Source of the DNA: Alphaproteobacteria bacterium
GTDB taxonomy: Bacteria > Pseudomonadota > Alphaproteobacteria > MPNO01 > UBA830
NCBI GenBank assembly: GCA_965243135.1
Contig: OZ251539.1
Coordinates: 1,984,001-2,048,000 of the forward strand
DNA length: 64,000 nt
Direction of reading: 5' to 3'
Below the pieces are notes generated by a model. The model was not told the DNA's origin, made no database searches, and saw nothing but the letters and a program-made list of their open reading frames with translations. The stretch's first letter is position 1, and the number at the start of each line of letters is the position of its first letter. The position numbers and the translations under genes were made by a program. Positions 1 through 64,000 of the stretch are shown here, one piece after another.

Positions 1-20
1 CTCGCCGGCGGCGAACGGCG

Positions 21-309
21 TCAGGTGCCCCTTGTTCGCGCCCGGTCCGTCGGCGGCGTTCGTTCAGCGACGGTTTCCGGCGCAGCGGCCTGGCGATCGG
101 CGCCTTGAGCGTCGTCATGTTCTCCTCGTGGCGGCTTCTCCTCGTGGCAGCGTTTTTCGGTTTCGCTCTGCTGCTGCGTGGCCGCGCGCTGTTGTTGCCC
201 GCGTTCGTCGTTGGCGCGGACGCCATACGCCGACGGCCGCGAGGACGGCCGCGGCCGCGTTGGCGGGAGCGACGGCGAGGCTGGCGATCTCGAAGGCGGC
301 CATGAGCAT
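21..309 (-). pseudogene. Degenerate copy of a small hydrophobic-N-terminus/coiled-coil protein family
   Basis: MAAFEIASLAVA...VGVW N-terminus and RHEENMTTLKA-like C-terminus lie in different frames; homologous to 15709-16030 and 18871-19241. Confidence 0.5.
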
Positions 310-384
310 CCTTTCCAGAGACGGTTTCAGAGACAGTATCCGCAGCGCCGATCGTCAAGGAAGATTTTTTGCCGTCCCGTTTCG

Positions 385-620
385 AAGGCTTTCGGCGGCG
401 TCGCGCAGGCTACGCGCCATCTCGCTTGACCGTCAAAAGGGGATGGAGACCATTCTCTCCTGCCGTGACGCCTTGCCGACGCGGTGCCGAACTCCCCCCT
501 TTCTTCTCTTTTCCGCTTCCCCCTCTCCCTGCCTCCCCGAAACAGCATCAAAAAAACCGCCGGCCATGCCGCAGGCACATCTGGTTCACCGGTTGGGATC
601 AACGCGACGCGCAAAAATGG
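385..620. repeat. Dispersed ~240-bp non-coding repeat, copy 1 (no MITE inserted)
   Basis: Homologous in inverted orientation to ~38750-39180, where the same sequence is interrupted by the MITE. Confidence 0.65.
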
Positions 621-925
621 GATAGACCTGTCTTGTCTCGAAGTCATTCGCTTTGCGGCTGCGAATCGGCTCCGTGTTGGACTATGCCGCCCGGACGAGG
701 CGGATTGAATCCTGTTCTCTGCGATGCACGCGAGAAAGCAACTTTATCCTGCATGCTGTAGATTGAAATGCGCACCGTCGCGTTGCCCGGATCCAGGGTG
801 CCCGAACGACTGAACAAAGCTTCTCGCCGTGAGCTCACTGCGAAAGGACCGATACCTACACTCAAGGCTCCGGGCGACCTCACGGATTTAGCGGGCGCTC
901 GGTTCCGTTCGCACGGCCTCGCAAC

Positions 926-1262
926 GGAAAATCCCGCTAATGCCACTCTCGTCTCGACTGTTTCACGAACGAAGCGGAGCTGCTTGTCGCAAACCTTGAC
1001 CGTCCCGTACGGGCAGCGCAGGAAGTCTCGGTTGGCCAGCGCCAGTTCCCGGTCGCCGACCGCGTCCGGAATTGGCTTGTTCGTCCACCGGAACGACGAC
1101 CTGTTGCCCGGTACGCTCGTGCGGCGTCAGGTGCCGGAAACGGATCGCCGCCGCGCTCGGTGCCGCCGTCCGTCATTCGAGGCTTTTGAGGTTTCGTTCC
1201 GCTTCTCGGGCCAGTTTCACGTTGCCTGCCTTTTGGGCAAGAGCAATGGCAACCTCGAAATC
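926..1262 (-). repeat. Duplicated segment: 3' tail of the TPR gene plus a degenerate AAA-ATPase fragment
   Basis: Near-identical to ~19861-20198; encodes DFEVAIALAQKAGNVKLAREAERNLKSLE* and decayed DKPI..GDRELALANRDFLR. Confidence 0.85.
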
Positions 1263-1371
1263 TGTCAGTAACAGATGATATGTCCGGTCCATGTACCAAA
1301 CTCTCATGATCGGCGCCTGCTCGCCCCGTAGCATGTAACTGGTGGTTTTGCTGGCGTCGTGCCTGCCCGAC

Positions 1372-2820
1372 GATCATTGGGTTAGACTGTTGGCAGGCAC
1401 GTGGACGATTTCTTTGCGGTGAACGCTGGTTTCCCGAAACCAAACTGTACCCGGACCGACGGCCTCGAGCCCCGTATTGTTCCCGGCCCCGCGCTGTGGA
1501 CGCACAACAAAATGATCCGCGCCGAACCGGTGCGTGACTTGCGTTCCGAAGGTCCCCCGCCCAACTCTCACATGGAGGCGTCGATGCTAACCGACAAAAT
1601 GCATGTCGTCCACCCGTGCGCAGCGGGTCTGGACGTTCACAAGATGGAGATCACCGCGACGGTGCGATTATGTTCGCCGGAGGGCGGCGATCCCGAGACC
1701 GAGACCGAGGCTTTCAGCACCCTGGAAAGCGGAATGCGCGATCTCGTGGCGTGGTTGCGTGGTCACGGCGTGACCGCCGCCGCGATGGAGGCGACCGGCT
1801 TGGGAGCTTCCGCGCTGGAAGACGCCGGCATCCACGTTGACCTGTTGCACGCGCAGCACGTCAAACAGGGGCCGGAAAACGGATGTCGCCGACAGCATGT
1901 GGCTGGCCTGCCAGTTCGGTCTGGCGGCTCCGAGTCTGGTCCTGCCGCGCGAGTTCCGGCGTCTGCGCGTGCTGAGTCGTCATCGGCGACGGATGATCGA
2001 CGACTGCGCCCGACTGCGCAACCGCGTTCACAAGATCCTGGACCGCGACGGCATCGGCGGGGTGCTCTCGGACGTGTTCGGCGTCAACGGGATGCGCATC
2101 CTTCGCGGAATGGTCGACGAAGAGCCGCGGGAGGAAATCGTCGCGTCCCGTCATGTTGCGGACAAACGCGATACGCGAAGCCCTTGCCTACAACCTCGCC
2201 CCGTACAGTCGGCAAATTCTTGGCGACTTGCTGCCACGACTACGCGAGCCAGAAGATCGCATGCTACGACAAACTCATTCGGGAAGGCCTCGACGGCTTC
2301 GAGAAGCAACTTCTTCTCTTGCAGACGATCCCCGGGCAGGGAATCGGCCTGCGCTATCCTGATCGGTCCCGACATTGGCGTATTCGGTTCCGCCTTGCGC
2401 CGCCTGGTCCGGCGTGTGCCCCGGCAACGACAAAAGCGCCGGCAAGCGGCGCAGCGGACGAAGCCGTAAGGGCAACCCGACGCTGCGCAAGGTGCTGGTG
2501 TGCGCACGGCGCAGCGCGAACCGACAACTGTCAGTTCCAAGGCTACCACAAAGCGCTTCGGGTCCGCTGCGGATCGCGCCATCGTCGCCACTGCGCACAA
2601 GCTGCTTCGCGTGGTCTACTGCGTCCTTCGGACCGGCAAGCCTTACCGGGACCCCGAGACCGACTACGAAGCGATGATGGTGAAGCGCAACGCTCCTCGG
2701 TGGATCCGCATGCTCGAAACGTACAACGTCGCGGGACGACGAAGGTGCGTGTCAAGCCGCAACGGGCGGCGCGGCGGCAACGGCGGGCACGGGCGCTGCA
2801 GGCAGCCTGAGCGCTGCGAC
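1372..2820 (+). mobile_element. IS110-family element with a long 5' non-coding end (candidate bridge RNA)
   Basis: CGAC at both junctions (1368-1371, 2817-2820), no TIR-bounded TSD, ~210-nt leader with TAGACT -10-like box at 1383, DEDD transposase downstream. Confidence 0.75.
1584..2800 (+). pseudogene. IS110-family (DEDD) transposase, multiply frameshifted; 3' end approximate
   Basis: GLDVHK, AMEATG, GRKTDVADS.WLA, LQTIPG, GVCPGNDKSAGKRRSGR and AIVATAHKLLR motifs spread over three frames; GGAGG before ATG 1584. Confidence 0.9.
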
Positions 2821-2989
2821 ATAACCGTTCCGGGTTCAAGCGGCGCGGCGCGAAGACAGGGCGTTACGGGGCAGCCCTCAGCGTCGCAATCCTGAATTCT
2901 CGAACGGCGAAGACCGCCGCGAAAAAATCTTCGATTCGCGGAACGGTTTCGTGCGGCCGGCAGCTCGGGGTAGTTACACAACAAAGGAG

Positions 2990-4092
2990 GTGGCGGCGGA
3001 CGGAACAACGACAGGGACTGATGAAGTTCGAAGAGGTGTCGCACTGGGTGTGCTGAGCCAGGGCGAAGCAGCAGAGGGCGTTTCGGAACGCACCTTCCGG
3101 CGCTGGCGCTACGAGGCGGAGGGCGCGGAAGGGTTGTACGACCGCCGCCTGGGCCGGGTCTCGGCGCGCCGGGCCGGCGCGGACGAGGTGGCGCAGGTTC
3201 TGGAATTGTTCGACACCCGGTACTGGGACTTCAACGCCAGGCACTTTCACGAGAAGCTGGTCGCCTGCCATGGCGTCCGGCGCAGCTACAACTGGGTCCG
3301 GCTGACCTTGCAGGCCCATGGCCGCGTGCGAGCCGCGCCGCGCCGCGGCGCCCACCGGCGCAAGCGCCCGCGGCGCGCGCTGCCCGGCGCTGCACCAGGA
3401 CGGCTCGCGCCACGAGTGGGTGTCCGGTCGGCAGTGGGCGTCACCATGGACGACGCCACCAGCGAGGTCTACTCGGCCTTCTTCGTCGCCGAGGAAGGCA
3501 CCCTTTCCAGGCGCTTCGCGAGGTGATCGGCGAACGCGGGCTGTTCTGCTCGCTCTACACCGACCGCGGCAGCCACTACTTCCACACGCCCGAGGCCGGC
3601 GGCAAGGTCGACAAGGACAACCCGACCCAGGTCGGGCGCGCCCTTCGCCGGCGTCGAGCACATCGCCGCCTACTCGCCCGAGGCCCGCGGGCGCTCGGAG
3701 CGGGTGTTCGGCACCCTGCAGAAACGCCTGCCCCAGGAACTCAGGCTCGCCGGCGTCGCCGACATGGCCGAGGCCAACCGCTTCCTCAAGGAGGTCTACC
3801 TGCCGGGCCACAACCGGCGCTTCGCCACCCCACCCGAGGGGGTCGGCCTTCGTGCCCTTCGCCGGCACCCTGGACGACATCCTCTGCGTCCACGAGGACC
3901 GTCTCGAACGACACGCGGTACAAGGGACGCACCCTGCAGATCCCGGCCGACCGCCACCACTACGTCAAGGCCAAGGTCCGGGTCCACGAGTACCCTGACC
4001 ACACCCTTGCCGTCTTCCACGGCCCCAGACGCCTCGCTCTCTACCGGGCCGACGGGGCTCCGTTCGAAACCGCAACCCGGAAGGCCGCGTGA
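2990..4092 (+). pseudogene. ISNCY/IS1202-like DDE transposase, frameshifted
   Basis: LSQGEAAE..VSERTFRRW HTH, LHQDGSRHEW, MDDATSEV, SLYTDRGSHYF and GRSERVFGTLQ motifs across frames. Confidence 0.85.
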
Positions 4093-4229
4093 CCCGCTTC
4101 GACGCGATTTTCCGGAGGCCTGAAGTGGACAGCCGCTTCGCGCCTGACCACTTCCCCACAGGCCCAACCACCACAACGGAAGCGGTCAATTAATTTGGTA
4201 CCTACCAGTTCAAAATGTTCTTGACAGCC

Positions 4230-6090
4230 CCAATTTCCAGCGCGCTTCCCGGCGGCGCCCCGGCCGCCTCGAACGAACCCGCCCGGACGCTCAGCAGCGC
4301 CGCCCCCTTGCGCGCCGAAAACCGGCGCCCGTCCTCCCGGCTGCGCGCGCCCCCGAATTTCGGTCCCCGGCTTTCCGCGCCTCGGCCGTCTCCAACGTCG
4401 CGTCCATGCCCCTCGCCGTCCGCTCGTCCGAAAAGTCGCGCGCAGGCGCGGCCACATGAGGCTCGGCGCGCCGCCCGCCGAAACCCGCTCCCGCGCCTGT
4501 CCGTTGATCGTTTCCGCGAAGTCGAGCGACGCCTCCGACCGCGCCAGGCCGATGGCGGGTGTCGCCGCAAGCCCGCCGCCCGCCTCCGTCCGGCCTCGAG
4601 GCCCATGGCGAAGCCCCGGCCGTCCGCGCCGTCCGTCAAAGCCTCGTTCCGGCCGGAGGTCAGCTTGACGTCGTACCGAGTCGCCTGCGCGTCCATTATG
4701 GAAGTTGTCGCCGAGGAACGCCATCCCGTGCACGCCCGCGTCGACCCCCGACAGCTCCATCTCGCTGCCGGAACCCGACATCTCCGCCGAACCCTGCAGC
4801 CCGCGCGACGACACGCCGAACCGCCCGTCGCCGTTCGTCGCGAGATCCGTCCCCGCCCGTGCGCCATACTGGCGGTTTGCGCGTAGTGACGGCCAACCCC
4901 TACCGCTCCGTCCCCGCCCGCACGCCGTACCGGCGGTAGTCGAAGGCCGCGTCCGGTCTTCGCTTTCCGCCCGCCGCGCCCGGCCGCCGTTGCCGTCCCG
5001 CGCCACCGACATGCCCTCCCCGCAGGTCGGCAGCCCGTTCATCGTCGACAACGCCGACGGCAGCGCCTCGCAGAGGCGGCGGCGCGGCGTCGCCGTTCTT
5101 GAGCGCCCGCCCCTCGCGGCAGGCTTCCAGGCTTGCATACGGGGCATTCTGTCCGGGGTTCGCCGCGCCGGCGCCGGAAGGCGCGGACGGAAAACAGCCG
5201 ATCTCGCGACCGCTGTCCCGTCTCGGAGACCCGGACGACGACTCCTTGCGCGCCAAGTCCGCTGACGACGGCACCCCCGACGGCACCCAAGCTCTCCGCC
5301 GCGTCCCTCCCGCGCGAGGCGGCCTTCGCCGTCGTCGAGACCCCGGCGCACGGTCACCAGGGTCTCGCCCTCTGAGCGAAAGACTCGCGCCGTTGGCCCC
5401 TGCCCTTTGGACCGACCGCGGCGCTGCCGCCGCCGTCGACCGCCGCGGCCGCGCCTTCGCTGCCCGTCACCATGCCGAGACCGCCGGCCGCCGTTGACCG
5501 GGGGCCGGCCGGCGCCCGCACGGCCGCGTCCGTCCCGCCCGTCGCTGTGCCGTTCACCGCCACGGCCCGCTGTCGTAGGCGGTCCCGCCCCGCCCCAGGG
5601 CTGCGTTCGCCGCGTAGACGCCGGCGCCGGTCGCGGGCGTCCCCGCGGCCTGACGGCCCCGTTGTTGGCGTCGCGTAGCAGGGCCGTCGTCGCGGGAGGA
5701 GCCTCCGGTCACGGCGATGTTGCCCGGGTTGTAGCGGTTCGGCAGCGCCCGCGCCGCTGTCTTGCAGTCGTCGGAGAACGCCGCGTCCGCGTCGTCCAGT
5801 GCGGCGTCGAGGCCGGCGTCGTCGCCCGTCGCCAGCGCCTTCAAAACCGCCTCCTCCGCCTCGGAGAAGGTGCTCGTCGGAATTTGCGGCAGCACGGCTC
5901 TGCAGGCGTTGTCGAGCGCGCTGCGCCTCGTCGCGGCTCGCCTTCCGTGCCGTCGGTGTCGGCGATGACGGCGATGACGGCGATGACCGCGCTCGCGGTC
6001 CTCGTCCTCCAGCGCCGCCCTGAATCGCGCCGCGAGGGCGTCCCCCTGCGCCTTGACGCTCGCAAGAGAGCCGTCGGCGAACGTGGCTGC
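4230..6090 (-). pseudogene. Probable degenerate autotransporter/outer-membrane protein
   Basis: Fragments resembling a beta-barrel (DAQATRYDVKLTSG, GFAMGLEAGRR, TPAIGLARSEASLDF) and passenger-like segments in several frames; partial second copy at ~41425-41820. Confidence 0.45.
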
Positions 6091-6193
6091 TGACCCAACC
6101 TCTATGTAATTTTTGCTGTGTAACTACCCCCGAACTGCCGGCCGCGCGAGACCGTTCCGCGGGATTTTTTCGCGGCGGCGCTTGCCGTTCGAG

Positions 6194-8112
6194 GTAGAGT
6201 CGAGGACTGGCGCGTTAGTTTTAGGGTCCGGTGGATGTTCCGTCGCTTTCGCTCCGGGCCTCAGTCCGGCTCCCTTGGCCACGTTTCCAGTCCCCGCTCG
6301 TCAAACCGGACGTGCGGATTTCCCGCGCTTCGGTCAAGATCATGCCTTCGCCCACGGAAAGTTCTTCGTTCGCGTTTTAAGGCGCGTAAGACCTATTTCA
6401 TTCCATTCGTTTGGAAAGTGCGCATACTTTCCTTTACGCACCTTGTGCTTGCGACAGAACCATTGGCGCAGCCGACGGGCTGCGTGTAGATCAACGGCGG
6501 TGTAGGCAGGGCTAACCTGTCCCAATACGAAGTAATTTCCCCATCCAGCTATTACCCTGTTGAGGCGTTTTACCATCTCGTCCGGTTCAAGTTGTCCGTT
6601 CCTTTTCGCCGTCATTTCGCTATCGGCTTATGCTCTGGACGCTTGCCGGGTTGGGACGCGTTCCAATGTAGGATCGTCCCGTGTCCCGACGGTAGTTGCG
6701 TCCAATTCGGTACCCGAGGTACTCTAGTGGTTTCTCAGGTACTCGTAAGCATTGGGTCTTCTCCGCGTTTATCGGCAGTTTCAGCCTTTCCATGAGTGCT
6801 GCCGCCAGCATCTTGCTGGCCGACGCTTTGCCGAGCACTACGCTGTCGTCGGCGTAGTTGACGATCTTCGCGCAGAAGTTTTGAGCGTGCACCTTCCAGC
6901 CCAGAATGAAACGACGCATGGTTGCTGAGTAAAGGGGAGATTGGCGCCCCTTGCGGGGTGCCTTTCCTTTCCCTGCGCGCCCGGTTCGTGCGGCGTTTGC
7001 CGCCTTTGCCGTCGTCCTCCTCCACTGCCATTTCCAGCCATGCCTTGACCCAGCCCAGCATTCGTCCGTCGCTTACGCGACGGGCGACGGACTTCATCAG
7101 TTCCACATGAGGGGCCGAAGTAGTCGGACAAGTCCGCGTCCACCACCTCATGGTGGCCTTGTTTCAACAACTGGTGCACCCGATTGACCGCGTCGAGTGC
7201 GCTTCTTTCCGGTCTGTAGGCGTACTGCTCCGGTTGCAGGTCGGCTTCGAAGATCGGCGACAGTATAAGCATCGCCGCCGTTTGCGCCACCCTGCGCAGG
7301 GGATCCCCAGGGGCCGGAATTTTCCGCGTTGTTTCTTCGGGATCAGAACTTGCCGTACCGCGGCCGGTCGGTAGGTTCCTTCTTTCAGGTCCCGCGCCAG
7401 TTCCTCAAGCCACTGGCCTACTCCTTGCGCTTCCGCTATCGTCGTTCCGTCCGTCCCGGCAGTTCCTCCGTTTCGACGGACGTCCTGCCAGGCTGTGAAC
7501 AGCACTTCGTAGCTCCATACCTTGTCGCATAGCGAGTAGAACCGGAAACTCGGGGATTCCTTCGCTTGTAACGCTGTCTGGAGTCTCCGAACCTTCTCCG
7601 AGGCTGCTAGGCTTCTGCCAGTCCTCATGTCCTTTCCTCCTTCCAACGCTTCTCTTGACCCAAGGCCCCTTTCCTCCACCGGCGTTACCCGGCTTCCCCG
7701 GTACTACGGGCCTCTCCGCCACCCTGCCGGCCCGGCCTGCCCCTCGCGGGGTTCCGGTTGACTCGTGCGCGTCACCGACAGGGCTTCCCGTGTTGCTGCT
7801 TCCTTCATCTTCCATGCGTGCCGACATCACTACCCCGGCGGAAACGGTCGGTGCTCTTGTCGTTCTCTTCCCGACCGTCGGCGGCTTTCCTCTTGCTCCT
7901 GGAGGGTCAGCTTCCGCATTACGCGTTTCGAGGCCTGGTTCACTCGCGTTTCGGCCCGCATGTTTGCTGAGCGGCCTTCGCCGCCCTTTTTGTCCAGAGT
8001 GCTTCAGCCTACATCGTTACCTCCGTAAACCGCCCTGGCTGCTACCAACCGGAACGACAGTTGTTGGGTGGGATTCGCACCCACCAGAAGAAAGCGCCTT
8101 TCCACGGCGCAC
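6194..8112 (-). mobile_element. Group II intron (~1.9 kb)
   Basis: 5' end GTGCGCC at 8112, 3' end ...CTCGACTCTAC at 6194, domain V-like GCGGGAAATCCGCACGTCCGGTTTGACGAG after the ORF; EBS1 AGGAGC (7895-7900) pairs with exon GCTCCT. Confidence 0.92.
6340..7628 (-). pseudogene. ltrA: Group II intron reverse transcriptase/maturase (no evident endonuclease domain), frameshifted
   Basis: RPLGIP, IFEADL..QYAYRP.RSA.DA, VVDADLSDYF, GTPQGAPISPLLSN, NYADD and domain X LNRVIAGWGNYF in successive frames. Confidence 0.9.
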
Positions 8113-8435
8113 AGGAGCGTGACGCTGAGGACTGCCCCGTATAGCCCTGTCTTCGCGCCGCGACGCCCGAACGCGGAACGGTTATGTCGGCGAGCGGCGC
8201 GAGGGCGGGAGAACCACCCTCGAAGTTACATGCTACGGGGCGAGCAGGCCATGAGCGTTTAACCGGGCAGCACTGCGCCCCGACGTCTTCGTCCGCGTTA
8301 CGCGCCCGGTAGATGCTCGCGAAAGAGTCGCTCCACGCGCGTGCGCGGCTCAAGAAGCGGCGCGGGCGCGGTGGCCATGGTTCGACGACTTGTCCCATGG
8401 CGCGAACCGGGAGCCGCCGCCGCGCGATTGGAGAA

Positions 8436-8879
8436 CTATTCGCAATTTTCGTCGATTATCTGAGAGAACGATCTGCGCGGGCCGCGCTCCAGTCTTCTTT
8501 GTTGTTCTTCCTGGTAGTCGGCAATGTCTTCTTCCAGATCCTCTGCCGTTTCCGCCTTCATTTTCCATAGCCTCATTTCACTTTTCATGGAGGAAATTGT
8601 CCACCTGTCGTTCGACATGAGGGCCGCTCTGTATCGGCGTTCCATGTCGTCCAAATCCAGTGATCGCAATTCTTCCTTCAATTGTTGCAACCGGACCTGT
8701 TGTTCTTGATACGATCTTTCCCTTTCGGCTCGGGCCAACGCTACCGCTACGTCGCCGACCGTTCCAGGAACTTGCAGGATTCCCTTTCCCCTGTAATAGC
8801 AGCCGCCGTCTGCGGTTCTCTGGCCTTTCCCGCAAGAAGCCGTGCCGATCATGGCGACGATCAGCACATAGATATTCAT
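8436..8879 (-). CDS. Hypothetical protein with possible lipoprotein signal and acidic coiled coil
   Basis: 147-aa ORF with hydrophobic N-terminus ending TAS-C; directly follows the M48 gene. Confidence 0.5.
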   Translation of the reverse strand: MNIYVLIVAMIGTASCGKGQRTADGGCYYRGKGILQVPGTVGDVAVALARAERERSYQEQQVRLQQLKEELRSLDLDDMERRYRAALMSNDRWTISSMKSEMRLWKMKAETAEDLEEDIADYQEEQQRRLERGPRRSFSQIIDENCE

Positions 8880-8894
8880 CGAAACTCCGCGCCT

Positions 8895-9612
8895 CTACTC
8901 ATTGCACCAAAAATGGTTGCAACGAGCGAGTTCGTAATGATTCTTCGCGCCGGAAAAATAGTACTGCCGCTCGGCCATTGCGCGGGTCGTGCGCGCCCGG
9001 TCCGAGCCGGCGGGTGCGGAACCAAGACCAATCATCCCTGTGTTTTCTCGCGATATCCCCCCACAAGCTTGAGATAGCGTACGGATCGTAGCCGGCAAGA
9101 GCGGCATAGACGACGCCGATCTTGTCCGCCTCGTTCTCGTTCAGAACGCTGTACGCGAAGCTGGATCCCCTGGCGGGCTTGCCTTTCAGCGCAAATTCCG
9201 CTAAGGTGATCATTAGTTGTTGTTCCATATGATTGGCTGCCACGTGTCCGATTTCGTGGCCGATCACCGCGGCGACGGCCGCATCGTCCCGCACTTCGTC
9301 CATCAAGCCCCGGAAAACGGCCACTTGGGTTCCGCCGGTCACGAAGGCGTTGAAACCGTCCTCCGGCAATAGGAAGGCATTCCAGCTTTCATGGGCAAAG
9401 TGGCTTACTGCGTGAACGCGATTGAAGATGCTCAAAAGCCGGTTGTAGGAACCGCGGTCGACTTTCTGGTTCAGGCGGTCGTATTTCCTCAGAACCCGCC
9501 TCATTGCGGCATTTCCTTCTGCGATTTGTTCGGTGCGCGAATGGAAACTGGCCGTGCGTTGTCCGGTGATCGGAGGCCCCGAGGCGGCGTCCTCGGCCGG
9601 GCGGCCCGTCAA
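8895..9612 (-). pseudogene. M48-family metallopeptidase, frameshifted near the 3' end; start uncertain
   Basis: NAFVTGG, AAVIGHEIGHV (HExxH) and ENEADKIG...AGYDP motifs. Confidence 0.85.
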
Positions 9613-9696
9613 GCCGCGCGACGAACCGGCGGCTGCCGCCGCAGGCCGAACCGCGGGCGGCGTTCTTTCGCGGAGGCGGCCGTGACGGGAAGCCGT

Positions 9697-11235
9697 TCAG
9701 GCGGCCTCGCAGTCGAACCCGACGACGTTGCGCTCCTCGCGGCTGAACTCCACCCCGATCAGGTGGACCGAACGTCCAAGATGGCGGTACTTGTCCGCGT
9801 AGCCCTTCTCCCGCAGTTGCGCGAGCGCGATCCCCTCCCGCCCGCGCTCCACCACCTTGAACTCGAACAGGTAGACGCGCCCGCCGGCGCGGATCGCCAT
9901 GTCGGCGCGCCCCCGGCTGCCGCTGTCCTCGGCCACCGGCTCGAGGCCCTCCATCAGGAAGCAGCTGTGGATGACGCTCGCGTAGTGGGCCTCGTACTTC
10001 GCGACCGGGCTGCTCGCGTACCACTGGTGCGGGATGGCGGCGAAGACGCCGCGGAACAGGGTTTCGAGACGCTTGAAGTCGTTCGCCGCCAGCAGTTCGC
10101 CCAGCCGCAGGCACGCCGTCTTCTTGCGCGCCTCGACCGGGAGCAGTTCTTCCAGCAAGGCCTCGCCCAGGCTCTGGCGCACCTCGAGGTTCGGGTAGTC
10201 CAGCCTGTAGCGCCCGTCCTCCTCGCCGGCGATGGTGAGGTAGCCGGTCTGGAACAGAAGCGCCTCGACCGAGACATTGTCCACGTCGAAGGCCGAGAGC
10301 AGGCTCTCGCTGCCGATCATGCCGTCCAGGTCGGGAGTGGGCAGGTCGCGGCGCGCCAGCGTCTCGACCAGGAAGGTCGGCGTGCCGCTATGGAACCAGT
10401 AGTTGCCGAACTTGCGTTTGTCGAACAGCAGCAGGAGGCCGAACGGATTGTAGAGCTTCTCCGGCCCGCACCAGTTGTAGCCGTTGTACCAGCGGCGGAT
10501 CTCGTCCCGGTCCAGGCCCTCGAGTTCCGGGGCGAAGACCGCGTCCAGTTCCGCGTCCGTGCAGCCGCAGATGGCGCCGTAGCGCTCGTCCAGCGTGATG
10601 TCGTTCAGGTTGTTCAGGCCCGAGAACAGGCCCGCCTTCGAGAATTTGCTCACCCCCGTCAGGAAAACGAAACGGAGATGCCTGTCGCAAGCCTTGATCA
10701 CCCCGTACAGGCTGCGCAGGAAGTCGCGGTTGGCCCGCGCAAGCTCCCGGTCGCCGAGCGCGTCCAGGATCGGCTTGTCGTATTCGTCCACCAGCACGAC
10801 CGTCCGCTGTCCGGTGCGCTCGTGCAGCGTCCTTATCAGGCGCCGGAAACGGACCGATGCCCCGGCGGGACCCGGTTCGAGACCGGCCTGCATCTCCGTC
10901 TCTTCCAACTGCGCTTCTACGGTTTCCCGAACCCCGTCCGGAGTGTCGAAATCGCCCACGCCGCTGAAATCCAGCCGCACGACCGGATAGCGCGCCGACC
11001 AGTCCCACTTGCCGTGCACGGCGAGGCCCCGGAACAGCTCCTCGCTCCCCTCGAACAACTCCTGCAGCGTGTCCACCAGCAGGGTCTTGCCGAACCGGCG
11101 CGGACGCGACAAGAAGTAGTAATCTCCTCCTTCGACGAGGCGGCGCAGATGGTCCGTCTTGTCGACGTAGTAGCAGTCTCTCGTCCGGATTTTCCGGAGG
11201 GAGGTCATGCCGATCGGAAGCATGCGTTTCGTCAT
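9697..11235 (-). CDS. AAA-ATPase-like + PD-(D/E)XK nuclease protein (PF09820+PF08011 type), copy A
   Basis: YYVDKT, Walker A RPRRFGKT, Walker B VLVDEYDKP, FLTGVSKF, C-terminal GRAD...YLFEFK; 512 aa, intact. Confidence 0.92.
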   Translation of the reverse strand: MTKRMLPIGMTSLRKIRTRDCYYVDKTDHLRRLVEGGDYYFLSRPRRFGKTLLVDTLQELFEGSEELFRGLAVHGKWDWSARYPVVRLDFSGVGDFDTPDGVRETVEAQLEETEMQAGLEPGPAGASVRFRRLIRTLHERTGQRTVVLVDEYDKPILDALGDRELARANRDFLRSLYGVIKACDRHLRFVFLTGVSKFSKAGLFSGLNNLNDITLDERYGAICGCTDAELDAVFAPELEGLDRDEIRRWYNGYNWCGPEKLYNPFGLLLLFDKRKFGNYWFHSGTPTFLVETLARRDLPTPDLDGMIGSESLLSAFDVDNVSVEALLFQTGYLTIAGEEDGRYRLDYPNLEVRQSLGEALLEELLPVEARKKTACLRLGELLAANDFKRLETLFRGVFAAIPHQWYASSPVAKYEAHYASVIHSCFLMEGLEPVAEDSGSRGRADMAIRAGGRVYLFEFKVVERGREGIALAQLREKGYADKYRHLGRSVHLIGVEFSREERNVVGFDCEAA

Positions 11236-11270
11236 TCGAAGAGGGTAGGCCGCCGCGCCGGAGCCGTCAA
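11236..11270 (-). promoter_or_regulatory. Putative leaderless sigma70 promoter of copy A
   Basis: TTGACG-N17-TACCCT-N6-ATG, no Shine-Dalgarno; same module upstream of the other copies. Confidence 0.6.
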
Positions 11271-11890
11271 GAAGTCGGCGGCGGCAGGCGCGTCCCCTGG
11301 CGCGGCAAGCAGCCGGCAGTTTCCGCAGCGGTACGGCGGGGAAAGCGCGGAGGCGAGCGAAGCTGTCGCTCCGCGGAAATCCTGCTCCGCCGAGGCGAGC
11401 GCGTTCGACGCGCTCAACGCGCGGCCTGGAGGCCGCGGGCGAACGCCGACGGAAGACGCCGCCGCCAAAGGCGACGCGCGTCGACAACGACGCCGGCTTC
11501 GCGAGCCTCGACGGCAAGGTCGACGCCCTCGCCGCGGAAACCGGGGCCGACGCAACGCGACGGCAAGCGCCCTCGCCAGGGAAAGCCGCGCGCCGACGAT
11601 TGTCGCGGCAGGCCTCGCACCTGCAGCTGGTTCGGCGCCGGAGGCGCGCGACGACATGCGCCGCAAGCGGCGAGACGCCTGAACGTCGGGCAGCGGTTCC
11701 GTCGAACGAGAGCGTCGTCCGGTCGAGCGAGCGGACTTCCGCCGCCGAAAACCATGGCTCGTTCGAAGCCGTCAACCGAAGCGGCTCGCGAAAGCGAAAC
11801 CGGAAACGGCGGCGGCGGGCGTTGGCCCCCGTTTTTGAACTCACCCGCCTGACCTCTCCGCAACATGAAAACGGTCGATCAGCCACCACG
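11236..11890. repeat. Left arm of a long inverted repeat (upstream of copy A); contains a decayed DUF1640-like ORF
   Basis: Co-linear reverse-complement homology to 26908-27565; AFDALNA...GFASLDGKVDALAAET remnant on + strand at ~11400-11640. Confidence 0.8.
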
Positions 11891-11914
11891 CGCGTTGCGC
11901 TTCAAACTTGAAGG

Positions 11915-12062
11915 GGCGATCCGGGGAAGGCGGCTTAGGACCGGCGATCTCGGTTGCTTCGACGAAGACGGGTTCCCGACCGTCACCGGGCGAACCCGGG
12001 ACGTCATCATCCAGGGCGGGGTCAACATTTCTCCGCTGGAGATCGACAACGCGCTGGTTTCT
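11915..12062 (+). pseudogene. Fragment of an AMP-binding (acyl-CoA synthetase-like) gene
   Basis: LRTGDLGCFDEDG..TVTGRTRDVIIQGGVNISPLEIDNAL signature; cut by an intron 5' end. Confidence 0.75.
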
Positions 12063-12173
12063 GTGCGCCGTGGAAAGGCGCTTTCTTCTGGTGGGTGCGA
12101 ATCCCACCCAACAACTGTCGTTCCGGTCAGCCAGGGCGGTTTACGGAGCGTAGGCTGAAGCACTCTGGACAAA
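12063..12173 (+). mobile_element. 5' fragment of the group II intron
   Basis: GTGCGCCGTGGAAAGGCGC..., near-identical to the 5' end of the 6194-8112 intron; ends at a MITE. Confidence 0.85.
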
Positions 12174-12614
12174 CGCTCATGATCGGCGCCTGCTCGCCCC
12201 GTAGCATGTAACTGGTGGTTTTGCTGGCGTCGCGCCGCTCGCCGACATAACCGTTCCGGGTTCGGGCGTCGCGGCGCGAAAACAGGGCTATACGGGGCTG
12301 CCCTCAGCGTCACGCTCCTCTCGAACGGCCAGTGCCGCCGCGAAAAAATCTTCGATTCGCGGAACGGTTTTGTGTGGCCGGCAGTTCGGGGTAGTTACAC
12401 AGCAAACGCTCATGATCGGCGCCTGTTCATCCCGTAGCATGTAACTTTGGGTATGGTTCTCCCGGCCTCGCGCCGCTCGCCGACATAACCGTTCCGCGTT
12501 CGGGCGTCGCGGCGTGAAGACAGGGCTATACTCAGCGTCACGCTCCTCTCGAACGGCGAGCGCCGCCGCGAAAAAATCTCGCGGAACGGTTTCGTGCGGC
12601 CGGCAGCTTGGGGT
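12174..12614 (+). mobile_element. Two tandem MITE-like repeats (copies 3 and 4)
   Basis: 12174-12403 complete (230 bp) and 12407-~12614 lacking the right end, joined by AAA. Confidence 0.85.
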
Positions 12615-13556
12615 TAGCCCGCAACCCGAGTCCAGCCCCCTGATTCGCTCTGATGCGGGTTAGGGTCCGCACCAAACGGAAGGCGGGCAGCAGGACACAA
12701 ATCGGGGGCGCGATTGCGCTTCGCTGTCGTCGGCACCTTGCTGGCGGCGCTCCCAACCGCTGTCCCGTGGCGCAATCTTCCGCGCGGCGGCGCCGGGCGC
12801 GGCCGGCGGTTCGCCCTCTGCGGGGCGGACGAAGCGCCGGGCGCGGGCGTAAAGCCGAGGTAGCGGGAAGGCGTTCTCGGCCCTCGCCGGCGTCGGGTTC
12901 GCGGAGGACGGACCTGACGTTCGGGAGTCGGGAACAGGGGCGGTTCGAGAGACTGCGGAGCGGCGAATGGACCGGCGCTGCGGCGGCGGCGGAGACGGCG
13001 CGCGTCAAACCCTCGTTCCGGGCCGCGTTCGCCGCCCGCCGGCTGACCGTTCCCGGTTTCCGAACTCCCCAGCGCCGGCGAAGCCGGTCCGGACGTCGCG
13101 CCCGCGCGTCCCCAGGAGTTCGGGGCCTGCCGGGCGAGGCCCGCCGGCGCGGGGACTGCCTGCCGACGACCCACGCTCTGCCCCCCGCCTACGCTTTCCG
13201 CCCGGCCCTTCCGGCCAACCGCAACGGATTCCGGGCCCCGGCTACGTCCCCGCCGTCTTGGTCGCCCTCGACGAGGCCGGGCGCTTCTGCGACAGGCTCG
13301 ACGAACGCCTCGACCGCGCGGCATGGACGGAACTCGCCGGACGGCCCATGTTCGCCGGCAAGAGCCGGGCGCCCGCGCAAGCCCCCGGGGAGGAACCGCC
13401 GCGGAAACTGCCGGCTGCTTCTCGCGCGACGCAGACAGGCCTGCCGCCCAGGGCGAATTCAAGAATGGCCATTGCCAAGCGCTGCCCGCGAGGAGGAGGC
13501 GGCAGCGGCCTTTCGCGAAGGCGCCGCCTGCGTCCGAACGGGAACGGCGCCCGGCT

Positions 13557-15098
13557 TCAGACGGTCTCGAACTCGAACCCGACGATGTTGCGCTCCTCCC
13601 GGCCGAACTCCACCCCGATCAGGTGGACCGGCACGCCCGGACGCCGGTACTTGTCCGCGTAGCCGCGCTCCCGAATCTGCGCCAGCGCCCGCCCCTTTCC
13701 GTCCGCGACCTTGAACTCGAACAGGTAGACGTTGCCGTCGTACAGGACCGTAAGGTCCGAGCGGCCGCGCGCCGAGCTCTCCTCGGCGCGGACGTCCATC
13801 CCCGCCGCCACGAAGTGCGAGTAGAACACGCTCGCGTAGTGCGCTTCGTAGCCCGCCATGCCCGTGTTCGCGTACCACTCGTTCGGAATGCTCGCCAGGA
13901 ACGCCCGGAACAGATTTTCGAGGCCCGCGAAGTCGTTCGCCCGCATCAGGCGGCGCAACTCCCGGCTCTCCGCCGCGACCGTGACCTCCGGCGCCATCGC
14001 CTTCAGCAGAAGCGCGTTCAGGCTGCGCTTCACCTCCTGGTTCGGGTAGTCCAGCCGGTAGAGGCGCGTGTCCTCGTCCCGCTCCTCGTCGGCGATGGTC
14101 AGGTAGCCGGTCTGGAACAGCAACGCCTCGACGGGAATGCGATCGACGTCGATGGCCGACAGCAGGTCGTCGTCCGTGACCAGATCCTCCAGGGCCGGCG
14201 GCGCGAACCGGCGCCGCGACAGAAGGTCGGCGAGGAAGGTCGGCGTGCCGGTCCGGAACCAGTGCGCCTCGAACTGGCGGCACCGGAAAAGCAGCAGGAC
14301 ATCGTACGGGTTGTAGAGTTTCTCCGCGCCTCGCCAGTTGTAGCCGTTGTACCAGCGGCGGACCTCGTCCCGGTCCAGGCCGTCGAGTTCCGGGGCGAAG
14401 ACCGCGTCCAGGTCCGCGTCCGTGTAGCCGCAGATGGACGAGAACTCCGGCTCCAGCGTGATGTCGATCAGGTTGTTCAGGCCCGAGAACAGGCCCGCCT
14501 GCGAGAACTTGCTCACGCCGGTAAGGAAGGCGAACCGGATATGCGCGTCGCAGTCCTTGACGACGCTGTAGAAGCCGCGCAGGAAGTCGCGGTTGGCCAG
14601 CGCCCGTTCCCGGTCGCCGAGCGCGTCCAGAATCGGCTTGTCGTATTCGTCGACCAGAACGACCGTCCGCTGCCCTGCGCGCTCGTGCAGCGTCCTTATC
14701 AGGCGCCGGAAACGGACCGCCGCCCCGGCGGGGCCCGGTTCGAGGCCGGCCAGCCGTTCCGTTTCCTCCAACTGGTCTTCCACGTTTTCCCGAACGAGGT
14801 CCGGGGAGTCGAAATTGCCCCCGCCGAAGCTGATCCGCACGACAGGATGACGTATCGACCAGTCCCACTTGCCGTGCACGGCGAGGCCCCGGAACAGCTC
14901 CTCGCTTCCTTCGAACAACTCCTGCAGCGTGTCCACAAGCAGGGTCTTGCCGAACCGGCGCGGACGCGACAGAAAATAATATTGACCGCCCTCGACAAGG
15001 CGGCGCACATGGTCCGTCTTGTCGACGTAGTAGCAGTCCATCTCCCCCCGGATTTTCCGGAGGGAGGTCAAGCCGATCGGGAGCATGCGTTTCGCCAT
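13557..15098 (-). CDS. AAA-ATPase-like + PD-(D/E)XK nuclease protein, copy B (second C-terminal type)
   Basis: Same Walker motifs; divergent C-terminal half (AEESSARGRSDLTV...YLFEFK); 513 aa, intact. Confidence 0.92.
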   Translation of the reverse strand: MAKRMLPIGLTSLRKIRGEMDCYYVDKTDHVRRLVEGGQYYFLSRPRRFGKTLLVDTLQELFEGSEELFRGLAVHGKWDWSIRHPVVRISFGGGNFDSPDLVRENVEDQLEETERLAGLEPGPAGAAVRFRRLIRTLHERAGQRTVVLVDEYDKPILDALGDRERALANRDFLRGFYSVVKDCDAHIRFAFLTGVSKFSQAGLFSGLNNLIDITLEPEFSSICGYTDADLDAVFAPELDGLDRDEVRRWYNGYNWRGAEKLYNPYDVLLLFRCRQFEAHWFRTGTPTFLADLLSRRRFAPPALEDLVTDDDLLSAIDVDRIPVEALLFQTGYLTIADEERDEDTRLYRLDYPNQEVKRSLNALLLKAMAPEVTVAAESRELRRLMRANDFAGLENLFRAFLASIPNEWYANTGMAGYEAHYASVFYSHFVAAGMDVRAEESSARGRSDLTVLYDGNVYLFEFKVADGKGRALAQIRERGYADKYRRPGVPVHLIGVEFGREERNIVGFEFETV

Positions 15099-15370
15099 TC
15101 GAAGAGGGTAGGCCGCCGCGCCGGAGCCGTCAAGGAGCCGGCGGTCGCAAGCAGGGCGAGGAACGGGGCGGTCATGGCCAAGCGCTGCCCGCGAGGCGGC
15201 AGCGGTGCGGGAAGCGGCAGCGTCGGGAGGTCAAGTGTAAGCGGTAACCGGCAGTTTCAGGTGCAAAGCCGCGCCTGAAAGGAAGGCGTTTCCGTTCCAC
15301 GCCTGGTCAGGCCGGAAAATGCCGCGTGCTTTCAAGCGGTTCCGCAGCACCATGTCGTGGCCCGTCAGCG
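15099..15370. repeat. Upstream/promoter block duplicated before copies B and C
   Basis: Near-identical to 18275-18550; includes TTGACG-N17-TACCCT-N6-ATG on the minus strand. Confidence 0.85.
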
Positions 15371-15708
15371 TTCGCGTAAGCGTTCGCTACCCGGAGGACG
15401 AAAAAATTTCGTCCCGGGACCGGACACGGGATCCTTCGCCCCTTTTGCTGCGACCGACGGACGAGGGGCTTTGCCGCCGGCAACGGCCCGGCGGGACGAG
15501 GCGCGCCCGGAAGCGGAAACGTCGCGCGGAGGCAGGCCGGCAAGCGACGTTACGGAGAACGCAGCAGGCGCGCCGAGGCGGCGCGCAACGAGCCGCCTGA
15601 AGTCGGCCTCTTCGGCGAACGAGCGGGCCGCCCGCGGCGAAGCCGAGGGAGCGCATCGACGAACGCGGCAGTCGCTCGACTTCGATGTCTCGCCGACGGG
15701 GAAGGGCG

Positions 15709-16030
15709 TCAGGCGCCCTTCGTTCCCGCCCCGTCGTCCGTCGGCGTCGTCCGTCGGCGTCGTTCGTTCGGCGACGGTTTCCGGCGCGGCGGTCTGGCAG
15801 CGCCTTGAGCGCCGTTATGCTCTCCTCGTGGCGGCGTTCTTCGGCTTCGCGCTGCTGCTGCATGGCTGCGCGCTGCTGCTGCATGGCTGCGCTCTGCTGC
15901 TGCGTAGCCGCGCGCTGTTGTTGCCCGCGTTCGTCGCTGGCGCGGACGCCATACGCCGACGGCCGCGACAGCGGCCGCGAGCGCGTTGACGGAAGCGACG
16001 GCGAGATTAGCGATCACGAAGGCACTCATG
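15709..16030 (-). pseudogene. Small hydrophobic-N-terminus/coiled-coil protein family, copy 2
   Basis: MSAFVIANLAVASVNALAAAVAAVGVW, then out-of-frame AAMQQQR repeats and EERRHEESITALKAL. Confidence 0.55.
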
Positions 16031-16178
16031 AGCGTCCTTTCCGGAGACCGGAGACCCGCAGCGCCGGTCGTCAAGGGAGACGTTTGCGCGAGCCGTTTGC
16101 GCTGCGCCACTTTTTGTCGGCCTGCCGCCCGGACGACGCCCCGCAAGGGCCTCGCGGGTGCTCGGTCTTCAGAACAAA

Positions 16179-16413
16179 CTCTCATGATCGGCGCCTGCTC
16201 ACCCCGTAGCATGTAACTTTGGGTATGGTCCTCCCGGCCTCACGCCGCTATCATGTGCCGACATAACCGTTCCGCGTTCGGGCGTCGCGGCGTGAAGACA
16301 GGGCTATACGGGGCAGCCCTCAGCGTCGCGCTCCTCTCGAACGGCAAACGCCGCCGCGAAAAAATCTCGCGGAACGGTTTTGCGTGGCCTGCGGCTCGGG
16401 GTAGTTACACAAC
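16179..16413 (+). mobile_element. MITE-like repeat copy 5
   Basis: CTCTCATGATCGGCGCC...GTAGTTACACAAC flanked by AAA on both sides. Confidence 0.85.
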
Positions 16414-16749
16414 AAAGGCGAGTGTTGCCGCACCGCAAACCCGGTGCAAGCCGGGCCGTGGCCTAGCAGGCGGTCAGGGGCGGCGCCCGGCCGGCCGTGG
16501 GGTGCTGTGAAAATCGCGGTCCCGGCGCGAAGAATTCGCAGTTTCCCGTACCCGAGGAAAAAATTCCGCACCCCGGAAAGCCGTCCGCATTTCAAGGCGT
16601 TGCGGACAGCGCACGCGGCTCACCCGTTGACAGGGCGAATTCAAGAATGGCGCGTTCATCGCCAAGCGCTGCCCGCGAAGAGAAGGCGGCAGCGGCCTTT
16701 CGCGAAGGCGCCGCCTGCCGAAAGGTACGAACGGGAACGGCTCCCGGCT

Positions 16750-18274
16750 TCAGACGGTCTCGAACCCGACGATGTTGCGCTCCTCCCGGCCGAACTCGAT
16801 CAGGTGGACCGGCACGCCCGGACGCCGGTGCTTGTCCGCGTAGCCGCGCTCCCGTATCTGCGCCAGCGCCCGGCCTTCCGGCCTCCCGTCCACGACCTTG
16901 AACTCGAACAGGTAGACGCCGCCGCCGTACAGGACCGCCAGATCCGAGCGGCCGCGCGCCGTGCTCTCCTCCGCGCGGACGTCCATCCCCGCCGCCACGA
17001 AGTGCGAGTAGAGCACGCTCGCGTAGTGCGCCCCGGCCAGGCCCGTGTTCGCGTACCACTCGTTCGGGATGCTCGCCAGCAACGCCCGGAACTGCCGCTC
17101 GAGGCCCGCGAAGTCGTTCGCGCGCATCAGGCGGCGCAGCTCCTGGCTCTCCGCCGCGACCGCGATGTCCGGCGCCATCGTCTGCAGCAGGAGCTCGTTC
17201 AGGCTCCGCCTCACCTCCTGGTTCGGGTAGTCCAGCCGGTAGAGGAGCGCGTCGTCGTCCCGCTTCTCGTCGACGATGGTCAGATAACCGGTCTGGAACA
17301 AAAGCGTCTCGACGGGAATGCGGTCGACGTCGAGGGCCGACAACAGCGCGGCGTTCGCGACCGCGCCCTCCAGGGCCGGCGCCGAGACCCGGCGCCGCGC
17401 CAGAAGGTCGGCGAGGAAGGTCGGCGTGCCGGTCTGGAACCAGTGCTCATCGAACTCGCGCGTTTCGAAGAGAAGGAGGATGTCGAACGGGTTGTAGACC
17501 CTCTCCGGCCCGCGCCAGTTGTAGCCGTTGTACCAGCGGCGGACCTTCTCCCGGTCCAGGCCCTCGAGCTCCGGGGCGAAGACGGCGTCCAGCTCGTCGT
17601 CCGTGTAGCCGCAGATGGCGCCGAAACGCGGGTCGAGGGTGATGTCGCGCAGGTTGTTCAGGCCCGAGAACAGGCCCGCATGCGAGAACTTGCTCACGCC
17701 GGTAAGGAAGGCGAACCGGACATGCGCGTCGCAGTCCTTGACGACGCTGTAGAAGCCGCGCAGGAAGTCGCGGTTGGCCAGCGCCAGTTCCCGGTCGCCG
17801 AGCGCGGACCGGCTTGTCGTATTCGTCCACCAGAACGACCGTCCGCTGCCCTGCGCGCTCGTGCAGCGTCCTTATCAGGCGCCGGAAACGGACCGCCGCC
17901 CCGGCGGGGCCCGGTTCGAGGCCGGCCAGCCGCTCCGTTTCCTCCAACTGGTCTTCCACGTTTTCCCGAATGTGGTCCGGGGAGTCGAAATTGCCCCCGC
18001 CGAAGCTGATCCGCACGACAGGATGACGTATCGACCAGTCCCACTTGCCGTGCACGGCGAGGCCCCGGAACAGCTCCTCGCTTCCCTCGAACAGCTTCTG
18101 CAGCGTGTCCACCAGCAGGGTCTTGCCGAACCGGCGCGGACGCGACAGAAAATAATATTGACCACCCTCGACAAGGCGGCGCACATGGTCCGTCTTGTCG
18201 ACGTAGTAGCAGTCCATCTCCCCCCGGATTTTCCGGAGGGAGGTCAAGCCGATCGGCAGCATGCGTTTCGTCAT
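16750..18274 (-). pseudogene. AAA-ATPase-like + PD-(D/E)XK nuclease protein, copy C (frameshift near 17805)
   Basis: ORFs 17447-18274 and 16750-17697 together give a full-length paralog of copy B type. Confidence 0.88.
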
Positions 18275-18540
18275 TCGAAGAGGGTAGGCCGCCGCGCCGG
18301 AGCCGTCAAGGAGCCGGCGGTCGCAAGCAGGGCGAGGAACGGGGCGGTCATGGCCAAGCGCTGCCCGCGAGGCGGCAGCGGTGCGGGAAGCGGCAGCGTC
18401 GAGAGGTCAAGTGTAAGCGGTAACCGGCAGTTTCAGGTGCAAAGCCGCGCCTGAAAGGAAGGCGTTTCCGTTTCACGCCTGGTCAGGCCGGAAAATGCCG
18501 CGTGCTTTCAAGCAGTTCCGCAGCACCATGTCGTGGTCCG

Positions 18541-18565
18541 GTAAGCGTTCGGTCGCGGGGTGACC
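18541..18565 (+). mobile_element. Orphan IS66-type terminal inverted repeat
   Basis: GTAAGCGTTCGGTCGCGGGG matches the ends at 22047, 24840 and 26230. Confidence 0.6.
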
Positions 18566-18870
18566 TGCCTGTTCCGCCTCCAGGCGGGCTCACGCTGGTT
18601 GCATGTTTCCTCAGGCTTTCCGCCCATGGCCGAACCCTGGAGGTTCGACGGGTTCGCTTCGCTCGACCGGACGACGCTCCCGTTCGACGGAACCGCAGCC
18701 TGGAGTTCAGGCGTTTCGCCGCTTGCGGCGCGCGCCGCCCATGCTGCCGCCCCGAGGACGGAGCCTGGCGATGAACGCCGCCGCCCCGTTCTCGCCCTGG
18801 CGCAAACGTCTCTCTTGAGTTCGCATCGGCACCGCGGATACTTCCGGAACCTTCTCTGGCAAGGACGCTT

Positions 18871-19241
18871 ATGACCGCCTTCGAGATCGCCAACCTCGCC
18901 GTCGCTTCCGTCAACGCGCTCGCGGACGCCGTCGCGGCCGTCGGCGTATGGCCGCGATGGTCCGCGCCAGCGACGAACGCGGGCAGCAGCAGAGCGCAGC
19001 CATGCGGCAGCGGCGCGAAGCCGACGAACGCCGCCACGAGGAAGCGATGGAACGGCAGCGCGCGGCCATGCAGCAGCAGAGCGCAGCCATGCGGCAGCGG
19101 CGCGAAGCCGACGAACGCCGCCACGAGGAGAGCATGACGGCGCTCAAGGCGCTGATAGCCGGCCGCCGGACCGCCGTGCCGGAAACCGTTGCCGAACGAA
19201 CGACGCCGACGGACGACGGGGCGGGAACGAAGGGCGCCTGA
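18871..19241 (+). pseudogene. Small hydrophobic-N-terminus/coiled-coil protein family, copy 3
   Basis: MTAFEIANLAVASVNAL...VGVW then frameshift into QQQSAAMRQRREADERRHEE (two copies) ...TALKALIA...GTKGA*. Confidence 0.6.
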
Positions 19242-19284
19242 CGCCCTTCCCCGCCGGCGAGACCTCGAAGTCGAGCGACTGTCG

Positions 19285-19515
19285 CGGTCGCGCGGGGCGC
19301 AAGCCCCCGCGCCGGGCGCTGCACGGCTCGCGCCACGAGTGGGCGCCGGCAGTGAGCGTCACTATGGACGACGACGCCAGCGAACCGGCCTTCTTCGTCG
19401 CCGAGGAAGGCGCCATGTCGACTTTCCAGGCGTTTCGCGAGTTGGTCGGCGTGCGCGGGCTGTTCCGCTCGCTCTACCGCGGCAGCCACTGCTTCCGCAC
19501 GCCCGAGGCCGGCTC
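19285..19515 (+). mobile_element. Internal fragment of the IS1202-like transposase
   Basis: Homologous to ~3340-3600 (MDDDASE..FFVAEEG, SLYRGSH). Confidence 0.75.
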
Positions 19516-19638
19516 AGCTTCGGCAGGGGCAATTTCGTCGTCCCGGACGGGGTAACCGTGGAACGGCAGCTGGCGACGGCGGAGAGACACGCCGGCCTCG
19601 AACCCGTCGAGGCCCGTTTCGGGGAACTGATCAGGGGC
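19512..19638 (+). pseudogene. Isolated fragment of the AAA-nuclease variable block
   Basis: LSFGRGNFVVPDGVTVERQLATAERHAGLEP.EARFGELIRG aligns to the region between Walker A and B. Confidence 0.65.
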
Positions 19639-19862
19639 TTCCATGCGTGCCGGCGCCCCGGCGGAAACGGTCGGTGCTTTCGTCGTTCTCTTCCCGACCG
19701 TCGGCGGCTTTCCCCTGTCCTCGGGAGGGTCAATTTCCGCATTGCTCGTTTCGAGGCCTGGTTCACTGCTCGTTCCGGCCCGCATGTTCGCTGAGCGGCC
19801 CTCGCCGCCCGTCTGCCAGAGTGCTTCAGCCTACGCCTCCGTAAACCGCTCTGGCTGACCGG
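19639..19862 (-). mobile_element. Domain I fragment of a sibling group II intron
   Basis: Homologous to ~7810-8050 but with a different EBS1-loop sequence. Confidence 0.8.
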
Positions 19863-20107
19863 AAAATCCCGCTAATGCCACTTCCGTCTCGACTGTTTCA
19901 CGAACGAAGCGGAGCTGCTTGTCGCAAACCTTGACCGTCCCGTACGGGCAGCGCAGGAAGTCTCGGTTGGCCAGCGCCAGTTCCCGGTCGCCGACCGCGT
20001 CCGGAATTGGCTTGTTCGTCCACCGGAACGACGACCTGTTGCCCGGTACGCTCGTGCGGCGTCAGGTGCCGGAAACGGATCGCCGCCGCGCTCGGTGCCG
20101 CCGCCCG

Positions 20108-22046
20108 TCATTCGAGGCTTTTGAGGTTTCGTTCCGCTTCTCGGGCCAGTTTCACGTTGCCTGCCTTTTGGGCAAGAGCAATGGCAACCTCGAAATCCTG
20201 CCGCGCCTGCCCTGTTCGGCCAAGGCCGCGATTTGCCGCCCCCCGGTTATTGTGGGCGTCCGCGTAATCCGGCATGAGCAGGATCGCTTGGTCGCAGTCC
20301 GCCAGCGCGTCATCATATTCATCGAGGCTGTTTCTCGACTCTGCGCGGTTGCTCCAGGCCTCGACGTAATCCGGACGCAGCCGAATTGCCGCGTCGTAAT
20401 CTTCGATCGCTTCCAAAAAACGGGCAAGATGGTGCTTTGCTGCGCCCCGGTTGTTGTAGGCGTCCGCGAAATCCGGTTTGATCCGAAGCGCCTTGTCGCA
20501 ATCCGCGATGACTTCCTCGTACCGTCCGAGGCGATGTTTTGCCGAACCACGGCAGCAGTAGGCCTCGGCGAGGTCTGGAGCCAAACGGATCGCTTCGTCA
20601 TAGTCGATGATCGCTGCTTCGTGCTGTCCGAGTTCCTTCTTGGCGAGGCCGCGGTTGACGTAAACTTCTGCATAACCCGATCTCAGACGGATCGCCTCGT
20701 TGTAGTCGGCGATCGCAGCTTCATGCCGGCCGAGTTCCTTTTTGGCGTTGCCCCGGCTGAAATAGGCTTCTGCATAACCCGGTTTCAGTTGGATCGCTTC
20801 GTCGTAGTCGGCGATCGCCTCTTCGTGCCGGCCGAGTTCGTTCTGGGCGACGCCGCGGCTTAAATAGGCTTCGGCAAGGCCCGGATTGAGCCGGATCGCC
20901 TCGTCGTAGTCGGCGACCGCGGCGTCGTGCTGTCCGAGTTCCTTCTTGGCGACGCCGCGGTTGACGTAAACTTCTGCATAACCCGGTTTCAGACGGATCG
21001 CTTCGTCGTAGTCGGTGATCGCCTCTTCGTGCCGGCCGAGATTTGCCTTAGCGTTGCCCCGGTTGAAATGGGCTTCGGCAAAGCCCGGTTTCAGACGGAT
21101 CGCTTCGTCGTAGTCGGCGATCGCAGCTTCGTGCCGGCCAAAGCCGTCTTTCGCAGTGCCTCGTCCATTGTAGGCATTGGCGAAACCCGGCCTCAGACGG
21201 ATCGCTTCGTCATGGTCCGCCACCGCGTCCTCGTTCCGGCCGAGCGCGGATTTCGCAAGGCCGCGATTGGCGTAGGCCTCGGCATAGTCCGGCTTCAGAC
21301 GGATCGCCTCGTCGTAGTCCGCCACCGCGTCCTCGTTCCGGCCGAGCGCGAATTTCGCAAGGCCGCGATTGAGGTGAGGCTCCTCACGGTCCGGAGCCAG
21401 CCGGACGGCCTCGTCGTAGTCCTTGATCGCCTCCTCGTGCCGGTCGATCCGCCTCTTGGCGTTGCCGCGGTTGTAAAACGCTTCCGTGAAGTCGGACCTC
21501 AGCCGGATCGCCGCGCCGTAGTCTGCTATCGCCTCGTCTATCCGGTCGAGCCCACGCTGTGCGAGGGCGCGAAAAAAATATGCTTCGGCGACGTTGGGCC
21601 GTGCTTGGATGAATTTTCCGTATGCCGCGACCGCACTGGAGTAGTCATCCTGCGAAAAGAACAAGCTCGCCTGATGAAAGAGGGCATCGGGATCTTGCTC
21701 CTCCATAGAACCGGGACGGTCGATCGGAGATCGTACGTTTTCTCCCTGCGCGAAGCCGTACAGATCCCGGAAAAGAGTCGTTCCGCTGACGTCCAAACGC
21801 TTCAACATCTCCCGCAATTCCTGTTTATGCTGCCGCTGGATCAGGATTTCGCGGATGGCGTCCTTGGGAACTGACGGCCGTCCAATTATGAATACGCTGC
21901 GCTGCACCAGAATCCTCTGCATCGCATCGCCGCTGAGCGTGGGTTCCCAATACAACAGCGCGGATTCGTCCTCTCCAGGAGAAAATATTTCCTCGATATC
22001 CAGTCCCTCGTCCGCCCGCAACGCGCGCCCGATATCGTCCGTATTC
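20108..22046 (-). pseudogene. C-terminal part of an FRG-domain + TPR protein (15 TPRs), interrupted by IS66
   Basis: QRILVQRSVFII (FRG C-terminal motif), TLFRDLYGFA, then 15 consecutive 34-aa TPRs. Confidence 0.88.
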
Positions 22047-22297
22047 GTAAGCGTTCGGTCGTGGGGTGGCGACGTTGAGGCCTGCCTCCAGGCAGGGGCT
22101 TCAACCAGACGTCCTTGACCGGGAGGGCGCGTTCGTTTCGGGTACTGCCGCGGCCTACGCCGCCCCTCTGGTTGGCACCCGGCAACAGGTTTCTCGCGAA
22201 GTCCCGGAGAGTAAGCGTTCGGTTGCGAAGCGGGCTGTCGAGCCAGGCGAATCGCCCAGGCCTGGACACTCTTCTTTTGTTCTTGTATACGGCTGCC

Positions 22298-23944
22298 ATG
22301 GCGGTCGAATCTGCACGCACGCTTTCCGGGACCGAGCTGTCGGGCGACGGCCAAGCTCTGGCTGCGGCATGCCGAGCGAATGCGGCTCTCTGCCAGGCGC
22401 TGGAAAGCGCACTCGATAAAGCGGAGAAGTTTCGCCGCGACGCCGAGAGGTGGCAGGGAGCTTTCCACCGGGCGATGGCGCTGATTAGAATCCTGAAAAA
22501 GAGACGCGAGGCGCCGCCCCGAGAGACGGCAGAGAACGAGAGTCTGAAGTCCCGCAGCCGCAGGTTTGCCCGGGAGTTGTTCGGGCGCCGCAGCGAGCGG
22601 CAGCCTACGGCAACCGGTCGACGCCGGGGGCGCAGTCAGGGAACGCCGTCGCACGGCCGCACGCCGCACCCCGAGCTGCCCGTTCGCGAGGAGGAGTCGC
22701 TTCCGGACGAGCGCACGTGTCCGGACTGCGGCAAGGCCTGGGTCTCGAACGGTTGGAAGGACACGGATCTCATCGAGACCAGGACCGTCACCTATGTCCG
22801 GAGGATTCGACGGAAGCGGCTGCGCCCGACCTGTACCTGCCGACCGGAAAAGGAGGCCGTCGGCCCGGCTCCGGCGCGGCTGTTTCCGAACACTCGGTAC
22901 GGAGTTTCCGTCTGGGCGTACGTCCTGGCGGAGAGGTACGGCCTGCACCGTCCGTTGCGCTCGGTCTGCCGCGCGCTGGGTCAGCACGGGCTTGCCATTG
23001 CGCCCGGCACGTTGGCGGACGCTCAGCGGGGATTCCTGCGACTGTTCGAGCCGCTCGACGATGAGATCTCCCGGCGCCTGTCGGAGGCGCCGGTCGTTCA
23101 CGGCGACGAAACAGGGTGGTGGATACGGGAGTTGGGCGAAGAAGACGGCGGCAACGCTCGCGCCTGGGCATGGATCGCCCGGTCGGCGGACGCGGTTCGC
23201 ATCGTTATTCTGCCGTCGCGCAGCGCGGAAGCCGCCCTTGAACTGTTCAGGGGGCTCGGCTCGCCCGAACAGGCGGCTCACCTGGTCTGCGACCGCTACT
23301 CCGCCTACCGGAAGCTGGCGCGCGTCATGGAAGGGTGCATCGTCCTTTCATATTGTTGGGTCCATGCCAGACGGGACTTCATCAACCTTGAGACCGGCTA
23401 CCCGAACCTCGCGAAGTTCGCCCAAAAATGGCTTCGTCACATTGCGGCATTGTACCGACTCAACGCCAGGCGTCTGGCGTGTCCGGGCAACGCCGCCGCC
23501 CAGCGGCGGCTCGCGAGATTCGCCGGAGCGTTCTTCGCGGCGGCGAAAAAGGCACGGGACGCGCTTCCGGAGAGCGCGGCGCAACGCGGCCCTCTGGACT
23601 CCCTGCTACGCCACCGCGACGGCCTGACAGTGTTCGTCGACAACGCAGACGTTCCCATGGACAACAACCCCGCCGAACGCGGCCTGCGCGGCCTCGCGAT
23701 CGGCCGGAAGCTCTCGTTCGGGTCGCATAGCGTGGACGGAGCGCAGTTGGCGGGCATGCTCTATTCCATCTTCGGCACGCTCGAGATGGCCGGCGTCTCG
23801 CCGTACCGCTGGCTACTCGGTTATCTCGATGCCTGCGCCCGGCATCGCGGTCCGCCGCCCGAAGGCCCTGCTGCCTGGCTGCCGTGGGGCGCAGGCGAGG
23901 AGCGTCTCCGCTCCTGGCGTCCCGCTCTCCCCCAAGGACCGTGA
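22298..23944 (+). CDS. tnpC: IS66-family transposase TnpC
   Basis: LFGRRSE, CPDCG zinc finger, VHGDETGW, LVCDRYSAY, CWVHARR and DNNPAERGLR motifs. Confidence 0.92.
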   Translation: MAVESARTLSGTELSGDGQALAAACRANAALCQALESALDKAEKFRRDAERWQGAFHRAMALIRILKKRREAPPRETAENESLKSRSRRFARELFGRRSERQPTATGRRRGRSQGTPSHGRTPHPELPVREEESLPDERTCPDCGKAWVSNGWKDTDLIETRTVTYVRRIRRKRLRPTCTCRPEKEAVGPAPARLFPNTRYGVSVWAYVLAERYGLHRPLRSVCRALGQHGLAIAPGTLADAQRGFLRLFEPLDDEISRRLSEAPVVHGDETGWWIRELGEEDGGNARAWAWIARSADAVRIVILPSRSAEAALELFRGLGSPEQAAHLVCDRYSAYRKLARVMEGCIVLSYCWVHARRDFINLETGYPNLAKFAQKWLRHIAALYRLNARRLACPGNAAAQRRLARFAGAFFAAAKKARDALPESAAQRGPLDSLLRHRDGLTVFVDNADVPMDNNPAERGLRGLAIGRKLSFGSHSVDGAQLAGMLYSIFGTLEMAGVSPYRWLLGYLDACARHRGPPPEGPAAWLPWGAGEERLRSWRPALPQGP

Positions 23945-24813
23945 GCGGCAGCCCCCGCCGCTACTGCGGGCGCGACTTCTCCGAGGACGAGGTCGACATG
24001 ATCCGCGGCCTGATCGCGAGGGGCGGCCTCCACCGCCGGGCGCTGTCGCGGGAGGTCTGCCGCCGCCTCGACTGGCGCAAGCCCGACGGCGGCCTAAAGG
24101 ATATGAGCGCGCGCGTCGCCATGTTGCGCATGCATCGCGACGGCGTGATCGTCTTGCCGCCGCCAAGGCGCGCGCCGGTCGTCCGCCGTCCGCTCGTGCC
24201 CGGTCCCGCGACCGACAGGCCCCCGTTCCCGACCCCCGAGCGTCTCGCCGATATCCAACCCGTCGCCGTTGAGCCCGTCCGGAACGCGGGCGAAGGCCGC
24301 CTCTGGAACGAGTTCGTCGCTCGCTACCACTATCTCGGCTATTCGACGCTGCCCGGCGCGCAGATGCGATACTTCGTTCGGGCCGCCGGAGGCGAACCCC
24401 TCGCCGTCCTCGGCTTCGGCGCCGCGGCCTGGAAGATCGCGCCGCGGGACAAGCTTGTCGGGTGGGATCCCGAGACCCGCCGCCGCAACCTGCCTCTCGT
24501 GGTCAACAATGCAAGGTTCCTGATCTTGCCGTGGGTCCGGATCAAAAACCTCGCGTCCTGCATCCTTGCCATGGTTGAATGTCGCCTGCCCGACGATTGG
24601 GAAGGCCGCTACGCGTTGCGCCCGGCCCTGATGGAGACCTTCTGCGAGAGCACGCGCTTCGAAGGAACCTGCTACCGGGCCGCCAACTGGACCAAGGTCG
24701 GCAAAACGCAGGGCCGCGGCAAGCTCGATACCCGGAAAGAACGCGCTCTCCCGGTCAAGGACATCTGGCTGAAACCCCTGCGCCGGGACTGGAGGCGGCT
24801 CCTCAATGAATAG
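23941..24813 (+). CDS. DUF4338-domain protein (family that includes Druantia DruA homologues)
   Basis: LWNEFVARYHYLGY, RDKLVGW, VVNNARFLILPWVRIKNLAS and GTCYRAANW; GTG start overlaps the tnpC stop. Confidence 0.88.
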   Translation: MSGSPRRYCGRDFSEDEVDMIRGLIARGGLHRRALSREVCRRLDWRKPDGGLKDMSARVAMLRMHRDGVIVLPPPRRAPVVRRPLVPGPATDRPPFPTPERLADIQPVAVEPVRNAGEGRLWNEFVARYHYLGYSTLPGAQMRYFVRAAGGEPLAVLGFGAAAWKIAPRDKLVGWDPETRRRNLPLVVNNARFLILPWVRIKNLASCILAMVECRLPDDWEGRYALRPALMETFCESTRFEGTCYRAANWTKVGKTQGRGKLDTRKERALPVKDIWLKPLRRDWRRLLNE

Positions 24814-24848
24814 GCCATCACCCCACGACCGAACGCTTACCCGTATTC

Positions 24849-25237
24849 AGCACGAACAACTTGCCGTCGCGCTCGGGATTTTCGCTGGCGAACCACAAGG
24901 CGACAAGAGCGCTCCATGTGAAATCAAGCAATCCGGTCGCAGCGCCGAAATGCTGGAGCTTCGCAAGCAGCTGAAGCGGGGTCGCTTCCTTGCCATGTTC
25001 CACTCCGAAACCGTCCCGCCGTGCCCGCCCGATGATGTCACGGTGGTAATCGATGCAATCCTTCGCCGAAACCTGTCTGTCGCTGCGCTTCAGACGGCGG
25101 ACGGCGGACGACTCCAGATCCCAGCCGGAATCCGCCTGACCTCTGAAAGCGTATGACCCCGGACTGGACGTGTTGTCCAAAATTTCGTTCAGATAGCTAT
25201 CGAGCATCGGTTGACCCCGGAACATGCGCCCGAACAC
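24849..25237 (-). pseudogene. N-terminal FRG domain of the interrupted FRG-TPR gene
   Basis: YAFRGQADSGWDLESSAVR and LQHFGAATGLLDFTWSALVALWFA; joins 22046 in frame (FVLNT|DDIGR) once the IS and one TSD copy are removed. Confidence 0.88.
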
Positions 25238-25636
25238 GTGAAGTGGTTGGCTTCCTCCGGCTCCTGTGTGCGTTCCGATGATTGCCGGTTCGAGAAGGGC
25301 AGAGGCCGGGAACTGGACAGGCTGACGTACGCCTCGCGCAGTGCCTGCCGCCTGTCGGGTTCACGCAGACGCCGCTGCCGGTCGCCGGAAACCCGCGACT
25401 GTAAATGCGCGATCCGCTCGGCCGGGCATGACAGTTTGTGAGAGCTTCGGGATTCATGGCGCCGCGGACGCAATGGTTGATGTTGGCGGCCATCCGTGAG
25501 TTCGCCATTTCGTCGTCTCTCTCTTCCGCCGTTTGATGACTTCATCCAGCGGAACCTTCGGGAAGCCATTGACCGGCCGCATGCTCTTGGCAGGCGGACA
25601 TGCTTTCCGTTTCCCGCCGCTCGGCGCAATGCATTG

Positions 25637-25875
25637 TCATTCGCCGCCCAGGAAGTCCACAGCTTTCGTCGCGAAGCTTGCCCCGTTCCTGACCTCGCAT
25701 TCCCAAATTACGAGAACATCCCATTTCGCGCAACTGCGCCTGGTGTTCGGCGTCTCGAACGGTGTTCCTCTCCAGTTTCGGCAGCCAGTAATCCCGGTTC
25801 GACCCGGGCTGCCGGGAGATCCTGCAACCGGGGTGCTGACGCCGGAAACGGCCGTGCACGAAGATTGCCTTCCTC
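25637..25875 (-). pseudogene. vsr: Very-short-patch-repair endonuclease, 5'-truncated remnant
   Basis: AIFVHG..QHPGC...NRDYWLPKLERN..RD and WDVLVIWECE motifs; cut by an IS end at 25876. Confidence 0.8.
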
Positions 25876-26229
25876 CAGAAATTCCCGCTAAGGTGGCCGC
25901 CCTTTGCGAAAGGCGCGTCGAGATAGCGTCGTTACCGAGGGACCAGCCGCCGCGACGCACCTTCCCCGCTTCGGCTTGGCGCCGACTTAGCCTTGACCAT
26001 CCTGTTTCCCCTGAAAAACTTGCTTTGGCACATTCGGTCACGGTGCCAGGTCAGGAGGTGTCGTAGGGAATTCCCGCTGCTTTCCGGTATCCAAACGCGA
26101 TCATAGAGCGTTTCCCAGTCCTTCAGGAAGTACTCGAGAAACAATCCCCGCACCTTTTCCCAGAAGTAAATGGACCGCTTGGCCTTCGTTTTCGCCTGTT
26201 GGAACAGTTTGCAACATCGCTGTTGAATC
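25876..26229 (-). mobile_element. 3' fragment of the ISNCY element seen complete at 39615-41263
   Basis: Near-identical to 39615-39971 including the CAGAAATTCCCGCTAAGG end. Confidence 0.9.
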
Positions 26230-26905
26230 GTAAGCGTTCGGTCGAGGGGTGATGGCCTATTTGTTGAGGAGCCGCCTCCAGTCCCGGCACAGGGGCTTCA
26301 GCATCCTTGACCGGGAGAGCGCGTTCGTTCCGCACGTCGAGCTTGCCGCGCCCTTGAGTGCGGCCAGCCCTAGTCCAGTTGGCGGCCTGGTAGCAGGTTC
26401 CTTCGAAGCGCATGCTCTCGCAAAAGGTCTCCGCCGGGCGTAACGCATAGCGGCCTTCCCAATCGTCGGGCAGGCGACACCAAGGCAAGGGGATGCGAGG
26501 TTTTTGATTCGGACCCACGGCAGGGCCCTTGCATTGTTGACCACGAGAGGCAGGTTGCGGCGGCGGGTCTCGGGATCCCACGAGCTTGTCCCGCGGCGCG
26601 GTCTTCCAGGCTGCGGCGCCGAAGCCGAGGACAGCGAGGGGTTCGCCGCCAGCGGCCCGGACGAAGTGCTGTGCGCCGGGCAGCGTCGAGTAGCCAAGAT
26701 AGTGGTAGCGGGCGACGAACTCGTTCCAGAGGCGGCCTTCGCCTGCGTTCCGGACAGGTTCCACTGCGACGGGTTGGACATCGGCAAGGCGCTCGGGGAC
26801 CGGGAGCAGGGGCCGGTCGGTCGCGGGACCGGGCACGAGCGGACAGCGGACGACCGGCGCACGCCTTGGCGGCGGCAGGACGGCCGTCGCGGTGCATGCG
26901 CAACA
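26230..26905 (-). mobile_element. Partial IS66/DUF4338 element (right end plus degenerate DUF4338 gene)
   Basis: GTAAGCGTTCGGTCGAGGGG at 26230; homologous to ~24120-24840 with frameshifts. Confidence 0.85.
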
Positions 26906-26907
26906 TG

Positions 26908-27565
26908 CGTGACGGCTGACCGACCGTTTGCATGTTGCGGAGAGGTCAGGCGGGTGAGTGCAAAACCGGAGGCCGACGCCTGCCGTCACCGTTTCCGGTT
27001 TCGCTTTCCCGAGCCGCTTCGGTTGATGGCTTCGAACGAGCCCATGGTTTTCGGCGGCGGAAGTCCGCTCGCTCGACCGGAGGACGCTCTCGTTCGACGG
27101 AACCGTTGCCTGGCGTTCCGGCGTTTCGCCGCTTGCGGCGCTTGTCGTCGCGCGCCTCCGGCGGCGAACCAACGCAGGGGCGGCGAGGCCCGCCGCGACG
27201 ATCGTCGTCGGAGGCGCGCGGCTTGGCGAGGGCGCTTGCCGTCGTGTTGCGCCGGCCCTGGTTTCCGCGGCGAGGGCGTCGACCTTGCCGTCGAGGCTCG
27301 CGAAGCCGGCGTCGTTGTCGATACGCGTCGCCTTTGGCGACGGCGCCTTCCGTCGGCGTTCGCTTCCGCCCGCGGCCTCCTGGCCGCGCGTCGAACGCGC
27401 TCGCCTCGGCGGGGCAGGATTTCCGCGGAGCGACAGGTTCGCTCGCCTCCGCGCTTTTCCCCGCCGTGCCGCCGCGGAAACTGCCGGCTGCTTCTCGCGC
27501 GACGCAGACAGGCCTGCCGCCGCCGACTTCTTGACGGCTCCGGCATGGCGGCCTACCCTCTTCGA
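26908..27565. repeat. Right arm of the long inverted repeat (upstream of copy D)
   Basis: Reverse-complement homologue of 11236-11890; ends in TTGACG(27531)-N17-TACCCT(27554)-N6-ATG. Confidence 0.8.
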
Positions 27566-29101
27566 ATGACGAAACGCATGCTTCCGATCGGCTTTTCCTC
27601 CCTCCGGGAGATCCGGGGGATGAACTGCTACTACGTCGACAAGACGGACCATGTGCGCCGCCTCGTCGAAGGGGGCAAGTACTATTTCCTGTCGCGTCCG
27701 CGCCGGTTCGGCAAGACCCTCCTGGTGGACACGCTGCAGAAGCTGTTCGAGGGAAGCGAGGAACTGTTCCGGGGCCTCGCCGTGCACGACAAGTGGGACT
27801 GGTCGGCGCGCCATCCGGTCGTGCGGATCAGCTTCGGCGGGGGCAATTTCGACTCCCCGGACCTCGTTCGGGAAAACGTGGAAGACCAGTTGGAGGAAAC
27901 TGAGCGGCTGGCCGGCCTCGAACCGGGTCCCGCCGGGGCGGCGGTCCGTTTCCGGCGCCTGATAAGGGCGCTGCACGAGCGCGCCGGGCAGCGGGCGGTC
28001 GTTCTGGTGGACGAATACGACAAGCCGATCCTGGACGCGCTCGGCGACCGGGAACTGGCGCTGGCCAACCGCGGCTTCCTGCGCGGCTTCTACGCGATGA
28101 TCAAGGAGTGCGACGAGCAGCTCCGTTTCGTTTTCCTGACGGGGGTGAGCAAGTTCTCGAAGTCGGGTCTGTTCTCGGGCCTGAACAACCTGAACGACAT
28201 CACGCTGGACGAGCGTTACGGCACTATCTGCGGCTGCACGGACGCGGAACTGGACGCGGTCTTCGCCCCGGAACTCGAGGGCCTGGACCGGGACGAAATC
28301 CGCCGCTGGTACAACGGCTACAACTGGCTCGGACCGGAGAGGGTCTACAACCCGTTCGGCCTCCTGCTGCTGTTCGACAAACGCAAGCTCGGCAACTACT
28401 GGTTCGAGAGCGGCACGCCGACCTTCCTGATCGAGACGCTGGCGCGCCGCAACCTGCCCACTCCCCGCCTGGACGGCATGATCGGCAGCGAGAGCCTGCT
28501 CTCGACCTTCGACGTGGACAGGATGTCGGTCCAGGCGCTTCTGTTCCAGACCGGCTACCTCACCATCGCCGGCGAGGAGGACGGGCGCTACCGGCTGGAC
28601 TACCCGAACCTCGAGGTGCGCCAGAGCCTGGGCGAAGCCCTGCTGGAAGAACTGCTCCCGGCCGAGGCCCGCGAGGAGACGGAGAACCTGCGGCTGGGCG
28701 AATTGCTGGCGGCGAACGACTTCAAGCGCATCGAGACCCTGTTCCGCGGCATTTTCGCCGCCATCCCGCACCAGTGGTACATGAACAGCCCCGTCGCGAA
28801 GTACGAGGCCCACTACGCGAGCGTCATCCACAGCTGCTTCCTGATGGAGGGCCTCGAACCGGTCGCCGAGGACAGCGGCAGCCGGGGGCGCGCCGACATG
28901 GCGATCCGCTCCGGCGGGCGCGTCTACCTGTTCGAGTTCAAGGTGGTGGAGCGCGGGCGGGAGGGGACCGCGCTCGCGCAGCTGCGGGAGAAGGGCTACG
29001 CGGACAAGTACCGCCGTCTCGGGCGTTCGGTCCACCTGATCGGGGTGGAGTTCAGCCGCGAGGAGCGCAACGTCGTCGGCTTCGACTGCGAGGCCGCCTG
29101 A
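27566..29101 (+). CDS. AAA-ATPase-like + PD-(D/E)XK nuclease protein, copy D
   Basis: MTKRMLPIG start, Walker A/B, YLFEFK; 511 aa, intact. Confidence 0.92.
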   Translation: MTKRMLPIGFSSLREIRGMNCYYVDKTDHVRRLVEGGKYYFLSRPRRFGKTLLVDTLQKLFEGSEELFRGLAVHDKWDWSARHPVVRISFGGGNFDSPDLVRENVEDQLEETERLAGLEPGPAGAAVRFRRLIRALHERAGQRAVVLVDEYDKPILDALGDRELALANRGFLRGFYAMIKECDEQLRFVFLTGVSKFSKSGLFSGLNNLNDITLDERYGTICGCTDAELDAVFAPELEGLDRDEIRRWYNGYNWLGPERVYNPFGLLLLFDKRKLGNYWFESGTPTFLIETLARRNLPTPRLDGMIGSESLLSTFDVDRMSVQALLFQTGYLTIAGEEDGRYRLDYPNLEVRQSLGEALLEELLPAEAREETENLRLGELLAANDFKRIETLFRGIFAAIPHQWYMNSPVAKYEAHYASVIHSCFLMEGLEPVAEDSGSRGRADMAIRSGGRVYLFEFKVVERGREGTALAQLREKGYADKYRRLGRSVHLIGVEFSREERNVVGFDCEAA

Positions 29102-29209
29102 ACGGCTTCCCGTCAGCCGCCTCCGCGAAAGAACGCCGCCCGCAGCGCGGGACAGGCCTGCCGCCGCCGACTTCTTGACGGCTCCGGCGCGGCGGCCTAC
29201 CCTCTTCGA
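29102..29209 (+). promoter_or_regulatory. Conserved 108-bp inter-copy spacer with putative leaderless promoter
   Basis: Repeated at 30743-30840, 32313-32420 and (truncated) 33946-34020; TTGACG 29175, TACCCT 29198, ATG 29210. Confidence 0.65.
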
Positions 29210-30742
29210 ATGACCAAACGCATGCTGCCGATCGGCTTGACCTCCCTCCAGAAAATCCGGGGGGAGATGGACTGCTACTACGTCGACAAGACGGACCATG
29301 TCCGCCGCCTTGTCGAGGGTGGTCAATATTATTTTCTGTCGCGTCCGCGCCGGTTCGGCAAGACCCTGCTGGTGGACACGCTGCAGAAGCTGTTCGAGGG
29401 AAGCGAGGAACTGTTCCGGGGCCTCGCCGTGCACGGCAAGTGGGACTGGTCAACGCGCCATCCTGTCGTGCGGATCAGCTTCGGCGGGGGCGATTTCGGC
29501 GACCCGGACGGAGTTCGGGAAGAAACGGAATCGCAACTGAAGGCGGCGGAGAGGCTAGCCGGCATCGAGCCGGGCAGCGCCAGAGTTTCGGTCCGCTTCC
29601 GGGAACTGATCGCTGCCCTGCACGAACGCACCGGGCAGCGGACAGTGGTTCTGGTGGACGAATACGACAAGCCGATCCTGGACGCGCTCGGCGACCGGGA
29701 GCTGGCGCGGGCCAACCGCGACTTCCTGCGCAGCCTGTACGGGGTTATCAAGGACTGCGACGAGCATCTCCGTTTCGTTTTCCTGACGGGAGTGAGCAAG
29801 TTGTCGGGTCTGTTCTCGGGCCTGAACAACCTGCGCGACATCACGCTGGCTCCGGAGTTCTCGGACATCTGCGGCTGCACGGACGCGGAACTGGACGCGG
29901 TCTTCGCCCCGGAACTGGAGGGCCTGGACCGGGACGAAATCCGCCGCTGGTACAACGGCTACAACTGGTGCGGGCCGGAGAAGCTCTACAATCCGTTCGG
30001 CCTCCTGCTGCTGTTCGCCGAGCGCAGGTTCAGCAACTACTGGTTCGAGAGCGGTACGCCGACCTTCCTGATCGAGACGCTGGCGCGCCGCAACCTGCCC
30101 ACTCCCCGCCTGGACGGCATGATCGGCAGCGAGAGCCTGCTCTCGACCTTCGACGTGGACAGGATGTCGGTCCAGGCGCTTCTGTTCCAGACCGGCTACC
30201 TCACCATCGCCGGCGAGGAGGACGGGCGCTACCGGCTGGGCTACCCGAACCTCGAGGTGCGCCAGAGCCTGGGCGAGGCCCTGCTGGAAGAACTGCTCCC
30301 GGACGAGGCCCGCGAGGAGACGGAGAACCTGCGGCTGGGCGAATTGCTGGAGGCGAACGATTTCAAGCGTCTCGAAACCCTGTTCCGCGGCATTTTCGCC
30401 GCCATCCCGCACCAGTGGTACATGAACAGCCCCGTCGCGAAGTACGAGGCCCACTACGCGAGCGTCATCCACAGCTGCTTCCTGATGGAGGGCCTCGAGC
30501 CGGTGGCCGAGGACAGCGGCAGCCGGGGGCGCGCCGACATGGCGATCCGCTCCGGCGGGCGCGTCTACCTGTTCGAGTTCAAGGTGGTGGAGCGCGGGCG
30601 GGAGGGGACCGCGCTCGCGCAACTGCGGGACAAGGGCTACGCGGACAAGTACCGCCGTCTCGGGCGTTCGGTCCACCTGATCGGGGTGGAGTTCAGCCGC
30701 GAAGAGCGCAACGTCGTCGGGTTCGACTGCGAGGCCGCCTGA
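29210..30742 (+). CDS. AAA-ATPase-like + PD-(D/E)XK nuclease protein, copy E
   Basis: 510 aa, intact; same motifs as the other copies. Confidence 0.92.
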   Translation: MTKRMLPIGLTSLQKIRGEMDCYYVDKTDHVRRLVEGGQYYFLSRPRRFGKTLLVDTLQKLFEGSEELFRGLAVHGKWDWSTRHPVVRISFGGGDFGDPDGVREETESQLKAAERLAGIEPGSARVSVRFRELIAALHERTGQRTVVLVDEYDKPILDALGDRELARANRDFLRSLYGVIKDCDEHLRFVFLTGVSKLSGLFSGLNNLRDITLAPEFSDICGCTDAELDAVFAPELEGLDRDEIRRWYNGYNWCGPEKLYNPFGLLLLFAERRFSNYWFESGTPTFLIETLARRNLPTPRLDGMIGSESLLSTFDVDRMSVQALLFQTGYLTIAGEEDGRYRLGYPNLEVRQSLGEALLEELLPDEAREETENLRLGELLEANDFKRLETLFRGIFAAIPHQWYMNSPVAKYEAHYASVIHSCFLMEGLEPVAEDSGSRGRADMAIRSGGRVYLFEFKVVERGREGTALAQLRDKGYADKYRRLGRSVHLIGVEFSREERNVVGFDCEAA

Positions 30743-30839
30743 ACGGCTTCCCGTCAGCCGCCTCCGCGAAAGAACGCCGCCCGCAGCGCGGGACAGGCCT
30801 GCCGCCGCCGACTTCTTGACGGGCGCGGCGGCCTACCCT

Positions 30840-32312
30840 CTGACGAAATGCATGCTCGGCTTGACCTCCCTCCGGAAAATCCGGACGAGGGACTGCTACT
30901 ACGTCGACAAGACGGACCATGTGCGCCGCCTCGTCGAAGAGGGCGATTACTATTTCCTGTCGCGTCCGCGCCGGTTCGGCAAGACCCTTCTGGTGGACAC
31001 GCTGCAGGAGCTGTTCGAGGGAAGCGAGGAGCTGTTCCGGGGCCTCGCCGTGCACGGCAGGTGGGACTGGTCGACGCGCCGCCCGGTCGTGCGGATCAGC
31101 TTCGGCGGGGGCAATTTCGACACTCCGGACTTCGTTCGGAAAGATGTGGAGGACCAGCTGGAGGAGACGGAGCGGCTGGCGGGCCTCGAACCGGGGCCTG
31201 CCGAGGCGTCGATCCGTTTCCGGCGCCTGCGCTGCACGAGCGCCCCGGGCGGCGGGCGGTCGTTCTGGTGGACGAACAAGCCGGTCGCGCTCGGCGACCG
31301 GGAACTGGCGCTGGCCAACCGCGACTTCCTGCGCGGCTTCTACGCGATGATCAAGGACAGCGACAAGCATCTCCGTTTCGTTTTCCTGACGGGGGTGAGC
31401 AAGTTGGCTGGCCTGTTTTCGGGCCTGAACAACCTGCGTCACGCTGGCTCCGGAGTTCTCGGACATCTGCGGCTGCACGGACGCGGAACTGGACGCGGTC
31501 TTCGCCCCGGAACTCAAGGGCCTGGACCGGGACGAAATCCGCCGCTGGTACAACGGCTACAACTGGCGCGGGCCGGAGAAGCTCTACAATCCGTTCGGCC
31601 TCCTGCTGCTGTTCGCCGAGCGCAGGTTCGGCAACTACTGGTTCGAGAGCGGCACGCCGACCTTCCTGGTCGAGACGCTGGCGCGCCGCGACCTGCCCAC
31701 TCCCCGCCTGGACGGCATGACCGGCAGCGAGAGCCTGCTCTCGACCTTCGACGTGGACAGGGTCGAGGCGCTTCTGTTCCAGACCGGCTACCTCACCATC
31801 GCCGGCGAGGAGGACGGGCGCTACCGGCTGGGCTATCCGAACCTCGAGGTGCGCCGGAGCCTGGGCGAGGCCCTGCTGGAAGAACTGCTCCCGGCCGAGG
31901 CCCGCGAGGAGACGGAGAACCTGCGGCTGGGCGAACTGCTGGAGGCGAACGACTTCAAGCGTCTCGAAACCCTGTTCCGCGGCATTTTCGCCCCGCATTT
32001 TCGCCCCGCACCAGATGGTACATGAACAGCCCGGTGTACGAGGCCCACTACGCGAGCGTCGTCCACAGCTGCTTGGAGGGCGTCGAGCCGGTGGCCGAGG
32101 ACAGCGGCAGCCGGGGGCGCGCGGCGATCCGCGCCGGCGGGCGCGTCTACCTGTTCGAGTTCAAGGTGGTGGAGCGCGGGCGGGAGGGGACCGCGCTCGC
32201 GCAGCTGCGGGAGAAGGGCTACGCGGACAAGTACCGCCGTCTCGGGCGTTCGGTCCACCTGGTGGAGTTCAGCCGCGAGGAGCGCAACGTCGTCGGCTGC
32301 GAGGCCGCCTGA
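30840..32312 (+). pseudogene. AAA-ATPase-like + PD-(D/E)XK nuclease protein, copy F (many small deletions)
   Basis: Full-length homology split over frames; start context eroded. Confidence 0.88.
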
Positions 32313-32420
32313 ACGGCTTCCCGTCAGCCGCCTCCGCGAAGGAACGCCGCCCGCAGCGCGGGACAGGCCTGCCGCCGCCGACTTCTTGACGGTTCCGGCG
32401 CGGCGGCCTAATCTCTTCCG

Positions 32421-33945
32421 ATGGCGAAACGCATGCTTCCGATCGGCTTGACCTCCCTCCGGAAAATCCGGACGAAAGACTGCTACTACGTCGACAAGAC
32501 GGACCATGTGCGCCGCCTCGTCGAAGAGGGCGATTACTATTTCCTGTCGCGTCCGCGCCGGTTCGGCAAGACCCTGCTGGTGGACACGCTGCAGGAGTTG
32601 TTCGAAGGAAGCGAGGAACTGTTCCGGGGCCTCGCCGTGCACGGCAGGTGGGACTGGTCGATACGTCATCCTGTCGTGCGGCTGGATTTCGGCGGGGGCG
32701 ATTTCGGCGACCCGGACGGAGTTCGGGAAGAAACGGAATCGCAACTGAAGGCGGCGGAGAGGCGGGCCGGCATCGAGCCGGGCAGCGCCAGAGTTTCGGT
32801 CCGCTTCCGGGAACTGATCGCGGACCTGCACGAACGCACCGGGCAGCGGGCGGTGGTTCTGGTGGACGAATACGACAAGCCGATCCTGGACGCGCTCGGC
32901 GACCGGGAGCTGGCGCGGGCCAACCGCGACTTCCTGCGCAGCCTGTACGGGGTGATCAAGGCCTGCGACAGGCATCTCCGTTTCGTTTTCCTGACGGGGG
33001 TGAGCAAGTTATCAGGCCTGTTCTCGGGCCTGAACAACCTGAACGACATCACGCTGGACGAGCGCTACGGCGACATCTGCGGTTACACCGAAGCGGAGCT
33101 GGACGCGGTCTTCGCCCCGGAGATCGAGGGCCTGGACCGGGACGAAATCCGCCGCTGGTACAACGGCTACAACTGGCTCGGACCGGAGAAGGTCTACAAC
33201 CCGTTCGGCCTCCTGCTGCTGTTCGACAAACGCAAGTTCGGCAACTACTGGTTCCATAGCGGCACGCCGACCTTCCTGGTCGAGACGCTGGCGCGCCGCG
33301 ACCTGCCCACTCCCGACCTGGACGGCATGATCGGCAGCGAGAGCCTGCTCTCGACCTTCGACGTGGACAATATCTCGGTCGAGGCGCTTCTGTTCCAGAC
33401 CGGCTACCTCACCATCGCCGGCGAGGAGGACGGGCGCTACAAGCTGGACTACCCGAACCTCGAGGTGCGCCGGAGCCTGGGCGAGGCCCTGCTGGGAGAA
33501 CTGCTCCCGGTCGAGGCGCGCAAGAAGACGGCGCGCCTGCGGCTGGGCGAACTGCTGGAAGCGAACGACTTCGAGCGCCTCGGAACCCTGTTCCGCGGCG
33601 TCTTCGCCGCCATCCCGCACCAATGGTACGCGACCAGCCCGGTCGCGAAGTACGAGGCCCACTACGCGAGCGTCCAGCTGCTTCCTGATGGAGGGCTTCG
33701 AGCCGGTGGCCGAGGACAGCGGCAGCCGGGGGCGCGCCGACATGGCGATCCGCGCCGGCGGGCGCGTCTACCTGTTCGAGTTCAAGGTGGTGGAGCGCGG
33801 GCGGGAGGGGACCGCGCTCGCGCAGTTGCGGGAGAAGGGCTGCGCGGACAAGTACCGCCACCTCGGGCGTTCGGTCCACCTGATCGGGGTGGAGTTCAGC
33901 CGCGAGGAGCGCAACGTCGTCGGGTTCGATTGCGAAACCGCCTGA
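32421..33945 (+). pseudogene. AAA-ATPase-like + PD-(D/E)XK nuclease protein, copy G (one frameshift near 33675)
   Basis: ORF from 32421 plus 33688-33945 give a full-length paralog; promoter variant TTGACG-N17-TAATCT. Confidence 0.9.
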
Positions 33946-34020
33946 ACGGCTTCCCGACACGGCCGCCTCCGCGAAAGAACGCCGCCCGCAGCGCGGGACA
34001 GGCCTGCCGCCGCCGACTTC

Positions 34021-34400
34021 TGTCAAGAACATTTTGAACTGGTAAGTGCCAAATTAATTGACCGCTTCCGTTGTGGTGGTTGGGCCTGTGGGGAAGTGGT
34101 CAGGCGCGAAGCGGCTGTCCACGCCTCCGGCGCGTCGAAGCGGGTCACGCGGCCTGCCGGGTTGCGGTCGGAGACCCGTCGGCCTGGTAGAGAGCGAGGC
34201 GTCTGGGGCCGTGGAAGACGGCAAGGGTATGGTCGGGGTACTCGTGGACCCGGACCCTGGCCTTGACGTAGTGGTGACGGTCGGCCTGCAGGGTGCGTCC
34301 CTTGTACTGCACCGTGTTGTCGTTCGAGACGGTCCTCGTGGACGCAGAGGATGTCGTCCAGGCCGCCGGCGAAGGGCACGAAGGCCGACCCCCTCGGGCG
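34021..34400 (-). mobile_element. 3' remnant of the IS1202-like element
   Basis: TGTCAAGAACATTTTGAACTGG end; homologous to ~3835-4226. Confidence 0.88.
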
Positions 34401-34431
34401 GGGTCGCGAAGCGCCGGCCGCGCGCGCGAAG

Positions 34432-34773
34432 TCAACGAGGCTTCGGCGCCCCTGGAGGGCGGCTTTCGCTGTCCGGCGCCGTCCGGCTTCTCTGCGCGCC
34501 GAGCACGGCGAGACTCCACCCGTCGAGCCTTCCCTTGGCCACCCGTTCGCCAAGTTTGGACACCTCGCCGCGGAGCGACGCGACATCGGCTCGCAGCGAA
34601 GTGAAATCGCGGCGCAATCCCGCGATGCTTTCGTTCGTGGACGTCCGCGACGCCTCCAATCTCTCGTTCATGTCCATGCGCAACACTGCGATTTCCCTGC
34701 TCGTAGCCATGCGTCCTTCCAACGCGGCCAGCGCAATCCCGACTCCGAGTATGGTCCGCAATTCCGTCTTCAT
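34432..34773 (-). CDS. Small N-anchored coiled-coil protein, short allele
   Basis: MKTELRTILGVGIALAAL...STNESIAGLR (one unit); 34408-34889 is a direct repeat of 38133-38723. Confidence 0.6.
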   Translation of the reverse strand: MKTELRTILGVGIALAALEGRMATSREIAVLRMDMNERLEASRTSTNESIAGLRRDFTSLRADVASLRGEVSKLGERVAKGRLDGWSLAVLGAQRSRTAPDSESRPPGAPKPR

Positions 34774-35089
34774 CGTTCCGTACCTCCGGGACGCCCCCGG
34801 CAGCCTCTCGCCGGAGCCGGTTGCAGCCTCAAGCTCCTCTTCCGCCCGACCAGCTGCAACCGGCGGAATAGCAGGAATCGCTCCCGAGGCCTTGCGCCTC
34901 CGCCGCCTGCCGATCTTTGCCTCCGGCATCCACGAGGCGCCGTCCGCCGCTGTCGACGGAATTCGGGAACCTCTCCGACGAGAACGAGCCGGGGACCTCC
35001 CTCCCTGCCCGTGCCCCGTGGACTATCCTCCGTCCTCAAGCTCCCGGAAACGAGCCCTGGCGGCGAGTTGAACGTAGCCGTTCCGCTTC

Positions 35090-35360
35090 CGCGCCTGGCG
35101 GGTTGCGCTTGAAATGCCCTCCGAGGCGCGCGGGCGGCAAGGAGTTCGCGGCCCGCAAGAAGGTCGCGGAAGCTGCATCGTTTTTCTTCGCTCGACCGCG
35201 CCGACGACGCGGGCTGAACGAGCGCGCCAACGGGACGGTCCGCCCGCGCTTTCCGAAGACGGCCGACCTCCGCAAGGCGGGCCTTGCGGACATCGAGGAT
35301 CTGCGCGGCCCCGCCGCTGCGGCGCTCGCAGGGCTCCGCCCGGAAAATTACGGAACCGCA
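35090..35360 (+). mobile_element. IS30-family transposase remnant
   Basis: GKEFA...FFFARP...RGLNERANG.VR.RFPKT resembles the IS30 DDE core. Confidence 0.6.
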
Positions 35361-35545
35361 AGCCGCTCTTGCCGCGGCCGCCTCGACGCCGCCCTGCCGA
35401 CGAGCCGCCGGGCGAAGGGCGGTCCGCAACAGTCCGGCGCCCGGGAGGGAGACGCGCGTCGCGGCGATTCGTCCGTCGGCAACGACGGCTCCCGCAAAGG
35501 GCCTGTCGCCCCCTGGCGGGGTCGCTGCGGCGCAAACGCCTCTCG

Positions 35546-36160
35546 TTACAGGAGCTTGACCAGGATGGCGACGAGCCCGACGGTGGCCGTGCCGGCGCCG
35601 AGGGCGGTGCTGATAGCGATGCGGAGGATTTTGCTTTCGAGTCCCGAGATCCCGGCGTCGATCTTGGCCTCTATCTTGGCCTCTATCTTGGCGCTCTCGG
35701 ACTTGATTTCGCCGCGGAGCAGATCCGCGGTCTTGTCGATCTTGCCGTCGATCTGCGCAATGTCGGACTTGAAGTCGCCGCGGAGCTGCGCAATGTCGGA
35801 CTTGAAGTCGCCGCGAAGCTGCGCCGCGGTCTTGTCGAGTTTGACTTCGAGCTGCGCAATGTCGGACTTGAAGTCGCCGCGAAGCTGCGCCGCGGTCTTG
35901 TCGATCTTGCCGTCGAGTTTGACTTCGAGCTGCGCTATTTCGGACTTGAAGCCGCCGCGAAGTTGCGCCGCGGTGCTGTCGATCTTGGCGTCGAGCCTGG
36001 AGATGTCGCCTTTGAGATCGCCGATGTCCAGCTTTGTCGCGACGCCTTCGGTGAGAGCGTCTCCAGTCATGACGACGACGGCGTCGGCTTGATTCTCGGG
36101 AAATCCGGCCGCCGTGAGAGCCTGTTTGGCGCGGAGCGTGTCGAAGGCGACTGCAGGCAT
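35546..36160 (-). CDS. DUF1640/CCDC90-like coiled-coil protein with C-terminal membrane anchor
   Basis: AFDTL...AAGF.E.QADA..., ATKLDI, repeated AQLRGDFKSDI units, hydrophobic tail; GGAGG before ATG. Confidence 0.8.
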   Translation of the reverse strand: MPAVAFDTLRAKQALTAAGFPENQADAVVVMTGDALTEGVATKLDIGDLKGDISRLDAKIDSTAAQLRGGFKSEIAQLEVKLDGKIDKTAAQLRGDFKSDIAQLEVKLDKTAAQLRGDFKSDIAQLRGDFKSDIAQIDGKIDKTADLLRGEIKSESAKIEAKIEAKIDAGISGLESKILRIAISTALGAGTATVGLVAILVKLL

Positions 36161-36575
36161 GGCTTCCTCCTGAAGACTAAGCGAGGTCGAGACGTCCGGC
36201 GACAATCTCCCGAACCGGGCGGAGAATGCGCGAAAACGCTCCTCCGGTCAACCCGCTGATAGGGAAACCGCGAAGAAGCCGCTCAAGAGCCCGCCCTCGA
36301 CGCCGGAAACTTCGTCGCAGCCGAGGCGGCGGCAACGCAGGGGCCGACCGTCCGGCGGTCCAGCGGCGCGGCGCAAGGGCGGCCGCGGAAGGCGACCCGG
36401 CAGGGCGAAGCGGCCGGCAAGCTGGCGTGGCGGCAGGAGCCGGGGTGCCCGCGCGGCGGGTTCGCGGTCAACGGACCTACCGGCGCACGGAGGACGACAA
36501 GAAGTCGGCGGCACTCCTGGCGAAGCGGCGGGAAGCGCCGCGCCCGCGTCGGGTGGACATGCCTCCGAAGGCCGG

Positions 36576-36686
36576 TCATTTCCTCTTGGGCGGGTTGTTG
36601 TCCCGGCCGCCGCCGGACGGCCCGCCGTCCTTGGTTTTGGTGGGCCAACCGGCGCCCTGCTTCCCGCCGCCGCCTTGTTTCGCCAT
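36576..36686 (-). CDS. 36-aa Gly/Pro/Lys-rich small protein
   Basis: MAKQGGGGKQGAGWPTKTKDGGPSGGGRDNNPPKRK* preceded by AGGAAGGAGCC; absent from the ORF track because of its length. Confidence 0.6.
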   Translation of the reverse strand: MAKQGGGGKQGAGWPTKTKDGGPSGGGRDNNPPKRK

Positions 36687-38156
36687 GGCTCCTTCCTATT
36701 CGGTCTCGTCGCGAGAGAACTCTCGCCATGAAACATATGCCCGGAACGCGATGCAACCCTCGCGAGCCGACCGCCGGACCCGAAACCATCCCCGGTCCAA
36801 CGCCCTCTGGCCGCTCGCCGCCGTCTTCCAGTTTCCGGCGTCCGCCGCCGAGACTTGGCATCGCCTGCGCGCCGCCTGTGCGCCGTAAAGGTTTTGCTGA
36901 ACTCCGGCCGGCCGGTTCGCTACGGCGCCCGGCATGGAAATCCGGAATCTTGGTTCGGCAAAGCCTCCGGGACGATTTCGTGCGCTTGCAGGGGTTGCTG
37001 GCGAACGAGGTCTTCGCCTGCCGCAGCGAGGCCGCGCGTGCGCAACGTTCGGGTTTCGGGACGGACTTGGCCGCCTGCAGCGAGCGGGCTGCCTGAAGGC
37101 GTCGGCGGAACTTCGGGGCGGCGTGCGCTGCCGTCGCCGACGCGGGATGGCGCGCGGCGTCCGCGGCGCCTTGCGGAGCCGGTTCCTCCGCCGAAGAGCG
37201 CGCCGGAGGGAGCGGTCGAGGGTCTGGAGCCGGCGCCGGGCATCGCCGGTTGTGGAACGAGGCCGCCTGCACCGCCTGCGCGCGAACCGTCGGCGGCGCA
37301 GTTGGCGGGCTGCCGGTTGCGTCGCGGGGCTGGCCGGGGGCTGTCGGGTTCGCGGCGTCGGCGCGCAGGCTCGCGTGTCGCGACCGTCGGCTGGGGCGAC
37401 GACAGGCGGCGCGCTTGTTCGCGCCGGGTCGTGTGCCCGTCGCGGTTCCTGGCCCGGGCGCCGCATGTGTTGAGCGGCGCGGTCCGCAGGGTGGGGCGCG
37501 CTACGGCTGCCGCCCGTCCGGAGACCTTCGTAGTGCGGGATCGAGCTTTCGGGCGCCGGACCCTGCGCGCGCTGCTGGGCCGCGGCGCCCGAAGAAATCG
37601 CCGACGGCGTTCGCTTCGTCCTTTCGGCGCCGTCGATAACGGGCAATCGCGCTCGGCGGCGGCCCGTTCCGCGGGCGACCCCGGAGCGGCGGCATGTCCG
37701 CCGCGACGCCGCGGACGGAAGCCGTTCGCGGGCGTTCCGCGACGGAAAGCGCGCGCAGGGTCTTCGTGAACGCTCTCGTTCCGCTCGCCGTCGCGAACGC
37801 GACGGCGCGCAACGGGTAAACCTGGAGGTCGGAGAGGCGGCCCGGACACGCTGTCGAACGTGCCGTGCCGCGAGCGGCTCGCCGCCAGGGCGCGAAAGCG
37901 GCCGTGTACGTCGATCCGGTCGAGACGCTCGCCGGGCGGATAGCCTCGCTGCGCCTGGAAGAATCGGAGGTCGCGGCGGCGAAGCTGCGGGTCGAAAAGC
38001 TGGACGTTTTCGCCGACGCGGCCAGCGTCGGGGCTCGCGAAGAAAGCGACCGGACGGCGCCGGACGTTCGCAACCGGTCCGCGTTTCGCCGCGAGGGCGA
38101 CGGCCCCGTTCTTTTTTCGGGACGCGGTTCCGGAAGCGCCGGCCGCGCACGCGAAG

Positions 38157-38609
38157 TCAACGAGGCTTCGGCTCCCCTGGAGGGCGGCTTTCGCCGTCCG
38201 GCGCCGTCCGGCTTCTCTGCGCGCCGAGCACGGCGAGACTCCACCCGTCGAGCCTTCCCTCGATATTGGCCACCCGTTCGCCAAGTTTGGACACCTCGCC
38301 ACGGAGCGACGCGACATCGGCTCGCAGCGAAGTGAAATCTTGGCGCAATCCCGCGATGCTTTCGTTCGTCGATATGCGCAATGCCTCAATGCTCTCGTTC
38401 GTCGATATGCGCAATCCCGCGATGCTTTCGTTCGTCGATATGCGCAATGCCTCAATGCTCTCGTTCGTGGACGCCCGCGACGCCTCGAATCTCTCGTTCA
38501 TGTCCATGCGCAACACTGCGATTTCCCTGCTCGTAGCCATGCGTCCTTCCACGATCAACGCAGCCAGCGCAATCCCGACGCCGAGTATGGTCCACAATTC
38601 CGTCTTCAT
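38157..38609 (-). CDS. Small N-anchored coiled-coil protein, long allele with four 11-aa repeats
   Basis: STNESIEALRI/STNESIAGLRI 33-bp tandem units; hydrophobic N-terminus. Confidence 0.75.
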   Translation of the reverse strand: MKTELWTILGVGIALAALIVEGRMATSREIAVLRMDMNERFEASRASTNESIEALRISTNESIAGLRISTNESIEALRISTNESIAGLRQDFTSLRADVASLRGEVSKLGERVANIEGRLDGWSLAVLGAQRSRTAPDGESRPPGEPKPR

Positions 38610-38838
38610 CGTTCCGTACCTCCGGGACGCCCCGGCAGCCTCTCGCCGGAGCCAGTTGCAGCCTCAAACTCCTCTTCCGCCCGACCAGCTGCAACGGACA
38701 AAATAGCAGGAATCGCTCCCGAGCGCCTGACAAATGCGCCCAGGCCTCGCTATTTTTTTTGCGTCGCACCGCGCTGGCCCCAACCGGTGGACCGGACATG
38801 CCTGCGGCTTGGCCACGGCGGTCTTTGGTGCCATTTTC

Positions 38839-39048
38839 GTTGTGTAACCAACCACGAACCGCAGACCACGCAAAACCGTTCCGCGAGATTTTTTCGCGGC
38901 GGCGCTCGCCGTTCGAGAGGAGCGTGACGCCGAGGGCTGTCCCGTGTCGCCCTGTCTTCACGCCGCGCCGCCCGAACGCAAAACGGTTATGTCGGGCCGG
39001 GAGAACCACGCCCAAGGCACATACTACGGGGCGAACAGGCGCCGAGCG
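38839..39048 (-). mobile_element. MITE-like repeat copy 6 (diverged), inside copy 2 of the ~240-bp repeat
   Basis: Homology to 12174-12403; flanks ~38750-38838 and 39049-39180 match 385-620. Confidence 0.75.
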
Positions 39049-39189
39049 TTGGGGGCAGGGAGAGGGAGAAGCGGAGAAGAGAGGGGGTCGGCGCCACGTC
39101 GGCGAGGCGTCAAGGCAGGAGAATGGCCCCCTTTTGGCGGTCGAGCGGTCCGCGTAGCTTGCGCGACGCCGTCGAAAGCCCTGTGAACG

Positions 39190-39440
39190 CGCAGGCGACG
39201 TTGGTCGCATTGTTTGCGGGGCCGAAGCCGACGCTGAACTGCGAGTCGTCTTCCCGGAAGTTGACGTCGCGCGGGTTCTTGTTCTCGACGCTCCAGTGTC
39301 CACGGTTGAAGGCGAGCGATTCCCTGGCGTCAGCCTCGGCCAGGGAGGTGATGCCGTAGGCGTGTTGTTTGTATGCCGGTCTTCATAATCTCCCGTTCGC
39401 GGGTAACGCGGAATATCTGCTTGACGTGAGGGTAGCGCGC
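39190..39440 (-). mobile_element. ISAs1-family transposase remnant
   Basis: QIFRVTRERE...AYGITSL...RGHWSVEN...RDVNFREDDS. Confidence 0.7.
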
Positions 39441-39614
39441 CCGGGAGGGGCCTGACGACGTGGCGTTGAACGCCCGTGGGCGGGGTCGGCTTCCTCGGAA
39501 AAACCGGCGTCCGCTTCCCAGTTTATCGTCTCCAGATGTTTGCACGTCTCGGGCGAGTTGCCCTTGCAAGAGGGAATCGGGCGTTTCGACGCCGGCGGTA
39601 TCCTTGGTCGTGTG

Positions 39615-41263
39615 CAGAAATTCCCGCTAAGGTGGCCGCCCTTTGCGAAAGGCGCGTCGAGATAGCGTCGTTACCGAGGGACCAGCCGCCGCGACGCACC
39701 TTCCCCGCTTCGGCTTGGTGCCGACTTAGCCTTGACCATCCTGTTTCCCCTGAAAAACTTGCTTTAGCACATTCGGTCACGGTGCCAGGTCAGGAGGTGT
39801 CGTAGGGAATTCCCTCTGCTTTCCGGTATCCAAACGCGATCATTCGGTAGAGTGTTTCCCAGTCCTTCAAGAAGTATTCGAGAAACAATCCCCGCGCCTT
39901 TTCCCAGAAGTAAATGGGCCGCTTGGCCTTCGTTTGCGCCTGTTGGAACAGTTTGCAACATCGCTGTTGAATCTGGTCAATCAGGAACGCCAGCATCATC
40001 AGGAACGCAAAGACCGTCGACAGATTCTTGTTACCGTGACCGAAGTTGTGCTCAAAGCAGTAGCCTTGGTTCTTCAGGGTGTTGAAAGTTTCGTTCTCGA
40101 TCTTCCAGCGCGCCCGCCCGGTGCGCATCAACTCCATCAGGTTCCCTTCGTCAATTGGCAGATCCGTGACCCAGGAGAAACGTTGTTTCTTGCCGTTTGG
40201 GAGCTTCTCCCAGTATTCGAGAAAGTTCACTTTGAGGTCGAAGTGCGTATCGTTCAGAGGCACTCCGTTAAGATACCGGAATTCGTGCCGTATGTTGTCA
40301 CCGTCCGTGAACTCCCGGCGCTCCACGGACGGCGCGTTGTTGACCCACTCGAACAGGAACTTGTGGTCGCCGGGCTTCGCCCCCAGTATGAAACGCATGT
40401 CTAACTCCTTGAGAAGATTGGCATGCGGTCCGTTCGAGGCCAGCCCATCTTCCAACACAACCAGCTTCAGGTGCGGGTGTTCGCGACGCACATCTTTCAG
40501 AAGCCGTTTCGCTGCGTTGCGTTCGCAATCGTTCTTTTTTGCGCCGTCTTCCTTCAGGATCGGTTCCGGTGCAAACGGAAAAACCTCCTTTTGTTCCGGA
40601 TGCACCAGAACGGCTCCCAACATCTGGTGGTAGTAGGTAATCGTACCGTCGCGGTGGTGTTTCTCGCAGCAATTTTTACAGTGCACCTTGTCCGACGAGA
40701 AGTATCCCGTTCCATCGATCGAAAGAGCGTAATGCCCGTTCAGACAAGTGTATTCTTCCAATCCCTTGCCTCGTTGCAAAACCTGGAACATCTTCGTGAA
40801 ACAACGCCGCAATTGCCGCGGACAGACTTCGTCAAGCCGTTCGCGCATCGCAGTGTCCGACGGCACGCGCTTGACGCCGTATAAGGTCGCGAGGTTGTGC
40901 CGAACCACTTCGTCGGCGTGCGCGGCCTCGTCGAATTGCAGAAGCGACGCATACTTCATACCGAACACCGCTAGACCCGACATCAGACAGTCCGTCTGGT
41001 TCAGCCCCCTGCTCGCGATCGGATCTTCGATACGGTCGAAACAAGCTCGCACTTCCTTCAGCAATCCCGGAGCGCTGAGCGTCTTGCGCATGCCTGGCAT
41101 TCTGGCCATTTTGGTTACAATCCCGCCTCGCCTTCGGACCACTTTCCAGAGAAAAATGCTCCGCTCGAAGGCAAATAGCCCCGAATCACCTCGAAAAGTC
41201 CACGAAAGACTTTTTTCCGGCCCCATATTTTTCAAGGGTTTCGAGCCTTAGCGGGAATTGCTG
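39615..41263 (-). mobile_element. Complete ISNCY/IS4-like insertion sequence (1649 bp) with 9-bp TSD
   Basis: TIRs CAGAAATTCCCGCTAAGG / CCTTAGCGGGAATTGCTG; TSD GGTCGTGTG at 39606-39614 and 41264-41272; visibly lower GC than the flanks. Confidence 0.92.
39790..41109 (-). CDS. DDE transposase (ISNCY/IS4-like), intact
   Basis: SIDGTG, LEDGL and GRARWKIENETFNTLKNQGYCFEHNFGHG motifs. Confidence 0.92.
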   Translation of the reverse strand: MARMPGMRKTLSAPGLLKEVRACFDRIEDPIASRGLNQTDCLMSGLAVFGMKYASLLQFDEAAHADEVVRHNLATLYGVKRVPSDTAMRERLDEVCPRQLRRCFTKMFQVLQRGKGLEEYTCLNGHYALSIDGTGYFSSDKVHCKNCCEKHHRDGTITYYHQMLGAVLVHPEQKEVFPFAPEPILKEDGAKKNDCERNAAKRLLKDVRREHPHLKLVVLEDGLASNGPHANLLKELDMRFILGAKPGDHKFLFEWVNNAPSVERREFTDGDNIRHEFRYLNGVPLNDTHFDLKVNFLEYWEKLPNGKKQRFSWVTDLPIDEGNLMELMRTGRARWKIENETFNTLKNQGYCFEHNFGHGNKNLSTVFAFLMMLAFLIDQIQQRCCKLFQQAQTKAKRPIYFWEKARGLFLEYFLKDWETLYRMIAFGYRKAEGIPYDTS

Positions 41264-41424
41264 GGTCGTGTGAAGGGCGACACGGCCCGACACGTCGACA
41301 GTTTCAAGCAGTGCGCGGACGGCGGCGGTCTCTCCGCCTTCAAAGCCGATGCTGGCGAAGCCCGTGTTGTGCTCGACCAGGGTTGCGATTTCGGTGGAGC
41401 CGGTGCGGTTGGCCCGGGCGCTTG

Positions 41425-42031
41425 CCGTCCCGCGCCGCCGACATGCGCTTCCCGCAGGTTGGCAGCCCGTTCATCGCCGGCGGCGCCTCGCAGAGGCGGC
41501 GGCGCTCCGTCCCCGCTTCGCAATCTTCGGCAAAGGAAAGGCCCGGGCCGTCGCCGGGCGTCGCGTCGCCGCCGCCATTCTCGCGCGGCGTCGCCGTTCC
41601 CGGGCGCCCGCCCCTCGCGGCAGGCTTCCAGGCTTGCCTGCGAGGCATCGCCGCGCCGCCGCGCGCGGACGGAAAACAGCCGGTCTCGCGACCGCCGTCC
41701 CGTCTCGGCCACCCGGACGGCGACTCCTTGCGCGCCGGGTCCGCTGACGACGGCGCCCCCGACGGCGCCCAACCTCTCCGCCGCATCCCTCCCGCGCGAG
41801 GCGGCCTTCGCCATCGTCGATCCTGACTTCTATTTTGGCGCTCTCGACCTTGATTTCGCCGCGGAGCTGCGCCGCGGTCTTGTCGATCTTGGCGTCGAGT
41901 TTGACTTCGAGCTGCGCGATGTCGGCGTCGAGCCGAAGCGGGAAAGGTGTGTCGCGACGGCTGGTCCCTTGGCAACGATGCTATCTCGACGCGCCTTTCG
42001 CAAAGGGCAGCCACCTTGGCGGGAATTTCTG
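41425..42031. repeat. Patchwork of fragments: autotransporter-like segment, DUF1640 piece and ISNCY end
   Basis: ~41425-41820 resembles ~4995-5340; ~41830-41925 resembles ~35685-35860; ~41930-42031 is an inverted copy of 39615-39720. Confidence 0.7.
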
Positions 42032-42421
42032 ATCGATCTCCCGCTTGACCGCGTGCAACAAGTCCGGCTCGCGTTGCGCTTCGTCCAAGGTGACTGGCAA
42101 CGGCCCGCCAACGAACGCCTCCGGCTCGCCATGCCGTTCCGGCGCGCGACCTCGGACGCTTGCGCTTCCCCCTACCGGACTTCCGCTCTTTCGGAAGGCG
42201 GCGACCGGGCGTAAAGGCTTTGTCCCGCAAGGAATTCGGCTATAATCCCGGCGTCGGCGAAAAGGAAGGATCAGGCAGGATTCGAAGGTTGGCGGGCCGG
42301 TCGCCGCGGCTGACGCGCCGTCAAGCCGGAAAGTTGCTGTCGCGACCATGCACGACATTTCTTCCGGCCTCGCCGCCGGGCGGAAACGGCTCCGCCCGGC
42401 GCGCCGCTCGTATGCGGCGGA

Positions 42422-43321
42422 TTGGACGGAATCTTGAACCAGACGTCCGGCATCCCCGCCTACACCCCGAAACACGACAATGTCCGGGGCATCGTCTGGA
42501 TGCTGTTGGCCGTCGTCACGCTGACCTCGATGTTCGCCGTCATCAAGCAGATGACGCTGGAATTGCCGGTATTCGTCGTCGCGCTGTCCCGAACCTTCTT
42601 CTCTCTTTGCCTCCTGCTCCCGTGGCTCGTCAGATCGGGAGTGGCGGCGATTCGGACGGCGCGCCTGACCACTCACTTCCTGCGCGCGATCTGCGGAACC
42701 GCAGCTTTCGTCCTCGTCGTCTTTTCTCTGGAACGCCTGATTCTGGCGGACGCCATGGTTCTGGCCTTCACCTCGCCGTTCTGGTCGATCCTCATTTCCG
42801 CGATCGCTCTGGGGGAAGCCGTCCGGGGGCACCGCGTCGCCGCCACGGCTGCCGGATTTTGCGGCGTCTTGATGATCGTCAAGCCGCAGGGCGACTTCGA
42901 ACCCGCGATGCTGCTGGCCTTGGGCAGCGCTTTGATGACGTCCACTGCGATGATCACCATGAAACGCCTCTCCTCTACCGAACCGCCGACGCGCATCGTG
43001 TTCTATTTCATGCTTTTCGGATCGTTGGCGCTCCTTCCTCCCGCCGTCGCCACGTGGCAAACCCCGGATTCCGGTCAACTCGCGTGGCTTCTTCTCGCAG
43101 GTCTGCTCGGGGCGGTCGGACAGGCTTTTCTGGCTCGCGCCTACGACGCCGGCGAAGTGAGCGTCGTCGCGCCTTTCGACTTCGTTCGCCTGCCGGTCGC
43201 GGCGGTCCTGGGATATCTCGTTTTCCGCGAACTGCCCGACTTCTGGTCGATCTCTGGAACGACGGTCATCGTGGCGTCCGCGATATATCTGCTGCGACGG
43301 GGCGCGAAGGACCGCGGATAA
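42422..43321 (+). CDS. DMT/EamA-family permease
   Basis: About 10 hydrophobic segments in two EamA-like halves (LGEAV..., SVVAPFDF); start uncertain. Confidence 0.88.
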   Translation: MDGILNQTSGIPAYTPKHDNVRGIVWMLLAVVTLTSMFAVIKQMTLELPVFVVALSRTFFSLCLLLPWLVRSGVAAIRTARLTTHFLRAICGTAAFVLVVFSLERLILADAMVLAFTSPFWSILISAIALGEAVRGHRVAATAAGFCGVLMIVKPQGDFEPAMLLALGSALMTSTAMITMKRLSSTEPPTRIVFYFMLFGSLALLPPAVATWQTPDSGQLAWLLLAGLLGAVGQAFLARAYDAGEVSVVAPFDFVRLPVAAVLGYLVFRELPDFWSISGTTVIVASAIYLLRRGAKDRG

Positions 43322-43365
43322 CGCCCTGAAACCCCGCCCCGTCCGTCAGCAAACGGCCGCAAGCG

Positions 43366-44670
43366 TTACCCCCGCTCGTGCACCAGCTTGCCGTCGGCAT
43401 AGGTCGCTCGCACCGCGCGTTCGTCCGCCAGGACGATCTGGGCGAAGAGCGTTTCGCTCAAGCTCTCCGCGCGGTCCACCCGCTGGCGGACCATGGGCGT
43501 CGACCGCAGATCGAGAACCGTCAGATCGGCTTCGTAGCCCGGCGCGACGCGTCCGATCCGATCGCCGAGGGACAATGCCTCCGCCGCGCCGGAGGTGCAC
43601 AGCCAGTACGCCTCTTCAGGATTCAGCGCATGGCCGTTGAGTTGCGCGATCTGGTAGGCCGCTCTCATGGTCGAAAAAGGAGACAGCGAGACGCCGCCTC
43701 CGACGTCGCTTCCGAAAAGAACGCCAATCCCCATTTTGCGCGCCGAAGCGAGGTCGAACAGCCCGCTGCCCATGAACAGATTCGAAGTCGGGCAGTGGAC
43801 GAGTCGCGACCGGCTGTCGGCGACCTGGGCGAAGTCGCGGCCGTCCATATGGATCGCGTGACCCAGCAAGGTCAGCGGGCCGAGCAATCCGAAGCGTCCG
43901 TAAACATCCAGATAAGAGCGCGCCTGCGGGAATAGCTCCCCGACCCAACGCACTTCCTCGTCGTTTTCGGAGACGTGGGTTTGAAGATAGACCCCGGCGC
44001 TTTCCCGAAGCAGCGCGCTGCACGCTTCAAGCTGCGCGGAGGTGCTGGTGGGCGCGAAGCGCGGCGTCACTGCGTAGAGACTCCGCCCGCGCCCGTGCCA
44101 ACGCCGAATGAGCGCGGCGCTGTCGTCGTACCCAAGTTGCGCAGTATCGCGCAGGTTGCGGGGCGCATTCCGGTCCATCAGGACCTTGCCCGCGATCATG
44201 CGCAGACCGCGCGCCTCCGCCTCCTCGAAAAACGCGTCGACCGACCCCGGATGAACCGTGCAGTAGACCGCCGCCGTCGTAACTCCGTTCGCCAACAGCT
44301 CGTCGAGAAAGAACTTCGCTCTGCCGCGCGCATACGCCAAGTCGGCGAACCGCGCTTCTTCCGGAAACGTGTAGGTTTCCAGCCATTGCAGCAATTGCGC
44401 TCCGAAGGAAGCGATCACGCCGATCTGCGGATAATGAACGTGCGCATCGACGAAGCCGGGCAGGATCAGGTGATCGCCGTAATCGTGGCTTGTCGCGCCT
44501 TTGGAAAAGCGGCCGGGAAGCGATCTTCGCTCTCCGGCCCACAAGATCTTGCCGGCCTCCACGGCGACGGCGCCATCTTCCCTGTAGACGACCGCATCCG
44601 GGTTCTTCGAGGGGTCGCCGTCAAACGACAGGATCCGGCCCGTCAGAACGAGGCGGCGAACGTCGTTCAC
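43366..44670 (-). CDS. guaD: Guanine deaminase
   Basis: PGFVDAHVHYPQ, YAVTPRFAPTS, QTHVSEN, HCPTSNLF.GSG and GSDVGGG. Confidence 0.95.
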   Translation of the reverse strand: MNDVRRLVLTGRILSFDGDPSKNPDAVVYREDGAVAVEAGKILWAGERRSLPGRFSKGATSHDYGDHLILPGFVDAHVHYPQIGVIASFGAQLLQWLETYTFPEEARFADLAYARGRAKFFLDELLANGVTTAAVYCTVHPGSVDAFFEEAEARGLRMIAGKVLMDRNAPRNLRDTAQLGYDDSAALIRRWHGRGRSLYAVTPRFAPTSTSAQLEACSALLRESAGVYLQTHVSENDEEVRWVGELFPQARSYLDVYGRFGLLGPLTLLGHAIHMDGRDFAQVADSRSRLVHCPTSNLFMGSGLFDLASARKMGIGVLFGSDVGGGVSLSPFSTMRAAYQIAQLNGHALNPEEAYWLCTSGAAEALSLGDRIGRVAPGYEADLTVLDLRSTPMVRQRVDRAESLSETLFAQIVLADERAVRATYADGKLVHERG

Positions 44671-44730
44671 CTTGCGCAGCGCCTCGAGGCCCCCGGGACG
44701 ACGGCGCGCGCCGCCGCCCCGGGCGGCAGC

Positions 44731-45798
44731 CTATTTCGGTATGCTGCCGTCCACGCCCTCGACGTAGACGTTCATGCCGACCAGCATCTTGTCGCTGGCG
44801 GTCTCGCCATTCTTGACGATCACCTTGCCGGATTGATCCTTGATTTCACCCGCGAACGGATGAATCGTGCCGGCGATGATGCCCTTCCGGGTTTCTTCCG
44901 CGAGGGCCACGACGTCGGCCGGAATGGCCTTGTTGTAGGCGGCGAGCCGCACCATCCCCTGTTTCAGGCCATCCCAGGTATCCGTCGACTTCCAGCTGCC
45001 GTCGAGCGCCGCCTTGGTCCGCTCGATGTAGTACGGATTCCAATCGTCGATGATTGCGGTCAGATGCGCCTTCGGGCCGAAGCTGACCATATCGGACGCC
45101 TGACCGACCGCCCAGACGCCGCGCTGCTCCGCGACCTGGATCGGCGCCGGCGAATCCGTATGCTGCATGATCACGTCGGCGCCCTGATCGATCAGCGTCT
45201 TGGCCGCGTCCGCTTCCTTGCCCGGATCGAACCAGGTCGAAACCCACACAACCTTGATCTTGATGTCCGGATTGACCGAACGGGCCGCCAGTATCGTCGC
45301 ATTTATGCCGCGGATGACCTCCGGGATCGGGAAGGACGCCACGTAACCGAGGATATTGGCCTTGGTCATCTTGCCCACGATCTTGCCGACCACGTAGCGC
45401 CCCTCGTAGAACCGCGCCGAATAAGTCGACATATTCGCCGCCCGCTTGAAGCCGGTGGCGTGTTCGAACTTCACCTTCGGAAATTTCTTGGCGACGCGGA
45501 GAGTCGGGTTCATGTAGCCGAAGGACGTGGTGAAGATCAGGCTATGGCCCGTCGAGGCCAGTTTGGTGATCACGCGCTGGGCGTCCGCTCCTTCCGGAAC
45601 GCTTTCCACGTAGGTCGTGGAAACCTTCGCGCCAAGCGCCTTTTCAACCGCGAGGCGTCCCACGTTGTGCTGATAGGTCCAGCCGTGATCGCCGATCGGT
45701 CCCACGTATACGAAGCCGACCTTCAGTTGCGCCTGGGCCGCGGTCGAGATGCCGGCGGCGGCGACGAGCGCCGCGACGATATTCGCTGCTTTCCGCAT
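44731..45798 (-). CDS. BMP-family ABC transporter substrate-binding protein (purine/nucleoside)
   Basis: Signal peptide, VGFVYVGPIGDHGW, FTTSFGY and WFDPGKE. Confidence 0.93.
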   Translation of the reverse strand: MRKAANIVAALVAAAGISTAAQAQLKVGFVYVGPIGDHGWTYQHNVGRLAVEKALGAKVSTTYVESVPEGADAQRVITKLASTGHSLIFTTSFGYMNPTLRVAKKFPKVKFEHATGFKRAANMSTYSARFYEGRYVVGKIVGKMTKANILGYVASFPIPEVIRGINATILAARSVNPDIKIKVVWVSTWFDPGKEADAAKTLIDQGADVIMQHTDSPAPIQVAEQRGVWAVGQASDMVSFGPKAHLTAIIDDWNPYYIERTKAALDGSWKSTDTWDGLKQGMVRLAAYNKAIPADVVALAEETRKGIIAGTIHPFAGEIKDQSGKVIVKNGETASDKMLVGMNVYVEGVDGSIPK

Positions 45799-45828
45799 GT
45801 CCGTCTCCTTGCGAGCTGGGAATGAGCC

Positions 45829-46755
45829 TCACCCCGTTACATGAAAATTCTTGCCCAGGCAAGCCGGCGCGCTGAGTCTGGCCTTGATTTCGTCCCGCGC
45901 GATGACGACGAGCACCAGGATCGTCGCCAGATACGGCAACATCGACAGAAACTGCGCCGGCACGTCGACGCCCATGCCCTGCGCGTAAAGCTGAACTATC
46001 GTGATGCCGCCGAACAAGTAGGCGCCGAAAAACGCCCGCCAGGGCTTCCACGACGCGAAAACGACGAGCGCAAGCGCGATCCAGCCGCGACCCGCCGTCA
46101 TGTTTTCCACCCAGAGCGGGGTATACGCGACGGACAGGTACGCGCCGCCGATACCCGCCATGGCGCCTCCGAACAGGACCGCCCCCAGCCGGATCAACGC
46201 GACCGGATAACCGATGGAATGCGCGGCGTCGTGGTTCTCCCCGACGGCTCGGAGCGTCAAACCGGCTCGCGTCCTGTCCAGGAACCACGCTACGAAAACG
46301 ACGGCGGCGATGGAAAGATAGACCAATGCGTCGTGGCCGAACAGCAACGGTCCCGCGACGGGGATCGACGTGACGCCGGGAATGTCCAGCTTGGGCAGGC
46401 CGGAGAACGTCTTGCCGACATAGTCGTGTCCGGCGAGAGCGCTGAGACCGAGCCCGAAAATGGTCAGCGCGAGCCCCGTCGCTACCTGGTTGGATTGCAG
46501 GTAGATCGTTAGCAACCCGAAGACGAGAGACAGCGCCAGTCCGGCCGCCGCTCCCGCGATCACGGCGAGAACGCCGCTTCCCGTGGAGACCGCGACCGCG
46601 AACGCCGCGATCGCCCCGATGATCATCATGCCTTCGATGCCGAGATTGAGGACGCCGGATTTCTCGACCACCGCCTCGCCGACGGCCGCGAACACCAGCG
46701 GCGTCGCCGCCGTGACGATGGTGAGCATTGCCGGAATCAGCCAGTCGACGCTCAC
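45829..46755 (-). CDS. ABC transporter permease
   Basis: EKSGVLNLGIEGMM and AGRGWIALALV; GTG start overlaps the upstream stop. Confidence 0.93.
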   Translation of the reverse strand: MSVDWLIPAMLTIVTAATPLVFAAVGEAVVEKSGVLNLGIEGMMIIGAIAAFAVAVSTGSGVLAVIAGAAAGLALSLVFGLLTIYLQSNQVATGLALTIFGLGLSALAGHDYVGKTFSGLPKLDIPGVTSIPVAGPLLFGHDALVYLSIAAVVFVAWFLDRTRAGLTLRAVGENHDAAHSIGYPVALIRLGAVLFGGAMAGIGGAYLSVAYTPLWVENMTAGRGWIALALVVFASWKPWRAFFGAYLFGGITIVQLYAQGMGVDVPAQFLSMLPYLATILVLVVIARDEIKARLSAPACLGKNFHVTG

Positions 46756-47834
46756 TCGACGATCCCCCTCGCCGTCGATCGCCGGGCGACGCGGACGCGG
46801 TACCTGATGAGAACGTCGCACGCCAGCAGAAAGAACAGGAGCATGCCCTGAAAAACGCCGGTGACGGCATTCGGCAGGTTCATCGTGATCTGCGCGGAAT
46901 CGCCTCCGAGATAGGTCAGCGCCATCAGCAAGCCGGCGAACAATACGCCGACGGGATGAAGCCGTCCGAGAAACGCGACGATGATCGCCGTGAAACCGTA
47001 GCCGGGCGAAATCGAGGGTACGATCTGTCCGATCGCGCCCGCCACCTCGATCACGCCGGCAAGCCCGGCGCAACCTCCCGATACCAGCAACGTAAGCCAG
47101 ACGAGACGCGGTTCCTTGAACCCGGCGAATCCTGCCGCGAGCGGCGCCATGCCGACTACCTTGATCTGAAAACCGATAACGTGGCGGGCGATCAAAACCC
47201 ACCCTGCCGCCACCGCCAGCAGCGCCAGCAACGCGCCTGCGTTCAATCGCGTCTCCGCGACGAGGACCGGCAGCGTCGCCGCGTCGTGAAACAGGCGCGA
47301 TTCGGGAAAGTTGAAGCCCTCCGGGTCCTTCCACGGCCCGTGAACGAGGTAACTGAGCGCCAGCAGCGCGACGTAGGTCATCATCAGGCTGGTAAGAATC
47401 TCGTTCGTATTCCACCGAATTCTGAGAAACGCCGGGACGGCCGCCCATGCGACGCCGCCCAGAACGCCGGCCGCCAACATGACCGGCAGCAGAAGAACGC
47501 TCGCGTGGTCGTAGAAGGCGAGAGCGAGTCCGCCGCCGGCGAGCGCGCCGATCGTCAGTTGGCCTTCCGCTCCGATGTTCCAGACGTTCGCCTGAAAGCC
47601 GAGAGAAAGGCCGACGCCGATCAGGATCAACGGCGTCGCCTTCACGCACAGTTCGGCGAGGCCGTCGAGCGTGGAAACGGGATCGATGAAGAACGCGCCG
47701 ATCGCCTTGACGGGATCGACCCCGAGCAGACCGAACATCGCCATCGAGGTAGCGACCGTCAGAACCACCGCGATCGCCGGCGAAGCGTAAATCATCGCGC
47801 GCGACGGTTCGGGTCTGCGCTCAAGTTCGAGCAT
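46752..47834 (-). CDS. ABC transporter permease
   Basis: WNIGAEGQ, NEILTSLM and GYGFTAIIVAFLGRLHP. Confidence 0.93.
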   Translation of the reverse strand: MLELERRPEPSRAMIYASPAIAVVLTVATSMAMFGLLGVDPVKAIGAFFIDPVSTLDGLAELCVKATPLILIGVGLSLGFQANVWNIGAEGQLTIGALAGGGLALAFYDHASVLLLPVMLAAGVLGGVAWAAVPAFLRIRWNTNEILTSLMMTYVALLALSYLVHGPWKDPEGFNFPESRLFHDAATLPVLVAETRLNAGALLALLAVAAGWVLIARHVIGFQIKVVGMAPLAAGFAGFKEPRLVWLTLLVSGGCAGLAGVIEVAGAIGQIVPSISPGYGFTAIIVAFLGRLHPVGVLFAGLLMALTYLGGDSAQITMNLPNAVTGVFQGMLLFFLLACDVLIRYRVRVARRSTARGIVE

Positions 47835-49341
47835 CGTTCTCTCCGTCGAGGCCGGCCATCAGCAGCCCGATCTCCTCGACAGTGACCTCGTCGACGGGAC
47901 GGGTCGCCGACAGGCGGCCTTCGCAAATCACCGCGATGCGGTCGGAAACCTCGAACAGCTCTTCCAGATCCTGGGAAATCACGAGAACCGCGGCGCCCCG
48001 AGATGCGAGATCCAGAAGGGACTGACGTATGGACGCCGCCGAACCTGCGTCGACCCCCCAGGTCGGCTGCAACGCCACTATGATGCCCGGATCCTGCAGG
48101 ATTTCCCGGCCGACGATGAACTTCTGGAGATTGCCGCCTGAAAGGCTTCCGGCGCCGTGGTTCACGCCCGTCGCCTTGACGCGAAATTTTCCGATCACTT
48201 TATCGGCGTAGCGGCGGGAAGCCGGAATGTCGATGAAGCCCCCGCGCATCAGGCCCATCCGCTTCGCCGCCGAAAGAAAACCGTTCTCCCAAATCGACAG
48301 CTCCGCCACCGCGCCGCGGCCGAGGCGCTCTTCCGGAACCAGTCCCATCGCCGCCAGGCGGCGTTCGATCGGCCCCATCGTCCCCGCCGGCGCGCCGTCG
48401 ATGCGGATCGCGGCGGCGTCGTCCGCGATCGCCTCGCCGGTCAGCAACTCCATCAACTCGCGCTGGCCGTTGCCCGCAATGCCGGCGACGCCGACCACTT
48501 CGCCCTCGCGGACCGCGAGATTGATGGATTGGAGGCTCGTCCCGTGGGCGGACGCGACGGTCAGGTTCGCGAGTTCAAGCTTGACGCCGCCGACCGGACG
48601 GCGTCCCGCGCGAGCCGGACTGACCAGATTCTCGCCCATCATCATTTCGGCGAGCGACCGCGCGGTCTGCTCCGCCGGCCTGCAGTCGGCGACGACCTCT
48701 CCCATGCGCATTATGGTGGCCGTATGGCAGAGCGCCCTGATCTCTTCCAACTTGTGCGAGATGTAAAGGATCGAAACCCCCTCGCCGGCCAGCCGCCGCA
48801 ACGTGCCGAACAGTTCCGCCGCCTCCTGCGGCGTGAGGACCGACGTGGGTTCGTCCATGATCAGCAATCTGGGATGCTGGAGCAGGCACCGCACGACCTC
48901 GATCCGTTGCCGTTCTCCGACGGACAGGGTATGGACGTAACGGTCGGGGTCGAGAGGCAGCCCGTACTGCGCGGATACGTCGCGAATGCGCCCGGCCAGG
49001 TCGCCGGCGGCGAGTTTCGACGAAATCCCGAGCGCCACGTTCTCCTCGACCGTCATCGCTTCGAACAGGGAAAAGTGCTGGAACACCATGCCGATGCCGA
49101 GTCTGCGCGCCGCCGCGGGACTGGCGATCCTGATTTCCTTCCCCTCCCAGAGCATTCGTCCGGCGTCGGCCTTCTGCACGCCGTAAATGAATTTCACCAG
49201 CGTCGATTTGCCTGCGCCGTTTTCGCCGAGCAAGGCGTGTATTTCCCCGGGCATGACCCTGAGACCGACATTCCTGTTGGCGACGACGCCGGGATAGGCT
49301 TTCGTCACCCCGATCAGCTCGAGACGCGGCGCCTCCGCCAT
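47821..49341 (-). CDS. ABC transporter ATP-binding protein (two NBDs)
   Basis: GENGAGKST, LSVGERQR, MDEPT and LSGGNLQK. Confidence 0.95.
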   Translation of the reverse strand: MAEAPRLELIGVTKAYPGVVANRNVGLRVMPGEIHALLGENGAGKSTLVKFIYGVQKADAGRMLWEGKEIRIASPAAARRLGIGMVFQHFSLFEAMTVEENVALGISSKLAAGDLAGRIRDVSAQYGLPLDPDRYVHTLSVGERQRIEVVRCLLQHPRLLIMDEPTSVLTPQEAAELFGTLRRLAGEGVSILYISHKLEEIRALCHTATIMRMGEVVADCRPAEQTARSLAEMMMGENLVSPARAGRRPVGGVKLELANLTVASAHGTSLQSINLAVREGEVVGVAGIAGNGQRELMELLTGEAIADDAAAIRIDGAPAGTMGPIERRLAAMGLVPEERLGRGAVAELSIWENGFLSAAKRMGLMRGGFIDIPASRRYADKVIGKFRVKATGVNHGAGSLSGGNLQKFIVGREILQDPGIIVALQPTWGVDAGSAASIRQSLLDLASRGAAVLVISQDLEELFEVSDRIAVICEGRLSATRPVDEVTVEEIGLLMAGLDGENDART

Positions 49342-49342
49342 G

Positions 49343-51646
49343 TCAGGCCGGCCGTCCGGCATCTTCCAGCGCCCGCAGGACGGCTTCGGCCGTGGCCGGC
49401 GCGTCCAGCCTGGGCAGGACTCCGTTTCCCGCGGCGCGGCCGACGGCGTCCCGGATGGCGAGCCACGCCGCGATGGCGAGCATCAGCGGAGGTTCGCCGA
49501 CCGCCTTGGACCTGAAGATCGTCGGCGCGGGATTGGGCGCGTCCTCGAGGATGTGCACCCTGAAGCGCGGCGGGACGTCGCGGCTGCCCGGAATCTTGTA
49601 GGTCGAAGGTCCGTGCGTCATCAGCCGCCCCTTTTCGTCCCACACGAGTTCCTCCGAAGTAAGCCAGCCCATGCCCTGCACGAAACCTCCCTCGATCTGG
49701 CCAAGGTCGACGGCGGGGTTGAGGGAGGAGCCGCAGTCCTGCAGAATGTCGGCCGCCAGCACGCGCGACTCGCCGGTCAGGGTATCGACGACGACCTCGG
49801 CTATGCAAGCTCCGTAAGTGAAATAGTAAAACGGGCTGCCGGTCATGGTTTCCGCGTTCCAGTGAATGTCCGGCGTGCGGTAATATCCCTCGGCCGAAAG
49901 CGACGCCCGGGAGCGCCAGGCGAGTTCCGCGGTCTCGGCGAACGACAGGCTATCGTTGCCCGCGTACACCCTGTTGCGGCGGAATTCGACGGCGCCGGGC
50001 GCGACTCCGAAATGTTCCGCCGCGACTCTCGCCATTCGCGCCTTGATTTCCGAGGCCGCGTTGAAGGCGGCCATCCCGTTGAGATCCGATCCTGCCGACG
50101 CGGCCGTCGCCGTCGTGTTCGGCACCTTGTCCGTTCGCGTCGCCGAGACCCCGACGTTTTCGACGTCGATCTGGAAGGTCGAAGCGACCACCTGCGCGAC
50201 CTTCACGAACAGCCCCTGCCCCATTTCGGTGCCGCCGTGGTTCAGGTGAACGCTGCCGTCGGTATAGACGTGGACCAGCGCGCCGGCCTGGTTGAGAGTC
50301 GGAATATTGAAGGAGATCCCGAACTTGGCGGGCATCAGCGCGATACCCTTCTTCAGAGTTACGTGGCTCGCATTGAAGGCCGTCACGGCGCGCTTGCGGC
50401 CCGCGTAATCCGCTTCGCGAACGAGCTTGTCCACCATCTCCTCGATGATGTTGTCCTTCACCTCCTGGCCGTAAGGCGTGAGGTTGCGGTTCCGTTTTCC
50501 GTACCAGTTGATCGCCCGGACCTCGTCGACCTCCTTTCGCAGGTGGCGCGCGACGTGCTCGATCGCGGTCTCGATGACGAGCATGCCTTGCGGTCCGCCG
50601 AATCCGCGGAACGCGGTGTTGGAAACGGTATTGGTCTTGCAGGGCCAGCCGCGAAGGAGCGCGGCGGGCAGAAAATACGCGTTGTCCGCATGGCAGAGCG
50701 CGCGCGCGAGAACGCCTCCCGACAGGTCCGCGACGTTGCCCGACCGCGCCGCGAGGTCGATCACGACGCCTTCGATGCGTCCCCGTTCGTCGAAGCCGAT
50801 CTCGTAGCGGAAGAGGAAATCGTGCCGCTTCCCGGTCGCCACCATGTCGTCGTCGCGACGAAGGCGCAGTTTGACCGGCCTGCCGCATCGATGCGCGAGC
50901 GCCGCGGATATGGCGGCGACGATCGTCGCCTGGCTTTCCTTTCCGCCGAACGCGCCGCCCATGCGCCGCACCTCGACGGTCACCGCGTTGCGCGGAATGC
51001 CGAGCACGTGACTTACGCCGTGCTGCACTTCCGAGGGGTGCTGCGTGGACGACAGAACGGTCATTTCCCGGTCCTCGCCGGGTATCGCCAGCGCAACCTG
51101 CCCTTCGAGATAGAAGTGGTCCTGACCGCCGCATCGCACTTCGCCGGACACCCTGTGCGCAGCCGAGGCGATCGCCTTCTCCGCGTCGCCGCGGACGATC
51201 CTCGAAGGCGCGCAGGTGAACAGTTCCTTCTCCCATGCTTCCTCGATCGTCAGCACGGGAGTCAGCTCCTCGAAGGAGATTTGCACGAGCTTCGCTGCCG
51301 CGAACGCCTGATCGTACGTATCCGCCGCGACCGCCGCCAATGGCTGGCCCGCGTATTCCGCCGCGTATTCCGCCAATACCGGCTCGCCGGAGAATACCGG
51401 CGCGACGTCGTTGACGCCCGGAATGTCGGCCGCGGTCACGACCGCCGATACGCCGGGCGCTGCGGCCGCCGCCCCGACATCGATGGACAGGATGCGCGCA
51501 TGGGCATGCGGACTGAGGACCAGCGCCGCTTCCTGCGTTCCGGGCGGCGCCGCGACGTCGTCGATATAGGTCGCCGCGCCGGTCACGTGCTTGACCGCGC
51601 TTTCGTGGCGCACCTTCGAATGAACGGCGCCGGCGATGTCCGCCAT
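49343..51646 (-). CDS. xdhB: Xanthine dehydrogenase molybdopterin-binding subunit
   Basis: HESAVKHVTG, GGQDHFYLE, RRMGGAFGGKESQ, AFRGFGGPQG and SKAVGEPP. Confidence 0.96.
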   Translation of the reverse strand: MADIAGAVHSKVRHESAVKHVTGAATYIDDVAAPPGTQEAALVLSPHAHARILSIDVGAAAAAPGVSAVVTAADIPGVNDVAPVFSGEPVLAEYAAEYAGQPLAAVAADTYDQAFAAAKLVQISFEELTPVLTIEEAWEKELFTCAPSRIVRGDAEKAIASAAHRVSGEVRCGGQDHFYLEGQVALAIPGEDREMTVLSSTQHPSEVQHGVSHVLGIPRNAVTVEVRRMGGAFGGKESQATIVAAISAALAHRCGRPVKLRLRRDDDMVATGKRHDFLFRYEIGFDERGRIEGVVIDLAARSGNVADLSGGVLARALCHADNAYFLPAALLRGWPCKTNTVSNTAFRGFGGPQGMLVIETAIEHVARHLRKEVDEVRAINWYGKRNRNLTPYGQEVKDNIIEEMVDKLVREADYAGRKRAVTAFNASHVTLKKGIALMPAKFGISFNIPTLNQAGALVHVYTDGSVHLNHGGTEMGQGLFVKVAQVVASTFQIDVENVGVSATRTDKVPNTTATAASAGSDLNGMAAFNAASEIKARMARVAAEHFGVAPGAVEFRRNRVYAGNDSLSFAETAELAWRSRASLSAEGYYRTPDIHWNAETMTGSPFYYFTYGACIAEVVVDTLTGESRVLAADILQDCGSSLNPAVDLGQIEGGFVQGMGWLTSEELVWDEKGRLMTHGPSTYKIPGSRDVPPRFRVHILEDAPNPAPTIFRSKAVGEPPLMLAIAAWLAIRDAVGRAAGNGVLPRLDAPATAEAVLRALEDAGRPA

Positions 51647-51648
51647 GG

Positions 51649-53055
51649 TCACAGGCTCGTCACCTCCAGTTCGGCTTCCGCGGCCGAGAGGTCGCGCCAC
51701 AGCCGGACGAGAAGATTCGACGCAACCCGCATGCGGTAGGACGCGCTCGCCCGATGATCGTCGATCGGCGCGAAATCGAGCGCCGCTCCGGCTCGAACTG
51801 CGCTTTCTTCCGACCAGGGATCTCCGGTCAGCGCGGCCTCCGCCGCTTGCGCGCGGGCGGGCGTCGCCGCCATTCCGCCGTAAGCGATTCTGGCGTCGGT
51901 GACGATGTCGTCTTCGCAGGCGACGCGGAACGCCCCGATCACCGAGGAGATGTCCTGGTCGTAGCGCCGCGAGACCTTGTAGGTTCGGAACGCCTGACGG
52001 GCGGAAAGCTTGGGCATGCGGATCGAACGGACCACCTCGTTCCGCCGCAGGGCGGTCTCTCGGTAGCCGACGAAGAACTCGTCGATCGGGATCTCCCGCC
52101 GGCCTTCGGCGGACTCCAGGATCAAAACGGCGTCGAGCGCGATCAGGCACGGCAGCGTGTCGCCGATCGGGGAAGCCGTTCCGACGTTTCCGCCGAGCGT
52201 CCCCAGATTGCGGATTTGGCGGGAACCGATCCTTCGAATCAAACGGGCGAAGGACGGATACAGGCGATCCATGTACGGAAGCGCCTCGCTGTAGGTCGCC
52301 GCCGCGCCGACGCTGACCTCGTCCTCCGTCTCGACGATTTCCCGGAGTTCGGCGACGTGCGCGACGTGAAGGACCAATTCCGGACGCGCCCGCAACTTGC
52401 TGACCGACAATCCGAGATCGGTGCCGCCCGCAAGCAGCATGGCGTCGGGATGGCGCGCGCGCAACCGGACAAGCTCGTCCAGGGTGCCCGGCGCCAGAAA
52501 AGCGGCTTCCGCGCGGTCGAGAGAGCGCTGCGGCGGCCGGGAGGGCGCGCGAGGCGCCTCCGCCGCGCAGGCCGTTCGGGCGGCGTCGACGATCGGCCGG
52601 TAACCGGTGCACCTGCAAAGGTTTCCGGCGAGCGCGTCGTGAATTACGTCGTCGTCGAGGCGTTCGTTCGATTGCGCGAGCGCGTAAAGGGCGCAGACGA
52701 ACCCCGGCGTGCAAAATCCGCACTGCGTTCCGTCCCCGGACGCCATCGCCTCCTGCACGAGCGTCAGTCCGTCTTCGTTCCGCAGGCCCTCGACCGTGAG
52801 AATCTCGGTTCCGTCCGCCTGCCCGATCTGCATGAGGCAGGCATTGACGGCCTCGTAACGCGGCCCTGCCTCTTCCGCGACGACGCGGATCACCGTGCAG
52901 GCGCCGCAATCGCCTTCGGCGCACCCCTCCTTGGTTCCCGTCAACCGCAGATTCTCGCGAAGGTAGTCGAGCATGGTGGTCGACGGCGGCGCCGCGGCCT
53001 CGTGAACGGCGCCGTTGAGAACGAAACGGGGTCCGGCGGCGAGCGCGTCGGTCAT
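51649..53055 (-). CDS. xdhA: Xanthine dehydrogenase small (2Fe-2S/FAD) subunit
   Basis: GTKEGCAEGDCGAC, QCGFCTPG, GNLCRCTGY and AGGTD. Confidence 0.96.
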   Translation of the reverse strand: MTDALAAGPRFVLNGAVHEAAAPPSTTMLDYLRENLRLTGTKEGCAEGDCGACTVIRVVAEEAGPRYEAVNACLMQIGQADGTEILTVEGLRNEDGLTLVQEAMASGDGTQCGFCTPGFVCALYALAQSNERLDDDVIHDALAGNLCRCTGYRPIVDAARTACAAEAPRAPSRPPQRSLDRAEAAFLAPGTLDELVRLRARHPDAMLLAGGTDLGLSVSKLRARPELVLHVAHVAELREIVETEDEVSVGAAATYSEALPYMDRLYPSFARLIRRIGSRQIRNLGTLGGNVGTASPIGDTLPCLIALDAVLILESAEGRREIPIDEFFVGYRETALRRNEVVRSIRMPKLSARQAFRTYKVSRRYDQDISSVIGAFRVACEDDIVTDARIAYGGMAATPARAQAAEAALTGDPWSEESAVRAGAALDFAPIDDHRASASYRMRVASNLLVRLWRDLSAAEAELEVTSL

Positions 53056-54266
53056 TTTCCGTCCTCCGGCTCGCCGTCCGGCATGCCGGCGCGAATCCAG
53101 CGGCCAAGGGACGCGCGCTCCGCCTCGGTCATCCCGGTCTTGTTGGCGACCGGCATCGCCTTCGACAGGACGGATTGCTTGAGCACGCGGGCGCCGTGCC
53201 TGCGAAGATCGGCGACCGTCTCCAGCATGACGCCGCCGGGCGCCTCCTCCACGTCCGGATCCGCGGGCCGCGCCGCATGGCAGGAAACGCAGCGCGCCTG
53301 CGAGACGGCGAGCATGTCCGCGGCCGTCGGGATCTCCCCGCCCTCTTCGGTCGCCGGCCGCCAGCTCAGATAGGCGATCAGCGCAACCATCAGGGCCGCG
53401 GCCGTCGGCCATTGCCAGCGCAAGGTCGAGATCGGTCGTCCGGTATGCATGAGATTGAAAAAATGACGGATCGAGGCGCCGACGAGCAGAATGAGCGTCA
53501 CCACCAACCAGCTGCGCTCGTCCTGGTAGAGCATCGGGTAATGCTGGCTGATCATCATCAGGATGACGGGCAGCGTCAGATAGTTGTTGTGGGTGGAGCG
53601 GTGTTTCCCTTGCTGCCCCAACCGGGGATCCGGCTCCTCTCCGGCGATCAACGCCTTCACGATCTTCTTCTGGTTCGGAATGATGACGAAGAAGACGTTG
53701 CCCACCATGATCGAACCGACCATGGCGCCGACATGCACGAAGGCGGCGCGGCCGCTGAAGATATCCGCGAGGAAATACGCCGAAAACGCGATCAGCACGA
53801 AAACGGCCGCCGATAGCAGAAGCGGGTGAGCGTTGAAAGGCGACCGGCACAGCAGGTCGTAGAGTATCCATCCTCCGGCGAGGAAGCCGACGCTGATCAG
53901 GACCGCCTCCCGAGGCGAGAGATCGAGCACCTCTTTGTCGATGAGGTAACTCTCGGCTCCCCAGTAATAGACCACGACGAGCAGCGCGAAACCCGAAAGC
54001 CACGTGAAATAGGCCTCGTACTTGAACCAGTGCAGTTCTTCCGGCAATTGCTCCGGCGCCACGACGTACTTCCGCATCAGATAGAAGCCGCCGCCGTGCA
54101 CGTTCCAGGCTTCGCCGCCTACGCCGGCAGGAAGTCCGGAGTGTTTTCTCAGGCTCAGGTCGAGGAAGATGAAATAGAACGACGTGCCGATCCAGGCGAT
54201 GCCGGCGACGACGTGCAGCCACCTGAAGGCCAGTTCGATCCAGTCGGCGTAAGCGATGTCGAACAC
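53052..54266 (-). CDS. puuD: Membrane urate hydroxylase with C-terminal cytochrome c domain
   Basis: RWLHVVAGIAWIGTSFYF, HNNYLTLP and CVSCH haem motif; purine-cluster context. Confidence 0.9.
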   Translation of the reverse strand: MFDIAYADWIELAFRWLHVVAGIAWIGTSFYFIFLDLSLRKHSGLPAGVGGEAWNVHGGGFYLMRKYVVAPEQLPEELHWFKYEAYFTWLSGFALLVVVYYWGAESYLIDKEVLDLSPREAVLISVGFLAGGWILYDLLCRSPFNAHPLLLSAAVFVLIAFSAYFLADIFSGRAAFVHVGAMVGSIMVGNVFFVIIPNQKKIVKALIAGEEPDPRLGQQGKHRSTHNNYLTLPVILMMISQHYPMLYQDERSWLVVTLILLVGASIRHFFNLMHTGRPISTLRWQWPTAAALMVALIAYLSWRPATEEGGEIPTAADMLAVSQARCVSCHAARPADPDVEEAPGGVMLETVADLRRHGARVLKQSVLSKAMPVANKTGMTEAERASLGRWIRAGMPDGEPEDGK

Positions 54267-54268
54267 GA

Positions 54269-54622
54269 TCAGCTGCCGCGATAGGTGGAGTAGCCGAAGG
54301 GCGAGATCAACAGGGGCACGTGGTAGTGCGAATCGGGATCGGCCACGCCGAAGCGGACGGGAACCACGTCGAGAAACGCGGGGGACGGAAGTCCGCGGCT
54401 TCGTTCTCCGAAATAGGCCCCGACGGAGAAGCGGAGTTCGTAGATCCCGGCGGCGAATTCAGGGCCTTCGAGCAACGGGGAATCGCAGCGTCCGCCGGCG
54501 TTCGTCGTCGCGGTCGCAAGCAGGCGTTCGCCCCCTTCCCCGATCTTCGCCAGTTCGATCCGCACGCCGGCCGCGGGAACTCCCCCGGCCGTGTCGAGAA
54601 TATGGGTGGTCAGTTTTCCCAT
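54269..54622 (-). CDS. uraH: 5-hydroxyisourate hydrolase
   Basis: LTTHILDT...YHVPLLISPFGYSTYRGS. Confidence 0.96.
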   Translation of the reverse strand: MGKLTTHILDTAGGVPAAGVRIELAKIGEGGERLLATATTNAGGRCDSPLLEGPEFAAGIYELRFSVGAYFGERSRGLPSPAFLDVVPVRFGVADPDSHYHVPLLISPFGYSTYRGS

Positions 54623-55025
54623 GCTTGCTTCGCCCAAGAGAATGTCCGGCCGACGGCGCGTAGCTACGCCGCTCCAATCCATAGCACATTCTTTCTTCGC
54701 CGATCTCGGGGAGGCGCGGTTTCTTCGCCGACGGTCCGAAAGGAAGGCGCGGTCGCTCTCGCCGCGTCCGGGCCGGCCTCTCGAAATCGCCCGCTGCCCC
54801 GCGGCTTCCGAAGGCTTGAAAATCGACTCGCGACGGGATAAGGTTCGCTATCGTCGGATTTCCTCAGTATGCAGTTAGTTATTTGTTTTCGTTTAATTTT
54901 TCGAGAAACGGAGACCTCATGCAATCCCTTGCGGCGCACCCAGCAAAGACTCCGGACTTCCTGCCGCGAATCCGTCGACAGGATGGACTTCGCGCGGAAT
55001 GCCCGTCCCCGGCAACGGCGCGGCT
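54623..55025. promoter_or_regulatory. Divergent intergenic region between uraH and puuE
   Basis: AT-rich tract at ~54865-54905 between divergently transcribed purine genes; no specific site assigned. Confidence 0.45.
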
Positions 55026-55928
55026 ATGACTTACCCTCGCGACCTTGCCGGATACGGCGAGCGCCCGCCGCAGGCCGACTGGCCGGACGGCGCGCGCCTC
55101 GCCCTCCAGTTCGTCGTCAATTACGAGGAAGGCGGCGAGAACGCCGTCCTGCACGGCGACCCCGCATCGGAAGCCTTCCTGTCCGAAATCATCGGCGCCG
55201 ACGCCCGTCCGGGCGTCCGCCACATGAGCATGGAATCGTTCTACGAATACGGCAGCCGGGTCGGCGTATGGCGCCTGCTCCGCCTGTTCCGCGATTACGA
55301 GATCCCGGTAACGTTCTTTGCGGTCGCCATGGCGCTCGAACGGAATCCGAAGATCGCGGAGGCGGCGCTTCGGGCCGGGCACGAACTTTGCAGTCACGGC
55401 TGGCGGTGGATCGACTATCAGTACGTTGCCGAAGAAGTCGAACGCGAGCATCTGGCGAAAGCGATCGAAGTCCACGCCCGGATTTGCGGGGAGCGCCCGC
55501 TGGGCTGGTACACGGGCCGCACCAGCCCCAACACGCGCCGGCTGGTCGCCGAAGAAGGCGGATTCCTGTACGATGCCGACGATTACAACGACGACCTGCC
55601 CTTCTGGACCGAAGCCGCGGGCCGGCCCCATCTCGTCGTTCCCTACTCCCTCGACGCCAACGACATGCGCTTCGCGACCGCCCAGGGCTTCAACTCGGGG
55701 GATCAGTTCTTCGCCTATCTCAGGGACGCTTTCGACACGATGTACGAGGAAGGCGCGGAAACGCCGAAAATGATGTCCGTCGGACTCCACTGCCGCCTCG
55801 TCGGGCGTCCCGGCCGCTTCGCCGCGCTGAAGCGTTTCGTCGAGTACGCGCGGCGGCGCGACAGGGTGTGGTTCTGCCGCCGGATCGACGTCGCGCGGCA
55901 CTGGCGCGCACGGCACCCGGCGAAGTGA
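55026..55928 (+). CDS. puuE: Allantoinase PuuE (polysaccharide-deacetylase fold)
   Basis: YPRDL.GYG, QFVVNYEEGGE, YEYGSR.G.WR and MMSVGLHCRLVGRPGR. Confidence 0.95.
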   Translation: MTYPRDLAGYGERPPQADWPDGARLALQFVVNYEEGGENAVLHGDPASEAFLSEIIGADARPGVRHMSMESFYEYGSRVGVWRLLRLFRDYEIPVTFFAVAMALERNPKIAEAALRAGHELCSHGWRWIDYQYVAEEVEREHLAKAIEVHARICGERPLGWYTGRTSPNTRRLVAEEGGFLYDADDYNDDLPFWTEAAGRPHLVVPYSLDANDMRFATAQGFNSGDQFFAYLRDAFDTMYEEGAETPKMMSVGLHCRLVGRPGRFAALKRFVEYARRRDRVWFCRRIDVARHWRARHPAK

Positions 55929-55930
55929 CG

Positions 55931-56437
55931 ATGCCCCTGCCGAGCGAAATGAAGCGGAAGACCTTCCTCGACGCGTTCGGCGGCGTCTACGAATCCTCGC
56001 CGTGGATCGCCGACAGCGTGTGGGCGGACGGCGTGACCGGCGACCACGACACCACGGCCGGGCTGTATCGGGCGATGCGCAAAGTCGTCGAGAACGCCGA
56101 CGAAACGACGCAGCTCGCGCTCCTCCAGGCCCATCCCAGCCTCGCCGGGCGGCTCGCGCTTCAAGGCAAGTTGACGGCGGAATCGAAATCCGAACAGGAA
56201 AGCGCCGGACTCGACCGCTGCACGCCGGCCGAGTTCGAGGAGTTCCACGCGCTCAACGCCCGCTATCGGGAAAGGTTCGGTTTTCCCTTCATACTGGCCG
56301 TGCGCGGCCGGAACAGGCAGCACATTCTCGAGTCCTTCCGCCGGCGCGTCGAAAACGACCGGGAGGCGGAGTTCGCGGAAGCGCTGGAACAGGTTCACCG
56401 AATCGCGCTGCTCCGTCTGGAGGCGCTGTTCGGGTAG
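55931..56437 (+). CDS. uraD: OHCU decarboxylase
   Basis: YESSPW, AHPSLAG, SKSEQ.SAGL and YRERFGFPFILAV. Confidence 0.93.
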   Translation: MPLPSEMKRKTFLDAFGGVYESSPWIADSVWADGVTGDHDTTAGLYRAMRKVVENADETTQLALLQAHPSLAGRLALQGKLTAESKSEQESAGLDRCTPAEFEEFHALNARYRERFGFPFILAVRGRNRQHILESFRRRVENDREAEFAEALEQVHRIALLRLEALFG

Positions 56438-56443
56438 CCCGCG

Positions 56444-56683
56444 TTACGTCCGAAAGCTCACCGTCTCGTGCAAATACCACGCGATCGCCCAAAGGACGGC
56501 GGCGATGCCCGTCGCGCACGCAGCCTTGAACGGAAGCCGCGGGCGCATCGGCGCGCTCTCCGCGGTTCCGGTTTCCGGCTTTTCGCGGGCCTCGTGATAG
56601 GAACGCGCGCCGACCGGCAGCATCGTGAAGAAGGCCAGCCACCAGAGCACGACGTAGACGAGGATTCCCGAAAGCCAGCTCAT
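56444..56683 (-). CDS. DUF1467-family small membrane protein
   Basis: YVVLWWLAFFTMLPVG...GTAESAP..PRL; usual position after rnj. Confidence 0.85.
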   Translation of the reverse strand: MSWLSGILVYVVLWWLAFFTMLPVGARSYHEAREKPETGTAESAPMRPRLPFKAACATGIAAVLWAIAWYLHETVSFRT

Positions 56684-58311
56684 ACCCGAACCACGTGCAC
56701 GTCGGTGACCGGCCGCTTGCCGACGTACCGGTAGATCGCGCGGCGCACCGCGTTGCGGGCCGCCTTGGTGACCGCTTCGTCGTCGCGCCGACGATGCGTC
56801 GGCAGGTCGTTGACCGCGTCGACGATCGCGTCGATCGCGTCCTGGCGGGTTTCCTTCACGTCGGCGTCGTCGAGCACGCCTTGCACCGAGAGCCTGGGAT
56901 CCGCGAGCAGGTTTCCCAGGTCGTCGAGCACGACGGTCGCCGTCGCCGCCCCGCTCGTGCGCAGGCGGTGCCGCTCGCGAACCAGATTGCCGGCCAGCGG
57001 CACCAGCCGGTTTCCGTCGACCGCGAGGCGTCCGGTCTCCACCTCGCCGACCGTCTCCGCTCCGCTCTCCCCGAAACGCAGCATCGTTCCGTTTTCGGCG
57101 ACGGCGGCATGCGGGACGCCGCAATTCCCGGCCAGCCGGACATGCTCCTGCAGGTGGCGGACCTCCCCGTGAACGGGAACCAGGATGCGCGGTTTCAGCC
57201 AGCGATACATCTGCACGAGTTCTTCGCGCCCCGGATGCCCGGATACGTGCACGAAACCGTCCCGTTCCGTCACGACGTCCACGCCGAGCCGCGCGAGTCG
57301 GTTCTGAACCCGGCCGATGGCGCGCTCGTTGCCCGGGATCTCGCGCGAGGAGAATATCACCGTATCCCCCTTCTCGAACGCGATTTCGGGATGGCTGCCG
57401 ATCGAGATGCGCGACAGCGCGGCGCCCGGCTCCCCCTGGCTGCCGGTGACCGCCATCAGCGCCTCGCGGGCAGGAAGGGACGCCGCCTCTCCGGGGCCGA
57501 GAAACGCGTCGTCGAGATAGCCGCACTCGCGGCCGATCTCCACGATTCGGTGCAGCGACCGCCCGACCAGCGCCGGCCGGCGGCCGCATTCCTCCGCGGC
57601 CCGCGCGACCGTCACGATCCGGGCGAGATTGCTGGCGAAGGACACCACCGCGACCCGCCCGCCGCATCGGCCGACAATCTCGACCAGGCTGGCGCGCAGC
57701 GCAGCCTCGGACCCGGCGCTTCCCTCGACGAACGCGTTGGTCGAGTCGCACGCCAGGGCGAGCACGCCCTCCCGGCCGAGCGCTTGAAGCGCGGCCTCGT
57801 CGGTGCGCCGGCCGACGACCGGATCCGGATCGATCTTCCAGTCGGTCGCGTGAACGACGGTCCCGAGCGGAGTTCGCAGCGCGAGGATGTTGCCTTCGGG
57901 CACGGAATGAGCGGCGGGGATCCACGAGACGCGAAACGGCCCCAGTTCGATGCCGCCCCCGACCGGAACCTCGGTCAGCGGGACCTCGAGGCCGGCTTCC
58001 CGCAGCTTCCGGCGCAACAGGCCGCCGGCGAACGGCGTCGCGTAGACCGGACACCCGATCTGCGGCCACAGATGCTGCACCGCGCCGAGATGGTCCTCGT
58101 GCGCATGGGTGAGAAGAAGCCCATGCAGCCGCCCGCCCAGACCGCGCGCGAAGGCTGGATCCGGCGTCATCACGTCGATGCCGGGCGTGGTGTCGTCGCC
58201 GAACGCGATGCCCATGTCCACCATCAGCCAGTCGTCGCCGCAGCCGTAGAGGGCCATGTTCATGCCGATCTCGCCGGCGCCGCCCAACGGCACGAATTTC
58301 AGTCCTGTCAT
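56680..58311 (-). CDS. rnj: Ribonuclease J
   Basis: [27 protein letters not shown] and HVSGHP. Confidence 0.95.
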
Positions 58312-59075
58312 TTGTTCCTCTCGTATATGCTCGCGAGGCCGCGCAGCGTGAGATCGTCGTCCACGCCGCCGATCGCGTCCGTCGCCGCCTCGAACAAGGG
58401 CGCGAGACCGCCAGTCGCGATCGTCGGCAGATCCGCGCCCGCCTCCTCGCGGATGCGAGCCACCAGCCCCTCGATCAGCCCTACGTAGCCCCAGTAGACG
58501 CCCGATTGCATCGCGGTCGTCGTCGCCTTGCCGATCACCGCCGGCGGACGCGTCACCGACACGCGGGGCAGCATCGCCGCCGCCTGATGCAGCGCCTCGA
58601 TGGAAAGGTTGATGCCGGGCGCGATGCAGCCGCCGACGTAGTTGCCGGCGCCGTCGATGACGTCGAAGGTCGTCGCCGTGCCGAAATCGACGACGATCAA
58701 GGGACCGCCATAGGTCTCGTACGCGGCGACCGCGTTCACCAGCCGGTCGGCGCCCACGGACTCGGGCGACGCGACGAGCGCGTCGATGCCGAGCGCCACC
58801 CCGGCCTCGCCGACGACCATCGGCTCGACGCGGAAATAGTCCCGGCACAGAATCTTCAGGTCGAACAGGAGATCGGGCACCACCGTCGCGACGATCGCCG
58901 CGTCGACGTTCTCCGGGCGCAGCGTCGCCATTCCCATGAGCTGGGTCAGCCATACGCCGTACTCGTCGGCAGTGCGCCGGTAGTCGCTCGCGAGCCGCCA
59001 GACGCCGCGCTTCCTATCGCCGTCGTAAATCGCGAATACGATATTGGTGTTGCCGGAATCGATCGCGAGCAGCAT
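58308..59075 (-). CDS. coaX: Type III pantothenate kinase
   Basis: [18 protein letters not shown] and [11 protein letters not shown]. Confidence 0.95.
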
Positions 59076-59776
59076 CACGCTTCCACGTCGCCCGACAGGA
59101 TCCGCCGCCGAACGCCCGAAGCGTCGACCAGCGCCAGCGCGCCGTCGCCGTCCAGTCCGGCGAACCGGCCTTCGATCCGGCCGCCCGCCGTCTCCGCCGC
59201 GACGAGGTCGCCGCGCCGATGCGCCGACGCGAGCCAGGCGTCGCGGACGGGCGCGAATCCCTCTTCGGCCCACAGGCCGTGCCAGGCCGCGAAGAAGCGT
59301 TGCAGACGGGCGAGCATGTCGCTCGCGTCCGCCGCGGCCCCGGCTTCGCGCAAACTGGTGGCGCGGACTCCGTCCGGCGCGGAGGCGAGATTCATGCCGA
59401 CTCCCACGGCGTAGCCGGTTTCGCCTCCCTCGATCAGCACGCCCGCGATCTTCCGGCCGCCGCACAGGACGTCGTTCGGCCACTTGAGCGCGAACGCCGC
59501 GCCCGGCGCCGCCTCGGCCAGCGCGTTCAGGGCGGCGAGCCCCGCGACGAAAGCGAGATCCGCCGGATTGCGGCCCCCCGGCGGAACCGCGACGATGGTC
59601 GCGTGGAGGTTCCCCGGCAGCGACCGCCAGCGCCGTCCGGCGCGGCCGCGTCCCGCGGTCTGCGTCGTCGCGACGAATGCGTCTCCGTGGCGCGCGCGGC
59701 CTTCCCTCATTCGGCGGAGCGCTTCCGCATTGGTGCTGTCCAGCGTTTCGAACGCGTGAACGGCCGGACTCCGCAT
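59075..59776 (-). CDS. birA: Biotin-[acetyl-CoA carboxylase] ligase
   Basis: DSTN, QTAGRGR and [14 protein letters not shown]. Confidence 0.95.
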
Positions 59777-59779
59777 CGG

Positions 59780-61219
59780 CTATCCGCCGGAAAACAGAAC
59801 GGACGCGGCCGCTTCCGCGCCGGCGATCACGGGATTCGGATAAACGAAAAAGAACAGGGTGAACGCGCACGCCGCGGTCATGATGACCGCGACCTCGCGG
59901 CCGGCCGGCCGGTCGAACGCGTCGGCGGGCTCGTCGAAATACATGATCTTGACGATGCGGAGGTAGTAGAAGGCGCCGATCACGCTGGTGAGGATGCCGA
60001 TCACCGCGAGCGCGTAGAGGCCCTCGTTAACCGCCGCGAGAAACACGTAGAGCTTCCCGAAAAATCCGGCGAGCGGAGGAATGCCCGCCATCGAGAACAT
60101 GAAGACCGCCATGGCGAGAGCCGTCATCGGCTGGTTGCGCGACAGTCCCGCGAGATCGCCGATGCCCTCGAGCTGCCTGCCCTGCCGGCGCATGGCGAGG
60201 ACGCAGCAGAACGCGCCGACGTTCATGGCGAGATAGATCGCCATGTAAAGGAGGATCCCCCTCACGCCCTCCTCGGATCCGGCCGCGAGGCCGACGAGCG
60301 CGTAGCCGATATGCCCGATCGAACTGTAGGCGAGAAGCCGCTTGACGCTCTTCTGCCATATGGCGGCGAGCGCGCCCAGCAGCATCGACGCGATCGAAAG
60401 GAAAATGACGATCTGTTGCCATTGCGCGAAGAGCTCTCCGAACGGTCCGGTCACGACGCGAATCAGAAGCGCGACGGCCGCGATCTTCGGCGCGACCGCG
60501 AAGAAGGCCGTCACCGGGGTCGGAGCGCCTTCGTAGACGTCGGGCGTCCACATGTGGAACGGCACGGCGGAAATCTTGAAGGCGAGCCCCGCCAGCAGGA
60601 AAACCAGTCCGACGATGACGCCCACGCCGGGTTCGGGATCGGGGCCCGTGAACATCACCGCCAGATCCTCGAAGCGGGTCTCGCCGGTGAATCCGTAGAT
60701 CATCGACGCGCCGTAGAGCAGCATCCCGGAAGACAGCGCGCCGAGCACGAAATACTTGAGGCCCGCTTCGGACGACCGGGTCGAGTCGCGGCGGAAGGCG
60801 GCGATTACGTACAGCGGCAGGCTTTGGAGCTCGAGGCCCACGTAGAGCGACAGAAGGTCGTTCGCCGAGATCATCATCGACATGCCGAGGCACGCCAACA
60901 GGATCAGCACCGGATACTCGAAGCGGTCGATGCCCTCGCGCTCGTTGTAGCGCAGCGACATGACGACGGCCAGCGCCGAGCCGAGCAGAACCAGCCACTT
61001 CATGAAGCGCGCGAAGCCGTCCACGACGAACTGGCCGCCGAACGACGATCCCTCGGCGGTCGCCGACATCGCGAACCCGGCCGCCGCGAGCGCGGCCACC
61101 GCGAGCCACGACGCGGCGCGCCCGGGGCGGTCGCCGCGAAACGCGCCGAACATCAGCAAGGCCATCGCGGAACAGGCGAGAACGAGTTCCGGAAGCACCG
61201 AAAGGATGTCCGCCCTCAT
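59780..61219 (-). CDS. nuoN: NADH-quinone oxidoreductase subunit N
   Basis: [32 protein letters not shown] and AGIPPLAGF. Confidence 0.96.
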
Positions 61220-62730
61220 CTGCCGACCACCGCGACGCCCTCGAACGCCCTCATCGCCGTCCTGTGCTGCTCGACGAGATTGGCCACCGACGCTTCCGTC
61301 GCGTCGAGAAACGGACCGGGCCAGACGCCCATCCAGATCGTGACGGCGACGAGCGGGGCGAACACCAGCAATTCGCGCGGACTGAGGTCGAGAATCGCCC
61401 GCAGATGCTCCCCGGCGAGCCGGCCCATGATCACGCGCCGGTACAGGAAGAGCATGTAGGCGGCGCCCAGCACGATGCCCGTGCACGCCAGCGCCGCGAC
61501 CCAGGTGTTGACCTGGAACGCGCCCACGAGAACCAGGAATTCGCCGACGAAGCCGCTGGTGCCGGGCAATCCGACCGACGCCAGCATGAACACCATGAAC
61601 ACGAAAGCGTATTTCGGCATCCGCTGGACCAGCCCGCCGTACATGCTTATCTCGCGGCTGTGGATCCGGTCGTAAACGACGCCGACGCAGAGAAAGAGCG
61701 CGGCGGAAACGAAGCCGTGGCTGAGCATCTGCACGACGGCGCCCTGAACGCCCTGCTGCGTCAACGTGAATATGCCGATCGTCACGAAGCCCATATGGGC
61801 GACCGACGAATAGGCGATGAGCTTCTTCATGTCTTCCTGCGCCAGCGCGACCAGCGACGTGTAGACGATCGCGACGATCGACAGCGCGTAGACCATCGGC
61901 GTGAAGAAATCGGTCGCGTAGGGCAGCATGGGAACCGAGAACCTGAGGAAGCCGTAGGCGCCCATCTTCAGCAGGACGCCGGCGAGTATCACGGAACCGG
62001 CCGTCGGCGCCTCGACGTGGGCGTCGGGCAACCACGTGTGCACCGGCCACATGGGCACCTTGACCGCGAAGCTGGCGAAAAACGCCAGCCACAGCCAGAT
62101 TTGCATGCCGGGATCGAGCGCCGTCGTCAGCAGCTCGGGGATGTCGCTGGTTTCGGACTCGAAGAGGATCGCGAGGATCGCGATCAGCATGAGCACCGAG
62201 CCGGTCAACGTGTAGAGGAAGAACTTGAAGGCCGCGTAGACCCGGCGCGAACCGCCCCACACCCCGATGATGAGGAACATCGGAATCAGCACGCCCTCGA
62301 AGAACACGTAGAAGAGGATGAAATCCAGCGCGCAGAACATGCCCACCATCAGCGTTTCGAGAACCAGAAACGCGATCATGTACTCCTTCACGCGGTGGCG
62401 GACCGCCTCCCAGCTGGCAAGGACGCAGAGCGGGGTCAGGAACGTGGAGAGCAGCACGAAGAAGACGGAGATCCCGTCGACCCCCATGTGGTAGGAGACG
62501 CCGAAAGACGGAATCCATTCCGCTTTTTCGACGAACTGGAATTCGTGCGACCCGTTGTCGAACCCGGTCCACACGAAGATCGAGACCGCGAGCGTGACCA
62601 GGGAGGTCCACAACGCCGTGGCCCGGGCGTTGCGCGCCGCGGTGTCGGGATCGCCCCGGATGATCAGGATCGCGAACGCGCCCACCAGCGGAAGGAACGT
62701 GATCAGGGACAGGATCGGAAAGTCGTACAC
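61216..62730 (-). CDS. nuoM: NADH-quinone oxidoreductase subunit M
   Basis: [30 protein letters not shown] and [10 protein letters not shown]. Confidence 0.96.
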
Positions 62731-62733
62731 GCC

Positions 62734-64000
62734 CTACCCCCGCGTCAACAGGTACCAGGTGAGGACGCCGGCCACGCCGGCGAGCATGGCGAAGGCGTAG
62801 TGGTAGAGGTAACCGGACTGGAGGGCGGCGGCCCGCCTGGCGAGGTGCCGCGCCGCCGCCGCGACGCCGTCCGGCCCGAGCCCGTCGATGATCGCTCCGT
62901 CGCCTTCCTTCCAGAGGTTCCGGCCCAACCTGTGGGCCGGACGGACGAACAGGCGGTCGTACAGTTCGTCGAAATACCACTTGTTCAGAAGAAACCGGTA
63001 GACCCGGCCGAAGCGCCGGGCGATCCACGCGGGCAATTCGGGATCGCGCATGTAGGCGTGCCAGGCCGCGAGAATGCCGAGGAAAGCCACGGCGACGGGC
63101 AACGCCTTCGCCCAGAACGGCGCATGATGCGCGGCGGCGATCGGGTCGGTTCCGGGCGTCACGAAAATCGACTCGCCCCAGAACGCCGCGCCGCCCGTGA
63201 AGCTTTCGTATCCGAGGAAGCCGGAGAACGCGGCGCCGAGCGCGAGGACCAGCAGCGGGATCAGCATGACCCGCGGCGATTCGTGGACATGCGCCAGCGT
63301 CGTCTCGTCGGCGCGGCTCTCGCCGTGGAAGGTCAGGAAGATCAGGCGCCACGAATAGAAGGCCGTGAGGAGGGCGGCGATCACGCCCGCCCAGAAGGCG
63401 TAGTGCCCGACCGCCGTATGCGCGCCGAACGCCGCCTCGATAATCAGGTCTTTCGAATAATACCCGGCCAGGAACGGCACGCCGGCGAGCGCCAGGCTCC
63501 CGACCCACATCAGGGCGTAGGTCGCGGGGATCATCCGCCAGATTCCGCCCATCTTGCGCATGTCCTGCTCCGCCGACATAGCATGGATCACGGAGCCCGC
63601 TCCGAGGAACAGCAGGGCCTTGAAGAACGCATGCGTGGTGAGATGGAAGATCCCGGCGGAATACGCGGAAACGCCGCAGGCGAAGAACATGTAGCCGAGC
63701 TGGCTGCAGGTGGAATAGGCGATGACGCGCTTGATGTCGGTCTGGCACAGCGCCACGGTGGCGGCGAACAGCGCCGTGGTCGCGCCGACGATCGCGACCA
63801 TGTCGAGCGCGACGGGCGCGTGCTCGAAGAGCGGCGACAGCCGGGCGACCATGAAGACGCCCGCCGTCACCATCGTCGCGGCGTGGATCAGCGCGGAAAC
63901 CGGCGTCGGCCCCTCCATGGCGTCCGGCAGCCAGGTGTGAAGGCCGAGCTGCGCCGACTTGCCCATGGCGCCGACGAAAAGAAGGATGCAGAGCGCAGTC
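62734..64000 (-). CDS. nuoL: NADH-quinone oxidoreductase subunit L (5' part outside the window)
   Basis: [32 protein letters not shown] and [10 protein letters not shown]. Confidence 0.96.

Follow-up and report, generated by a model that had tools for sequence, protein, structure and literature searches.

The seven DUF1703-type genes (PF09820 followed by PF08011) in the window, by which we mean the whole 64,000-nucleotide stretch of DNA analysed here, probably belong to a family of STAND/ORC-like ATPase-nucleases that undergoes birth-and-death evolution and whose copies are shuffled through ordinary gene conversion, a reading to which we assign a probability of roughly 0.6. Under it, copies would turn over by tandem and dispersed duplication and by the decay of some of them, and general homologous recombination would often bring about ectopic gene conversion or unequal crossing-over, with stretches lacking even synonymous differences as crossover substrate. 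Tracts exchanged in this way, from tens to a few hundred nucleotides long, may bring old, diverged block alleles into new combinations. We infer that recombination produced the resulting mosaic as a side effect, which selection may have retained, and that no dedicated machine generated it.

A blastn search with copy E, which served as query for the searches and as the sequence for the structure model, located seven full-length copies exactly where the sequence-only reading had placed them (Table 1). Copies B and C form one clade, with approximately 78% nucleotide identity to the rest, and identities within the other (ADEFG) are 90-93%; despite that overall distance, the 5' part of B is common to D and F. 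The head-to-tail array D-E-F-G has a unit period of about 1.6 kb. Four of the seven copies (A, B, D, E) are intact. The brokenness of the other three, absent from the sequence-only reading, is evident in a frame-corrected alignment, in which C, F and G all carry frameshifting deletions. Copy C has one 5-nt and three 6-nt deletions (adjoining window positions 17807, 17036, 16798 and 16766), and copy G a single 5-nt deletion adjoining 33674, beyond which the nuclease part resumes in another frame (ORF 33688-33945). Copy F has lost its start codon and Walker B region; it shows only 28 private substitutions versus 14 indels. These indels are 11 private deletions of 5-11 nt each, two insertions (7 nt and 1 nt), and a twelfth deletion, of 6 nt, whose place in the alignment coincides with that of a deletion in copy C.

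Table 1. Gene copies, shared segments, gene pieces and neighbouring features, in window coordinates
Feature	Position	Strand	Details
Copy A	9697..11235	-	Intact, 512 aa, ADEFG clade; Walker A RPRRFGKT, Walker B DEYD, EFK motif present
Copy B	13557..15098	-	Intact, 513 aa, BC clade
Copy C	16750..18274	-	Broken, BC clade
Copy D	27566..29101	+	Intact, 511 aa; first unit of head-to-tail array D-E-F-G
Copy E	29210..30742	+	Intact, 510 aa
Copy F	30840..32312	+	Heavily broken
Copy G	32421..33945	+	Broken
Most variable block, aa 94-134 (example, copy E)	29488..29610	+	Alignment and structure model
Variable block equivalents	A 10835-10957, B 14698-14820, C 17874-17996	-	Alignment
Variable block equivalents	D 27841-27963, F 31109-31228, G 32696-32818	+	Alignment
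Conserved upstream segment, ~58 nt (example, copy E)	29152..29209	+	Alignment columns 175-232, all seven copies
Upstream segment equivalents	27508-27565, 30793-30839, 32363-32420	+	Alignment
Upstream segment equivalents	11236-11293, 15099-15156, 18275-18332	-	Alignment
Gene relic (~nt 380-570 of gene)	968..1155	-	blastn, repeat comparison
Second relic, same gene part	19903..20090	-	blastn, repeat comparison
Third, short gene piece	19510-19604	+	blastn, repeat comparison
IS66-family transposase ORF	22115..23941	+	NF033517, 265 bits; between the two copy groups
DruA-domain (DUF4338) ORF, 309 aa	23884..24810	+	Pfam 148 bits; PADLOC DruA only E 2.5e-4; overlaps IS66 ORF end
Degraded second DruA-domain copy	26230-26907	-	Pfam / repeat comparison
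Short FRG-domain ORF, 138 aa	24818..25234	-	Partial match to PADLOC candidate PDC-S15 models of 254-535 positions

All six amino acid block patterns from which the sequence-only reading had argued are found in the frame-corrected alignment, in the groupings it proposed. The GEMDC/GGQYY block is present in B, C and E; the block at aa 94-116 takes one form in B, C and D and another in E and G; DERYG in A, D and G is replaced by PEFS in B, E and F, and FDKRK in A, D and G by FAERRF in E and F; FHSG/PDLDG/ARKKTA characterizes A and G versus FESG/PRLDG/AREETEN in D, E and F; and the shortened VSKL form occurs in E, F and G. At the nucleotide level, 143 of 295 gap-free informative sites back the split BC|ADEFG, and the remaining 152 back many other splits, which are clustered in runs (for example, 23 sites for EG|ABCDF within nt 293-441). 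The BC|ADEFG sites lie almost entirely at nt 833 or beyond (132 of 143), with the copies grouped otherwise in the 5' part. The PHI statistic for the seven copies was reached by none of 5000 permutations (z -10.6), as was also the case for the subsets ADEFG, ABDE and ADEG, and a GENECONV-like run test placed 8 of 21 pairs at the smallest attainable p (1/2001), with significant shared tracts of approximately 30-190 nt that include cross-clade tracts between B and D (nt 265-340) and between C and E (nt 102-192). The recombination tests are strongly positive, and conflicting site splits, PHI and run test together bear out the earlier contention that no single duplication tree accounts for the copies. 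Segmental exchange (gene conversion) has taken place among the copies; that part of the earlier proposal stands, whereas the "combinatorial diversification system" into which it was built, with a purpose or machine of its own, is not supported.

The size of the family across the genome went unnoted in the sequence-only reading. Among the best 120 database clusters, 50 have a longest contig of 6,103,318 bp, as does the cluster of copy E itself, and these 50 appear to come from one genome together with E; the seven genes are best read as a local sample of a very large, stand-alone DUF1703-type family in that genome. The 53 sequences taken as belonging to it are 59-100% identical in protein (median 74%). 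Across these paralogs the same block alleles recur in many combinations and in free association with three C-terminal types; exchange of the ATPase module, which reaches to about aa 280, extends over three distinct kinds of C-terminal half. Amino acid PHI for 48 sequences was reached by none of 2000 permutations, and association between sites falls with distance (Cramer V from 0.61 to 0.23). The "2-3 discrete alleles" first described per block prove to be an effect of sampling, as the aa 94-116 block alone occurs as 34 distinct strings, with some five or six common forms, among the 53 sequences.

These data also bear on the reading that the mosaics are chimeric consensus sequences created in assembly from repeats that were collapsed or mis-polished, which we regard as highly improbable. 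An excess of 5-6-nt gaps in the repeats of the window (47/78, versus 52/1005 in repeats of other genomes) could indeed be a polishing artefact. However, identical block strings are found in proteins of other assemblies, which argues that the alleles are real and old; the decay of site association with distance is smooth; reading frames are uninterrupted in the four intact copies and in every housekeeping gene at 42-64 kb; the frameshifted tail of copy G recurs in a different paralog (P0099) together with other blocks; and a similar recombination signal is obtained elsewhere, PHI being significant in both of two other genomes having four copies, and recombination being described also for Cardinium.

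The predicted protein offers some indication of the activity being shuffled. All four copies scanned (A, B, D, E) match PF09820 at 167-201 bits (gathering cut-off 26.1), followed by PF08011 at 57-65 bits (gathering cut-off 25.5), and Pfam and the model together place an AAA+ ATPase at the N-terminus, a PD-(D/E)XK nuclease at the C-terminus and a helical part in between. The DUF1703 N-terminus has been linked to PF01637/AAA+ structures, with Walker A RPRRFGK[ST] and Walker B DEYD (Knizewski et al. 2007, PMC1913061). This non-canonical Walker A and the DEYD Walker B are kept in six of the seven window copies, F being without Walker B. Among 70 sequences, R45-K51 (Walker A) and D150-D153 (Walker B) are invariant, as are E434, D443, E456 and Q471 of the nuclease motifs, with conservation of K458 at 90% or more; all seven window copies show the EFK motif. 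The model of copy E (pLDDT 86.6, pTM 0.86) has Dark/Apaf-1, Avs3, PAB2304, Cdc6/Orc1 and MalT as best fold matches, and CinB/CidB nuclease domains as those of its C-terminus; no solved structure was matched by sequence. Because TM-scores on the query are low (0.2-0.36), "STAND/ORC-like" denotes a class of ATPase and not a close relative: the matches to Apaf-1, Dark and Avs3 have probabilities of 0.95-1.0 at TM 0.2-0.3, with comparable scores for Cdc6/Orc1 and clamp-loader AAA+ proteins. The best target-relative TM-score (0.49) belongs to the PF01637 ATPase PAB2304 (PDB 2qen); PAB2304 and Cdc6/Orc1 nevertheless lack a PD-(D/E)XK domain, and no replication-origin role is suggested here. The protein would be an ATP-dependent, oligomerising nuclease, presumably acting in genetic conflict, either in defence versus mobile DNA or in selfish maintenance; a defence role is plausible.

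Two described defence systems offer comparisons. Members of the Avs/Apaf-1/CED-4 STAND class (8dgc Avs3, 3sfz Apaf-1 and 8y6q Dark) rank among the best structural matches to the model, and Avs-type proteins likewise fuse an NTPase to a PD-(D/E)XK nuclease in a stand-alone gene. In contrast to them, the domain order here is reversed, with the nuclease C-terminal; the protein has only about 510 aa and a TM-score of about 0.3; no TPR or similar repeat-type sensor domain was found, the Pfam scan recovering two domains only and the model adding to the ATPase a helical middle and the nuclease; and no PADLOC model was matched by the paralogs. The RADAR component RdrA is assigned PF09820 in a review table (PMC10952713), and the fold search lists the RdrA ring 8hr8 in 25th place (probability 0.69, TM-score 0.20), but PADLOC returned no RdrA match at E up to 0.01 and no adenosine deaminase (RdrB) partner lies nearby.

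On the model, the most variable block (aa 94-134) consists of a loop, a helix (101-116), a further loop and the start of a helix (126-141), flanked by strand 86-90 on one side and the Walker B strand on the other. For the gene as a whole, pairwise dN/dS lies at 0.36-0.62; broken down by region and pair, 69 of 70 values fall below 1 (the exception being B-D at codons 206-300, with 1.01), a measure that positive selection at a few sites could escape. The per-block check proposed earlier gave 0.37-0.63 at codons 91-135 in the five pairs with different major alleles (D-E, A-E, A-G, D-G, B-E), where dS is 0.54-0.71 as opposed to 0.04-0.53 (mostly <0.35) in other regions; raised dS combined with such ratios points to old alleles, not to fast change. 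Values of 0.6-1.0 are seen in many pairs for the middle region.

Plant NLR clusters are tandem and dispersed arrays of NTPase-type receptors made mosaic by gene conversion and unequal crossing-over; their immune function is established and their LRR sensors are positively selected. The paralogs described here may be likened to them as tandem and dispersed, mosaic NTPase genes, whereas immune function and positively selected sensors are features of NLRs, the present proteins being candidate sensors. That selection maintains and re-assorts blocks for wider recognition, yielding an adaptive, immune-like repertoire of NTPase-coupled nuclease sensors, is an explanation we consider unlikely. It accords with the finding that the best fold matches include Avs3 and Apaf-1, the conserved nuclease motifs, the alleles common to several assemblies, the elevated ratios in the middle region, and a gene that stands alone, as do many single-gene defence systems; the persistence of old alleles at aa 94-134 despite exchange could also mean that selection resists homogenisation there, which would favour this explanation. 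On the other hand, the missing PADLOC match and sensor domain, the near-uniform dN/dS below 1 and the three broken copies all count against it, as does the setting of the family at 79 foreign loci, where annotated neighbours are mostly metabolic and not defence genes; nor did the portions consulted of the literature bearing the family's names contain an experiment on it. At those loci the commonest remaining neighbour family occurs at 9 of 79, and no conserved partner gene was found. A more elaborate version, in which at least 50 stand-alone STAND-like ATPase-nuclease sensors form a counterpart of an NLR cluster, with the helical insert at aa 94-134 and the middle domain setting target or partner specificity and gene conversion creating new ones, is speculative and quite doubtful.

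The surroundings of the copies, an approximately 42-kb repeat-rich region with IS110 and IS66 remnants and pieces of group II introns (detected at the RNA level only), had been invoked in favour of defence, on the strength of FRG, Vsr and DUF4338 neighbours. That argument is weak: three Pfam scans found no Vsr, the DruA-domain ORF overlaps the end of the IS66 ORF and has no DruB-E beside it, and the FRG ORF is short and gives a partial match only (Table 1). Druantia is rejected, only the DruA-domain ORF and its degraded copy being present without DruB-E, and two of the scans having found no helicase such as the large DruE. The scans also found no reverse transcriptase ORF, invertase/recombinase or expression-site architecture. 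A DGR, shufflon or silent-cassette (pilE/pilS) system was dismissed on these grounds and because the upstream segment is retained by every one of the seven copies and the start codon by all but F. The selection data, the broken copies and the prior publication of the pattern (see below) also count against the earlier interpretation.

A further alternative, that the gene or its fragments spread like a mobile element and that mosaics and broken copies are recombination wreckage, seems to us distinctly improbable. The apparent presence of at least 50 clusters in one genome, the repeat-rich setting, the patchy distribution of the family across phyla, with occurrence on 66 of 72,556 plasmids, and the gene fragments in the window (one of which, at 968..1155, lies inside a 338-nt repeat 99.1% identical to 19860-20197) are in keeping with such spread, and a 2025 paper (PMC12039267) puts forward DUF1703 fragments as candidate MITEs in Cardinium. 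However, unit E has no terminal inverted repeats at its ends, and all copies share only the gene with flanks of about 58 nt on its upstream side and 45-105 nt or so on its downstream side, these flanks being short and different between clades, for which reasons an insertion sequence or MITE was rejected. The copies are, moreover, not near-identical, their ATPase and nuclease motifs are under purifying selection, and unequal crossing-over explains head-to-tail arrays better than transposition. The upstream segment is a putative promoter, although a strict sigma-70 scan gave no match in it.

Birth-and-death with gene conversion is also what the family's wider record suggests. A scan of species-representative genomes gave at least 626 confirmed matches in many phyla; by script count, 12 of the 79 foreign loci have more than one separate match, and three further single matches spanning about 3.2 kb are read as two adjoining copies each. 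In the insect symbiont Cardinium hertigii cCpun, Siozios et al. (2019, PMC6387759) describe 25 DUF1703 paralogs, with a mean amino acid identity of 39%, intragenic recombination detected by RDP4 and PHI, and secretion predicted by the authors. That case shares with ours the PF09820+PF08011 architecture, the many paralogs and the recombination between them; the present copies are far more alike and more numerous than those so reported, some stand in head-to-tail arrays, and the host is of high GC with a housekeeping gene order of apparently alphaproteobacterial type. Expansion and recombination of paralogs are already published for the family, and the present case extends a known pattern without a new mechanism. 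The family is widespread and often multi-copy, and its recombining copies in this genome constitute a natural data set on which protein parts tolerate or need variation, with many natural chimeras by which to probe its role, be it defence, selfish maintenance or action on the host. A leftover oddity is the regional excess of 5-6-nt deletions; in a bold and rather improbable reading, these would be marks of staggered cutting of the genome by the very nucleases it encodes.

A blastn search with copy E as query found seven full-length copies of the DUF1703-type ATPase-nuclease gene (A to G) in the window, together with three short fragments. Copies D, E, F and G form a head-to-tail array with a start-to-start spacing of about 1.6 kb, and all seven share sequence on both sides of the gene, some 58 nt ahead of the start codon and about 45-105 nt at the downstream end. 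In A, B, D and E, the four that were scanned, PF09820 and PF08011 score far over their cut-offs, and the odd Walker A of the family, the DEYD Walker B and the nuclease ExK motif are all retained. The damage in the remaining copies takes the form of one 5-nt and three 6-nt deletions in C, a single 5-nt deletion in G that shifts the nuclease domain into another frame, and 12 deletions with two insertions in F, which has lost its start codon and Walker B region and carries only 28 private substitutions against these 14 indels. A strict sigma-70 scan found no promoter in 27300-34200. Beyond the common unit, A and D remain alike for about 670 nt upstream (90.8% over 2266 nt in all), and B and C for about 276 nt upstream and 110 nt downstream, which argues that these copies were duplicated as larger segments.

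Features of the window (positions and strands as reported)
Feature	Position	Strand	Remark
Copy A	9697-11235	-	intact, 512 aa
Copy B	13557-15098	-	intact, 513 aa
Copy C	16750-18274	-	broken
Copy D	27566-29101	+	intact, 511 aa
Copy E	29210-30742	+	intact, 510 aa
Copy F	30840-32312	+	broken
Copy G	32421-33945	+	broken
Upstream likeness of A and D	11236-11900; 26898-27565
IS66-family transposase ORF	22115-23941
DruA-domain (DUF4338) ORF	23884-24810		start overlaps IS66 ORF by 58 nt
Second DruA-domain copy	26230-26907	-	degraded
Gapped repeat pair	24120-24840; 26230-26907
Gapped repeat pair	3814-4227; 34020-34417
Group II intron D1-D4 RNA fragment	7944-8086	-	76.3 bits
Group II intron D1-D4 RNA fragment	19768-19907	-	29.1 bits, degenerate
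Repeats of sequence beside intron fragments	12061-12615; 16174-16419; 19638-19857; 38836-39050; 2817-2987; 6112-6193
338-nt repeat	925-1262; 19860-20197		99.1% identity
TPR-repeat gene	20108-21900	-	many internal repeats, 66-76% identity
Coiled-coil ORFs	35546-36205; 38160-38663	-	CCDC90-like, 49 bits; internal repeats
Partial copies of coiled-coil ORFs	34408-34892; 38133-38728

The mosaic among these copies is real, and stronger than the sequence-only reading had stated. Every grouping of copies by variable block that it had listed is seen in a frame-corrected alignment. By nucleotide identity two clades separate, BC being about 78% identical to ADEFG and the latter 90-93% identical internally, but 132 of the 143 sites in favour of this division are found from gene nt 833 onwards, whereas the 5' part groups the copies differently and in runs (BCE|ADFG at nt 55-126, AG|BCDEF at nt 265-270, EG|ABCDF at nt 293-441 and BEF|ACDG at nt 655-663). 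The observed PHI statistic, in our own implementation, was reached in none of 5000 permutations for all seven copies, for ADEFG, for ABDE or for ADEG. A GENECONV-like test, scoring runs of concordant polymorphic sites pairwise over the seven copies, gave the smallest possible p for 8 of 21 pairs, with tracts of 30-190 nt that include exchanges across the two clades (B-D at nt 265-340 and C-E at nt 102-192).

The same pattern extends to a much larger family. Among the best 120 clusters listed in a protein search with E, at least 50, 65-100% identical to the query, have a longest contig of 6,103,318 bp, as does the cluster of E itself; they are apparently from the same chromosome, and from this length we infer that they are paralogs of E there. 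Aligned with A, B and D (53 sequences), they show about five or six common alleles per block and many minor forms, so that the two or three discrete alleles first proposed prove too few: the block at residues 94-116 alone has 34 distinct strings. Block alleles join freely with three distinct types of C-terminal half. For the amino-acid PHI, computed on 48 full-length sequences, none of 2000 permutations reached the observed value, and informative columns are on average less associated the farther apart they lie (0.61 at 1-5 residues, 0.23 beyond 320 residues). Identical results in PHI (0 of 2000) were obtained for four tandem paralogs in a Latescibacterota MAG and for four in a gammaproteobacterial MAG, spread over three loci; two further genomes, with three copies only, were left out of this testing. 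Over 79 loci from other genomes carrying the gene (foreign loci), more than one separate match occurs at 12 by the script's count, and another three single matches, each about 3.2 kb long, resemble two adjoining copies.

The broken copies and other repeats of the window have a peculiar pattern of gaps. Lengths of 5 or 6 nt account for 47 of the 78 gaps in window repeats (positions 1-42000), paralog-to-paralog pairs aside (16 of 5 nt, 31 of 6 nt and none of 4 nt), as against 52 of 1005 in 238 repeat pairs from the foreign loci (23, 29 and 37, respectively), where the usual decay with length is seen (494 of 1 nt, 152 of 2 nt and 171 of 3 nt). Copies C, F and G and two repeat pairs listed in the table are examples. 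Each of the 24 events that could be polarised is a deletion; 6 nt were lost in sixteen of them, 5 nt in seven and 7 nt in one. The lost segments have a slightly higher AT content than background; at these sites no microhomology above chance and no enrichment of GATC or TCGA was found, and GAT, a motif picked post hoc, is present in 9 of the 24 against 2.3 expected. The excess could reflect a lineage-specific mutational process or a polishing artefact specific to repeats, and the second of these would lend something to the view that the mosaic is a product of assembly. We nevertheless regard that view as very improbable, since the frameshifted tail of G recurs in another paralog (P0099), which argues against random read error, and since proteins of other assemblies carry identical block strings, which shows that the alleles are not consensus chimeras.

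We favour, at a probability of about 0.6, a reading of the mosaic as a by-product of recombination in a birth-and-death family, in which general recombination acting on many similar copies would yield gene conversion among paralogs. Such conversion is already described for DUF1703 genes: Siozios et al. 2019 (PMC6387759) report that the 25 paralogs of Cardinium cCpun evolved reticulately, with recombination detected by RDP4 and PHI. The interpretation given in the sequence-only reading is correct only in part: the gene conversion it proposed is shown by the PHI and tract tests, while nothing was found for the dedicated diversification mechanism attached to it.

An adaptive repertoire, maintained for the diversity of its blocks, seems to us unlikely, though not as improbable as assembly error. 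Whole-gene pairwise dN/dS is 0.36-0.62. In the variable block, pairs with different major alleles (D-E, A-E, A-G, D-G and B-E) have dS of 0.54-0.71 and dN/dS of 0.42-0.63, and the pairs A-D and B-A, less divergent in this block, have dS of 0.33-0.38 and dN/dS of 0.32-0.37; dS in other regions is 0.04-0.53, mostly below 0.35. High dS with dN/dS below 1 implies that the alleles are old rather than fast-evolving. Across codons 206-415, dN/dS reaches 0.6-1.0 in many pairs (maximum 1.01, B-D, codons 206-300), which fits relaxed constraint or constraint mixed with positive selection, two conditions that pairwise averages cannot separate. Neither positive selection nor the defence function of the earlier interpretation is shown by anything found here.

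The four-domain architecture and odd Walker A of the family's proteins were defined by Knizewski et al. 2007 (PMC1913061), and no biochemical or defence test of the family was found in the excerpts of literature searched full-text by family names. An AlphaFold2 model of E, built from a 70-sequence alignment, is confident (pLDDT 86.6, pTM 0.86). Its best Foldseek matches in the PDB are Dark, Apaf-1, Avs3, PAB2304 (a Pyrococcus ATPase; TM-score 0.49 on target), Cdc6/Orc1 and MalT, and its C-terminal domain matches the nuclease domains of the Wolbachia factors CinB and CidB; with TM-scores on query of only 0.2-0.36, these give a fold class and not a close relative. A search of the PDB by sequence gave no meaningful match, and one of the ESM Atlas returned the same family only. 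The most variable block, residues 94-134, is predicted to comprise a loop, a helix (101-116), a second loop and the start of another helix (126-141), placed in the model between strand 86-90 and the Walker B strand. In initiator-type AAA+ proteins a helical insert serves as a substrate or neighbour contact, and by analogy we suspect such a role for this one.

The genomic setting was also cited in favour of anti-phage defence, through FRG, Vsr and DUF4338 neighbours. The copies are confined to roughly the first 42 kb of the window. This part is repeat-rich and largely non-coding or decayed, and it also holds an IS110 fragment, a TPR gene, an M48 peptidase fragment and many short repeats; past 42 kb, ordinary housekeeping genes are open (purine/urate catabolism, ABC transport, RNase J, CoaX, BirA and complex I antiporter-like subunits). 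The FRG ORF, of 138 aa in the former part, matches the PADLOC candidate PDC-S15. The gene with the DruA domain may belong to the IS66 element, as cargo or as a component, rather than to a Druantia system, and Vsr was absent from three Pfam scans, covering 102, 20 and 24 ORFs or frames, which small or badly broken remnants could escape. The paralogs match no PADLOC or NCBIfam model. No partner gene is conserved over the 79 foreign loci, where annotated neighbours are mostly metabolic and the commonest, a short-chain dehydrogenase family, occurs at 9. An ATPase gene of another multi-copy family (AAA_14 + DUF4143) lies near the DUF1703 gene at 8 of these loci.

That the units are themselves a selfish repeat family is doubtful, more so than an adaptive repertoire. 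DUF1703 fragments are treated as MITE candidates in a 2025 report (PMC12039267), but terminal inverted repeats were not found at the unit ends. Plasmids seldom carry the family (66 of 72,556 records), and in a phage collection it occurs only on 28 uncultured contigs. No tRNA gene was found in the window, and no intron-encoded protein was recognised at its group II intron RNA fragments, beside which lies sequence repeated at six places.

Other repeats of the region include coiled-coil ORFs with partial copies nearby, and a 338-nt repeat, far more alike than the others and thus a recent duplication, within which a relic of the ATPase gene (about nt 380-570) lies inverted. The TPR-repeat gene lies directly downstream of a relic fragment of the ATPase gene; its ORF as listed extends upstream to 23281, probably by high-GC read-through.
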